The notes under the pieces are model-generated. The model ran no database searches, was not told the origin of the DNA, and saw nothing but the letters and a program-made list of their open reading frames with translations. A stretch of DNA of 64,000 bases from Chiloscyllium plagiosum (lineage: Eukaryota): NCBI RefSeq assembly GCF_004010195.1, contig NC_057746.1:26804070-26868069 (forward strand), in the 5' to 3' direction. The translations under genes were made by a program, and so were the position numbers. This document shows, piece by piece, positions 1 to 64,000 of the stretch (positions within the stretch are counted from its first letter, which is position 1; each line of letters opens with the position of its first letter).

Positions 1-1032
1 ACACCTCAACATTGAAGATGTATGTCGACGGTTTCCTCTACAAAACTTAACATGATAGGCGAGAGAGCAGAATTGCCAAAATTGGTCAATGAGAATCCTG
101 CTAATGCAATGGATTAGATCATAAAACATAGTGGGAAATATGGAAAATAATCACTTTAAAGCATGTATTTACTTTCCAATGTGCTGTTGAATCGTGCTAT
201 GGGGTAACCATAGAAGGATTTTGTTTCTGTTTTGTACGTGACATCTGAATCTCTGATGTTCACAGTGAAAGTAAAACGTGGAAAAACATTTCATAGCCCA
301 GCTGCAATTGTTGAAATGAGCAAAGAACGAAAAGGGACAATAAAAATGCAAAATACATCCATGAAACCAGAATGTTTCCCAGTAAAGCAAACTCCTTCGT
401 TATGCTGCACAGTAGAACAACAATTCGAAATCAGGAGATCAAACACAATTCTCAGCAAATCATATTAGATCAATTTCAATTGAATACTCATGAAGGATAA
501 AAAGCATTCGTTAACATTTACAAATGCTTCACTTACGCGTTCAGGGTTGGTTTTCTGATATTTGTGCAATCGATATTACATAGCACTTGTCATCACTCAT
601 CCTACTCCTGACTTTCCTTGAAAAAACATGACAGTGTAAAACTGAACAAAATTGAACAGAAAATTGGTTTTGTCATTCCATGAGACAATAGGTCAAACTT
701 AAAGTGAGTATGTGAGGCATGGAAAATTCATCAGACTTGCATCTTTCAATGAATGTATTTAATTACTTCAATAACACAAACTCTTATATTTTAATGGCCA
801 TAGATATAAATTTGCATTGAGAAAACGAAGGACATACAAGCTGTGTTAGTACACACTGCACATTTTTGTTTCCATTTACCAACTAGAATTATTTCATTCA
901 TATTTTGATTTTATATTCCAAATGCCAATAAAATTATCTGGTATCCCAATCGATATAGATTATCCATTATTCCTGGGCTCTTGGGTAGTTGATCAACTTT
1001 TCTCACTCTGCAGCAAATTCAATTGGAAATCT

Positions 1033-1160
1033 TCAAGACTCACAGAAATACACGAAAGAAATTGTGAGAATGATGATGACAGAAAACACAGAAAGTTTCA
1101 ATCCAACCAGAATCATCTGCCAAAGTAGAGACCTTCCGCTGCTCACAAGTGGCTGGCTGC
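1033..1160 (-). CDS. Gene A exon 3, stalk + TM with Lys + 3-aa tail (RSQPLVSSGRSLLWQMILVGLKLSVFSVIIILTISFVYFCES*)
   Basis: Strong acceptor ttttgttttccgtag|, phase 1 continues the V frame, long hydrophobic run with one Lys (1096-1098), TGA at 1033-1035. Too short to appear in the ORF track. Confidence 0.85.
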
Positions 1161-2438
1161 CTACGGAAAACAAAAAGATTCGAATTCAGCATTTGCTTCC
1201 CATAGTTCACTGTTACAGTTCAGTGCAGTGCTCACTCGGCTTGCTGCCAATTCCTTTTCACATTCCGTCTAGTTTGGTCTCGAATCCTCACATTTGCTTT
1301 CGTTTTGGTTGTCAATAATGGACTCTTTCCCCCCACCCCACCCCACCCCCCCCCCCTCCCCCATTGCCCTCGCCTCGCGCCACCACCACGAAGATTTCTC
1401 TTGTGGCAAGTTGAAAGTGTTCCCATTTCTTGGTAAAAAGGTCGAGATTCAATGCCTACCTGTCCCGGAGACGTGTAGTGACATGGTCAGTTAGGTTAAT
1501 TAAACTAACTACATGATATTGGAAGGAAATTTGTTGTATTTATTATCTAACATGTCGGCTGAGCACCTATTGCATTGAATATGTGACAGTTGCGTGCCTC
1601 ATGTCATACAGATCTTCATTCATCTGTTTGAAGTTATGATGTTGAACAAAAAATTATTCTATGAAATGCAACAGTTTGCAATATATATTGCAAGAGCTTT
1701 CTAATGTGTGAATATGGGCCACTATAACAATGAATTATCTTTATCTATCTAACTATATAGCCATCTAATACATCCAGCTCAATTTCTATCTCATCGTCCC
1801 AACTCTAGCCATTGCCACGCCCTCGCTCTTCACACGCATTATTGCTCTCATTCTCGCCATGTAAACTTACGTTTAACTGTTAACACTGTTCCTGGTCCAA
1901 ACTCTTCCTCAAAGAACAATATTACCTGACAGTAATATGTGCCCGAATCATCCTGTTTCAGATTCGTAATTGCGATGGAAGCATTTCGATTGGTTTTGAA
2001 AGAGGGTCGGTCCACCTCTAAAATCCTACCCAAGAATCTTGCGGATTTATTGGTTACTTTGGTATCTTCTCTTCCATTTTTAATGTCTTTGTGCCAGGAG
2101 AAAGCTCCAATCATTTGATCGTGAGATGCATTGTAGGTGCAGAGAAAGTGAGCTGTTTCTCCCTCGGTAGCTTCAGTGTAGAGAGGTTCTTGATGCACTA
2201 TGATCTTGCTGGCAGCTGTGACTGTAAGATGAATTCTCATTGTAGTGTATGTACAGACTGAGGTAAGTATTACCTCTATGGACTGCTACAATAGCTAAGC
2301 TCATCATGTGTTTTTTCTTGCCATATGCCTCAGCAGCTACTTAAGTTTGCTCTACTATGCAGTAACTACATGAAGAAAAAAAGTAAACAGCTTACTCAGC
2401 AATAGTGTCGATGTCCAGAGTAGATCAATGGCATTCAT
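1033..2438 (-). CDS. NCR3: Gene A: NKp30/NCR3-like single V-set Ig receptor, activating type; join(2438..2396, 2221..1871, 1160..1033), 173 aa
   Basis: Three exons with canonical ag/gt sites and matching phase 1-1 junctions; 43+351+128=522 nt open to TGA. The V domain resembles human NKp30 (CTYNAS~CSFNAS, IGAFSW~IGSVTW, RFLGRI~EFRGRL). Symbol is family-level; orthology is not resolved. Confidence 0.85.
1871..2221 (-). CDS. Gene A exon 2, VJ-type Ig V domain
   Basis: Acceptor cttacag| (alternative in-frame cacag| giving start 2215). B-strand Cys, C-strand Trp, DSGTYYC, FGPGTVLTV. Donor C|gtaagt. Confidence 0.92.
2396..2438 (-). CDS. Gene A exon 1, signal peptide MNAIDLLWTSTLLL
   Basis: ATG at 2438, hydrophobic, ends A|gtaagc (phase 1), 43 nt. 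Confidence 0.8.
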
Positions 2439-2719
2439 TGCTTCTCAGCGATCTAGGAATCACAACAATATTTTGTTAATCCCACATTCAATCGTGATAT
2501 TTAATGGAATGTCAAAGTACAACGGTTATACAATAAAGCTTCCCTATGTCACCGATAATTGCTTACTATCTCAACACGGACATCACAGCATGCTCCTACA
2601 TACTGATTAATATCAGTAAGATATCCTTACATTCTTAATTCTGAAGATATTTGTTAGCTCTTTAACTATCTTACTGACAAGTATATTAAGACTTGTTACA
2701 TATGCAGGATGCATACATG

Positions 2720-2840
2720 TTTGTTCCTGTGACTGTTTAATTTGAAACTCAGGATTTAAAAGAAATCCCTGAGAAATCGGAAAGGAAAATAGACCACAAA
2801 AAAAACCCGTTTCGTTTTGACAACCGTGATGAACCACAAA
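2720..2840 (-). promoter_or_regulatory. Putative gene A promoter: two RUNX cores (ACCACA at 2793-2798 and 2833-2838), an IRF-like GTTTCGTTTT and an ETS core
   Basis: Motif matches 280-400 bp upstream of the ATG; function is inferred only. Confidence 0.35.
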
Positions 2841-4319
2841 ATGTAAACAAAACAGACAATTATATCGCTGCTATGAATGTTCAGCATTATAATAAGTAGG
2901 TTTTGTAATAATTCACTGAAGGGGCAAGTATCCAGACAATTAAACTGAAAACGAGCATGCTTAATTGCATTTAGAAACACCTCAGTGAATTAAGTGTTTT
3001 GATTAATAACTATGGTGAATACGATTTTCTCTCTGAAAGTGTCACAACATGGAATCAAAACGAGATCAATTAGCCTATCGTGCATGGTCTTATTCCGGAG
3101 CCAGTTTTACTTCTAAGCTACAGCATAAACATCTCTCACAAATACCCAAATCAGGATTTTACCTGAATCGAATCATTTTTGGCATCAAACTATTATATTT
3201 TCGTATTAGGTTTCATCAAAGGTTGCTTGAAATCAAATGAAAACAAAGACCATAACTACTTTTTTAAAAAAATATAATTTTGATCTTGGTGTTTAGAAAA
3301 CGAGGTGATGTTTGTTTTCAAAGAATGTTCACTCAGTTTACCCCTGAGATGGAAGTCTTATGCTATGATGTGTGTTAGAACTGGTTATGTCTATACCCAA
3401 TGGAAATTGGAAGAATAAAAAGTCATTTTATTGAAATATATACAGTCTATTGGGATCGAATAGGTGCATATTTGAGAAGATGTTTCTGTTTGTGGAGGAG
3501 TCTAAAACTAGGGGACATAGTTTACGAATTAGAGGTTCCCCTATTCTTTCAATTGATGAAAACATTGCTGTCTGAGTCCACATTTATTTACCACTCCTAA
3601 TTGCCCTTGAGAAGATGGTTATGAGCAGCCTTCGTTAACTGCTGCATATCTCGGACATTGACTGCACTGTTAGAGATCAAGTTCTTGATTTTAATCACGT
3701 AACAGTGAAGGAACGACAATATAGTTGCAATTAAAGATGTTGTGTGACTTGGAGGAGAAATAGTGATGTTCCCATGCAACTGCTGTCCTTGTCTAACTAA
3801 GCACAAATTTATAAGGTTTGAAAGTTGCTATTGAAGTAGCATAGATGGGTTTCTGAGTTACTGCAGTGCATCTTGTAGATGGCAAAGAAATCTGCCACTA
3901 TGCACTAGTGGGGAAAGGGAGTGTAGATGATGGGTGAGTGTGCCAAGCAATTGGGCTTTATCTAAAATGCAGAGGAATATTGTCTTTCACGAGTTTGTTA
4001 AGGGGCGGAATCACTTTCCCCAGAATGCAATAGGAATTTTCATTTATTCAAAGGTGAAGTAGGTAAATTTCTACTCAAAGTTTATAGTGTGCACATGGAG
4101 AAGTGGAGAGAAGACCATAACATAATCAGCCATGATGCTAAAAAATGCTCCTGCTTCTAAGATATCTGCTCCTATGTTCCTATAATAGAGTTTCTAATCA
4201 ACCTGTTACCTCAGATTGTTCAGGAGGTTTAATCAGGCATTGTATTCCAATTCTGAATCAAAGCTGACTCTGTTAAATAAGTGGGTACATTTGTCACTGA
4301 TAAATGCTTTCATTGTCTT

Positions 4320-5337
4320 AGAGTCATAGAGATGTACAGCACGGAAACAGACCCTCTGTACCAACTCGTTTTTGCCAACCAGATATCCAAAGCAAATCTA
4401 GTCCTACTTGGCAGCACCTGGCCCATATTCTTCCAATCCAGATTCCTTTTAAATGTTGTAATTGTACCAACTTCCACCACTTCCTCTGGCAGCCCATTTT
4501 ATACACGCACCACTGTCTGTGGGAAAAAGTTGCCCCTTAGCTCTCTTTTAAATCTTATCTATCTCACCTTAAACCTTTGCCCTCTAGTTTTGGACTTCCC
4601 TACACTGAGGAAAAGACCTTGGCTATTCACCCTATCAGTGCCCTTCATGATTTTATAAACCTCTAGAAGGTTACCCCTCAGCCTCCGATGCTCAAGGGAA
4701 AAAAGTCCAAGCCTATCCAGCCTCTCCTGAAAATTCCAACCTTCCAGTCTCGGTGACATCCTTGTAATTCTTTTTTCCACCCTCCAAACCCTTCCTATTC
4801 CTATACCCATCCAGATGCCTTTTAAATGTTGCAATTGTACCAGCCTCCACTACATCCCCTGGTAGCTCATTCCATACACATACCACCCTCCTCATGAAAA
4901 AGTTGCCCCTTAGGTCTCTTCTATATCTTCCCCTCTCACACTAAACCTACGCCCTCTAGTTCTGGATTCTCCTACCCCAGAGAAAAGACCTTGTCTGTTT
5001 ACCCTATTCATGCCTCTCATTATTTTCTAAACCTGTATAAAGTCACCCATCAGCCTCCATTGATCCAGGTAAAACAGCCCCAGCCTATTCAACGTCTCCT
5101 TATAGCTCAAATCCTCCAACCCTGGCAACATCCCTGTAAATCTTTCTGAACCCTTTTAAGTTTCACAACATCTTTCCGATAGGAAGAAGACCAGAATTGC
5201 ACGCAATATTCCAAACGTGGCCTAACTAATGTCCTGTACAGCCGCAACATGACTTCCCAACTCCTGTACGCAACACTCTAACCAATAAAGGAAAGCATAC
5301 CAAACGTCTTCTTCACTATCCAATCTACCTGCGACTC
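4320..5337 (-). mobile_element. CR1 LINE 3' ends (two tandem partial copies)
   Basis: RT C-terminus ERLDRLGLFSLEHRRLRGNL plus CR1 3' UTR, repeated. Confidence 0.85.
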
Positions 5338-6599
5338 AGTGAATAATTAATGATTGTAATGTCTGTGCTTGTAAATACGGACACAACATCAATTAAACAC
5401 TACTGAAATGATTCCTCCCCTGTGTCCACTGCCTCCTACCTAACCATTTTCAGTCCTTTGTCGATTTTCTGCTTTGGCACAACCAGCACTCGTGTATAAA
5501 ATGGCATATTTTAACTTCTGTGGATTTTTCTATTACAGTCTACTTACCCAACCTAAAACGCTTATTTTACATATGATAACATTTGTTTTTATACTTGAGG
5601 TAACTTTCCCTGGATAGAATTTGCCATACTGAAAATAAATGAAATGATATCGAAATATCTGCTAGAATCTTGCATACCATTTTTTTCATTTTTGTTGCAT
5701 TGTTTCTGCAAGTTATGAATTAATGTACAATGGACATGTTTCTTACAACGTTCATTTTTCGTGCAGTTTATCAACTAAAATAAAAATAATTTAATAATAG
5801 AACTTCTGCCAAATTAAATAAACTAAACATAACTCACCACACGCTGATACTTACATGTTAACAATTCTGAAGTGGGATAGGTAACTTTCTGTCTCAGTTG
5901 TTTCCACTTATGCCAATCATATTAGTTGAGGTTAGAGGCACATAAATAATTACTGAAGAATTAGTAACAAAATGAATTCAAAGCTGTAGAGGTATTAATA
6001 ACATACAACTTCAATGGATATCTTGTCTGGAATGTTCTGGAATTCTCCTCCCCTTCTCTCTTTCCCCATTTCACCTTTGAACTATTGTACTGCAAGCTGT
6101 TACCTGTGGCTCGTTTGCAAACCAATCACCTTCCGTGGAGTCAAATCAAAAGCTTCAGAAAGCGGATGTAGCAGTCCTACAGGGAAATGTGAAACGCCTT
6201 TGTTCGTTATTTGTGGAGCTTCAGATTGTGGGGGTTGAGTAAAGTTTAGAAATAACGTGAGCAACATGAAATGTGGATCTGCACTTGGCTGACACCTACC
6301 ATGCAAATTATTCAACTGATATTTCATTGAGGTGAATTTGCAGTGACTCTGTCTTCTGAACTGAGAACATGTCTCCATAAATACGATGAGGAAGCTCTGC
6401 ATTTTGTTAATGTGCTGCGGTTAACTTGAAAATACTGGTGTTAGTCGTCAAAGACAGCAGTTTCTTCTGCTATGGGATATCGGGTGAATAGAGACGAGTC
6501 TAATGTTTCCCAAACAGACAGTGCGCACAAGTACTGAAGGAAAATTGGTTTAAGTGCTTTTATTTCTATTAACGCTGAATAGGTATTAAAGTCTATTGT

Positions 6600-6960
6600 A
6601 TTCACCGCTCATAGTGTGGTCTCCTCTATAATGTGGAGAGGAAGCAGAGACTGGATGACGTGTTCTGGCCGCAAAAATGACTCAGAGCTTCCACTTGCCT
6701 GTTATTTCAACAGATCACTGTGTTCCCTGGCCAACATCTCTGTCTCTGTCTCTGTCTCTGTCTTGCTGCAGTGCTCCAATGAAGTTCGGTGCAAACTGGA
6801 AGAAAAACAGCCCATTTTCACCTTGGGAACCCTGCTGCCTTTCGGTTCTCCACATCAAGTTCAATAAGTTTAGTGCCTGAGCAAATTCTCCCATGTCCTT
6901 ATCCCAAACCCAAACACCAGACCTTGTCATCACATTGGCTGCTACCATAAACAACCCATT
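6600..6960 (+). mobile_element. Degenerate Penelope-like GIY-YIG C-terminal fragment
   Basis: KLEEKQPIFTLGTLLP resembles RLEEEHLIFRLRTLQP of the copy at ~60150. Confidence 0.55.
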
Positions 6961-9859
6961 GACATCTATGAATTGTCCCCATTAGCAGAAATTCAGACTC
7001 CCAGGCTCAAATTCACCCATTCTTTTATTTTCCCAAACGCTTTCTCTTTATATATCTTCATTTAATGTATATTCCTTTCCGCTCGTCCCACCCTTTTTTT
7101 AGTTTGTATACCAGCCTGCATTCACTGTGGAGTGTAGGCAACACAGCAACTATTTTTCTAGTATTCGAATCAGACATTGAGTGGATATGATCCTTTGATA
7201 ATTTTAGAAGATTTGGTGATGATGTCTACTGGACTTGGGACGGGGTGATGTAGAGTGGTGGGAGCTGGCATCAACATTGATCATGAGTTCTTATCCCATG
7301 TTCGGAACTGGGGAATTTAAATCCAGTTTATATCTTTGGAATTACAGAAATTCAGTACTTACATTCATTGCATTGCATCAGTTGTAAAACGAAATTAATG
7401 GTCTCCTAACAACCACAGCAAGATGTTTAATTCTTCATTGTCCTCAGGAAATGTTCATCAAGTGCAACTAATGCTGGCCTTAACCAAATCCCATAAGAAA
7501 AAATGTCAATCTTTGTAATAGTGCTGAATGACGTTTTTTTTTTTGTAAACCTGAAAGGACTGGTGGTGTTTCATTCCAAAGATAGCACGTTTGGTATCAC
7601 ATCATACTGCAGTGTGAGCATCAGTCAAGATTACATTCTCCACTTTCTGGAATGGGACTTCAACTCACAGACTTGTGATACTGAAGAACGATGACTATGG
7701 TTTAAGGCAGGATAATAATTGTCAACTCAATTTGAATTTAGGCAAATATCTATTTCTGTAGTTGAGAATGAGACAAATGAACATTCTACTGCTTACAGCA
7801 CAATGCGCTTTCTTAGCTGGAAAGCTTGCAATTGGCTGTTCTTACTGGACAATTATACTTTAAAAAGCAGCAAGGTAGTGGTGAAGAATAACAGTAAGTT
7901 TGTGGTTTGGTGGAGTTTTACAATCCAGTTATGAAAAGTGATGGCTTAGTTAATCCAGAAACCTAGGTAACGTTCTGAGGACCAAGGTTCAAATCTTGTG
8001 ATTGCAGATGCTGGCATTTGAATTCAATAAAACTTCTGGAATTACGAGTGGTGTCCATGAAACTATTGGCAATTGCCGGAACAATTGATTTGGGTAACTA
8101 ATGGCTTTGAGGGAAGGAAACTGTCATCCATAAGTTCATAAAATATGGGAGCAGAATTAGACTATTTGGTCCATCAAAGTCGCTCCATCATTCAATCATG
8201 GCTGATATATTCCTTACCTTCATTTTCTGCCTTCTCTCCATATCCCTTCAACACATTGCCAATTAAAAATCTGTCTTACTCCTCCTTAAATTTACTCACT
8301 GTCCCAGCATCCACCGCACCTTGAGGTAGCGAATCCCGACCTGCTATAGCCTAGATGTGATTCCAGACTAATAGCAATGTATTTGAAAGTTAACTGCCCC
8401 ATGGGTAATAAATGCTGGTGTAGCCAATGATGCCCTCGTCTCATGAATGAATAGAAAATGGTAAAATAATCAAAGTAGAAGTAACAAGAAATGCAAAAAT
8501 ATGTCGTATATATAATGGACAAAAGCAATCTTTGATCCATTAAGCACTGAGAAGAGAGAAATCATATAAACATAGGAAACGAAGTAGGTCATTGGGCCCC
8601 TCATGCCCCTCTTATCCACAATGAATAAGGTCATGACTAATCTGATTACTGTACATTCCTACATAATTCCATAACCATTCCTTCGCTTATCAATATCTGC
8701 TGTAAAGATATTCACAGCCTTTCCTCATTGGCATTGAGGCAAGTGTTCCAAAGAGTCAAGTGTGTGGTGTTGGAAAATCACAGCCAGTCAGGCAGTATCT
8801 GAGGAGCAAGAGAATCGACGTTTTGAGGATAAGCTTTTCATCATTTCCTGAGTTCCAACGACCCTCTATTAGAAATGAATTTTCTGCATTTCTGCTTAAG
8901 TGAGCAACTCTACTTTTCTTTGACAGAAATTCTTAGTTTTAGAATCATATCGAATCCCTTCAATGCAGAAGACAGTATATGGTTCATCGAGCCAGCACCA
9001 ATCCTCTGAAGCTAGAATGAACCACTACCCTGTTGCTCAGACGCCAGCTGCAAATTCCTGGACACTGCAGATAGTTTAGCATGGCCAATCCACATAAAAA
9101 GCACACCTTTGGAGAGTGGCAGGAAACCAAAGCACTTGGAGGAGTCCTAACTGAGCTACCACCCGCTCATTGGCTTTGCATTATATCACCGCATTATATC
9201 TGGTCTGTACGGACTCTCTTAGGATCTATCATTGTATGTTTTAATCAAGTCACCCCTTACTCTTCTAAGCCCATCGATGCAAGCCTTGACTTCCCAAACT
9301 TTTCTCATCAGACAATCAACTCTGTCAAAGTATTAGTCTAGGAACCCTTCTCTGCATGTTTCCACCAGGTCTGCATCCATCCTTAAAAAGGAAGACAAAT
9401 TCTAAACACGATATTCCAGATGTGGTTTCATTAATACCTCGCATAACTGAAATATAACTTACATACTTCTGTATTTAACCACCCTTGTAATAAGAAAAAA
9501 ATCAAATAGATTTCCCAATTATACTAATGAGGAACAAGGGTATAGCAGAAATGTTAAATAAATTTTGTGAAATATTTTTAAACTAAAACATCTTTTTAAA
9601 AAGAGGAATCATTAACTCATGTATGAAGGAATGCAAATCCTATCAATAGAGAAACATACCAGCGAAAGAACTAGCAAATCTCGTGAAATCTTCGAATTCC
9701 AAAAGAGGCAGGAATAATACATGAAATTGTTGTGACCTTCCAAAATTCCATTGAACCTATAACGATCCCACTGAATAGGAAGAGGGTAATTGCAAGACCA
9801 TAACTCTAGAAAGGAGGAAGTCATGAAACGTGGACTTACTGACAAATTAACCTGACACC

Positions 9860-10740
9860 AGTCGTTGGTTTAATACTTATTATTAGGGAGCCGTTCACAA
9901 TATATTTTAAAAATCAGTCGAAGTTGACATGCATTTTATGAAAATTAAATCTTATCTAGTAAATTTCTTAGCCATTTTTTGAGGACACAACTAATAGGGT
10001 AAATAAAGGGATACTGGTCAGTCAGAGAGGTCGTGAATTCGTAAAACACATTTGATAAGGTGCCACATATAAATCTATTACACAGCATAGGCTTTCATGG
10101 GGTGAAAGACACGTATTTATGTGAGTAATGGTAAGTTGATGGGCAGGTCATAGAAAGCAGGCATAAATGTGGCATATTCTGACCAGAAGCCTTTTATTAG
10201 AGAAGTAGCACCAATGTCAATGTTACAACCTTACCTATTTGCAATCTAAATTAATGACTTAGGTGAAAAGACTTAAAAATTGTTTTCTGATGATACAAAG
10301 CTAATTGTGAATCCAAGCTGCAATGAGGAAATAAATAAGACTAGAAAAATAAAACAAGTGTCTAGTCGTATGGATAAGTGACCGTATTTAGACTATTTAG
10401 AATCTATTTAATGAGAGGACTGGAAATATGATTGGTAAAGTTCCCGATTACACCAAAATAGGAGTGCTGTAATTTGTCAAGAGAAATAAAGAGTCTACAA
10501 AGTGATATTACAGTGGGCAACAATCTGACAGATGCAATGCAATATTAGAAACTGTGAATTTATAAGTTGACAGGAAGAATAGAAAAGGTGTATATTACTA
10601 AAATGGAAAGGGATTGCAAAACCTGGTGGTGCAGGAATATTGTGTATCCTACGCAAGTCACATAATGTTGGGATGCAAGTACAGCAATAAATTAGGAAAG
10701 GAAATTAAATATTATAAGTCATTACGTAGAGATGGAATTT
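9860..10740 (+). mobile_element. Old degenerate CR1 RT fragment
   Basis: Remnants of AFDKVPH and FSDDTK motifs; many stops. Confidence 0.6.
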
Positions 10741-11159
10741 GAAGATATAGTGCTCTTGCTGGAAGTCATGGACAAGCACACCAGGATTCGCCTGCTCCTC
10801 TGCTCCTCTGAACTTCCGACGGTCTTGCTCTTTATGCCCCTCATTGAAACAGACACGTGACTCTTTGATTTTAGGCGCTGTCTGTTAGGTGATGATTTTA
10901 TCGCCGCAACTGTGGGTGCATGAACGAGTATATGAACTTTGGTGATGAATTATATGACCTAAAAGTTATTTCTAACTTCAAAACTATGTGAAAAGACGGA
11001 ATACTTAAATTGTACAATGTTTTTAAGGAGTGAGGGAAAGAGATATCCTTATGCAGCCAATTAGTGCATACTGTTGACCAATAAACGTCTACAAGAATAT
11101 AAATTTACACATTTAAATAGACATTGCTACAAATTAACTTTCATATAACGATTGCATAG

Positions 11160-11470
11160 CGAAATGGTAATGCTCTCTTCCAACCACTTTCATCATGCAA
11201 AAGATACAGAAGCTTGAATACAGTCACTAACACATTTAAGAACAGATTCTTCCTCGCTATTTTAGACTGTTAAATGGATCACTCTAATTTCAAATAATGT
11301 TGATATTGCTAATGCTGATCTTGCATTGCAACTGTAACCTTGTATATCTCATTCTGTCTAAGCACCCTATAATGTGTTTGTTCTTGTTTCCTATGACCTG
11401 CCTGTACTGGTCACATAACAAACCGTTTTACTGTACTTAGGCACATGTGACAACAATAAATCAAATCAAT
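11160..11470 (+). mobile_element. Rex1/Babar-type LINE 3' end
   Basis: Resembles 35080-35345, including the cacatgtgacaa..aataaatcaa tail. Confidence 0.55.
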
Positions 11471-13202
11471 TTTTCCTCATCTGAGGCGCTTCAAATTAAA
11501 CAAAGTTAATGTATGCACAGCTAATAGTATATCCTTTTTCTTCGTCCAGAAACTGCGTCTTTGCCTTCATCTGCTGACTGATAAGGATTTAGTAATGTCG
11601 GAGGATGTTGCTTCACCTTATTCTACCTTGAAGATTACGAGTCTTTCCAGTCGGGCTCTGTGAAATGGAAATGAGCGAAACAGAGATGCCTGGCACGATG
11701 TTGCCTTCATACTGCCCAAAATCACGTAGTGTATTTCTTTGGAGAAAGTGAGGACTGCAGATGCTGGAGATCAGAGTCAAAAAGTGTGGTGCTGGAGAAG
11801 CAGAACTGGTCAGGCAGCATCCGAGAATATTCCGGATGCACTGGCCCTCTGAAGCACATCCCACCCAGACCCCAAACCTGCTTCCCTAACCCTGATTTTC
11901 CCATACCTAATCCACCATCCTGCACATCACTGGACAATGCAATTTCGTGTGGTCAGTCTTTCTGATCTGCACATCTGTTGACTGAAGGAGGCAAGCAGAA
12001 ATCCACGCCGTCACAGGGAGAACCGAAAGACACCCAAGGCTGGAATTGAACTCTGATCCCTGGACCGGCAAGGCAGTGATGCTGACCACTGTGTCAACTT
12101 TGGTTATCGATTTGTTCCATGGTTTTCCCGCTGATGATAGATTGTTTATACCTGCTCCCAAATCCAAGAAGAACGAGAGGTGATTTTGGGAAAATGCATG
12201 CGATTCTAAGAAACGTTAGTCCATTGGAAGACAGCCTGTCCGCACAATCAAGTACGAGGGACACTGTTTTCGGTTAAGGATTGAAGTTGAGAATTGATTG
12301 GAAGAACATTCTTTATTCAGAATGTTGCGAATATTTAGACTCTTCTACACCAGGGGGCGCTGGATGCCGCGGTAAGTGTATTCAGCGCAACAAAAATCAA
12401 TAGATCATTAGCCACTATATTGGCATTCATGGGCGAATCAGAACTCGTTGAACATCACCTTTTTAAACTTAATTTTAAACCATGATTCGTCTTTTCAAGA
12501 GGAAGAGAGTTGCGTATCCCTAATTGCTCTTGCTAGACCACTTTAGAGTTAAGATCCAAATCATTGCAGTCACAAGTCATCTGGAGAAGCTAAGGATGAC
12601 TGATTTCCGTCCCGAAAATATCTTAATGGATCAGGTAACTTTTTAAAACAATCATGGCAGTTTCATGGCAATACGAAGGAAACTTACAATTCCAGCAAAG
12701 TTTTAAGAGTTTAGTTAACACACAGGTGGTGGGATAGAAACCTTTTCTCAGCGACCACTACATTGTTCACCTAGTCACGTTACCGCCCCCTGTGGCAATT
12801 TGATCCCTACGCTAGAAATTGGAAGGAATATGCATAATACAAAGCTTCACGTTAAAATAAGATGAAAGAATAAATGTAACAAATTTAATTCAGAGAGGAA
12901 ATCAAGAGAATTACATTTAACAGCAGTGCTTGATTCTTGGAACTTGTTCAGGTGAAGTTATTGGAACAATATGAAGCGCTCATGTCACTAAAATGCTGTC
13001 ATATTTTGTTTTACATTGAATAATTAAGGTTTTCCCATAAGAACGTTTACCATAGTTGGATGGGCGTAAAAAAAAATCATCGATAGTAAGGTCTGCGCAT
13101 GAGAAAAATGGGAAGTTGAATCCGTCAAACGCTACACTCATCACTAAGCTTAGTTTAAAACGACAATGATTCACTCATTAGAAAATGCAAGGTCCATAAG
13201 CA

Positions 13203-13484
13203 CTACAAGCGCACTGTTGCATACACGATCTGCTCGTCCTTCCTCGTGGCAGTCGGTAAAGGATCGAACCGAACCCCAGCCAGACTCTGAGCCGGTTGAC
13301 TCGGTGCCGAATACACAACCGATTCTTCATTACGTTTTGGAAATGGCGCCGACTCACTCACTGCTGGGTTTTCACTGAGCACATGCAACTTTGTGCACGC
13401 AGCCTGATCGGGAGGACGGTGGTGGGTGTCTGAGCGACTGATATTTAACTTGGCATAAATCGTGCTATCCGATAAGTCTTGATC
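13203..13484 (-). CDS. Gene B last exon, tyrosine-motif tail (TIYAKL, VVYSAP, IVYATV)
   Basis: ttgcag| phase 0; 93 codons plus TAG; ITSM-like and ITIM consensus motifs. Confidence 0.85.
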   Translation of the reverse strand, partial: DQDLSDSTIYAKLNISRSDTHHRPPDQAACTKLHVLSENPAVSESAPFPKRNEESVVYSAPSQPAQSLAGVRFDPLPTATRKDEQIVYATVRL

Positions 13485-16400
13485 CTGCAAATAACCAGAT
13501 CATTATTTACAGCATTTTCAAATGCAGGATGTCAGGGTTCCTAAGTGAAGAAATATGCAATTAGCTGCAGCAGTAGTATTGATGTGTGATCTTGTGGCCC
13601 CATTGCTGTCGGTTCGAATAAATGCTTTCTTTTTCCTTATCGTATTTTGCACAAGCCATAACTGGACAGAATTACACCAATGAAACCCCAGAACGTTTGT
13701 TAAGTATGTTATGGACGAGGCCAGACCACTCAAAACATTCTTAAGCAGGCAGCCCAAACCGTAACTTTGCAGTTTGTTTCGGTAAGTGTACGCAGAAACT
13801 TACCCAAAGTTAGCTAAGTTGACTCCCAGGTTTTAAAACAGCCAAAAATGCATTCACAAAATTACGAAATGAAACACAAAGAATAAAGAACACCTACAGA
13901 ACTCAGTCTATCCAAAGTAGACTTAGTTATGCTGTTCTGAATATGCACGACACTTCCAAGATACAAACCCCTTAAACACCGTAAAAACGAAACAAAGGCT
14001 ACAGGTCGAAGTTAGAAGGACAGCGACTTTAGCAACCTGTTTCCACACAGCTCCACTGCTGAACTGACTCTAATTTAACTTATGCTTTCACAACTGACCT
14101 TTCATTATGCAGTTCACTTCTAAAGCTTAAAAACGTTGGCCTAATGTCTCATCTGTTTCCATATAAACAAAAAAAGCCTATTATCTCTGTACCAAACCAG
14201 TCGATTCTGAGCCTGAGCGGTTTACGACCCCTCTGAAAAAAACAAAGGGCACATTATCCTTGAGATAAGGAACAGCTTTTAGAAAAAAATGAGCAGCTTT
14301 GTGACAAGTACCTGTTTTGATACTATATCTTATTTTGTAAATCTTAGTCCATAATGTGCGGAAAAGCATTTCCTCGACTTCACACAACTGCAGAATGTTC
14401 ACAGATTGAATAGGGACTGAGCAAATATCCGTGATATTGCAGCTACTTTTTCTTTCTTTCTGACGCTGGTAAATTTATAAAAGCATTTTTACAACAGAAA
14501 TAGCTCTTCGTTTTCGATGTCACAAGTCGACAATGAGCAATGAAAATTTTACATTCGTCATGGGAATGAGCAAAAATTAACCAGGAAACCAGTTGCATTC
14601 CATTTAAGGTGGAAGATGAGGATTTCATTTCACAAACGATTGTCACGAAGGTAGACTGACAACAAGAGTTGGTGCATTGCTCTCTCAGCTTCTAGACCTC
14701 AATTCGATCTAAGCCCACAGCACGCAAGCGACAAGGCTGATTGGGTTAAAGTTTAGACACTTTAAAGCAACCATAGTCTGTACTCGCCGTCAGGAATCAT
14801 GGTAGTTAAATCACGATGTTGTGCCGAACACGACGCGAAATTAAACCAATCCCTTCTGCCTGCACTTCATCCATGTCCTTCCGCTCCTTGCATACTAATG
14901 TGTTTATCTTAAAGTCCCTTAAACGCCCCTTCCGTATCTGCCTCCACCAACACCCTTGTCAGCGCATTCAACACTCCTCCCACTCTCTGTTAAAAAAAAC
15001 TTGCTTCTCACACCTCCTTTGAACTTTCTCCCTCTCACCTTAAATGCATGCCCGAGTTTTAAACATTTCCACTCTGGGAAAAAGATTCTGACCGTCAACT
15101 CTATCTATGAACCTCATAACTTTAAAGATTTCTATAAAGTCTCCCCTCAGCCTCCGCCGGTCCGGAGAAAACAAGTCGAGTTTTTTGTAGACTGTTCCTT
15201 ATAAGTCGTACCCTGTAAACCACGCAGCATCCTGGTAAACCTCTTCTGTACCATTTCCAAAGCCTCCAGATCGCTCTGCAATGTGGCGACCAGAATTGAA
15301 CGCAATACTCTAAGTATGGTCTAATTAAAGTCTTATATAGCTGAAGCATGGCATCCTAAATCCTGTATTCAGTTCCCCTATCAATAAAGGCAAGCATGGC
15401 ATACGCCTTCTTTACCACCCTATCTATTTGCGTGGCAACTTTCAGGAGTGATGTAATCGAATTTAGGTGACGTAACGTACAATTTAAAAAGAAACAGTTT
15501 GCGGTGATGTCTTTAATGTAAAAAAGTCTATAAGAAACGAAAACTGACCACTAGCTGAATGCAAGGAGGAAAACTATTTTCTTCTATGGTAAGAAAAAAT
15601 ATTGAGAGCATAGATATTGGGCGGACTCTAACGATTTGAAAACAGAACTTATAAAAGTGATTCCGCTTTCATGGCTTGAACCATGGAACCACCAGAGTCA
15701 GTTATTATCTTCGCCTGTTAATAATACGTTAAAATGGATTTGTGCTTCACAATAAAATTATTATCCCCCTCGAGAATAAGAACAATCGAATAATAGAATA
15801 TTAGATTCCTACAGTGTGGAAGCAGGCCATTCGGCTCATAGAGCCCGCACCGACCATCCGAACAGCATCCCAACCAGACTCAACTCACGAGCATATCCCT
15901 GTAATCCTGCATTTCCAATGTCTAACCCAAATAGCCTGCACATTCCTGGACACTATGGGAAATTTAGCACGGCCAATACACCTAACCTACACACGTGTGG
16001 ACTGGAAACCGACGCAGACACGGGAAGATTGTGCAAACTCCATACATACCAGATTTTTCAGTCTGGAGGCTTCAGTTATACATAGCTCATTTGCAACTTG
16101 CTCTCTAGTTCCATTATCTGTAAAAGTTTTTAATCGATTAGATAACTTAAAGCTGGAACAAAATTAACATTTACATAAATGCATTACTACAGTCAAGACA
16201 TTATGCGAGGAAAGATCAATAACTTTTGTATTTCTTTACATTTTGATTTTGGTGGTTCAGGGCAGCTAGATACAGGCAAAAAAATGTTGGCCTAGCCAGT
16301 AACATCTGTGCCCCACCAGAGAATATATTGAAAGTAAAATGTGTCTTTGCATGTCAAAAACGTTGGCATGTGAGGGTTGGTTACTTTTTTGAAGTATTTT

Positions 16401-19400
16401 TCTTTTTGAAAAAGAACAGAGATTTTAGTGGTTCTTCCAGATAACGACTTCGCGTAGTACTATGATATCTTGAAAAGTGTCCATATTATAGAAGAGGAGT
16501 TGCTGGACGTCTTAAAACGTACAAAGTTCGATAAATCCCCAGGACCGGATTAGATGCATCATAAAACTTTGTAGAAACTTCGGGAAGTGATTGCTGGGCC
16601 CCTTGCTGAGACATTTGTATCATTGCTAGCTACTGGAAGACTGGAAGTTGGCTTACGTGGTGAAATTACTTAAGAAAAGTGATAATGAGAGATCAGGAAA
16701 CCATAGACTAGTGAGCCTGACGTGAATAGTGGGCAAGTTTTCGGAGGATATTCTGTGGGACAGAATGTAGGTGCATTTGGAAAGGCGAGGACTGATTAAG
16801 TATAGTCAAAATGCCTTTGTGCATGGGAATTCGTGGCTCACTAACTTGACTGAGGTTTTGAAGAAGTGACGAATAAGGTTAATGAAGGGAAGACAGTGGA
16901 TGTTGTCTATATGAACTTTAGTAAAGCATTCAACAAGGTTCTGCATGATAGATTGGTTAACAAGGTTAGATCACATGGAATCCTGGGGAATTAGCGACTT
17001 GAATACAAAATTGGCTGTAAGGTAGGATACAGAGGGTATTGGGAGAAGGTTGCTTTTCCGACTGAAGGTCTGTGACCAACTGTGTGCCAATGCTAGGTCC
17101 ACCGCTTTTCATCATTTATATAAATGATTTGGCGTGAATATAGAAGGTATGGTTAGTAAGTGTGCAGATGACATCAAAATTGGAGGTGTAGTGGACAGCG
17201 AAGAAGGCTACCTCAAAGCTCACGGAATCTCGATCAGAAAGGCTGAGAAATGGCAGATGGAGCTTAATGTAGATAAATATGAGGTGCTGCATTTTGGGAG
17301 GGCAAACCAGAGCAGGATTTATGCATTTAATGGTAAGGTCCTGGGGAGTGCTGCTGAATAAAGAAACCTTGGAGGGCAGGTACGTAGTTCTTTGAAAGTG
17401 GAGTCGCAGGCCGACAGGAAAACGAAGATGGTGTTCACCTTTATTGGTCAGTGCATTACGTATGGCGGTTGGGAGGTCATGTTGCGGCTATACAACATAT
17501 TGGTTAGGCCACTTTTGGGGTACAGCGTTCTGGTCTCCCTGCTTTAGGAAAGATCTTGTTAAACTTGAAAGAATTCAGAAAAGATTTACAAAGATTTTGC
17601 CAGAATTGGAGGGTTTGAGATACGGGAGATGCTCAATAGGTTGGAGCTATTTTAACTGGAGTGTCAGAGGCTGAGGGGAGACCTTATAGTAGTTTATAAA
17701 ATCATTAATTCAAAACTAGAGGACATAGGTTTAAAGTAAGAGGGGAAAGATTTTAAAGGAACCTTAGGGGCAGCATTTTCATACAGAAAATGATGCGTGT
17801 ATTGAATTAACTGCCAGAGGAAGTGATGAAGAATGGTAAAATTACAAGATTTAAAGGGCAAACAGATGGGTCCATGAATAGGAAGGGTTTAGAGCAATAC
17901 GGGCCAAATGCTAGCAAATGGAACCGAATTAATTTAGAATATCTGGTCGGCATGGATGAGTTGAACAAAAGGATTTGTTTCTGTACTATATTTCTCTGTG
18001 ACTTTGTGGCACTGCTCAGAGTGTGAGTAGAAGTAGAATTCTGTGGTGTGCCAATGGGAAGTTGTTTATACATATAACAGTTTATGGCAAGTGAATAAAT
18101 ATGAAGGCCAGTAGATTGTTTTTAATCTATAATCATCAAGATTGATTTTGGTTTAAAAACCCGGAGTCTGATAGTTTCTAGGGCAGTATCAGAGGCACTT
18201 AACTGAGCTCAGGGACAATTAAAGTTCGCCTTATAGAAAGGAAATTTTCAGAGCAAGTCAGGGAATTTATTATCTCAGTCAATTTTTTGTTGTGTAGCTT
18301 TCAAGTCAGAAGAGCACAGTTAGGAATCTGCATGGTATTGGAAGCTGAGAAAATCTAAGGTTTAAGTGTTGTGGATACCACTGAAAGAAGATCTTCGCAG
18401 TTTACAAAAAGAAATTAGGGAGAATCAGTTAAGTGAAATGTCAGTATTTGATGTATTGAGCTTCCTACTCCAGATTTGATTCTTTGTAAAGGACAGTGTC
18501 AACAAACTCATGAAAATGCTGTTTTGTTGTGGTTTGTCTTTTTAAGGATTTTTTAAAATATGCTTGGATGTCTTGGGTTTCATTTATTTTTTTCTTTGCA
18601 AGAAACTTATATTGTTAAATAAGCTTTGAGTTTCGTGTGACTAATTTCAGTCATTGGTCACCATGTTAACTAAAGTGTATAGATAAATATATGATCTATC
18701 AATCCATGTTTCGTTCTGGCACCTTATTCATTCAGTAATATCATCAGCTGGTGTAATGAAAACTTTAAGAACAAATGTTTCAGTATTTTCATTCATTTAA
18801 CTTCGCAAATAATGATATCTAGCCTATTGGGGCGGAATGATGGCACAGTGGTTAGCACTGCTGCCTCTCATTATCAGGGACCGGGGGTTTAAGTTGACCC
18901 TTGGATGTTTGACTGCGTGGAGTTTGCACGGTCTTCCCGTGTCCGCATGGGTTTCCTCTGACAGTCGGATGATGTAGAGGTTAAGTGGATTAGCCATGCT
19001 AAATTGCCCCGTTGTGTTCAGGGATGTGTAAGCAAGGTGACTGACAGGGATAGGGTGGGAAGATGGGCCTAGGTGGGATACTGTTGGGAAGGATGGTGCA
19101 GACTCGATAGATCAAAAAGTCTCTATCTGCATTGTATGAATTCTATGAATCTAACTTGCCATTGTTTATTATCTTGCAAGGTGGTAAGAGTGCAGGTGTG
19201 AGATTACCTCTAATCCAAACATTTAAAACTATAATACAATAATGAAACTTCATGTGGGGTTCGAAGTTGAACATTGAAATACATTTTAAACGTGACAAAT
19301 GTATCGCTGATGCTGTAATGATTTTGTGTTCTTGTCTTTCTGATACAAGCGTAAGTATTATAATTTCCTGGTTTGCTTACTTCCACTATTCCTTTATAGG

Positions 19401-22400
19401 GCTCTCCCCTTCGCTCTCCTTTTCAAGAGTTTGCTTTCATCAACAAATAATTTGGCCAGTTATGCCGGCAGCACAGAGAAGATTTGCAAGTATGATACTA
19501 AAAATATGCAGACATATGCATCGACAAAGGCTGAATATCTTCTCTTGAGAAAAGAAGATTGAAGCATGAATTTAGGGAATTCTTTAAAATTATGAAAGCT
19601 TTCTTACAATCGATACAAGGAAATTCTTCCTTTTATGGGCAAAAGCTTAGATAGAAGTCACCAATACAAGATCACCATTAAGTATTTTAAGAGGAAATCG
19701 AGAAGCAACTTATTTCTGTAAACTATGACAAGAGCGTGAAGCCTATTACCACAGTGTGCTTGAATCGAATAATAGATCTATAATTAAAAGTAATCTAGAA
19801 AAACACAGAAAGAGATATTAAAATTACTAGATTTATTAATTGTGATGATAATAGATCGGAAGAAGTTCAAGAAGAGAACACTAAGTGGTCGCTCATTGTA
19901 TGTTGTTTTGTAGTTGAGTTCAGTACTTACAAGGAGGTCTGCTACTGTGCCGAGTAGAGAACATTTTGATTATGATTAAAGCGACCGGCACCAGGACCAC
20001 CACTGAAAATATAAGCAGATTGGTGTTCCACTGATATGGAGATGGTGTTTCTTCAGAATCAATATGAGCTGCAAATAGGGGGGAGAAAAGCTATTTATTT
20101 CTTAATGTCTTCCCACTTCTCTTTGTGTTCTTAGTAGTGGCTATATTGGTTTCATGTTTAATTTAAAAGCTGCAAATGATAGCAGGGCACCTAGATCGTG
20201 AGTAGATAAAACAAAAAACTAAGTATCTTTTCATCATCCTGTTCTGTGCTATTCACTGCAGTTATTTTTAGTCTGTTATAATTAAGATAAACTTGTACAA
20301 AATAAGCACAAACAAGATCAGCAGCCAAAGCCACAATAAAGATTCAGTTGGGTGAGTGCAAGGCGTTAGAGTGGAGGAGGGGCAGATGTAGATTGTAGTA
20401 ACAGAGGGAGGTGAAAGCATTGTACATTGTGCTGTGTATCGCTTCATTTTTCTCACTTACAGTCTATTTTAGAACAAAAACCGCTTGTCATATAAATTGC
20501 TTACTTTCCACTAATTTGACCTTAGCAACGCAGTACGGATTCAAAATGGATTCAAAAATCCTGTTACTCTGAATCTAATATATAAATAATCATAAATTAA
20601 ATATCAATAACTATGCACCAGCCATCTTCTACCCGATTAAATCATCAATTAGAATAAGACAATTCCAGTTTACACTTTGCAGCTTAGATCCTCTCCATGC
20701 TACTTTGTGAAGATCATAGAGATTGCTGACCGCATTGAAACTATCTTAAGTTCCATATCATGTGGAACAACTAGCCAGCTATTAGTCAATTATGATGTAA
20801 TGTATGATGGCTGTAGCAAGTCATTTTTTTAACGAAGCAGCTTCCTGAAATGAAAAAGGAAAGGAAAGGATATTTCGAGCTCATGGTCCCTTCTTCATTA
20901 TTATGTAGTCACATACCAGTTGACAAATGTGTAACCATGCACTTCAAACATGTTAATTAATTCAGTCCAAATAAAATCAATTATCCTGTTTTGTTATGGT
21001 TTCATCAGGTCATTCGTTATTCTACATGACAGATATCAAGATATTGCACCAGCACTACCATTTATTGCCAAGTTGGAATGTGGGAATCATTGCCTAGGCC
21101 AGCATTTATTACACCTCTGCTATCCAATGTTGCCTTGAAGAGTTGGCAGTGTGCCTCCCTTTTGGCAAATAAGTGGTTTGCTAGGTCGGTTGGGATAGAC
21201 TATTAAAGGTCGAGAACATTGTAATTCTACTTTCAGGGAGCTATGGACTTGAACCCCCAAGATCCCTCTGTACATCAGCGCTGTTCGGAGTCCTGCCATT
21301 AATTGCATATCTTTCCTTAACATTTGATCTCCCTAGGCACAACACTTCACACTTAGATGAATTAACTTGCATCTGCTATTTCTCTGCCCACATCTGCAAC
21401 TGATCTATAACCTAATGTGTCCTTTGACTACATTCTACATTATCCACAACCCAACTGATCTTTGTATTATTTGCAAAATTAATAACTCACTCGTCTACAT
21501 TTTCATCCAACTCATATGTATATCACAAACAACAGACGTCCCAGTGCAGATACCCGCAGAACACCACGAGTCACAGACCTTCAGCCTGAAAACAACCTTC
21601 CATTACTACCCTATGCCTTCTATGGGCAAGCCAATTCTGAATCCACGTAACCAAGTCACAGTAGATCCCTTGCATCTTAATTTTCTACATGAGCCTATCG
21701 CCAGGAACCTTGTCGAAAGCCTTACTAAAATCCATGTAGACAACATCCACTGCTCTACCCTCATTGATCACTTTTGCCATGGTCTTGATAAATTCAAATC
21801 AGGTTAATAAAACATGACCTGCCCTGCGAAAGCCATGCTGACTACCCCGAATTAAGCCATACTTTTCCAAATGTATGTAACTCCTATCTCTAAGAAATCT
21901 CTCCACCAGCTTCTCAACCACAGATGTGAGGCTCACTGGTCGATAATTTCCTGCAATTTCCCTATTTCCCTTCTTTAATAGTGGAACAACATTAGCCACT
22001 CACCAGTTCTCTGGGACCTCTCCAGTGGCTGGTGAGGATGCAAAGATCTTGGTCAAGGTCCCAGCAATTTCCTCTCTTGCGTCTCTCACTTACTTAGGGT
22101 AGATACCAATTGCGCCGCGAGGACTTATCCATCTCAATGCGCTTCAAAAGAACTAACACCACTTCTTTCTTGATCTCAAAATGCCCTAGCATGTTAGCAT
22201 GCACCACACAAATGTCGCTTTCCTCCATATACTTCTCCTGGGTGCAATGCACTTATTTAGGATCTCACCCACATCTTCTGCCTCTAAGTGTAAGTACCCT
22301 CTTTTATCCTAAGTGATCCTACCTCCTCCCAACAGTTATCCTCTTGTTTTTAATGTATATATAGAATATCTTGGGATTATGTATAAACCTACTTACTGAG

Positions 22401-25400
22401 GTTATTTTATGGACCCTTCTTGCTCTCCTAATTCCCTGCTTCGGTTCTTTCCTGCTTTCTTTATATCCTGTTTTCCACATGGGCCTTGCCTGCTTTTAAC
22501 TTCTTGAACCTTACCTATGCTTTTTTTTTCCTTTTCAATAAATTCACCACCTCCCTCGCTTATCCAAGGATCCCTCACCTTGCCATCCATGTCATCCTTA
22601 CTGAAACATGCCAGTCTTGAACTCTTATCAACAGGTCTTTAAATGATTCCCACATTTCAAATGTGTACTTGCTTAATAACAGCTCCTCCCAATTAACATT
22701 CCCTAGTTCCTGCCAAATACTGATGTAACTTGCCCTTTCCCAATTTAGTATATTGCCACATGGTTCTGACTTATTCATAGCTACCTTAAAACTTAAGAAG
22801 ATAGTTTCCAAAATACTCCCCCACTGGAAGGTAGGACATCTGATCAGGATTATTAACAGTACAAGGTCCAGTATGCTCCCTCCGCCACGTCTCTCCATCC
22901 CGCTTCCCCAAGTTGGACTATCCACATACTGTTTCAAGAAACCCTCTTGGATGCACTGCCCCGTCCTAGCCTCTTACTCGAAGAGAGTCCAAGTCAGTAT
23001 TGGGGAATTTATATTCAACCATGCTGACAAATCTGTTTTTGTTGCATCTTTCCAAAATCTGCCTACATATTTGTTTCTCAGTATCTTGGTGCTGTTGGTA
23101 GGAGGTGTGTGTGTGTGTGTGTGGGGTGGGGGGGGGGGGGAGTTTGGTAGGGAAAGGGGTACAGCGGGGGCCTATAATAAAATCCTATCAGAGTGATCGT
23201 ACCCATCTTATTTTTGACCTCTACCTTTACTGCCTAAATGGATGAACCCTCCAGTATGTCCTTCCTGAATGCAGATGTAACATTCTCCCGAAGTAGTAAT
23301 GCAAATATTCCAACTCCTTTACCTTCTCCTTTATCTCGTCTAAAACATCAAAACGCTGAAATGTTGAGCATCCAATCCTTGCCTTTCTCTCAACCAAGTC
23401 TCTGTAATAGTCCCATGTAAAGATCCAGGTTGTAGGCTCATCTGCTCTACCTACAATACTCCTTGCATTGAAATAAATACATTTCAACCCGTTAATACCA
23501 TCGTGTTCATTGACCTGACTCTGCTTCTCCTTTCTTTCTGATGTACTGATCGTAACATGTACCGTCTTCTCAATCCCTGCATTTGTTGACATCTGCTGTA
23601 GTTCCCAACCCCCTGCCACACTGTTTAAACCCTCCTGCATAGCACTAGCGAACCTCCCTGCAAGGGTATTTGCTCCCCTCTAGTAGGTACAACCTGTCCC
23701 TCTTATGCAGGTCACTCCTGCCCCAGACGCGGTCCCAATGATCCAAGAACGTGAAACCCTGCTCCTTGCACCAGCTCCTTATCCACACATTCATCACTAT
23801 CTTACTGTCCTTTGTCTCAGGTGCACTTGGCACTGAGATTACTACCCTTGAGTTCCTGCTTTTCAGCCTCTTTCTTAACTCCCTGTACTCACTCCGTAGC
23901 ACCCCAACCCTCTTTCTACCTATGTCGTTGGTACCAATGTGCACAACAACCTGTGCACAATGTGCACAGCTGCTCATCCTCCAAGTTTCCATTTATATAT
24001 TTCTTTTGGGGTGGGGAGAGGCATAGGGTTCAAGTGTGGATCAATCTCCGATGAAAGTGACAAATTTACCATTTACTGTGACTCTTGTGCCTTCTCCAGT
24101 TCCGAGCCCACAGTTCAAGACTTTGACCTGGCAGTAATAAGTTCCTGTATCGTTCAGTTTCATCCTGGTTATTGATATAGATGCTAGTTTCAAGTTGAGG
24201 AAGGCAGATTTGCCTGCTTCTTGGACACGTCCGATATATCCTGTGCAGTTGTTACAAACATTACACATCTTGCGATCTTTGTACCATGTGTAGGCACCAA
24301 CCAGCGTGTTTTCTGAATGGGTGGCATCCACACTAAATTTGCAGTGTAGATTCAATGTGTCACCTATGGCAACGTTAATCCAGGCCGGGGTTTGCTTGAC
24401 TGTGACCTTGGAGTCAGTGATTCCTGTAAAGACAAGAATTCATGGATAATCACGCCGTTCTACATTGTGTGCCTTTCAGTAGCAGCAGATAGTCTCAGTC
24501 AAAAAAATTCTACTCTGAATGAAATAACAGCAACCTCTCGGTTTATGAAGATAGAAGCCGTTTGCTAAGTAATGAATAACAAATTTCACTTCCTGAGTTT
24601 CAATCATTATTGATGCCCTTTGATTTGCCCGCAGACATTGCCAGAACTACTGACTATTTCCAGTATTTTCGACCTTTCACTCAGATTTACACACAATGAG
24701 AAACTTGGTTTTCTGCCCTAACTCGGATCCATAAACATACCGGGGAATGAGCTTCCAACTGTCTTGATTTGTGGACACTGAACGAACAGTTTCCCTTTCA
24801 CAGACAAACCAGTGGCTGCCTTAAAACAATTAAAGCTGCTTCTGTAAAATTGTCGTTCATCCACGTTGTTGCACAAAAAAGCGCTCATTTCACGCTTTAA
24901 TCCTAATTATCTTTTGCATTTATTTTGCGGCTTGAGTTATCGATGGGGCACCGGGGTGGAAATGAGGTAATAAATTAAAATCCAAAGTAATTAACAGTGT
25001 ACCGTTTTTAGATTTGGCGGCCAAACGCAACACTACCTTTGTCCTCGAGCCAACGAGGGTTGAGTGTCAAATTATCTTTTAAATGAATATTCTTATTCCA
25101 CGAGATGGACAGTTTGAAGTGTTGTCTCAATTGCAGATGGAAAAGCGAGTAACTGGACAGTTAACTTTTCAATCGATAAAATGGTCAACTATTTTGCAAG
25201 TGAGGTGCCAGAAGACAACCATTTAATATAGGTGAAGAAGTTGATGGGGTCCTACTGCTTTGCATCTCTTGAATATCATCACTGTTCATAGAGTCATAGA
25301 CCTACTCGGAAGTCTGTAAAAGCTGTCCAAATTCTTGCCAATAGAATGCAAAACTGACTTTACACGAGAGTTACTTAAATGTATTGCTAATTAGGCCCAC

Positions 25401-27133
25401 CTCGACTGCGACCAGAACAGGCCGTCAAAGGCGTTCTGAGAACTGAAACCGCATGAATCGCACTGGGCTGCAAGGGGGTGCACGCTGACTCTCCACTCAC
25501 GAACTTGATCACAAGTGGTGCAGCTCTCGGAACGTTCCGATTCTCTTATCTATTTGAAGCATATTGACTGGTTTGTTTTAAGTTTTTTTTATTTTACTAA
25601 CAATTAAATGAACCATACCGAATTGTATTTATATCGTGTCTTTATGTTAAGAAACCTCAAGGTCGGCTTCAAATTAGGCTCAGATTATTTGCCAAGAAAA
25701 TCGATCCGCAAATTGTGTAGCTCTGCAATTTGTCTCAGTGTCGGTGTGGACTGGGATGACACGAGAGACAGGAGCGTCACGGACCCGGATTTGATTCCAG
25801 TCCTACATGACTGTGTGGAGTTTGCAAGCACGTGCGCAGTTTCTCCCCGGCTCGGGTTTCCTCCCAGGTTCCAACATCGTGCAACTTAAGTGAATTTGCT
25901 GTGCTGAAATTGTCTGTAGTGTTCAGGGATGTGCAGGCTAGATGGATTAGCCATGGTAAATATCAGAGTCATACAGATGTACAGCACAAAAACAGACTCT
26001 CGATCCACGCCGACGAGATACTAAATTAATCTGATTCCATTTGCCAGCAATTGACTCATGCATCTTTAAACCTTCCCTGTTCATAAACCTATCCAGGTGC
26101 CTTTTAAATGTGTAAATTGCACTAGTCTCCACCATTCCCTCTGGCAGTTCATTCCAGACAGGTACCACCCTTGAGATCTCTTTCATATCTTTCTCTTCTC
26201 ACCTTAAACCTATGCTCTTTAGTTTTGGACAACACTCCGCTCCCCCCTCCCCCCATCCTAGGAAAAATAATCGCCTTATCCATGCTGCTCTTGATTTTAT
26301 AAACTTTTATAAGGTCACCCTTCAGCCTCGATGCTCCAGGGAAAATAGCCCGAGCCAGGGTATAGTGAAGGGCTAGATGTGGATGGGATGCTCTTCGGAG
26401 AATCGGCGCGGACTCGATGGGCTGAATAGCCTTCTCTCGTACTGTAGGAATTGAATGATTCTGTCCTGATTTCCTGAGCATTGATTGAACTAATAACTGG
26501 AAATGACGGCTATGGAACCGCGAAATCCGTGAAAGCAGAATGAATGGAGAAAACCCTGGAAGAAGACAGCCAAGTTTACGAATGGGGGGCACCGTCGGGG
26601 TTGGATTCTTCGTTAAAAGGAGTCGGGTGCGCGTTATAAAACTCGCACGATTTTCTATTAGACTTCCCGACGCTGGGGCACATTGCATTGCCCCATCACC
26701 TCTGGAGCAACCTGACCGCTCAGGATTTCAGGGAATTTGGAAATGACCAACTCCTTTCTCTTGTATAATCCTAATCCACGAGGGATTGGACGGTCACTGA
26801 GACAAATTACACAGGTATGCAATTAGCGAAGGGATTTTTTTGAGCAATTAATCTGAACCTATTTTGATCCTGCTCGGAAGATTTCTTATCTTAAAAACAC
26901 TATATAAATACAAATAAATTTGTTGGTTGCATCTTGTAGTACAGAATTAAAGATTTGCTTTATATGTTCGTGTACGTATAGGCTATACGTGTCTGCAAAA
27001 CTGCACATATTATCTGTGTGCGTGTATGGATATGCGTGTTAGTGGGATTCCCTTCAAATGCAAAAATGTCCATGATTGCGGATTACTCACTCGGGAACAT
27101 CAGCAAGAGCCAAATGAATCGATTCCATAACAT
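13203..27133 (-). CDS. NCR3: Gene B: NKp30/NCR3-like single V-set receptor, inhibitory type; join(27133..27091, 24423..24070, 20068..19931, 16117..16050, 13484..13203), 294 aa
   Basis: Five exons with canonical splice sites, phases 1,1,1,0, total 885 nt open to TAG. V C-terminus CQVKVLNCGLGTGEGTRVTV resembles NKp30 CRVEVLGLGVGTGNGTRLVV. Tail has TIYAKL and IVYATV. Symbol is family-level. Confidence 0.8.
13707..14306. mobile_element. Solo LTR (600 bp, TG...CA) with 4-bp TSD AGTA
   Basis: Starts TGTTA, ends TGTGACA; agta at 13703-13706 and 14307-14310. Confidence 0.7.
14800..15445 (-). mobile_element. CR1 LINE 3' fragment
   Basis: MLQLYKTLIRPYLEYCVQFWSPH. Confidence 0.85.
15800..16047 (-). 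mobile_element. 5'-truncated HE1/V-SINE-type SINE
   Basis: ttagattcctacagtgtgg...gtgcaaactcca is shared with the other SINE copies. Confidence 0.8.
16050..16117 (-). CDS. Gene B cytoplasmic exon 1 (YNGTREQVANELCITEASRLKNL)
   Basis: ttttacag| acceptor, CTG|gtatgt donor, 68 nt. It supplies the phase 1 to phase 0 bridge needed between the TM exon and the last exon, without stops. Confidence 0.7.
16480..18000 (+). mobile_element. CR1 LINE RT-3' fragment, degenerate
   Basis: DKSPGPD, ADDIKIGGVVDSEEG, KLERIQKRFTKILP; frameshifted. Confidence 0.85.
18830..19150 (+). mobile_element. tRNA-derived V-SINE
   Basis: A-box tggcacagtgg, core tgcgtggagtttgcac, CR1-like tail. Confidence 0.8.
19931..20068 (-). 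CDS. Gene B stalk/TM exon (AHIDSEETPSPYQWNTNLLIFSVVVLVPVALIIIKMFSTRHSSRPP)
   Basis: ccctatttgcag| acceptor, T|gtaagt donor, 138 nt phase 1-1; uncharged hydrophobic core followed by basic residues. Confidence 0.85.
21220..23965 (-). mobile_element. CR1 LINE (ORF1 SGNH remnant, endonuclease, RT), degenerate
   Basis: VVVHIGTNDIG, YFNARSI, NYRPVSLTSVV motifs in the ORF track. Confidence 0.85.
24070..24423 (-). CDS. Gene B V-domain exon (6 Cys)
   Basis: Acceptor tgtctttacag|, donor G|gtaaat, 354 nt; LHC...W...DTGTYYC...GEGTRVTV. Confidence 0.92.
24584..24593 (-). promoter_or_regulatory. EICE (Ets-IRF composite, GGAAGTGAAA) in the gene B leader-V intron
   Basis: Exact GGAAnnGAAA match 160 bp before the V exon acceptor. 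Confidence 0.3.
25745..26460 (+). mobile_element. V-SINE interrupted by a minus-strand CR1 3' end (~25965-26355)
   Basis: SINE head/core and SINE tail are separated by CR1 3' sequence. Confidence 0.7.
27091..27133 (-). CDS. Gene B leader exon MLWNRFIWLLLMFP
   Basis: actATG context; 43 nt, the same length as the gene A leader; A|gtgagt phase 1; A+GA gives Arg into the V exon. Confidence 0.75.
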
Positions 27134-27461
27134 AGTCCCTCGGCTACCTATTAATAACAAAAGAGTTTATTTTAAGAACATTTTAGCAGATATCCATTCT
27201 ACATCGTCAAAAAAATATTAGTGACGTACCTAACTATTATCTTTTATTATCTTTATCTTACTACAATCGGGGAGAAAGAAACATAAAATATAAGAATCCT
27301 ACATAAACTTAAAAATCACACAACACCAGGTTATAGTCCAACAGGTTTAATTGGAAGCACTAGCTTTTGGAGCGCTGCTCCTGCTTCTAATTCACATGTT
27401 AGTAGAAAACACGGCAAAAAATGCGTACACAGCAAGCTCCCGCAAAAAGCGCTAATATTTG

Positions 27462-27740
27462 ATTAGATTCCCTACAGTGTGGAAACAGGCCCTTCGGCCC
27501 AACGACTCACACCGACCCTCTGAAGAGTAAACCACCAAGACCAGTTTCTCTGAGTCATGCACCTAGCACTATGGCAACTTAACATGGCCAATTCACCTGA
27601 AATGCACATCTTTGGGCTGTGGGAGGAAACCCACGCAGACACGGGGAGAAGGTGCAAACTCCACACAGTCAGTCACCCGAGGCTGGAATAGAACTCTGGA
27701 GCTGTGAGGCAGCAGTAGTAACCACTGATCCACCGTGCCG
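27462..27740 (-). mobile_element. V-SINE
   Basis: Same family; ttagattccctacagtgtgg tail. Confidence 0.85.
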
Positions 27741-28348
27741 CCTTTTTCTTTTCCTGCTGCTTAAGGGAGAATTATTTCCCCAGGACACTGAGGGCTCTCA
27801 ATTCGCTCTCCATCTTAATTGGCCACGCACACCTGAGAAGGCGGAAAAAGTCCCTACTGGACATGAATCTGAATGAAGGCACCTCTGACAGCGCAAAACC
27901 CCTTACCACCTACATTTTACTGTCAGTGTGAATATTAGAGATGAAGCTTTGGATCGATACTTGGACCTTCAACCTTCCAACTCAAAGGTTTGTGTGTGTG
28001 TGTGTGCGTATGCAACTAAGTGAGACACGGCTGACAGAGCCGTAGAATCTTAGAAATTTTCCAGCATGAGAAAGGTTTTCGGCCCATTGTGTCCGCTCGT
28101 TAAAATTCAAGCAGTTAGTATTTCAAATTACCATAATAATAATCATTTTTAGCTTAGGTATAATAGGGCATTCCTGCATTAGATCTATCAAACGAAAGAA
28201 ACTCGCCGCTCGGTCGAAATGACTGCTACATTGCTCACAGATCGAATGAAACAATACCTTCCGATGACAATTGCAGCACCGTAACTTCAGTTGATCTCAA
28301 AGGTAGAATATTGATCACTCATTGATATAATTGTGACAGGCTTCTTTC

Positions 28349-28400
28349 GACGTCATTTCCGGTTACAGTTTTTGCCCTGTTTCGGAAATGCGCCTGCGCC
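28349..28400. promoter_or_regulatory. CpG-rich promoter-like module: ETS-CRE composite (CCGGAAATGACGTC, minus, 28349-28362), a second ETS and an NRF1-like TGCGCCTGCGC
   Basis: Clustered motifs with retained CpGs, about 1.2 kb upstream of the gene B ATG. Confidence 0.5.
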
Positions 28401-29989
28401 GTCTTGCACAAGTTCGCGATGTATCAGACAGTTTAATGAATGAATCCAAGCGTCGGGATGCCAACACAAATTAATAGCCTGTGTGATCGTGGTCATCGTT
28501 TAGATCACGTGTTGTTATTGAAATTTGCTCCTGATCATTTCTGACAATTTAAGAATATCTATATGTCCCTATTTATTTTTGAGATGTAAGCAACATTTAG
28601 ATTTCTGAGACATATATAATGTTCTAGTGCGTTACACACATCTTGTACTTGCTGCCTACATTTATTTAATATTATCACTTGTTCATTTATTCTTTCACCT
28701 TAAAATTATGTCCCCATGTCTTGAACTCCCCGACCCTATGGGAAATGACACCTGCCATTCACATTATCTGTACTCCTCTTGATTTTATAAACCTCGTTAA
28801 CATCAGCCTTCTATGCTCCATGGACCTGGCAATGTGCTCTTTTACTGCCGCCACAGCGCCATCGCTTCCGCGTCTACCATCCCCCAGCTGGAGACGGTCA
28901 AGCTGCGCGGATTCCGCACCTCCTCCGACAGTAGACGTCGACTGACAGGTCCTGGCTCCGAATGAACAGACGGGATCCTGTCGCCACCCAAGATGGAGCG
29001 GGGATGGAGATACCTGTGACCCCAGCCTCCGGCAAGAGGGCGTCAGGAACCGGTCCCAGGGTAACCAAAGCAAAATAAAAACGTTACGGAATTGGAAAGA
29101 CGGCAATGAAGCCGTGTGGACGCGGCAGAACCTGAGCCATGTTCAGGAGTCAAACGCTGCGACCCGCCGTTACCACTATCTTAGAAGCAATTCATTAATC
29201 CTCTTCAGCAGCACAACACCAGTATCCTTTTTTTGTAAGTCAAGACTATCCAGAAAATTCGGACATTAAAAATTCTGTGTATCTGTCACTTCAAGTCTCT
29301 TTGAACCTTCAATGTTTAATTCCTTCTATAAGAGAAAATGATTTATCATTTTTAGATCCAGATTGATGACTTCACATTGAATTGAAATTGAGCATTGCCC
29401 ATTCAACTATCTGTTATGATCCCTTTATAACTTCATAACCCCAGCAAAATCCATTACAATGTTTCTAGCAAACATTTGTACCATTGACAATTATTGGATA
29501 CATGGCTTTCAATCCCATCGTCCAAGTTATTGATTAATGTAGTCAATGGTTGGAACTTAACATATTCCCTATCTCATTAATCTGAAGCTACTATCATCAT
29601 TGCTTCAGATAAATTACAGCATGCTTAAAGCCAACAATGGTACAAAGCCTGATGGGGAAAGTATGCAATATACCATCTATACTTGTTGCTCTGTTCAACG
29701 GAAGACTAAGTACCTCAGTTCTCCTTCCTTCTTATTGTTTCTGGGCTCCCCTGTGGAAACTACCATTTTTCCAATTGCCCTACAAATTGGCACCTTGTCC
29801 TTGTTTGGTTAGTTCAGAGGAGAAAATAACCAAGCAAGATCATTGGAAGAAATGCGCTTGATGACTTTGATAGATCATTTCTTCGTCCAAGTACTCAAAT
29901 TCTCGAGCATAATTTGTTACTAACCATTTCCTGTGCCTCCTACATGTCTCCCATCTTTTATTCCAGTAACCCACAAGTCTGGAAGTCAA

Positions 29990-32900
29990 TTCATATTCGG
30001 GACCAAGAGACTATGGCAAGGACTGAATGACATGACAGGTTCTAAAAAGAGACAGTGCAAGATAGTAGACGACACACATCCCTCCCAGATCGTCTCAATA
30101 ACTTCTCTGCTCGCTTTGAATAGAATTTCGGTGGAGAGATAACAGCTATTCTGACAAGTCCTGATGAACCTATCCCAAAAGTCACTGCATCAGAGGTCAG
30201 ATCAGTTTTCCTTTGTGTGAATCCAAGGAAAGTGATGGGATCAGATGGAGTACCAGGCCATGCACTCAGAGCATGTGCAGATCAACTGGCAGAGGTATTC
30301 TCAGACATCTTCAACTTCTCCCTGCAGCAGGCCACCGTTCCTGCCTGTTTCAAGAGGGACAACATCATCACTGTGCCTAAGAAGGCTCATGTAACATGCC
30401 TCAATGACTACTGTCCAGTAGTCATAATTTCGGTGGTCATGAAGTGCTTTGAAAGGCTGGTCATGGCATTAATTAACTCCAGCCTTCCCACTACTCTTGA
30501 CCCACTCCAATTTGCTTATCGGACCAACATACCCACATCAGATGCCATTTCACTTGCCTTTCACTCCTCCCTAGAAAATCTTGACACCAAGAACAGCTAC
30601 GTAAGAATCCGACTAATTGACTACAGTTCAGCCTTCAACACTATTATCCCCTCAAGACTGATTACTAAACTTAGTGATTTCGGGCTAAGCCCACTCTCTG
30701 CAACTGGATCCTCAGTTTCCTGACCCACAGGCCTCAATCAGTGCATATTGGGGACAATATTTCATCCTCACTAACATTCAACACTGAAGCCCCTCCCCAG
30801 GGGTCCATACTCACTGTACTCTCTGTGTACCCAAATACCAAACGAATGTCATTTACAAGTTCGCTGATGACACCACCATAGTCGTTCGAATCTCAAATGA
30901 TGATGAAACAGACAACAGACGGGAGGTGGAAGACATGGAAAAATGAGAAAAACAAAGAACATGGAACATTACAGCGCAGTACAGGCCCTTCGGCCCTCGA
31001 TGTTGCGTCGATCTGTCATACCAATCTGAAGCCCATCTAACCTACACTATTCCATGTACGTTCATATGCCTGTCCAATGACGACTTAAATGCACTTAAAC
31101 TTGGCGAATCTACTACCGTTGCAGGCAAAGCATTCCATTCCCTTACTACTCTCTGAGTAAAGAAACTACCTCTGACATCTGTCCTATAGCTATCACCCCT
31201 CAATTTAAACCTAAACTCCCTCGTGCTCGCCGTCACCATATTTGGAAAAGACTCTCACTGTCCACCCTATCTAACCCTCTGATTATCTTATATGTCTCTG
31301 TTAAGTCACCTCTCAACCTTCTTCTCTCCAACGAAAACAACCTAAAGTCCCTCAGCCTTTCCTCGTAAGACCTTCCCTCCATACCAGGCAACATCCTAGT
31401 AAATCTCCTTTGCACTCTTTCCAAAGCTTCCACATCCTTCTTATAATGTGGTGACCATAACTGCACGCAATACTCCAAGAGCAGCCGCACCAGAGTTTTG
31501 TACAGCTGTAGCATAACCTCATGGTTCCGGAACTCAATCCCTCTATTAATAAAAGCTAAAACACTGTATGCCTTCTTAACAATCCTGTCAACCTGGGTGG
31601 CAACTTTCAAGGATCTATGTACCTGGACACCGAGATCTCTCTGCTCATCTACACTACCAAGAATCTTACCATTAGCCCAGTACTTTGCATTCCGGTTACT
31701 CCGACCAAAGTGAATCACCTCACACTTGTCCGCATTACACTCCATTTGCCACCTCTCAGCGCAGCTCTGCATCTTATCTATGTCTCGCTGTAACCTACAA
31801 CATCCTTCATCACTATCCACAACTCAACACACCTTAGTGTCATCTGCAAATTTACCACCCTTCTACGCCCTCATCCAGATGGTTTATAAAAATGACGAAC
31901 AGCAGTAGACCCAACACCGACCCTTGCGGTACACCACTGGTAACTGGACTCCAAGATTAACATTTCCCATCAATCACCACCCTCTGTCTTCTTTCAGCAA
32001 GTCAATTACTGATCCAAACTGCTATATCTCCCACAATCCCATTCCTCCACATTTTGTACATTAGCCTACTGTGGGGAACCTTATCGAATGCCTTGCTGAA
32101 ATCCATATACACCACATCAACCCGTTTACTCTCATCTATCTGTTTGGTCACCTTCTCAAAGAACTCAATAAGGTTTGTGAGGCACGACCTACCCTTCACA
32201 AAACCGTGCTGACTATCCCTAATCTCGAAGATTATAAATCCTATCCCTTATAACCTTTTCCAACACTTTACCAACAACTGAAGTATAGTTGACAGAGTTG
32301 TCTCTACTCACCTTCTTGAAAAGGGGAACCACATTTGTTATCCTCCAGTCTTCTGGCACTATTCCTGTAGACAATGACGATTTAAAGATCAATGCCAAAG
32401 GCTCGGCAATCTCCTCCCTGGCTTCCCAGAGGATCCTAGGATAAATCCCATTCGGCCCAGGGGACTTACCTTCACACTCTGTAGGGTTTCTAATACCTCT
32501 TCCTTGTGAATCTCAATCCCACCTAGTCTAGTAGCCTGTATCTCAGTATTCTCCTCGACAACATTGTCGTTTTCTAGAGTGAATACTGTCGAAAAATATA
32601 CATTTAGTACTTCCCCTATCTCCTCTGACTCCACACACAACTTCCCACTACTATCCTTGATTTGCCCTAATCTTACTTTTGTCATTCTTTTATTCCTTAA
32701 ATACCTATAAAAAGCCTTAGGGTTTACCCTGATCTTATCTGCCAACAACTTCTCATGTCTCCTCCTGGCTCTTCTGAGCTCTCTCTTTAGGTCTTTCCTG
32801 GCGACCTTGTAACCCTCAAGCGCCCTAACTGAGCCTTCACATCTCATCCTAACATAAGCCTTCTTCTTCCTCTTGACCAAGAGATTCCACTCCCTTCGTA

Positions 32901-35345
32901 AACCACGGCTCCTGTGCTCTACAGCTTCCTCCCTGCCTGACAGGTACATACTTACCTAGGACACTCAGGAGCTTTTCTTTGAATAAGCTCCACATTTCTA
33001 ATGTGCCCATCCCCTGCAGTTTCCTTCCCCATCCAATGCTTCCTAAATCTTGCCTAATCACATCGTAATTGCCTTTCCCCCAGCTGTAACTCTTGCCCAG
33101 TGGTATACACCTATCTCTTTCTATCACTAAAGTAAACATAACAGAATTATGATCGCTATCACCAAAGTGCTCACCTATTTCCAAGTCTAACACCTGGCCG
33201 GGCTCATTACCCAGTACCAAATCTAATGTGGCTTCGCCCCTTGTTGGCCTATCTACATACTGTGTCAACAAGCCCTCCTGCACACATTGGACAAAAACTG
33301 ACCCATCTATAGTACTCGTACTATAGTGTTCCCAGGCAGTATTTGGAAAGTTGAAGTCCGACATGACAACTACTCTGTCTCTCTCACTCCTATCGAGAAT
33401 CATCTTTGCTATCCTATCCTCTACATCTCTGGAACTACTCGGAGGCCTATAGAAAACTCCCAACAGGGTGACCTCTCCTTTCCTGCTTCTAACTTCAGCC
33501 CATACTACCTCAGTTGAAGAGTCCCCAAATATCCTTTCTGCAACTGTAATACTGTCCTTGACCAACAATGCCACACTTCCCCCTCTTTTACCATCTTCTC
33601 TGTTCCTAATGAAACATCTAACGGGCAGCAAACCAGAGACAACAACTCTGCTTGTCCGAGCTCTAAGCTTCCATCCTAGTTCCCTGAATTTCTGCCTTTA
33701 ATCCTCAACTCTCTTCCTACCTATGTCGTTGGTACCTATGTGGACCATGACTTGGAGCTGCTTCCCCTCCCCCTGAAGGATCCCAAAAACACGATCAGAG
33801 ACATCACGAACCCTGGCACCTGGGAGGCAACACACCAACCGTGAGTCTCTCTCGTCCCCACAGAACCTCCTATCTGTCCCCTTAACTATGGAGTCCCCAA
33901 TGACTACTACTCTGCTCCTCTTCCCCTTTCCCTTCTGAGCAGCATGGACAGACTCTGTGCCAGAGCCCTGTGTCCCATTGCTTTCCCCTGGTAAGTCCCC
34001 TCCCCAACAGTATCCAAAACGGTATACTTATTGTTGAGGGGAATGGCCACAGGGGATCCCTGCACTGCTTGTCGGTTCCCTTTCCGTCCCCTGACTGTAA
34101 CTCATCTGCCTTTTTCTTGTACCTGAGGAGTGACTACTTCCCTGTAACTCTTCTGAATAATCCCCTCTGCCTCCTGAATGATCCGAAGTTCATCCAGCTC
34201 CTGCTCCAGTTCCCTAATGCGGTTTTCGAGGAGTTGGAGTTGGGTGCACTTCCCGCAGATGTAGTCAGCAGGGACACTAGTGGTGACCCTTACCTCCCAT
34301 ATTCTGCAGGAGGAACATTCAACTGCCCTAACCTCCATTCCCACTAATCTAAATGCCCAAAGAGACTGTTGAAAAATAAGGAATAAAAAATAAACTCATT
34401 ACCTTATCAATCTGGCGCACACAACCTTTTTTTTGGTTAGAGGAGGAGGATGGGTAGGAGACACTACCCGAGTAGTGTTTCGGGTAACACAACCACACAA
34501 ATATATGATTTTCCAGAAATCCTTTGCTTCTCCATCGCACATCTCAGCAAATGGAGGCCCGACTCCCCAAGGTAAGTCCCTTTTAACACGGGAAAACTCA
34601 CACTTCCCGGCAGCCCTAGCTCTCAATGCCGGCAAAACCAAGGAACTCATTATTGACTCTCAGCGGGATGTACTCATGCCACCCTACACATTAATAGCAC
34701 AGAGGTGAAATGAGTACAGAGTGTCAAGCTCCTGGGAGTGGTCATCCACAACAAGCTTTCTTGGACTCTTCATGTGAATGCACTGGTTACAAAGGCCCAA
34801 TAATGTCTCTTCTTCCTTGGGCAGCTGAGGAAACTTGGCATGATGGCGAATACCCTTGCTAACTTTTATAGATGCGCCATTGAGAACATTCTGTCTGGGT
34901 GTATCACTACCTGGTATGGCAACTGTGCCATTCAAGATCGGAGATGGTTGCAGAGAGTGGTGAACTCGGCCCGGAAAATCACAAAGGCCAACCTCCCATC
35001 TATAGAATCCATCTACCAGGCCACCAGGTCAAGGAAAGGCCACCAACATTCTCAAAGATCCATCCCACCCTGGCAATGCTTAGCTACAACCTCTACCATC
35101 GGGAAGAAGGTACAGAAGGCTGAACACAAGCAACAACCGGTTTAGAAACAGTTTCTACCCTCCTGTTGTTAGAATACTGAATGGACTCACAAACTCTTAA
35201 CATTCACCTGTACTTGTCCTTTTGTTTTTGCCACTGTTTATCTACTATTTGCATATCTATGTTACTTAACTCTATGATCTGCCTGTATTGCTCGCAAAAT
35301 AAAGGATTTCACTGTGCCTTGGTACACGTGACAATAAATTCAATT
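29990..35345 (+). mobile_element. Rex1/Babar-type LINE RT, split by a CR1 insertion (parts ~29990-30953 and ~34616-35345)
   Basis: KVMGSDGVPGHALRACADQLAEVF..DYSSAFNTI..FADD..EVEDMEK continues as LALNAGKTKELIID on the far side of the CR1. Confidence 0.85.
30954..34615 (-). mobile_element. Near-full-length CR1 LINE (ORF1 CxxC..CxxC zinc finger/coiled coil + SGNH; ORF2 APE endonuclease + RT), disrupted
   Basis: ECSSCRIW..ICGKC, HIGTNDIG, GVFYRPP, DFNFP, SDHN, DFSKAFDKVPH, LEYCVQLWSP; atgttct-type tail. Confidence 0.92.
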
Positions 35346-35369
35346 TAATTGAATCACCTTTATCACAAT

Positions 35370-35404
35370 CACCTGATGAAGGAGCGTCGCTCCGAAAGCT
35401 AGTG
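35370..35404 (+). ncRNA. Minimal hammerhead ribozyme motif (Penelope-type), intact core
   Basis: CAC-CTGATGA-A-GGAGC gtc GCTCC-GAAAGCTA-GTG: stem I CAC/GTG, 5-bp stem II, palindromic AGCU helix III, CUA cleavage triplet. Confidence 0.7.
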
Positions 35405-36949
35405 CGCTTCCAACTAAACCTGTTGGACTATAACCTGTGTTGTGTGATTTGTAACTTAATTTAATTCAATATTCAAAACACGAACAATGTCCTCCTCTTG
35501 CTAAATGCAAGAGTGAGCAATTGTAACAGGAAATCGACGGTGTAGAGAAAAATGGTCTGTGATGCTTGCCATAGTGCCCATTAATAGAATGTCAATTACA
35601 GTGAATATTAGAAATCAAGTTTGCGAAATAATATTTCTACTTTTAGATGATCAACAATTAATTCCTTGTAAACTTTTGTTAACTCAGTGAAACGTCCAAG
35701 CTGGAGCAGGAAGCTTCAGACTGAGCTCGTCCACTCTGTCCATTTTCTTTTCTTACCTTCTCATCATTTTCTTCTATGTTGTGTTCCCACCCCCCACTTT
35801 CTCCTCTTTTCTTTCCTCTCCAGACCCAGCGGGGAGATCCCCCGTCCTACCGTAGTGGCATCTCAGTCCGGCATGACGGTCTTTTTGCCCGGCAAGTTGG
35901 TCTCGCAGTTGGCGTGGCCTCAGCGTGGACTTCTGGTCTTGAGGTGATTCCGAAGGGTGGTCCCATGCTGGCTAAGCACTGAAGAAAGACTGCGATATTT
36001 GAACTTCCAGCTTTAATTCCTTATTTAACTTAAAACTAAGAAGGTCTGCACTGTGTAACTTTAACCTTACTTCATATGTTTTACTATAATGACTGCAATA
36101 TTAAACTTTTAACGTTGTTCTTTCTTTCTACCTTGCTCTTAAGGTCTGTACCTAGGTACTTGTACGTTAGATATCGTCTTGTACACTTTTCACTGTACTC
36201 CTGTACTTTTGTACTTGAGCACGCATGACAACAAAATTAAAAATCTTCTGCATTCTACTGGAGGCTGTTATACATTCGAAATAAACAAGTCCATGACCAG
36301 CTCCACATCATGAGTTATGCTGTAAGTAACGTCAGCATTTCCTATGAGTTTTCTCATGGCTGAAGATTCTGATGCAGGATTAGCCATCTTCTGGGCACAG
36401 CAGGTAAAGGATCTTGGTGCAAAGTCACAATAGGGTTGGTCTTCTTTTGGATATACGTCAGGCAGTGAGATTGACCTGAGGGTCACCATGCCCCAGGCGA
36501 GGAATAAGGTTGAGAAGGTTGAACGCTCATGGTAACTCAGCCGGTGCTGGAATTAAACTCACTCTGTTGGCGTCTCTCTCTCTCTCTCTGGTATTGCAAA
36601 TCAGCCATTCAACCAACTGAGCACATTGAAGTTTATGAAACGCTTACAGGGTGTTACAGGGCAAACATTGGCTATTTCCTCTGGCTTCTGATTCTATAAT
36701 CAGGGCATGCAGTCTCATAAAGAAAATAGTCAGACTGAGATAAAGAAGGATCTCTTTATTTAGAGGATGGTGACTGTTTGGAATTTTCTACCCCAAAGTG
36801 ACATGGAAGCTCAATCATTCAGCAGGTTCTGGATGCAAATCAATCGATTTCTGGAGACTAATGTTATTATTAGATAGGGAGATATTGTTGGAAAGTGGCA
36901 TTGAAGTAGATGCTAAGCCATGATGTAATTGAATAATAGATCAGGCTCG

Positions 36950-37760
36950 ATGGGTTAAATAATCACCAGGGTGAAGTGTTAAGCAATGACCTTTACTCCA
37001 TTGTATCGTTAGAAGTGGAAACAATTGCAAATGATTGTACAGTGTTCTGCACCAATTGCAACTCCTCAGGTACCAAAGATATTCATGCCTAAATGCAGCA
37101 GGACCTGGACAATATCCAGGTTTGGACTGATTATTGGTGAATAATATTTGCCTCGTGAGTGACAGACAATGTCTCCCCAACACGAAAGAATCTAACCATT
37201 GCACAGTGACATTCAATAGCAGTACCATCTCTGAATCTCCGAATATTAACATCCTGGTGTTGCCATTGACTTGATACTGAATCGGATTCCCATATGAACA
37301 TGATGGTTGCAAGAGCAGGTCAGAGGCTAGGAGTCTTGCAACGAGTAATTCATCGACAGACTCCTTAAGGCTTATCTATCTTCGACAAGACACAAAATTG
37401 ACATGTATTGGGATCCAACTTGCCTGGATGAGTCCAGCACCGCCAACACTCAAGAGGGTTGATACCATGAGGAAAAACAAATCAGCCCCCTTGATTGGTG
37501 CCTCGTCGACAAACATTTATTCCCTCCCCATTAGCTCTCAATAACAACTGTATATGACATCTACAACATGAACTGCAGAAATTACTAATCTCCTTAGAGA
37601 GCACCTTCCCAACACATGACCACTACCATCTACAAGTAAAGGGCAACAGGTACGTGGGAACACCACCAACTGAAAGTTTCCCTCCAAACCACACACCATC
37701 CTGAATTGGAAATATATCACAGTCCCTTCAGTGTTGCTGAGTCAAAATCCTAGATCTCTT
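36950..37760 (+). mobile_element. Degenerate LINE (L2/CR1 group) RT-3' fragment
   Basis: ADD-like region, QDLDNIQ..W, typical 3' UTR; no long ORF. Confidence 0.55.
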
Positions 37761-38409
37761 TCCCTCATGGCAAAAAAATTCATTCAATTCAATCCCAGTT
37801 TATCTTTTTTTGGTATTTGAACTTGAGGTCTTTGCTACCTTGATATTATAATCGCTGAACTATGCAATCAGATATGCAACAAGTAATCTACTCTAATCTA
37901 ACACAGGAAGACATGAATACACTTCTTGCGCTCACTCCGGCTCTCAAATCTCCAGCCAAGCAAAAAGCATTGTGGATAATATTGTTCACTCGGCTTCAGT
38001 ACCGCTACATTACCACCAGAGGTCACCACATTATCATTACTCGCGCTTATTTTGAGCCATTCTTTAACTGAGGCGGTTGGAAAACGGTATTTTTGTCAGG
38101 GTAAGAATGGTACCAACACGATACACAATCTGCTAATGTTTTCATGGGGTGAGCGGGGTGGTGGTGAGGGGAGATGGGGAAATGGGGGAAATAATTAGAG
38201 ATTCACAGAATCATACAACATAGATGGATCGTCCTTCGATCAATCGAGTCTTTACCACCAAAAATACATTGTTAACGACACTAGTCCCATTTTCCACACA
38301 TAGCCTTGACTGTAATGACAGTTAAAGTTTGGATAGACTATAAGTCAAGGAAAACGTATGTTCTGGACATTGCCTTTCCTCAGATACAAGTAGCAACAGG
38401 GTTACCAGA

Positions 38410-39530
38410 AGACCATAAGACATAGGAACAGAAATTAGGTCATTCGGCCCATCGAGACTGCTTTGACATTCAATCCTAGCTGATAAGGCAGCACGGTGGC
38501 TCAGTGGTTAGCACTGTTACCTCACGCCATCAGGGTTCGATTCCAGCCTCGGGTGACTGCCTATGTGGGGTTGTACATTCTCTCCCCGTGTCTGCGCAGG
38601 TATATTCCGGTTTCCACTCCCCTTCAGGTTGGCTGTGCTAATTTGTCTACAGTGTTCAGGGATGTGTCGGTTGGGTTAGGGGTTAAATGGGGGAATGGGT
38701 CTGGGTGGGTTACACTTCAGAGCATCTGTGTGGATTTGTTGGGCTGAAGGGACTGTTTCCACATTGTAGGGTTTCTAAAGGTTTCATTTTCCTGTTTGCT
38801 CCATGTAACCTTGATACTCAAGAATCGGTCTTTCTCAGTTCTAAATATACTCAGTGACCTGGCTTCCACCTCCTTCTGTGGCAATGAATTCCATAAATTC
38901 GCCACTCTGGTTGAAGAAGCTTTTCTATATCTTCATTCTATAAAGGTCTTCCCTTCATTCCAGTTCGATCCCCACCCCACCCCCCACCCCCATCTTTCTA
39001 AACTCTCTCGAGTGTAAACCTAGAGTCCTCAAAGGTTTCTCAAAGATAAGCTTTTCATTCCTGAACCATTCTCATGAACCTCCCCTCAACATGCTTGAGG
39101 GCCTGTACATCCTTCCTAAGAAGTGGGGCCCAAAACTGCACACAATATTGTACTCTAAATATGGTTTGACCCCAGCCTTATAGAGCCTCAGAAGTGCATT
39201 CCTGCTTTTTTATTCAAGTCCTCTCAAAATTAATGCCATCATTGCATTTGCCTTCCTTTCTACTGACTGAAACTGCAAATTTACCTTGAGAGAATCCTGG
39301 ATTAGAACTCCCAAGTTTCTTTGCATTTCAGATTTCTGAATTTTCTCCTCATTTAGAAAATAGTCTATGCCTCCTGCCAAAATGCATGGCCTCACACTTT
39401 CCCATGTTGAACTCCATTTGCCACTTCTTTGCCCACTCTCCTAACCTATCCAAATCCTTCCGCAACCTCCCCACCTCCTCAATGCTACCTGTTCCTTTAA
39501 CCTATGTTTGTGTTGTCTGCAAGTTTAGCC
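38410..39530 (-). mobile_element. CR1 3' fragment containing a plus-strand V-SINE (38487-38778)
   Basis: MANLWNSLPQKEVEA, QRNLGVLIQDSLKV; SINE A box tggctcagtgg and B box ggttcgattcc. Confidence 0.8.
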
Positions 39531-39712
39531 AGGTGCCATCAGTTACTTAGCGATTATAAAAGCAGATATTATTGAATGGGTGCCCTTTTAGACACCACAC
39601 TAGCGATTAACAAAAAGGGGGGAACATTTCAAAAAACGCTGCATCAAATTATCATAAATTTCATGAAAGGACTATGTTAACAATACCAATAATTACCGTT
39701 GGAAGAGTGTAA

Positions 39713-39990
39713 GGCGGCACGGTGGCAACACTGTTGCCTCGCAGCGCCAGAGACCCGGGTTCAATTCCCACCTCAGGCAACTGTCTGTGTGGAGTTTGCA
39801 CGTTCTACCCGTGTCTGCGTGGGTTTCCTCCCATAGTCCAAAAATGTGCAGTTTAGGTGAATTGGCCGTGCTAAATTGCCCATAGTGTTAGGTGAAGCGG
39901 TAAATGTAGGGGAATGGGTCTGGGCGGGTTGCTCTTCGGAGGGTCGGTGTGGACTTGCTGGGCCTGTTTTCACACTGTAAGAAATCTAAT
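39713..39990 (+). mobile_element. V-SINE
   Basis: ggcggcacggtggc...ggttcaattcc...tgtgtggagtttgcac. Confidence 0.85.
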
Positions 39991-42492
39991 CTCATCAGAA
40001 TCGTCTAAGTTTCGACTGAGTGAGGGTATAAAGAAAGTGAAAGGGAATCAGATTCTTTCTGAGGCAACTCTTCTCGAGAATTGGTTAGGGAGGCATTGCA
40101 GAAATGACTTCTTCTGTAGGTGAAGTGATTGCAAAATAGATGGAAAATATTCATTCCACTATCCGTCCTCGACCCTCACCATTGTAGTTTCTGCACGTTC
40201 GCATTGATTTCATCCTGTATATGCTATACCATACTAAACTGCTGTGGCAGTAGAATTATCTGGCCAATTATCTCTTTAAATTCCCTTCTTTTCACCGAGA
40301 TAAGCAGCAAGGAGTCGATAGCACGTGGTTGTCATGCGTCAGCCAATTTACTCAACTGACCGGAAAACCGCATTCTATTGTTAGTTGTGCACCACAGATG
40401 CACATTTCAAATAATAACGAGGCGTTGTGAACTTAAAGCAAATGTCTCACTGGTGCTCACTCGACGGGTGATGCATTAACAAACTCAGTGTCCTGTAACT
40501 TCTAGTTGTCAAATTACCATAATCAAATTACCATTAACAAATCATCAAATGCAACCAACTGGCGAGTTGCTTGTCCTGCTATTGACTTAAACTCATAAGA
40601 GTGGAGCTGTTTGCTGGTTAACATCAACATGTTCATTATCCAACACAAACAGGTAATGGTGGTAGTGCTTTTAGACTTGGAGAGCTTAAAATCTGACAGA
40701 AGCATCTCTTCCCACTTTGATGGGTAAAAAGCAAAATGAACCATTTCATCGTGGAAAAATCCCAGAATTTTTAAAAGAAAATTCTGATCCAATAGTGACC
40801 ACGTGGCCACCTACCGATTTTTTATGAAATCCATCTGATTCACTAATGTCCTTTAGGGAAGAAAATCTGTCAACTTTAGCTGGTCTGAGCTCTCTGTGAC
40901 TCCAGACTCAGAGAAATGTGATTGACACTTAACTGACCTCTGGGCAATTAAGGATGGGCAATACATTGTGGTCGAGCCAATGACACCCACGTCTCGTGAG
41001 TGACTAAGGAAATATTAGTGTGAATCTTGTGCTATTAAAAGTAAAGTACCCTTCTAAATTCTTACCATGCAACAAATCTCAGCTTTTAAGGGGTGTGGGG
41101 CTAGGGGTTCATTAGCTCCAAAAAGATAAACCTAACAATAAAGACCCTCAGATGATATATTTGGTAAGAAAAATGTGAAAAGACGGTACTTACCTAAGAC
41201 TTAAAAGGGTTGCAGTAGCTAAGAGAGCTAGAGCACTTTGAAAACTTATTGCTCAACTTACAAAACAAAAGCAACAAAGAAGTACTGAACATCTCAACAG
41301 CTCCAACAGTATCTGTCCAGAGTGAATTAACATTTTGAGTCCACTATGACTCTTGTTGGGAAACACAGACAAAGGGAGTCCTGGTGGCTCAGCAGTGCTC
41401 TTGTTGGGACATGCAGCACTTGGTTCCCAGCCAGCCTTAAGAAGATAACCTGCCCAGATATGGTGATCCCTTTGGACAACGAGCAGGCCACTCCAATAGC
41501 AGGCCTTTCCCTTCTCCATTGGAAAACAGACCCTACTGGCTTTTCAGTGAAAGAAGAGGCTTCCAGGCCTACTGGAACAGGCTGTGGAACTTTTAGAGAA
41601 ATCAATGTATCAAGGAACCATCTGAATGTATTTTCCTTGACCCCACATGGCCGTCACTCCAACCATCACTTCCATCTCTGCATGAGAGGGAAAATCAACT
41701 CATAAAATACAAATCAAAGAAGCTATGATAAAATTTTATAGTACACTGCTCAGCCTTAAGTGGAGGACAAAGTCCCATTCTGGATGAAATGCTTTAAGAA
41801 GGTTGGCAAGGCCTTAGAGAGAGAAAGCATGGAGGAGATGGAATTGTAGACAGGGATGAGAGGTTTCATTTATGCAGAGGGACTGGAGAAGTCCAGATTC
41901 TTACCTTCAGCAGTGAAATTTAAGAAGAAATTTAATCAAGTTCGTCAAAATCATGGATAGTTTTGAAAACTTAATCAGGAAAAAAATATTCACAGTAGCA
42001 GATGGTAACAAGGCAAAAAAAGGTTGCCATGTTTCAGTGATGTGCAACACCACTAGAAGCAATGTGAAAAAATCATTTCACAACAAGCCAAGTTTTATGA
42101 TCATGAATATTTGGTCCTCCACTTGGACATTCCCCTGCAGTGAGGCAGTCAGGATTGTATATATTACTCGAACTGAAATCTAACAAGTGTCTTATACAAG
42201 TTCAGCAAAACGTCCTCAAAGCCCCTTTTAATAAAGCCTTCATTTAGCATTCTCTTCACCTGTCCTGACTAATGCACATATACAGAGTCTAGATTAGAAT
42301 GGTGCTGGAAAAGCACAGCAGTTTAGGCAGCATCCGAGGAGCAGTACAATCGATGTTTCGGGCAAAAGCTCTTCATCAGGAATACAGGCAGAGAGCCTGA
42401 AGGGTGGAAAGATAAATGAGAGGAGGATGGGGGTGGGGAGAAAGTAGCATAGAGTACAATAGGTGAGTGGGGGAGAGGATGAAGATGATAGC

Positions 42493-43106
42493 NNNNNNNN
42501 NNNNNNNNNNNNNNNNNNNNNNNNNNNNNNNNNNNNNNNNNNNNNNNNNNNNNNNNNNNNNNNNNNNNNNNNNNNNNNNNNNNNNNNNNNNNNNNNNNNN
42601 NNNNNNNNNNNNNNNNNNNNNNNNNNNNNNNNNNNNNNNNNNNNNNNNNNNNNNNNNNNNNNNNNNNNNNNNNNNNNNNNNNNNNNNNNNNNNNNNNNNN
42701 NNNNNNNNNNNNNNNNNNNNNNNNNNNNNNNNNNNNNNNNNNNNNNNNNNNNNNNNNNNNNNNNNNNNNNNNNNNNNNNNNNNNNNNNNNNNNNNNNNNN
42801 NNNNNNNNNNNNNNNNNNNNNNNNNNNNNNNNNNNNNNNNNNNNNNNNNNNNNNNNNNNNNNNNNNNNNNNNNNNNNNNNNNNNNNNNNNNNNNNNNNNN
42901 NNNNNNNNNNNNNNNNNNNNNNNNNNNNNNNNNNNNNNNNNNNNNNNNNNNNNNNNNNNNNNNNNNNNNNNNNNNNNNNNNNNNNNNNNNNNNNNNNNNN
43001 NNNNNNNNNNNNNNNNNNNNNNNNNNNNNNNNNNNNNNNNNNNNNNNNNNNNNNNNNNNNNNNNNNNNNNNNNNNNNNNNNNNNNNNNNNNNNNNNNNNN
43101 NNNNNN
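42493..43106. other. Assembly gap
   Basis: Run of N. Confidence 1.
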
Positions 43107-43440
43107 TGGAAGTTTGGAACTGGGGTGAGGTGGGGGAAGGGGAAATGAGGAAACTGTTGAAGTCCATGTTGATGCCCTGGGGTTGAAGTGTTCTGAGGCG
43201 GAAGATGAGGCATTCTTCATCCAGGCGTCTGGTGGTAAGGGAGCGGCAGTGAAGGAGGCCCAGGACCTTCATGTCCTCAGCAGAGTGGGAGGGGGAGTTG
43301 AAATGTTGGGCCACAGGGCAGGTGGTTGATTGGTGTGGGTGTCATGGAGATGTTCCCTAAAGCACTCTGCTAGGAGGCATCCAGTCTCCCCAATGTAGAG
43401 GAGACCACATTGGGAGCAACGGATATAATAAATTTGTGTT

Positions 43441-43480
43441 GCAGACGTTTCGTCCCCTGTCTAGGTGACATCCTCAGTGC
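43441..43480 (-). ncRNA. Minimal hammerhead ribozyme motif of a second Penelope family, intact core
   Basis: Minus strand GCA-CTGAGGA-T-GTCACC tagaca GGGGAC-GAAACGTC-TGC: stem I GCA/TGC, ACGU helix III, GUC site. Confidence 0.65.
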
Positions 43481-44254
43481 TTGGGAGCCTCTTGTGATGC
43501 GCTTCTGTGATGTTTCCTCCGGCATTTATAGTGATTTGTATCTGCCGCTTCCGGTTGTCAGTTCCAGCTGTCTGCTGCAGTGGCTGGTATATTGGGTCCA
43601 GGTCGATGTGCTTATTGATTGAATCTGTGGATGAATGCCATGCCTCTAGGAATTCCCTGGCTGTTCTCTGTTTGGCTTGTTCTATAATAGTAGTGTTGTC
43701 CGGAAGCGACAGATACAAATCACTACAAATGCCGGAGGAAACATCACAGAAGTGCTTCACAAGAGGCTCACAAGCACTGGTTCCTCTAGACCAAAGAGGT
43801 AGCCATGGGCACCCATATGGGCACCAGCTATGCCTGTCTCTTTGTTGGCTATGTAGAACAGTCCATCTTCCGTAACTACACCGGCACCACACCCCACCTC
43901 TTCCTCGCTACATGGATGACTGCATTGGCACCACCTCGTGCTCCCACGAGCAGGTTGAGCAACTTCACCAACACATTCCACCCTGACCTTAAATTTACCT
44001 GGACCATCTCTGACACCTCCCTCCCCTTCCTGGACCTCTCCATCTCCATTAACGACGACCGACTTGACACTGCCAATTTTTACAAACCCACCGACTCCCA
44101 CAGCTACCTGGATTACACCTCTTCCCACCCTACCTCCTGCAAAAATGCCATCCCGTATTCCCAATTCCTCCACCTCTGCCGTATCTGCTCCCAGGAGGAC
44201 CAGTTCCACCACAGAACACACCAGATGGCCTCCTTCTTTAGAGACTGCTATTTC

Positions 44255-44920
44255 NNNNNNNNNNNNNNNNNNNNNNNNNNNNNNNNNNNNNNNNNNNNNN
44301 NNNNNNNNNNNNNNNNNNNNNNNNNNNNNNNNNNNNNNNNNNNNNNNNNNNNNNNNNNNNNNNNNNNNNNNNNNNNNNNNNNNNNNNNNNNNNNNNNNNN
44401 NNNNNNNNNNNNNNNNNNNNNNNNNNNNNNNNNNNNNNNNNNNNNNNNNNNNNNNNNNNNNNNNNNNNNNNNNNNNNNNNNNNNNNNNNNNNNNNNNNNN
44501 NNNNNNNNNNNNNNNNNNNNNNNNNNNNNNNNNNNNNNNNNNNNNNNNNNNNNNNNNNNNNNNNNNNNNNNNNNNNNNNNNNNNNNNNNNNNNNNNNNNN
44601 NNNNNNNNNNNNNNNNNNNNNNNNNNNNNNNNNNNNNNNNNNNNNNNNNNNNNNNNNNNNNNNNNNNNNNNNNNNNNNNNNNNNNNNNNNNNNNNNNNNN
44701 NNNNNNNNNNNNNNNNNNNNNNNNNNNNNNNNNNNNNNNNNNNNNNNNNNNNNNNNNNNNNNNNNNNNNNNNNNNNNNNNNNNNNNNNNNNNNNNNNNNN
44801 NNNNNNNNNNNNNNNNNNNNNNNNNNNNNNNNNNNNNNNNNNNNNNNNNNNNNNNNNNNNNNNNNNNNNNNNNNNNNNNNNNNNNNNNNNNNNNNNNNNN
44901 NNNNNNNNNNNNNNNNNNNN
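44255..44920. other. Assembly gap
   Basis: Run of N. Confidence 1.
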
Positions 44921-45404
44921 ATGCTACTTTCTCCTCACCCCCACCCTCCTCTCATTTATCTCTCCACCCTTCAGGCTCTCTGCCTGTATTCCTGATGAAG
45001 GGCTATTGCCCGAAACATCGATTTTACTGCTCCTCGGCTGCTGTCTGAACTGCTGTGCTTTTCCAGCACCACTCTAATCTAGACTCTGGTTTCCAGCATC
45101 TGCTGTCTTTGTTTTTACTTTATGCACATATACATGCAAGTTTCTTTGTTCCTATAATTCCTTAAGAGTTTTACTCTATATTGTTTGCATTATCACTGTA
45201 TGTTGTTACAACTGAAGTGTCACATCACACTTCACCTGACTGAAATTCATTAGTTACCTATCCAGCTCCTCCATCAACTTGTCAATTGCACATTCACAGT
45301 TCTAGATTAAGAATTCATTTCAGATCTAGATTTCACCTTTAACTTCTATGACGACTGTAAATTGGTGTGGAATCACTGGAGGGAGATTGGATTACAGCAT
45401 GTCA

Positions 45405-45785
45405 TAGACTCATATATTCATACAGCATGGATAGGGACTATTCAGTCCAACTCGTCCATGCTGGCCAATGTTTCCAAACGATACTAGTCCCATTTGCTTG
45501 AGTTTGGCTGATATCCTTCTAAACCTTTCATATTCATGTACCTGTTGAAAATGTCTTTTAAATGGTGTAACTGTGCCTGCATCTACCACTTCCTCAGGCA
45601 GTTCATTCTGTATGCAAACGACCATTGTGTGAAAAGGTTGCCCCTCAGGTCTCATTTAGATCTTTCTCCTTCCACCTTAAAGATATGTCCTCTAGTCTTT
45701 AACTTCCCTACCCTAGGTAAAAGGCCTTTGCTATTCATCTTATCTATGCCTCTCATAATTTTATAAACATCTTTAAGGTCACCAA
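45405..45785 (-). mobile_element. CR1 3' end
   Basis: NELPEEVVDAGTVTPFKRH. Confidence 0.8.
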
Positions 45786-46296
45786 GAAAGCAAGTATGTT
45801 TCCATTTCTAGATGACTACACAATGTAATCTTCAAGTTTTTTTTATGTATGACTTCCCTATTCATTATTTTGAGTGCATTCTGAAAGATTTCACTTCTCT
45901 GTGCACCAAAGTGCACAGAATTCTTAACATCAACACAGTTTTTCCTGTTTCCATTAAAGTAGCACACAAAGTATCTTTGTTAACTTCAATCAAGTAAACT
46001 TTTTAAAGCCTGAAGTTGTCCACGCACTCACAAGTGAAAATTTCCAACACTACAGAGTTTGCTCACGCCTCAGTGGGTTGCAAACTCACCTCTGAGTCTG
46101 ACAGTTCTGGATGCAGTGTGCCACTTCTGAGACTTGAAGTTGCTCAGTGTTGCATTACCATGGATATTCTCTTTAGAATTATATTTTAAATTGCTGCTCA
46201 GTTTGGTCCTTTGTATTGACATAAATATCCACCGGTATGCTTTTGAAGAAGAGCCAAGATCTTTTGTGTCCTCATGTCCTAGCGTGTTTTCAAACC

Positions 46297-46380
46297 CCAA
46301 ACACCAAAGAATAATGATTTGGTAATTTATCACATGTGCCAAACACCAAAGAATAATGATTTGGTAATTTAACACATGTG
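46297..46380. repeat. 42-bp tandem duplication followed by (TG)n and a poly-G run
   Basis: ccaaacaccaaagaataatgatttggtaatttaWcacatgtg x2. Confidence 0.9.
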
Positions 46381-46659
46381 TGTGTATGTGTGTGACCGTG
46401 TGTGTATGTGTATGAGCGCATGTTGGGGGAGGTGGCTTGGGGGGGGGGGGGGGGGTGCTGTGGGAGTGGAGGAGGAGTTGGGTGCTCTCCAGCGTGTACC
46501 TCGCATCCCTGCAAATGTTGCTGAACAATCACACGTTACAAAAACAAACCATAAAGATTGTTCACTTGCACAAATGTACTATTAACATTAACCTCTTTTT
46601 ACAAATTAACCGACAAGGCTCATCTGTAACTTCTGGAACATTTCACCAGTCAGTTATAA

Positions 46660-47610
46660 AGTCATAGAGCCATAAAGAGTTGCAGCACGGAAACAGACCC
46701 TTCGGTCCAAATCATCCCTGCCGACCAGCTATCCCAACCCAATCTACCCCACCTACCCAGCACCTGAGCCATATCCCTCCAAACCCTTCCTATTCGTGTA
46801 CATATTCAAATGCCTTTTAAATGTTGTAATTGTACCAGCCTCCACCACTTTGTCCGGCAGCTCATTCCATACATGTACTACCCCCTGCGTGAAAAGTTGC
46901 CCCTTAGGTCTCTTTTATACTTTGCCCCTCTCACCCTAAACGTATGCCCTCTAGTTCTGGTCTCCCCCACCCCAAGGAAGAGACATTGTCAATTTATCCT
47001 ATCCATGCCCCTCATGATTTTACAAACCTCTATAAGGTCACCCCTCAGCCTCCAACGCTACAGGGAAAACAGCCTTAGCTTATTCAACCTCTCCCTATAG
47101 CTCAACTCCTCCAACCCTGGCAACATCCTTGTAAATCTTTTCTGAACCCTTTCAAATTTTGCAACATCCTTCCAATAGGAAGGAGACCCATAATTGCAAA
47201 CAATATCCCAACAGTGGCCTAACCAATGTCCTATACAGCCACAACATGTTCTCCTAACTCCTGTACTCAATACTCTGACTGACAAAGGAAAGCATACCAA
47301 ACACCTTCTTCACTATCCTATCTACCTATGATTCTACTTTCAAGGAGAGATGAACCTGCACTCCAAGGTCTCTTTGTTCAGCAACACTTCCTAGGACCTT
47401 ACCATTAAGTGTATAAATCCTGCTAAGATATGCTTTCCCAAAATGCAGCACCTCACATTTATCGAAATGTAACTCCATCTGCCACTTTTCACCCTTTGGA
47501 CCATTTGATCAAGATCTGAGGTAATCTGAGGTAACCTTCTTCGCTGTCCACTACACCTCCAATTTTGGTGTCAATTGCAAACTTGCTAACTATACTTCTT
47601 ATGGTCACCC
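46660..47610 (-). mobile_element. CR1 RT-3' fragment
   Basis: ERVQKRFTRMLPGLEELSYRERL. Confidence 0.85.
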
Positions 47611-49910
47611 AGTCAACCAAAAGAAGATTTTCTTTTCAGGTAGTGCATGTTTTGGGTCCGGTTTGCACTGCCTGGACATGGGATGGAGGCAGATTCAATC
47701 AAGGCGTTCAAGTGATCTATTTGATGATTATATCAACAGAAATAATGTGCAAGTTTACTTGGGAAGGATGGCGCTAAATCATGGTTTTCATTTGGAGAAT
47801 CAGGGAGAAAGGACCATGGGCAGATTGACCTTCTTCTGCACTGGAACTGCCTTATTCTGGGATCATGCGTTGGGCCAGGTAAAGATGGAGGAATGTATTG
47901 TGGACCATTGATTCATTACTGAGATTGGTGTTCAATGCATTCTTTCTTTAGTTGAACTTAAAAGCCACAGAGTAATGGACGAATTTGGGCCCCTGAGCAC
48001 TAGTGCACTGACTTTACAATTGTACCCAACATTTGAAGAGAGTGAATCTGGTTGTGAAAGAATATGTTCCCAAGTTGACTTGCTCTTTACGGGTTGACAC
48101 TTCTCCTCTATTTTGAACAACTAATATTGAAAACCCGCACACAGGTTTCAATATCTCTGTGCAGCGGAACTGGTTAAAGACCACACTTTGTTTTGACATG
48201 GCTAAGCAAAACAGGATCCTCATAAACACCAATAAAGGGGGGCTAAACCCATCTCAGTGACGTGACAGCAACACATCGTTGACACGATGAACAAGTTAGC
48301 GACTCATGTCGAGCAGTTGTACCTTTACACCTGAGATCGCAATCCCACCTGTTCTACCTGGCTGACGAAGTTGATGGGAAATGTCTATTTTAACCTAAAC
48401 TGTTGCCAATACTTCGCTACTGAAATGTTTTAACTAAATTGATATTTATATTGATTCCCAGCAACCCATTTTTCCTGATTCTTATACCATGATCTCTCTC
48501 TCTCTCTCTCCGTCACAAATTTCCCACTCTTGTGCACCCTGAACTCAATGTTTGGCATTCAACTCGTTCTCCCCCAGATTATTGCTGTTGAAAACAAGTT
48601 TCTACCAAATACCTTGGGAACTGACAGTTATGGCTTTTTCTCTTGTTCTGTTGCCTCTGCCTTCCCTTCATCCCGAACTACAGCTTTGAAAATACCAATT
48701 CTCCAAATCGTTAAATTTCGCCTAATTTTCTCTAATATTTCAACCCTTGCAAGTGCTCCACATTGTTTACCCAAGATCCCTTGCAAACGTTGCTGACTCG
48801 CCATACTTTGTAAGATCAAATCGCAAAGGCTGTATTCAGTTGACTTGAATGTACTGTCAACGCCAACCTCACTTTACAAACCTACAAATACCACGCTTTT
48901 GCGGTTCTGGTGTATTTTGGGGGGGGTGTGGGGATCGGTTAACTCGATAGACTAAACGTTGGTTTGCAATGTACAATTACACCGTGAGTTCAGTTCCCTT
49001 ACCGGCTCAATTTACCATGAAGATTCCACTTTTTCATCCTCACCCCTGACGTGAGGCGTGGTGACGATCTCTCTCTCTCTCTCTCTCGGAGGTCTTGACT
49101 TTGACTTTGCGTTTTGTTTTTAAATGCTTTTAAGGTTTATTTTCAATACCTCCCTTCTGATTTTCACTTCTCTCCTTCCACGCCGGCACTCAGAAACAAT
49201 CTAGGTTCACCGAAGGTAAGCTGGTTTGTGCAGAGCATATAGGAGGCCAACTTTTCATCTAGGTTCGTATTAATCTTATCAATCGGAACAATCTGAAGAT
49301 TCTAGGTGAGGTAAAAGGTAAATAGAGAATTGGTGGTGCTTTAACCTGAGGGCCACCACAACACAGGCGGAGGGTGTGGGTGGACAGGGAGTTTGATACC
49401 GTTCTCCTGGGAGGAGGAGAGAGAAGCATTGATTGAAGTGTTTAAAATGATGACACGTTAGACCGAGTAAATAGGGAGAAAATGTTCCCACTCTTTGAAA
49501 AATGGAGAGCAAGAAAGCAAAACTTTTAAAAAAGTAAAAGTGGAGGAAGTAAAAGCATTATAATGAAATCAATTTTCATGCAGCGAGTAGTTAGGGTCTA
49601 TCTGAGAGTGTAATAGAGTGCACTTGGAGCAAAGAGACCTGATTGAGCTGGAGTTATTTTAATCAATCTGTTTAAAGTTATGATAACAAACCTCTGGAGC
49701 AGCTGGGACTTGAACCCCGGTCTCCTAGTTCGGAGGGAGGAACACTACCATGAAAAATCTTCATGATTGACAGTCACTCATCGTGACCTCAGCCAGGCTG
49801 AATTGAAGTGAACCCACACTGTTAGCATCGCAAACCCCGGCGTCCAAGCAAACTGAGCTCACCAATCCCCTCAATGGAGTCAATACCTATTGGAATGCAT
49901 AAACAGTAAA

Positions 49911-50195
49911 GATTAGATTCCCTACAGTGTGGAGACAGTTCCTTCTGCCCAACAAGTCCACACCGACCCTCCGAAGAGTAACCTACCCACACCCAATTCC
50001 ATCTGACTAATGCACCTAACGCTATGGGCAATTTTGTATGACCAATTCACCTGACCTGCACATTTTTGGACTGCGGGAGGAAACCCACGCAGACACGGGG
50101 AGAATGTGCAAACTCCACACAGACAGTCACCCGAGGCTGGAATCGATCCCGGGGCCCTGGAGCTATGAGGCAGCAGTGCTAACCACTGAACCGCG
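49911..50195 (-). mobile_element. V-SINE just upstream of the gene C leader
   Basis: Family consensus. Confidence 0.85.
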
Positions 50196-50422
50196 AACAT
50201 GAACTTTGGCTATTTTTATTAACGCTCTCAGAGTATTCGGTGATGCCTGTGTGATAATCAAATCCTATTCCGTCCTCATTGTTTATCGCTCGGATCACAT
50301 TGGGAGGATGAATACATCTGGTCTGTTTGGGGTTAAACCAACGCCGCGTCAGCATTACATGTCACTCCGTTTTCCTGTAGATTACATGCGAGTTCTTATT
50401 ACCGTGCAGAGCAAGAAACAAG

Positions 50423-53400
50423 ATGCAAACCGTTCAAAGATGGATGTTCCTGAATGTCATGACCGTTTTCCTGCAGACAGGTGAGTCTCTGCCCTGCTAT
50501 TACCGCGTATGTACATGTGGGGCTTTAACACGGACGAAAGGACAAACTAAAAGCGAAAGAATGAACGTAGTGAATGCTGTGAATCAGAGACCAAAACAAA
50601 ACCCCACATAAATTGCTGGAAAAGCTCCGCAGGTCTGGCAGCATCTGTGGAGAGAAATCAGAGTTAACTTTTCGGGCCCAGTTCTGAGGTAGGGTCACTC
50701 GACCCGAACCCGCTAACTCTTATTTCTCTCCGCAGATGCTGCCAGACCTGCTGAGCTTTTCCAGCAATTTCTGTTTTTGTTTCTGAAGGGACAATCTGGT
50801 ACCTTCGAGGAGAGTTGCTTCTTATTAAGCAGCTCTAAGCCATCGAGGGTGACTCCCTTCCACTCCAGTGTTGTGAGCCCTGAGGTGACTAAACTGTCCA
50901 ATATTAGAGCAAACAAAAAAAAACTGAAGTTGCTGGAAAAGCTCAGCAGGCCTGATCGCATCTGTCAGAGTTTTGAGGAAGGGTCTCCGGACCCGACACG
51001 CTGATTTCTCTCCACAAATGCTGCCAGACCTGCTGAGGTTTTCCGGCAACTTCTGCTTTTGTTTCTGTTTTACAGCATCCACTGTTCTTTCGGTTTTTGT
51101 CCAATACTGGACCCTCCCACTTTTGTGGTGTTTGCTGAACCAAGTTAACGGTTAATCAAGTCACAGTGTGTGTAGGAGAGAAAATGTTTTGATTAATACT
51201 GTGGAGTAATGTAGATTGGTACATTTTGGTGAGAAGAGGGTTGAGAGGCATCATTAAGTGAAGTCTATCAAGACGGTGCACATGTGCATGAGTCATTAAA
51301 GGTGGCAAGACAGTTTGAGTGTGGCTAGCGCAGCAAACAGTATCCGAGGCCTTTTTAATGCATGAAGGGCAATTGTAAAGAAGTTATGTAGAAGGTGGAC
51401 AAGACACTGGTTCAGCCTCAGCTGGAGTATTATAAGTTAGGAAGGACGTGAAAACCTTGGAGAAAGTGCAGAAGTATACAAAACAGTTCCAGGGATGAGG
51501 AATTTCAGTTACGAAGGTAGATTGGAGAAGCCAGAACTGTCCTCCTTGGAGAAGGAAAGGCAGAGGGAAGAATTGATTGACGTGTTTAAACTCTGAGACG
51601 TTGGGAAGAGTAACTAGGGAGAAAGTGTTCCCACTCGTGGAAAGGTGGAGAATAAGAACGCAAGAGTTAAAGCAATTAGTAAAAGAAGCAAAAGTATTAT
51701 GAAGAAAGGAATTTTCCTGCGGCGAGTAGTTAGGCTATAAAGTAAACTGCCTGAGAATGTAATGGAGTACAGTTGGAGCAGAGACGGGACTTGATTGAGT
51801 TGTTTTAATCAACCTGTTTAAAAATACTATTACACACTTCTGGAGCAGGTGCGACTTGAACCTGGGTCTCCTGGCTCAAAGGACGGGACTACCGTGCCAC
51901 TGAAGTTTCTCCTGATGTGTTATAAAAGAGTATAAGGGTGGTGAGAGGGTGTAGGAGTAGCAGTTATTAACCCCTTAGGTTAACGGTGAATAACCAGGGG
52001 ACGTTATTTATGGTGAAGGATGTGACGTTTCGAAGGGATTTGAAGAAACCCAGAGGGTGGCGGGAATTTGAAATGCATTTCTTTGGAGGCTAGCTGTGGC
52101 AGGAAACCACGTAACCTTTAAAATGCATTTGTTTGAGCAATGGAAATACCATAACATTCAAGGTTGTGGGCCAAGTACTGGAACATGGGATTACTATAGA
52201 TTTAGAAATGTGTTTGTCGAGTACAGCGTTAATGGGGCGAAGAGCCTCTTCTTTACTGCGTGATTCTATGATTCCAGAGAAATTTACCAGCGGAGTTAGA
52301 CTGCTCTCTGAAAGGGAACAACGGGCATGCTTATGGGGGAAGGCAGAAAATAGAACACGGAGCTGGAAATATGGGGAGCTGGTGCAGAAGGGATTCCGGA
52401 TGCAGAAGGAGGCCGTTCGGCCCTACATTGTATCTGCACCATCTGTCCTATGAGCCTCGTCACTTTGAACCTTCCCCCTTAATCATGTGCATAGTTTCCA
52501 TTTAAATAAATATCTATTGATCTATCAAATGCCTTAATTAAACCTGCCATCATCACACTTCCAGACTCAAACACTCATTCTGTGAAAAAACTTCTTTTCT
52601 CTGTCACGGTTCTGGAACTGTTTTTGTAGATGTGTTCCGCAATCCTTCGAATGCATTCTCATCCTTCCCATAGTTTGGTGCCCAAAACTGTATACAATAC
52701 CTCAACTGAGGCTTAAAAATGCATACATCCATGACGGGCCAAACTTTCATACAGAGTTACAATTCCATTATGAACAGTTTTATCATAAACGGAAACAGTG
52801 TGGATTGAGGTCATTTGGCCCACGGTTCCTCCTGTGGCTCTTTGAAAGAGTTATTAGATTCCCTACAGTGTGGAAACAGGCCCTTCGGCCCAACAAGTCC
52901 ACACCGACCCACGGAAGAGCAACCCACCCAGACCCATTCCCCTCTGACTTGCACTATGGGCAATTTAGCATGGTCAATTCACCTAACCTGCAGTTCTTTG
53001 GGAGGAAACCGGAGCAAACCCACGCAGACAGGGGGAGAATGAGCAAACACCACACAGACAGTTGCCCAAGGCGGGAATTAAACCTGGGTTCCTGGCGCTG
53101 TGAGGCAACAGTGCTAACCATTGAGCCACCGTGCCACCCTGCTGCTGTTTTCCTATGTTCATTTAACTGATTTCTTTTGCAAGTTTTTAGCTAATTATTT
53201 TGTGTATTCCTATTGCTAATTGGTTTCCAATATGCTTTTAACTGGTGAATTCCAGGTTTCATATGTTATATATATTAACCATTCTCATTTTAGAAAATTC
53301 TGAGGATAGCCACGAAAGATTAATTTCAGTAGTTCTGGAAATAACCAAACCCTTGGACTCCTAACAGAATTTTTAAAATGCAAATACAAAAAATACTGTG

Positions 53401-55797
53401 GAGATCTGAAATTGAAAATAACACAAATTGCTGGAAATATTCAACAGCTCTTGTGACATGATCTGGGAAATAATCAGACTTCAGCATGAAACCTAATTTG
53501 GGAGATCATATCCCTCATTTTTGTAGTTGATTAACATTGTGGTTTCTCACTGAAACATGTTGCCGTGTATCTGCAGATATTATTTCGAACAACAATCTTT
53601 TTTTTACACAAATGAAAAATAAAAGACACAGCTAGCTAGGAAGATTTCAATTCTAACACTAAAACAAAGATTCAATCTGTTTTCCAAAGTAATTGCTGCA
53701 CAGACTCAGTCCCAGAGATACAGCGTTCCTATCTCAGATTTTCAAAATCTTACTTAATTCACAGCAAATGGGGAAATGTGAATTTGCCGATTTTGGCAGG
53801 AAGAATAAAAAAGTAGCATACTATTTAAATGGGAAGGGTTTGCAAAACTCAAAGGCTCAAAGTGATCTTGGCACCCGATACATGAATCACCAAGAGCTAG
53901 TTTGCACATACAGCGAGTAATTAGCAAGACGTTTGGAATTTTTTTCTCTGGAGGGGAATGAAATATAAGAGTTAGGAAATCTGACTATGGAGGTTATGGA
54001 TGAGGTCACATCTGGCACATGATGTACAATTTCCATCTTGGGCTGTGGGCATCACTGGCAAGCTTGGCATTTGTTCAAGATTTGTGCTTGTTGCCAAACC
54101 CAAATTAACTTTACTAGGCTATTTCAGAGAGCACATCCAGCCCCACCCACCGCCTCCTATTTATCTCTCCACCCTCGAGGCTTCCAGCCACATTCCTGAT
54201 GAAGGGCTTTTGCCTGAACTTCGATTTTCCTGCTCCTTACCTGACCTGCTGTGCTTTTCTAGCGCCACATTCTTGACTCCATTTCAGAAGGCAGTTTAGA
54301 GTCAACAGAATTGCTTTGGATCTGAAGTCAGACTTCCCTCCCCAAAACATATTAGTTTTACAAACATTTCAGATACTTCAACAGTCACCGTTATTCAAAA
54401 GAATTAATAATCTTTGGATTGCTTTTATTAATAATGTGTTGAACCCATGTTCCAGGAGCATTACCTTGCACCTTTGGATTACTAATCCAGTATTTATTTT
54501 TAAATGTAGCCTATTATCCTAATGTTATGGCACATATCTAGAGTTGGTGAGACTTGACCCTGGTCTCTCAGTTTTGGGGAAAATAGAGTACCACTGCACC
54601 ACAAGAGGCCCCAATCCAGTGAACTTTACATTTAAGTGAAAAGTCTCTCAACCTTCTAATTAATTGATACTTCACACTCAAATACATAGGGGCACTGTTT
54701 ATTCTTTATTGGCATGTGAGCATCATTGGCACAACTGACATTTATTTCTGAATCTGAATAACACTAGAGAGACTGATGATTGGACATCATTTTTAATAAC
54801 TAGTGCTGTTTAGAACAGAGTTCCAGAATTTTGACCTATTAACAGTAAGGAACAGTGATATAGTGCCAAGTCTGAAAGATGTTTCTCTTGGAAGGGAACA
54901 CGTGGTTTTCCTATGCCTCTGCAGCCATTATCCTCCTATCTGATAGAGATCGCAGGTTGGAATTTGATGTAAAAGGAGACTTAGCGAGTGCAATTTGTCG
55001 ATGGTTATTTCTGCTGCCACTTTGCAATGTCACAGAGAGCTTGAATATTGAAGCTTGGATGGGGTGCCAAACTATCTATCTGCTTTGACTGGGATGATGT
55101 CTGTTTCCTGAAATGTTGAAACTGTAACTGTTTGAGCAGACCTCTCAAACAGTATCGCAGACCTCTCCTGTATCCCACATATTAGAGGAAGGCTTTGGGG
55201 AATCTAGAAGTTAAGTTGTTGTTTCAAACAGATGTGAATGTCGGGAATTCTCCACCTCAGAGAGGAGTGGATGCTGAGTCATTGAATATGAAAGAAATTG
55301 ATCAAATTTTGGATTCCTTAGGATTGAATTTCTTGAGAATTATTCTGGAGGTGTTCTTGAGGTAGAAAATCATCCATTATTTTAGTTATTGGTGGAGCAA
55401 GCTCCAAGTTGTGACTGCTATTGATCATGTGTCCTTATGAAATTGCTCCATTGTAATCCAGACAACGTGCTGATGAGAGAAGTCAAAGTGGTGCAGTCTC
55501 CAAATGTTCATGTGACAGAAGGTGAATCTGTGCAGCTGAACTGCACCTTTGATGTACTGAACACTGTTGGACGAATTGTTTGGAGGCGTGCCATTGAAAA
55601 CATGGAAATTTCGAACAGTAATCCTTTCTATAAGAGACGGCTGGAGAAGTCGGGGGCTGAGTTATTTGTCCAGGGCAAGGCTTTCATTAAACTCAACAGA
55701 GTATTGAAATTGGACTCGGATTTTTACTACTGTGAGGTGGAATTCCCGGCAATTGGGAGTCGCAACGGGACCGCAACACAACTTGTTGTAACTGACA
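50423..55797 (+). CDS. NCR3: Gene C: NKp30/NCR3-like V-set receptor, 5' part only; join(50423..50480, 55462..55797)
   Basis: Leader MQTVQRWMFLNVMTVFLQT G|gtgagt (phase 1). V exon ccag|...A|gtaagt, 336 nt: VVQSPNVHVTEGESVQLNCTF..VGRIVW..DSDFYYCEV..NGTATQLVV. TM exon not found before 64000. Symbol is family-level. Confidence 0.75.
50610..51060. repeat. Two palindromic non-autonomous Penelope-derived elements (50610-50770, ~50925-51055) with degenerate hammerhead cores in the loop
   Basis: The ~59-bp arms at 50610-50668 and 50712-50770 are near reverse complements; the loop holds CTGAGGT-A-GGGTC..GACCC-GAAC. Confidence 0.75.
52853..53137 (-). mobile_element. V-SINE
   Basis: Family consensus. 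Confidence 0.85.
55462..55797 (+). CDS. Gene C V-domain exon
   Basis: Canonical V-set Cys/Trp/DxxxYYC with phase 1-1 splice sites. Confidence 0.9.
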
Positions 55798-56779
55798 GTA
55801 AGTAAACAGACAAGGGTTGATTTTAAGTGATTTTTTTTCCCAATATCCTTGCATTTTCATAGCTTATATTCAAGCTCTTCCCCTAATTGCATGCGGGCAT
55901 CATCAATTATATTCGTGGATTTTGATCAGTTTTGGCAATTTGTTTGCAGGGACAAAAGTAAATCCAATAAGAACCGTATCTACTTTGTGGATAATTAATA
56001 GCTCATCCTGTTGTCCTTGCTCTAACTGATACGATGGGTATCCATTCCCCTACTGTGCTCATTCATCCGTGCTGACTCCTCAGCTGCACAACTTGTGACA
56101 TTTCTCCATGGAAACCCTCTCCCTATTGTCATCCCTTCTGCCCCCGGGGGTTCTCTATTCCTTCAATTCTGGACTCTTATGCAAACCACCATTTATAGAA
56201 CAAGGACTAAAGAACGGGACAGCATGAGAACAAGTCCTTCAACCCATCAACCCTTGATTTGACACATAACAATGTACTAAACTGAAAACCTTTTACCTTA
56301 ATGTGGTCCACTTCCCTGTATTCCTTGCTTATTCAAGTATCTGTCAAGATACCTTTTAAACATCACAGTTGTACCTGCTTCTACCACGTCCTCTGTCAAC
56401 GTCCAGGCACTTATCACCCTCTGTGTAAAAGAAATACTTGCCTCTCACATCTCCTTTCTACTCTCCTCCTTCTACCATCAACCTATGCCCTTCAGTAATT
56501 GACATTTCTATCCTCTTTCATTGCAACATTCAGGGTCCTGCCTTCAGCTCCCCAAGCTCTGGAAACTGCTCTCTAAACTTTTCCCTCCATCTAGACCCCA
56601 TTCACCCTCTTAATGCCCCAGGTCTTTACCATTGTATCTTGCATGAAGTGTTTTATGAGATTGTTGATGCATTGGTTTTAATTTTCCAGAATTTCTAATA
56701 TTCCAGATAGATTCAACTGGATAGAACAGGGAAAATATAACTCATTTAATCAAAGAGAGAGACAGAGAGAGAGAGAGAG

Positions 56780-57651
56780 ACAGAAAACATGAACTACAGG
56801 TCAGTTAGTTAACATGTGTCACAGGAAAGATGGTAAAAGCTATCACTAAATATATTATAGCAGTACATTTTGAAAAACACAAAGTAATCAGGCAGAGTTA
56901 ACATGATTTTGTGAAAAAGAAACCATTTCTCACCAACTTATTCTGTTATTCGTGTTGTCAATAAAAGGGAACTGATGGATTTTTAATGCTTATCTTTACA
57001 GAAGGCATTTCAGAAGGCAACACATCAAAGATTATCGTGGAAATGAAAAGTATAGTGACATGGATAGCAGTTTGGCTAGCTAACAGGAAAGAGTAGGCAT
57101 AAATGGGTCACTTTTCAAAAGTGTGCACCAGGGGTTAGTGCTGTGTTCTCATATTTTTATAAATTATCCAAATGACTTGGACAAAGGGACTGAAGCTATC
57201 TTAACCAAATTTGTTGAAAACGCAAAACTAGGTCAGAGAATAAGTCATGAAGAGGACACAAAGGAGGTTACAAAGTGATGTAGAGAGCTTAAGAAATTGG
57301 ACAAAAATATGAAGGATGGATTATAATGTGGAAAAAAATATGAAATTGTTCATTTTGGCAGCAAGAACATTGGAGAAGCGCATCATCCAAATTGAGAATT
57401 TACAGAGTTTTGAGATGCGTTGGGATCTGGATGTCTGATATATGACTCACAATATGTTAGTTTGTGAGGAAAGCAAGTAATAGGAAAGTTAATAGTATAT
57501 TGTTATGTATTGCTAAGGGAATCTAATGCTTAAGTAGGAAAACAATGTTTCTGTTATCCATGATACAGCTGGAATTACGTGTCCTTTTTAAAGAAAGGGT
57601 ATAAATATTTTGGACACTGTTCAGAGAAGATTTGCTTGACTAATACCTGTA
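56780..57651 (+). mobile_element. Old CR1 RT fragment, resuming at ~60541-60870 after Penelope element B
   Basis: NYRSVS..QKAF..VQRRFA*LIP, with the continuation after the TSD. Confidence 0.6.
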
Positions 57652-60540
57652 ATAGGCAAACGTGAGGACTGCAGATGCTGGAAACCAGAGTTTAGATCAG
57701 AGTGGTGCTGGAAAAGCACAGCAGGTCAGGCAGCATGCGGGAGCAGGAAAATCGATGTTTCAGGCAAAAGCCCTTCATCAGGAATAGAGGCAGCAAGCCT
57801 CCAGGGTGGAGAGGTAAATGGGGGTGGGGGGAAGCTGGGGGAAGGGAGGTTGACATGTAGCACAGGTCATGAGGACAGTGCTGAGCTGGAAGGTTGGAAC
57901 TGAGGTAAGGTGGGGGGAGGGGAAATGAGGAAACTGATGAAGTCCTCATTGATGCCCTGGGGTTGAAGTGTTCTGAGGCAGAAGATGAGGCGTTCTTCCT
58001 CCAGGCGTCGGGTGGTGAGGGAGCGGCAGTGGAGGAGGCCTAGGACCTGCATGTCCTCGGCAGAGTGGGAGGGGGAGTTGAAATGTTGGGCCACAGGGCG
58101 GTGGGGATGATTGATGTGGGTGTCCCAGAGATGTTCCCTAAAGTGCTCTGTGAGGAGATGCCCGGTCTCCCCAGTGTAGAGGAGACCGCATCGAGAACAA
58201 CGGATACAACAAATGACATTGGTGAATGTGCAGGTGAAATTTTAATGGATGTGGAAAGCTCCTTTGGGGCCTTGGATGGTGGTGAGGGAGGAGGTGTGGG
58301 CGCAGGTATGGTTAATGCGAAGGTTGGTAGGATGGATAGTGAGGACTGGGGGGTTCTGTCCTTGTTACGGTTGGAGGGGTGGGGTTTGAGGGCAGAGGTG
58401 CGAGATGTGGATGAGATGCGTTGAAGTGCATCTTCAACCACGTGAGAAAGGAAATTGCGATCTCTAAAGAAGGAGCCATTTGTTGTGTTCTGTAGTGGAA
58501 TTGGTCCTCCTGGGTGGAGGCGGAGGAATTGGGAATACGGGATGGCATTTTTGCAGGAGGTAGGGTGGGAAGAGGTGTACTCCAGGTAGCTGTGGGAGTC
58601 GGTGTGTTTGTAAAAAATGTCAGTATCAAGTCGGTCATCATTAATGGAGATGGAGAGGTCCAGGAAGGGGAGGGAGGTTGTCAGATATGGTCCAGGTGAA
58701 TTTAAGGTTGGGGTGGAATATGTTGGTGAACGTGATGAACTGATCAACCTCCTCATGGGAGCACAAGGTGGCTGAACTGCTCAAACTCCTCGCAGGAGCA
58801 TGAGGTGGCCCTCCACCTCCTCCAAGACTTCAGTTTCCCTGGCCCCCAATGCCACATCTTCACTATGGATATCCAGTCCCTCTACACATCCACCGCCATG
58901 ACCAGGGCCTCCAAGCCCTCCATTTCTTCCTCTCCCGACATCCCCAAGAGTACCCTTCCACTGACACTCTCATTCGTTTGGCTGAACTGGTCCTCACCCT
59001 TAACAATTTCTCCTTCAAATCCTCCCACTTCCTCCAGACCAAAGGCATAGCCATGGGCACCCGCATGGGCCCCAGCTATGCCTGTCTCTTTGTCGGCTAT
59101 GTAGAACAGTCCATCTTCCATAGCTACACCGGCATCACTCCTAACCTCTTCCTCTGCTACATTGATGACTGTATCGGTGCCACCTTGTGCTCCCGCAAGG
59201 AGGTTGAGCAATTCATCAACTTCACCACCACATTCCACCCTGACCTTAACTTCACCTGGACCATCTCTGACATCTCCCTCCTCTTCCTGGACCTCTCCAA
59301 CTCCATTAATGATGACTGACTTGACACAGACATTTTTTACAAACTCACCGACTCCCACAGCTACCTGGATTACACCTCTTCCCATCCTACCTCCCGCAAA
59401 AATGCCATCCCATATTCCCAATTCATCCGCCTCCTCCGTATCTGCTCCCAGGAGGATCAGTCCCAACATAGAACACACCAGATGACTTCCTTCTTTAGAG
59501 ATCACAATTTCCCGTCTCACATGGTTGAAGATGCCCTCCAACGCATCTCATCCACATCTCGCACCTCTGCCCTCAAACCCCACCCCTCCAACCGTAACAA
59601 GGGCAGAACCCCCCCAGTCCTCACCTTCCACCCTACCAACCTTCACATTAACCATATCATCCGCCGAAATTTCCACCACCTCCAAACAGACCCCACCACC
59701 AGAGAAATATTTCCCTCACCATCTCTCTCCACTTTCCGCAAAGACCGTTTCCTCCGTGACTACCTGGTCAGGTCCATGCCCCCCAACATACCACCCTCCC
59801 ATCCTGGCACCCTCCCCTGCTACCGCAAGAATTGCAAAACCAGCGCCCACACCTCCCCCCCTCACGTCCATCCAAGGCCCCAAAGGAGCCTTCCACATCC
59901 ATCAAAGTTTCACATGCATACCCATCAATGTATACGTTGTATACGTTGCTCCCGATGCGGTCTCCTCTACACTGGTGAGACTGGACGTCTCCTCGCAGAG
60001 CGCTTCAGGGAACATCTCTGGGACACCTGCACCAATCAACCCCACTGCCCCGTAGCCCAACAGTTCAACTTCCCCTCCCACTCTGCTGAGGACATGCAGG
60101 TCCTAGGCCTCCTCCACCACCGCTCCCTCACCACCCGATGCATGGAGGAAGAACACCTCATCTTCCGCCTCAGAACACTTCAACCCCAGTGCATCAATGT
60201 GGACTTCACCAGTTTCCTCATTTCCCCTCCCCCCACCTTACCTCAGTTCCAACCTTCCACTCAGCACTGCTCTCATGACCTGTGCAAACTGCCAATCTCC
60301 CTTCCCACCTATCTGTTCTACCCTCCTCTCTGACCTATCACCTCCATCCCCACCCCCATTCACCTATTGTACTCTTTGCTACCTTCTCGCCAAGCCCCAC
60401 CCACCCATGTGTATCTCTCCACCCTTGAGGCTTCCTGCCTCTTTTCCTGATGAAGGGCTTTTGCCCAAAACATTGATTGTCTTGCTCCTCGGATGCTGTC
60501 TGACCTGCTGTGCTTTTCCAGCATCACTCTGATCTAAACT
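57652..60540. mobile_element. Inverted Penelope-like element B (RT YIDD + GIY-YIG), 12-bp TSD ctaatacctgta
   Basis: QTKGIAMGTRMGPSYACLF..CYIDDC; CSRCGLLYTGETGR..RFREH; mirrored arm 57690-58772; TSD at 57640-57651 and 60541-60552. Confidence 0.9.
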
Positions 60541-60874
60541 CTAATACCTGTACCAGATGAGAAAATTATGAGGTAAGGCTATACTTACTGGTCTTGCATC
60601 CATTGGAAAAATAAGAGGCAAATTTATTGGAACATAGGTCTTTTTCCTAGGGTAGGGGAGTCCAAAACTAGAGAGCATAGCTTTAGATGAGGAGGAAAGA
60701 TTTTAAAAAGGACCTGAAGGGAATTCTTTTCATGCAGAGGGTGATGTGTGTATGGAATGACCTGTGACAGGAATTGGTGGAGGTGGGTACAATTACATAA
60801 TTTAAAAGGCCTTTGGATGGTAGATGAAGAGGAAAGGTTGAGAGGGATGTGTGTCAAATGGTGGCAAATGGGAC

Positions 60875-62785
60875 ATAGAACATAGAACATAGAACATTAC
60901 AGCACAGTACAGGCCCTTCGGCCCTCAATGTTGTGTCGCCCTGTCATACTAATCTGAAGCCCATCCCACCTACACTATTCCATGTACGTCCATATGCCTG
61001 TTCAATGTCGACTTAAATGCACTTAAACTTGGCGAATCTACTACCGTTGCAGGCAAAGCATTCCATACCCTTACTACTCTTTGAGTAAAGAAACTATCTC
61101 TGACATCTGTCTTATACCTATCTCCCCTCACTTTAAAGTTGTGGCCCCTCGTGTTTGCTGTTCCCATACTTGGAAAAAGGCTCTCCCTGTCCACCCGATC
61201 TAACTCTCTGATTATCTTGTATGTCTCTACTAAGTCACCTCTCAACCTTCTTCTCTCTAACGAGAACAGCCTCAAGGCCCTCAGCCTTTCCTCGTAAGAC
61301 ATTCCTTCCATACCAGGCAACATCTCCTCTGCACCCTTTCCAAAGCCTCCACATCCTTCTTATAATGTGGTGACCAGAACTGTACACAATACTCCAAGTG
61401 TGGCCGTACCAGAGCTTTGTACAGCTGCAGCATAACCTCCTTGTTCTGGAACTCAATCCCTCTAGTAATAAAGGCCAAAACACTGTATGCCTTCTTAACA
61501 ACCCTGTCAATCTGGGTGGCAACTTTCAGGGATCTGTATACATGGATACCGAGATCTCTCTGCTCATCTGCACTCCCAAGAATCTTACCATTAGCCCAGT
61601 AATTTGCATTCCAATTACTCCGTCCAAAGTGTATCACCTCACACTTGTCCATATTAAACTCAATTTGCCACCTCTTAGTCCAGCTCTGCATCCTACTACA
61701 TCCTTCGTCACTATCCACAACTCCACTGACCTTAGTGTCGTCCACAAATTTACTAACCCACCCTTCTAAGACCTCATCCAGGTCATTTATAAAAATGACG
61801 ATCAACAGTGGACCCAACACCATCCCTGGCGGTATGCCGCTAGTAACTGGACACCAAGATTAACATGCTCCATCAATTACAACCCTCTGTTTTCTTTCAG
61901 CAAGCCAATTACTGATCCAAACTGCTATGTCTCCCACAATCCCATTCCTCCACATTTTGTATAATAGCCTACTGTGGGGAACCTTATCGAACGCCTTGCT
62001 GAAATCCATATACACCACATCAACCGGTTTACTCTCATCTACCTGTTTGGTCACTTTTATCAAAAAACTCAATAAGATTCGTTAGGCATGACCTACCTTT
62101 CACAAAACCGTGCTGACTGTCCCTGATCAGATTATTCTTTTCTAGATGGTTATAAATCTTATCTCTTATAACCTTTTCCAACTCTTTACCAACAACTGAA
62201 ATGAGACTCACTGGTCTGTATTTACCAGGTTGTCTCTACTACCTTTTTTGAACAAGGGAACCACATTTTCTATCCTCCAGTCCTCTGGCACTATTCCTGT
62301 AGACAATGATGATTTGAAGATCAATGCCAAAGGCTCAGCAATCTCTTCCCTTGCTTCCCACAGGATCCTAGGATAGATCCCATCTGGCCCAGGGGACTTG
62401 TCTATTTTCACACTCTGCAGTATTTCTAATACCACTTCCTTGTGAACCTCAATCTCTTCTCGTCTAGATGCAAGCATCTCTGTATCTTCCTCGCCAACAT
62501 TTTCATTTTCTATAGTGAACACTGTTGAAAAATATTTATTTAGTGCTTCCCCTATCTCCTCTAACTCCACACACAACTTCCCACTATTATCCTTGATTGG
62601 CCCTAATTTAACTCTCATCATTCTTTTATTCCTGACATATCTATGGAAAGCTTTAGGGTTAACCCTGATCCTATCTGCCAACAACTTCTCATGTCTCCTC
62701 CTCGCTCTTCTGAGCTCTCTTTTTAGGTCGTTCCTGACTTCCTTGTAACCCTTGTAACCCTCAAGCACCCTAGCTGAGTTTTCAA
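60875..62785 (-). mobile_element. CR1 LINE 3' half, same subfamily as 30954-34615
   Basis: Near-colinear with ~30955-32835; (atagaac)n tail. Confidence 0.9.
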
Positions 62786-64000
62786 GGTCTGATTGGAAAC
62801 AAAAATAGAAATGGATGGGAAAGCTCAGCAGATCTTGTAGCATCTGTGGAGAGAAATCAGTGTTAACATTTTGAGTCCAGTGTCCTTCCCTCACAACTGG
62901 TCTGATTGGGATATCTGTTGTGGACAAGAAGGACTGAAGAGTCTGCTTCCATGCTGTGTGACTCTACATAGGATCCCGGAGGAGCTTTGACAGGGAATAC
63001 ATGGAGAGCGGGTCTGGAGAGGAGAATCATGAACTAGGCGTCACTGTTTTCAAGTTAAAGATTCACCCATTTATGAAAGTGAGGAGGAGAATTTGCTTCT
63101 TTTTAACAGTGGGACTTGAGTCTTTGGAACTTCTTCTCAGAAAGTGTCAAATCTGAGTCCTTGAATCATTTTAAGGCAGGAGTGGATATGCTATTGAAAA
63201 ACAGCAGGGTGAAAGGTTAACAACAATAGTTTGAGATGTGGTGTAATCAAACCAGCCATAGCCTTATTGATTGGTGGAACAAGTTCAAATGGCTGAGTAG
63301 CCTACTGCTGCTCCTAATTTGAGTAGTCCTCTGTTCAATGCCTCATTCTATTTGACCAAGCTTTTGGTAACCCTTTTCTAATAACTCCTTCTAATGCCCT
63401 TCCTCAATTTTCTATGTTAATGCTACAATTAAGTGCCTTAGGACATACAAAATGCTATACAACTGCAAGATGTTCTTCTTGTTGGTAGAGTGCTGTAATG
63501 CAATAAAGCACTAAGTCCTCTCTCTCCACTCCCTATCTCTATGACCCCCAAGTGACTGATGTCCAAATTGAGCAATGACTTGCACTTTCCCACTGAATAA
63601 GGGAATGGGTATCATATGTAATCAAATACTGCAGCCTGGATTTCTACCGGGATTCAAGTGAGAAAATAGTTGTTTATAAATGTCACTGTGTTTTTAAATA
63701 TATTTTGATTCAAGAACTTTACTAATAAATCTGACAGTGATCAGAAATGTTATCTCCACTCCAATCCATATCTCTAACTTTATAGTTTAATGTCAGTAAT
63801 GACCTTGTCCCAAAGTTAGTTGCAATGAGTTACTTACCTGTTCAATTGCCTGGACAGTTTCAAAGCTGTACTGGGATGTTGCTCTCTGATACCTTCATGT
63901 GTCATGTTGTTGTTACAAGTCATCACCTCCAAAGACACATGCAACACCTGGAAAAGGGAGAGATGTTGCCTCTTGCATTCATCAAATGCAAGAATGACAA

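What the first reader, a model, noticed from the sequence alone, without database searches (positions are those of the whole stretch)
1033..55797. Paired activating/inhibitory NKp30-like receptor cluster in a shark-type genome
Seen: three related single-exon VJ-type V domains. A and B are in tandem with identical 43-nt leader exons but opposite signalling modules: A has a TM Lys and a 3-aa tail; B has an uncharged TM core and a >120-aa tail with ITSM/ITIM motifs. C is divergent. Established: human NCR3/NKp30 is a single activating receptor (TM Arg, CD3zeta/FcRgamma adaptors, ligand B7-H6), and paired receptors (KIR, LILR, SIRP, CD300, teleost NITR) combine these two architectures. NCR3 homologues are known in cartilaginous fish, so the family itself is not new. 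Inference: this locus is an NKp30-based paired receptor system; whether these specific genes are described cannot be judged from here.
Basis: partly seen in the sequence, partly recalled or inferred. Interest (0 to 1): 0.85.

Follow-up and report, generated by a model that had tools for sequence, protein, structure and literature searches.

The report
Bamboo shark NKp30-family receptor gene cluster
Three neighbouring bamboo shark genes belong to the known NKp30 (NCR3) immune-receptor family, one built like an activating receptor and one like an inhibitory receptor, but both are already annotated and their binding domains are too different to be a true matched pair.

Summary
The window comes from Chiloscyllium plagiosum and carries three single-exon V-set domains.

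- **Gene A (3 exons):** equals RefSeq XP_043533736.1. It has a Lys in the membrane span and a 3-residue tail. It is 85-87% identical to a nurse shark protein named NCR3.
- **Gene B (5 exons):** equals RefSeq XP_043533738.1. It has an uncharged membrane core and a tail of about 126 residues ending in a canonical ITIM. Contigs from two samples splice the ITIM exon to the exon before it.
- **Gene C:** only the leader and V exons lie in the window.
- **Correction:** the two 43-nt leaders match in length only (18 of 43 bases).
- **Assembly gaps:** they lie in a repeat between B and C and touch no exon.

NKp30-family membership is supported. B and C hit human NKp30 first in the PDB. A shark-only profile scores NKp30 24 bits above the next single-V-domain chain.

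"Paired receptor" in the strict sense is not supported. The A and B V domains are 37.5% identical, and each has its own orthologue in another shark.

The shark NCR3 family is published (Kinlein 2021, not readable here). This scan also noted ITIM-bearing NKp30-like genes elsewhere in this genome. The finding is ordinary: new members of a known kind.

The parts
2396..2438 (-). Gene A leader exon (43 nt, phase 1, donor GTAAGC)
   Evidence: Matches residues 1-14 of RefSeq XP_043533736.1 (P0001).
1871..2221 (-). Gene A V-set exon (351 nt, phase 1 at both ends), G strand FGPGTVLTV
   Evidence: Pfam V-set 7.8e-17. tblastn with P0001 maps it here. 87% identical to nurse shark NCR3 P0002 over 113 tree columns.
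1033..1160 (-). Gene A stalk and membrane-span exon with a Lys in the span, 3-residue tail and stop
   Evidence: (100% to P0001 residues 133-173). The Lys is kept in nurse shark P0002.
27091..27133 (-). Gene B leader exon (43 nt, phase 1, donor GTGAGT)
   Evidence: (100% to P0003 residues 1-14).
24070..24423 (-). Gene B V-set exon (354 nt), G strand TGEGTRVTV
   Evidence: Pfam V-set 3.1e-12. Best PDB match is human NKp30, 1.1e-10. 100% to P0003.
19931..20068 (-). Gene B stalk and membrane-span exon, uncharged core, ends in phase 1
   Evidence: (100% to P0003 residues 133-178).
16050..16117 (-). Gene B first cytoplasmic exon (68 nt, takes phase 1 to phase 0)
   Evidence: Spliced to the tail exon in one contig each of runs X3 and X4.
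13203..13484 (-). Gene B last coding exon: tyrosine motifs TIYAKL and VVYSAP, canonical ITIM IVYATV, stop
   Evidence: Joint 13483|16049 with intron ends CT..AC on the + strand. Contigs run past 13000, so the 3' untranslated part extends lower.
14311..14713 (-). Alternative exon with no open frame, spliced to B's tail exon in one contig
   Evidence: Joint 13483|14311 in run X4, one contig, 28 nt on the short side. An in-frame stop lies 6 codons before the donor. Run X1 has a contig at 14352-14622.
50423..50480 (+). Gene C candidate leader exon (58 nt, phase 1, donor GTGAGT)
   Evidence: tblastn with the leader of horn shark NCR3-like isoform X1 (P0157) hits here, E 2.4e-05..
55462..55797 (+). 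Gene C V-set exon (336 nt, phase 1 at both ends); no membrane-span exon found in the window
   Evidence: Pfam V-set 8.5e-07. Best PDB match NKp30, 1.2e-07. 60.7% to horn shark NCR3-like P0139. No later exon at E up to 50.
42283..45088 (.). Repeat element bounded by inverted arms that holds both assembly gaps; not part of any receptor gene

Best explanation
This is a segment of the whitespotted bamboo shark genome with three members of the NKp30/NCR3 receptor family. They are old, divergent paralogues.

- **Gene A** encodes a 173-residue type I protein: signal peptide, one V domain, a stalk, a membrane span with a Lys, and a 3-residue tail. By inference it cannot signal alone. It would pair through the Lys with an ITAM adaptor that carries a membrane Asp (DAP12, FcR gamma or CD3 zeta type) and so activate the cell.
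- **Gene B** lies next to A on the same strand and encodes a 294-residue protein. It has one V domain, an uncharged membrane span and a tail of about 126 residues. The tail's C-terminal ITIM, once phosphorylated, would by inference recruit SHP-type phosphatases and inhibit the cell.
- **Gene C** is on the other strand and contributes a leader and a V exon. The rest of it lies outside the window or is missing.

The gene structures and the family assignment are shown here. The signalling is inferred from architecture. Because the V domains differ so much, A and B most likely bind different ligands. They are not a matched pair for one ligand.
For: **Species and gene identity**
- A's V exon finds RefSeq XP_043533736.1 of C. 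plagiosum at 100% identity and a nurse shark protein named NCR3 at 85%.
- B's V exon finds XP_043533738.1 at 100%.
- Both RefSeq proteins map back at 100% to 3 and 5 exons with canonical splice sites and matching phases.

**RNA**
- The joint between 16050 and 13484, with GT..AG intron ends on the minus strand, is seen in one contig each of X3 and X4. These are two samples of one study.

**Family**
- Human NKp30 is the top PDB hit for B (1.1e-10; next hit 5e-07) and for C (1.2e-07; next hit 1.6e-04).
- A profile built from 11 cartilaginous-fish sequences only scores NKp30 at 82.4 bits in a single stretch. The next chain with one V domain, SIRP alpha, scores 58.5 bits.
- Of 30 hit proteins looked up by name, 13 are NCR3 or NCR3-like, 13 uncharacterised, 2 pIgR-like, 1 IgSF11-like and 1 unnamed.
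- Equus, Cricetulus, Trichosurus and Xenopus NCR3 are among B's hits.

**Conserved signalling modules**
- The membrane Lys lies in a shared G-[VL]-K-L context (A-A-K-L in P0046) in A, nurse shark P0002, and ray, skate and catshark proteins P0016, P0028, P0046 and P0040.
- A C-terminal [ITV]-V-Y-[AS]-[AT]-V motif is shared by B, horn shark P0009, white shark P0036 and Xenopus NCR3 P0047.

**Orthology**
- A pairs with the nurse shark protein (SH-aLRT 100).
- B pairs with horn shark P0009 (93).
- C pairs with horn shark P0139/P0157 (98).
Against: - A taken alone matches antibody light-chain V domains and pIgR better than NKp30 in the PDB (NKp30 1.6e-06).
- The language-model Atlas places A nearest a SIRP-like cluster and C nearest a PD-1-family cluster. 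No nearest named cluster is NCR3. That tool searches only clusters of 50 or more members and gives no alignment.
- The tree has no outgroup from other V families, because none could be stored. Its deep forks are weak (support 21). The set holding A and B has support 81, and C falls outside it.
- Reads confirm one of B's four junctions. The membrane-span exon to 68-nt exon junction lay outside the 6000-letter stretch. A 99-nt overhang of the X4 contig points that way, but its letters were not shown.
- I tested no RNA evidence for A or C.
- Raw single-cell reads (X8) gave no read on the stretch, so that run was no test.
- Adaptor pairing, SHP recruitment and ligands are inference only.
Confidence: 0.85

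Rival explanations
1. A and B are a true paired activating/inhibitory receptor system of the KIR, LILR, SIRP or CD300 kind. They recognise the same or closely related ligands with opposite signals.
For: - The genes are adjacent, on the same strand, and have opposite signalling modules.
- Both have 43-nt phase-1 leaders.
- Both fall in the same cartilaginous-fish set on the tree (support 81).
- On that tree the signalling type changes at least 4 times among 16 typed proteins, so module exchange does occur in this family.
Against: - The V domains are 37.5% identical at protein level and 58% at DNA level. From recall, classic pairs are usually above 80%.
- The leaders match at only 18 of 43 bases.
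- A and B each pair with a protein from another shark order or species, so their split is old.
- No closer twin of either was found. A's V exon search (proteins of 64-203 residues) returned only P0001 and P0002. B's V exon search returned nothing. The full-length P0003 search returned only itself. An A-like inhibitory twin longer than 203 residues would have been missed.
Confidence: 0.12
2. The V domains belong to another V-type receptor family (SIRP, PD-1/CD28, CD79, pIgR-like or an NITR-like lineage). The NCR3 names are only automatic labels.
For: - RefSeq gives gene A the symbol cd79b.
- A's best PDB hits are antibody V domains and pIgR.
- The Atlas's nearest named clusters are SIRP-like for A and PD-1 family for C.
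- Multi-V proteins named pIgR-like are strong hits.
Against: - NKp30 is the first PDB hit for B and C by 3-4 orders of magnitude.
- NKp30 is the best chain with one V domain for the shark-only profile, by 24 bits.
- No PD-1, CD28 or CD79 chain is in the top 60.
- A has a 3-residue tail, so it lacks the ITAM that defines CD79b (the definition is recalled).
- A's nurse shark orthologue carries the name NCR3 in UniRef. I take it, but did not check, to be one of the nurse shark NCR3 genes MT914154-914161 listed in PMC12227049.
Confidence: 0.05
3. The ITIM tail is wrongly joined to B by automatic gene prediction and belongs to a separate transcript.
For: - One X4 contig joins the tail exon to a different upstream exon (14311-14713) that has no open frame.
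- The membrane-span exon to 68-nt exon junction was not seen directly.
Against: - The 68-nt exon restores the reading frame exactly between the membrane-span exon (ends phase 1) and the tail exon (starts phase 0).
- It is spliced to the tail exon in contigs of two samples.
- Horn shark P0009 has the same V + membrane span + tail order, with homologous tail blocks (NEESVV, VRF-[DE]-P, C-terminal VY-A-x-V-R).
- No other V or membrane-span exon lies between 2.4 and 24 kb.
Confidence: 0.03

Closest known systems
Nurse shark NCR3 family (Kinlein et al. 2021, Immunogenetics 73:333; GenBank MT914154-914161)
   Same: - Gene A is 85-87% identical to a nurse shark protein that UniRef names NCR3 (P0002). 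Both have the same leader, V domain, stalk and Lys-bearing membrane span.
- From my recollection of the abstract, the paper reports eight highly divergent subtypes linked to the shark MHC.
- The title and reference were seen in reference lists. The accession range was seen in PMC12227049.
   Different: - The species differs.
- No close nurse shark counterpart of B or of its V domain was found in the protein database.
- I could not read the paper. I therefore cannot say whether it already describes ITIM-bearing subtypes or the A-B arrangement.
Human NKp30 (NCR3; PDB 3NOI, 3PV6, 6YJP, 9FWW)
   Same: - One V-type domain with a J-like G strand.
- It is the best PDB match for B and C.
- A basic residue lies in the membrane span, as in gene A. 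The mammalian NCR3 hits carry an Arg.
   Different: - From recall, it is a single gene in humans with an Arg and CD3 zeta/FcR gamma coupling.
- Sharks have several divergent genes, including ITIM forms.
- A and B are 33-40% identical to tetrapod NCR3 V domains.
Amphibian NCR3/NCR3-like expansion (Xenopus XMIV genes)
   Same: - It is a multigene NCR3 family that includes inhibitory-type members.
- Xenopus tropicalis NCR3 XP_031756258.1 has an uncharged membrane span and a C-terminal IVYSTV. This aligns with B's IVYATV.
   Different: - The anuran genes form their own clade of 37 rows, separate from A and B.
- The XMIV name and its MHC linkage are recalled. My search for XMIV found no relevant paper.
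Paired receptors (KIR, LILR, SIRP, CD300, PILR)
   Same: Neighbouring genes with an adaptor-coupled short-tail form and an ITIM long-tail form.
   Different: The ectodomains of A and B are only 37.5% identical. The split predates the divergence of shark orders.

Membership tests
NKp30/NCR3 family | One V-set domain encoded by a single exon with a germline-joined J-like G strand (GxGT) | tested here: met
   Pfam V-set for all three. Each is a single phase-1 exon. A has FGPGT and B has TGEGT. C has NGTAT and lacks the second Gly.
NKp30/NCR3 family | Closer in sequence to NKp30 than to other V-domain families | tested here: met
   - B and C hit NKp30 first in the PDB.
- In the shark-only profile NKp30 is the best chain with one V domain, 82.4 against 58.5 bits.
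- A alone ranks NKp30 behind antibody V domains and pIgR.
- No rooted tree with outgroups could be made.
NKp30/NCR3 family | Orthology to a gene characterised as NCR3 | tested here: met
   - A pairs with nurse shark NCR3 P0002 at 87% identity, SH-aLRT 100.
- B and C pair only with automatically named horn shark NCR3-like proteins.
NKp30/NCR3 family | Location in or near the MHC | not testable with these tools
- Unchecked first-reader notes place MHC class I-like and class II-like features 17-26 Mb away on the same piece.
- A bichir NCR3-like protein shares a 90% cluster with a model named PRC2A.
NKp30/NCR3 family | Binds a B7H6-type ligand | not testable with these tools
   Needs binding assays.
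Activating, adaptor-coupled receptor | Basic residue inside the membrane span and a tail too short to signal | tested here: met
   Gene A has a Lys in the span and a 3-residue tail. The Lys is conserved in P0002, P0016, P0028, P0040 and P0046.
Activating, adaptor-coupled receptor | Physical association with an ITAM adaptor | not testable with these tools
   Needs co-precipitation with shark DAP12, FcR gamma or CD3 zeta.
ITIM-bearing inhibitory receptor | Uncharged membrane span and a canonical (S/I/V/L)xYxx(I/V/L) motif in the tail | tested here: met
   Gene B has IVYATV at its C terminus. The motif is aligned and conserved in P0009, P0036 and Xenopus P0047. TIYAKL and VVYSAP depart from the consensus.
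ITIM-bearing inhibitory receptor | Recruits SHP-1, SHP-2 or SHIP when phosphorylated | not testable with these tools
   Needs a phosphopeptide pull-down.
Paired receptors (KIR, LILR, SIRP, CD300 type) | Linked genes with opposite signalling modules | tested here: met
   A lies at 1033-2438 and B at 13203-27133 on the same strand. Their RefSeq accession numbers are consecutive.
Paired receptors (KIR, LILR, SIRP, CD300 type) | Near-identical ectodomains in the two partners | tested here: not met
   A and B V domains share 42 of 112 aligned residues, 37.5%. Each has a separate orthologue.
CD79b (the RefSeq gene symbol for A) | ITAM in the cytoplasmic tail | tested here: not met
   The tail is 3 residues and has no Tyr motif. 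No CD79 chain is among the top 60 PDB hits.

The most novel reading that the evidence does not exclude
The A-B neighbourhood is an ancient, conserved activating/inhibitory NCR3 gene couple. It would have been kept side by side since before the split of carpet sharks and horn sharks. The deliberately different V domains would read different B7H6-type ligands. In this reading the primordial MHC-linked NK receptor system already balanced positive and negative signals through the NKp30 family. B's lineage would also be a subtype absent from the published nurse shark set.
Probability: 0.2. Interest if true: 0.45.

Novelty: new member of a known kind. Interest (0 to 1): 0.25.

Why it matters
- **Main value: annotation.** RefSeq calls gene A "uncharacterized protein cd79b" and gene B "uncharacterized protein LOC122541177". 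Both can be renamed NCR3-family members, with activating-type and inhibitory-type architecture respectively.
- **Evolution.** A basic membrane residue and a C-terminal ITIM are both conserved modules of the NKp30 family in cartilaginous fish. The ITIM is shared with Xenopus. The family probably carried both signs early in jawed vertebrates, and humans kept only the activating form.
- **Limit.** This fits the published picture of a diverse, MHC-linked shark NCR3 family. It does not change it.

Tried and rejected
**Searches that led nowhere**
- I looked for a second copy of A's leader in the window and found none. The claim of identical leaders was dropped.
- I looked for C's membrane-span and tail exons with a hydrophobicity scan. 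I also ran tblastn with the horn shark orthologue at E up to 50. Nothing credible lies between 55798 and 64000, a stretch filled with retroelement frames.
- I looked for more V exons with all 156 stored proteins. Only the three V loci matched; apart from the other A and B exons, the only extra hits were three weak ones to a single protein (P0067).
- The Atlas searches gave only generic V-set neighbours. I did not use them for family assignment.

**Tools and reads**
- The raw single-cell run X8 laid no read on the stretch.

**Literature**
- Kinlein 2021, Flajnik 2012 and Ohta & Flajnik 2015 are not held. What I say of their content is recalled.
- Searches for NKp30 + ITIM + cartilaginous, NKp30 + Xenopus + MHC-linked + inhibitory, XMIV, NCR3 / nurse shark / ITIM, NKp30 + Xenopus + ITIM and NKp30-like / NCR3-like found no open paper that describes inhibitory shark NCR3 genes. 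This does not show that none exists.
The supplementary gene tables of PMC10751288 (elasmobranch MHC maps) may list NCR3 positions that bear on MHC linkage.

**Rows left out of counts**
- The tree used 109 single-domain proteins of 340 residues or fewer, out of 158 with a V domain. P0001 and P0003 were removed because they duplicate window rows. Multi-domain proteins were left out.
- The count of signalling changes typed 16 of the 18 rows of the A/B set. P0039 (partial) and P0029 (unclear) were left out.
- skipped proteins longer than 340 residues.

Full report
**What is there.**
The window is vertebrate DNA of about 40% G+C, rich in retroelement frames. It holds three open single-exon V-set domains:
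- A at 1871-2221 on the minus strand
- B at 24070-24423 on the minus strand
- C at 55462-55797 on the plus strand

Pfam V-set E-values are 7.8e-17, 3.1e-12 and 8.5e-07. Each exon is phase 1 at both ends, as in Ig-superfamily genes generally, and has canonical AG and GT sites. A tblastn search with all 156 stored family proteins found no fourth V exon.

**Species and gene A.**
A's V exon finds a 173-residue RefSeq protein of Chiloscyllium plagiosum at 100% identity. This is XP_043533736.1/XP_043533737.1, named "uncharacterized protein cd79b". It also finds a 170-residue nurse shark protein at 85% that UniRef names natural cytotoxicity triggering receptor 3.

The RefSeq protein maps at 100% to three exons:
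- leader 2438-2396
- V 2221-1871
- stalk and membrane span 1160-1033

The membrane span holds a Lys. Three residues follow it before the stop at 1033. The nurse shark orthologue keeps the Lys.

A GTGAGT sits just before the stop and could in principle act as a donor. Neither the RefSeq model nor the nurse shark protein uses it.

**Gene B.**
An exhaustive HMMER search with B's V exon returned a 294-residue protein at 100% identity. This is XP_043533738.1, "uncharacterized protein LOC122541177", the accession right after gene A's.

It maps at 100% to five exons:
- leader 27133-27091
- V 24423-24070
- stalk and membrane span 20068-19931
- a 68-nt cytoplasmic exon 16117-16050
- the last exon 13484-13203

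When I read the sequence alone, I found that the membrane-span exon ends in phase 1 and the tail exon starts in phase 0. The 68-nt exon resolves this exactly.

The membrane core is uncharged and the tail is about 126 residues. The tail carries three tyrosine motifs:
- TIYAKL is ITSM-like, but has Leu at +3.
- VVYSAP has no hydrophobic residue at +3.
- IVYATV, at the C terminus, is a canonical ITIM.

**RNA evidence.**
- Contigs of X3 and X4 (two samples, one study, kind not on record) join 13483 to 16049. The skipped part ends in CT..AC on the plus strand, which is a GT..AG intron on the minus strand. These contigs must therefore derive from spliced RNA. They tie the ITIM exon to the 68-nt exon.
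- The X4 contig carries 99 further letters upstream of 16117 that do not lie on the stretch. This is what the membrane-span exon would give, but the letters were not shown, so that junction is not proven.
- One X4 contig joins the tail exon to 14311 instead. The upstream part, 14311-14713, has an in-frame stop six codons before the donor and no open frame. I take it to be a minor non-coding isoform.
- X1 covered only the 3' untranslated part. X8 laid no read and is no test.
- The other three junctions of B and all junctions of A rest on the RefSeq models, the sequence logic and conservation.

**Conservation of the architectures.**
- Horn shark XP_067865303.1 (P0009, named NCR3-like) is 52% identical to B in the V domain. 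It has the same order of parts, an uncharged membrane span, and tail blocks that align with B's, including NEESVV and a C-terminal TVYAAV.
- The same C-terminal motif aligns in white shark P0036 (VVYATV) and in Xenopus tropicalis NCR3 (LVYSTV and IVYSTV).
- The Lys-bearing span of A recurs, in a similar G-[VL]-K-L context (A-A-K-L in P0046), in ray, skate and catshark proteins P0016, P0028, P0046 and P0040.

Both signalling modules are therefore old, conserved parts of this family.

**Gene C.**
- C's V exon is 60.7% identical to horn shark NCR3-like XP_067865593.1 (P0139).
- A 58-nt phase-1 exon at 50423-50480 matches the leader region of the longer horn shark isoform P0157 (E 2.4e-05) and ends in GTGAGT.
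- No membrane-span or tail exon was found in the 8.2 kb that remain. C is therefore incomplete in this window.
- Its horn shark relative has an Arg in the membrane span and an 82-residue tail with LEYSTI.
- C's G strand lacks the second Gly of the J-like motif.

**Family assignment.**
- Against all PDB chains, human NKp30 is the first hit for B (1.1e-10; next hit 5e-07) and for C (1.2e-07; next hit SIRP alpha at 1.6e-04).
- For A, NKp30 scores 1.6e-06, behind antibody V domains and pIgR.
- A profile built only from cartilaginous-fish sequences (alignment A2, 11 rows) scores NKp30 at 82.4 bits in a single stretch.
  - Only constructs with several V domains score higher, and they do so by summing domains. 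The best single domain in the top hit scores 37.7 bits.
  - The next chain with one V domain is SIRP alpha at 58.5 bits.
- Of 30 hit proteins looked up by name, 13 are NCR3 or NCR3-like, 13 uncharacterised, 2 pIgR-like, 1 IgSF11-like and 1 unnamed. The named ones include horse-family, hamster and possum NCR3.
- The Atlas gave only generic V-set neighbours: a SIRP-like cluster for A and a PD-1-family cluster for C. I report this as a result that does not support NCR3 specifically. The tool gives no alignment and searches only large clusters.
- No PD-1, CD28 or CD79 chain is in the top 60.

**Are A and B a pair?**
- The V domains are 37.5% (A-B), 25.7% (A-C) and 29.4% (B-C) identical.
- The two 43-nt leaders match at 18 of 43 bases.
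- On a V-domain tree of 110 rows (quick method, SH-aLRT only, no outgroup families):
  - A pairs with the nurse shark protein (100).
  - B pairs with horn shark P0009 (93).
  - C pairs with horn shark P0139/P0157 (98).
  - A and B sit in an 18-row cartilaginous-fish set (81).
  - C falls on the other side of a weak root (21), next to the anuran expansion.
- The three genes are thus old paralogues.
- Within the A/B set, membrane-Lys and ITIM forms are interspersed. At least 4 changes are needed among 16 typed rows.
- The closest activating/inhibitory V pair among the representatives is 62.8% identical, both from the stingray Hemitrygon akajei.
- Module exchange is therefore a habit of the family. 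A and B themselves fail the defining ectodomain-similarity test of paired receptors.

**The gaps.**
The two N runs lie inside one element bounded by 168-nt inverted arms, 94% complementary, at 42283-42450 and 44921-45088. This element lies between B and C, in DNA that also holds a LINE-type endonuclease frame at 32852-33631. No exon is near the gaps. Only the spacing and relative order of C depend on them.

**What is known.**
- The title and reference of Kinlein et al. [quoted passage not shown]
- PMC12227049 lists nurse shark NCR3 genes MT914154-914161 in its methods and calls NCR3 a non-rearranging, MHC-linked VJ gene (passages).
- PMC10751288 places NKp30 among the non-rearranging VJ genes of the MHC lineage (passages).
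- I could not read Kinlein 2021, Flajnik 2012 or Ohta & Flajnik 2015. Their content (eight divergent nurse shark subtypes, MHC linkage, Xenopus XMIV genes) is recalled.
- None of my open-text searches found a description of inhibitory shark NCR3 genes. This is not proof that none exists.
- Earlier first-reader notes of this scan flag further ITIM-bearing NKp30-like genes 8.2 Mb away and on another piece of this genome. Others flag MHC-like features 17-26 Mb away on the same piece. I did not check any of them.

**Verdict.**
The finding is real and correctly drawn, apart from the leader claim and the missed 68-nt exon. It is a cluster of NKp30-family genes with one activating-type and one inhibitory-type member. 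It is not a matched pair. Both complete genes are already in RefSeq, and the family is already described in sharks. Interest is low to moderate.

Noticed in passing
window 14311-14713 (-): A stretch with no open frame is spliced with a canonical intron to B's ITIM exon in one X4 contig. Run X1 also has a contig at 14352-14622. It may be an alternative non-coding first exon or a separate transcript.
   Followed up: partly
window 1033-2438 (-): RefSeq gives gene A the symbol cd79b. The protein has a 3-residue tail and no ITAM, and its nurse shark orthologue is named NCR3. The symbol looks like a misnomer.
   Followed up: partly
window 24110-24265 (-): B's extra cysteines in a V-C-N-x-C context are shared with horn shark P0009 and stingray P0016 in alignment A1. 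They are a lineage feature and not an accident of this gene.
   Followed up: partly
window 42283-45088: An element bounded by 168-nt inverted arms (94% complementary) holds both assembly gaps. Related open frames recur at about 58000-60500.
   Followed up: partly
window 30217-33631 (-) and 60970-62927 (-): These are retroelement frames. The frame at 32852-33631 matches the endonuclease-reverse transcriptase family (PF14529, 4.1e-12). Similar frames lie after gene C.
   Followed up: partly
window 1330-1380 (-), intron 2 of gene A: A G-rich run on the minus strand (runs of G broken by single T) lies about 170 nt upstream of A's membrane-span exon.
   Followed up: no
window 15800-15999, 17000-17399, 18800-18999: Contig word depths in the hundreds to tens of thousands occur here in all three contig runs. 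This most likely reflects dispersed repeats transcribed from other copies, not B's introns.
   Followed up: no
protein cluster of P0012 (Polypterus senegalus): A two-V NCR3-like bichir protein shares a 90% cluster with a 596-residue model named PRC2A protein, partial. This may reflect a fused model with the class III MHC gene PRRC2A, which would hint at conserved linkage.
   Followed up: no
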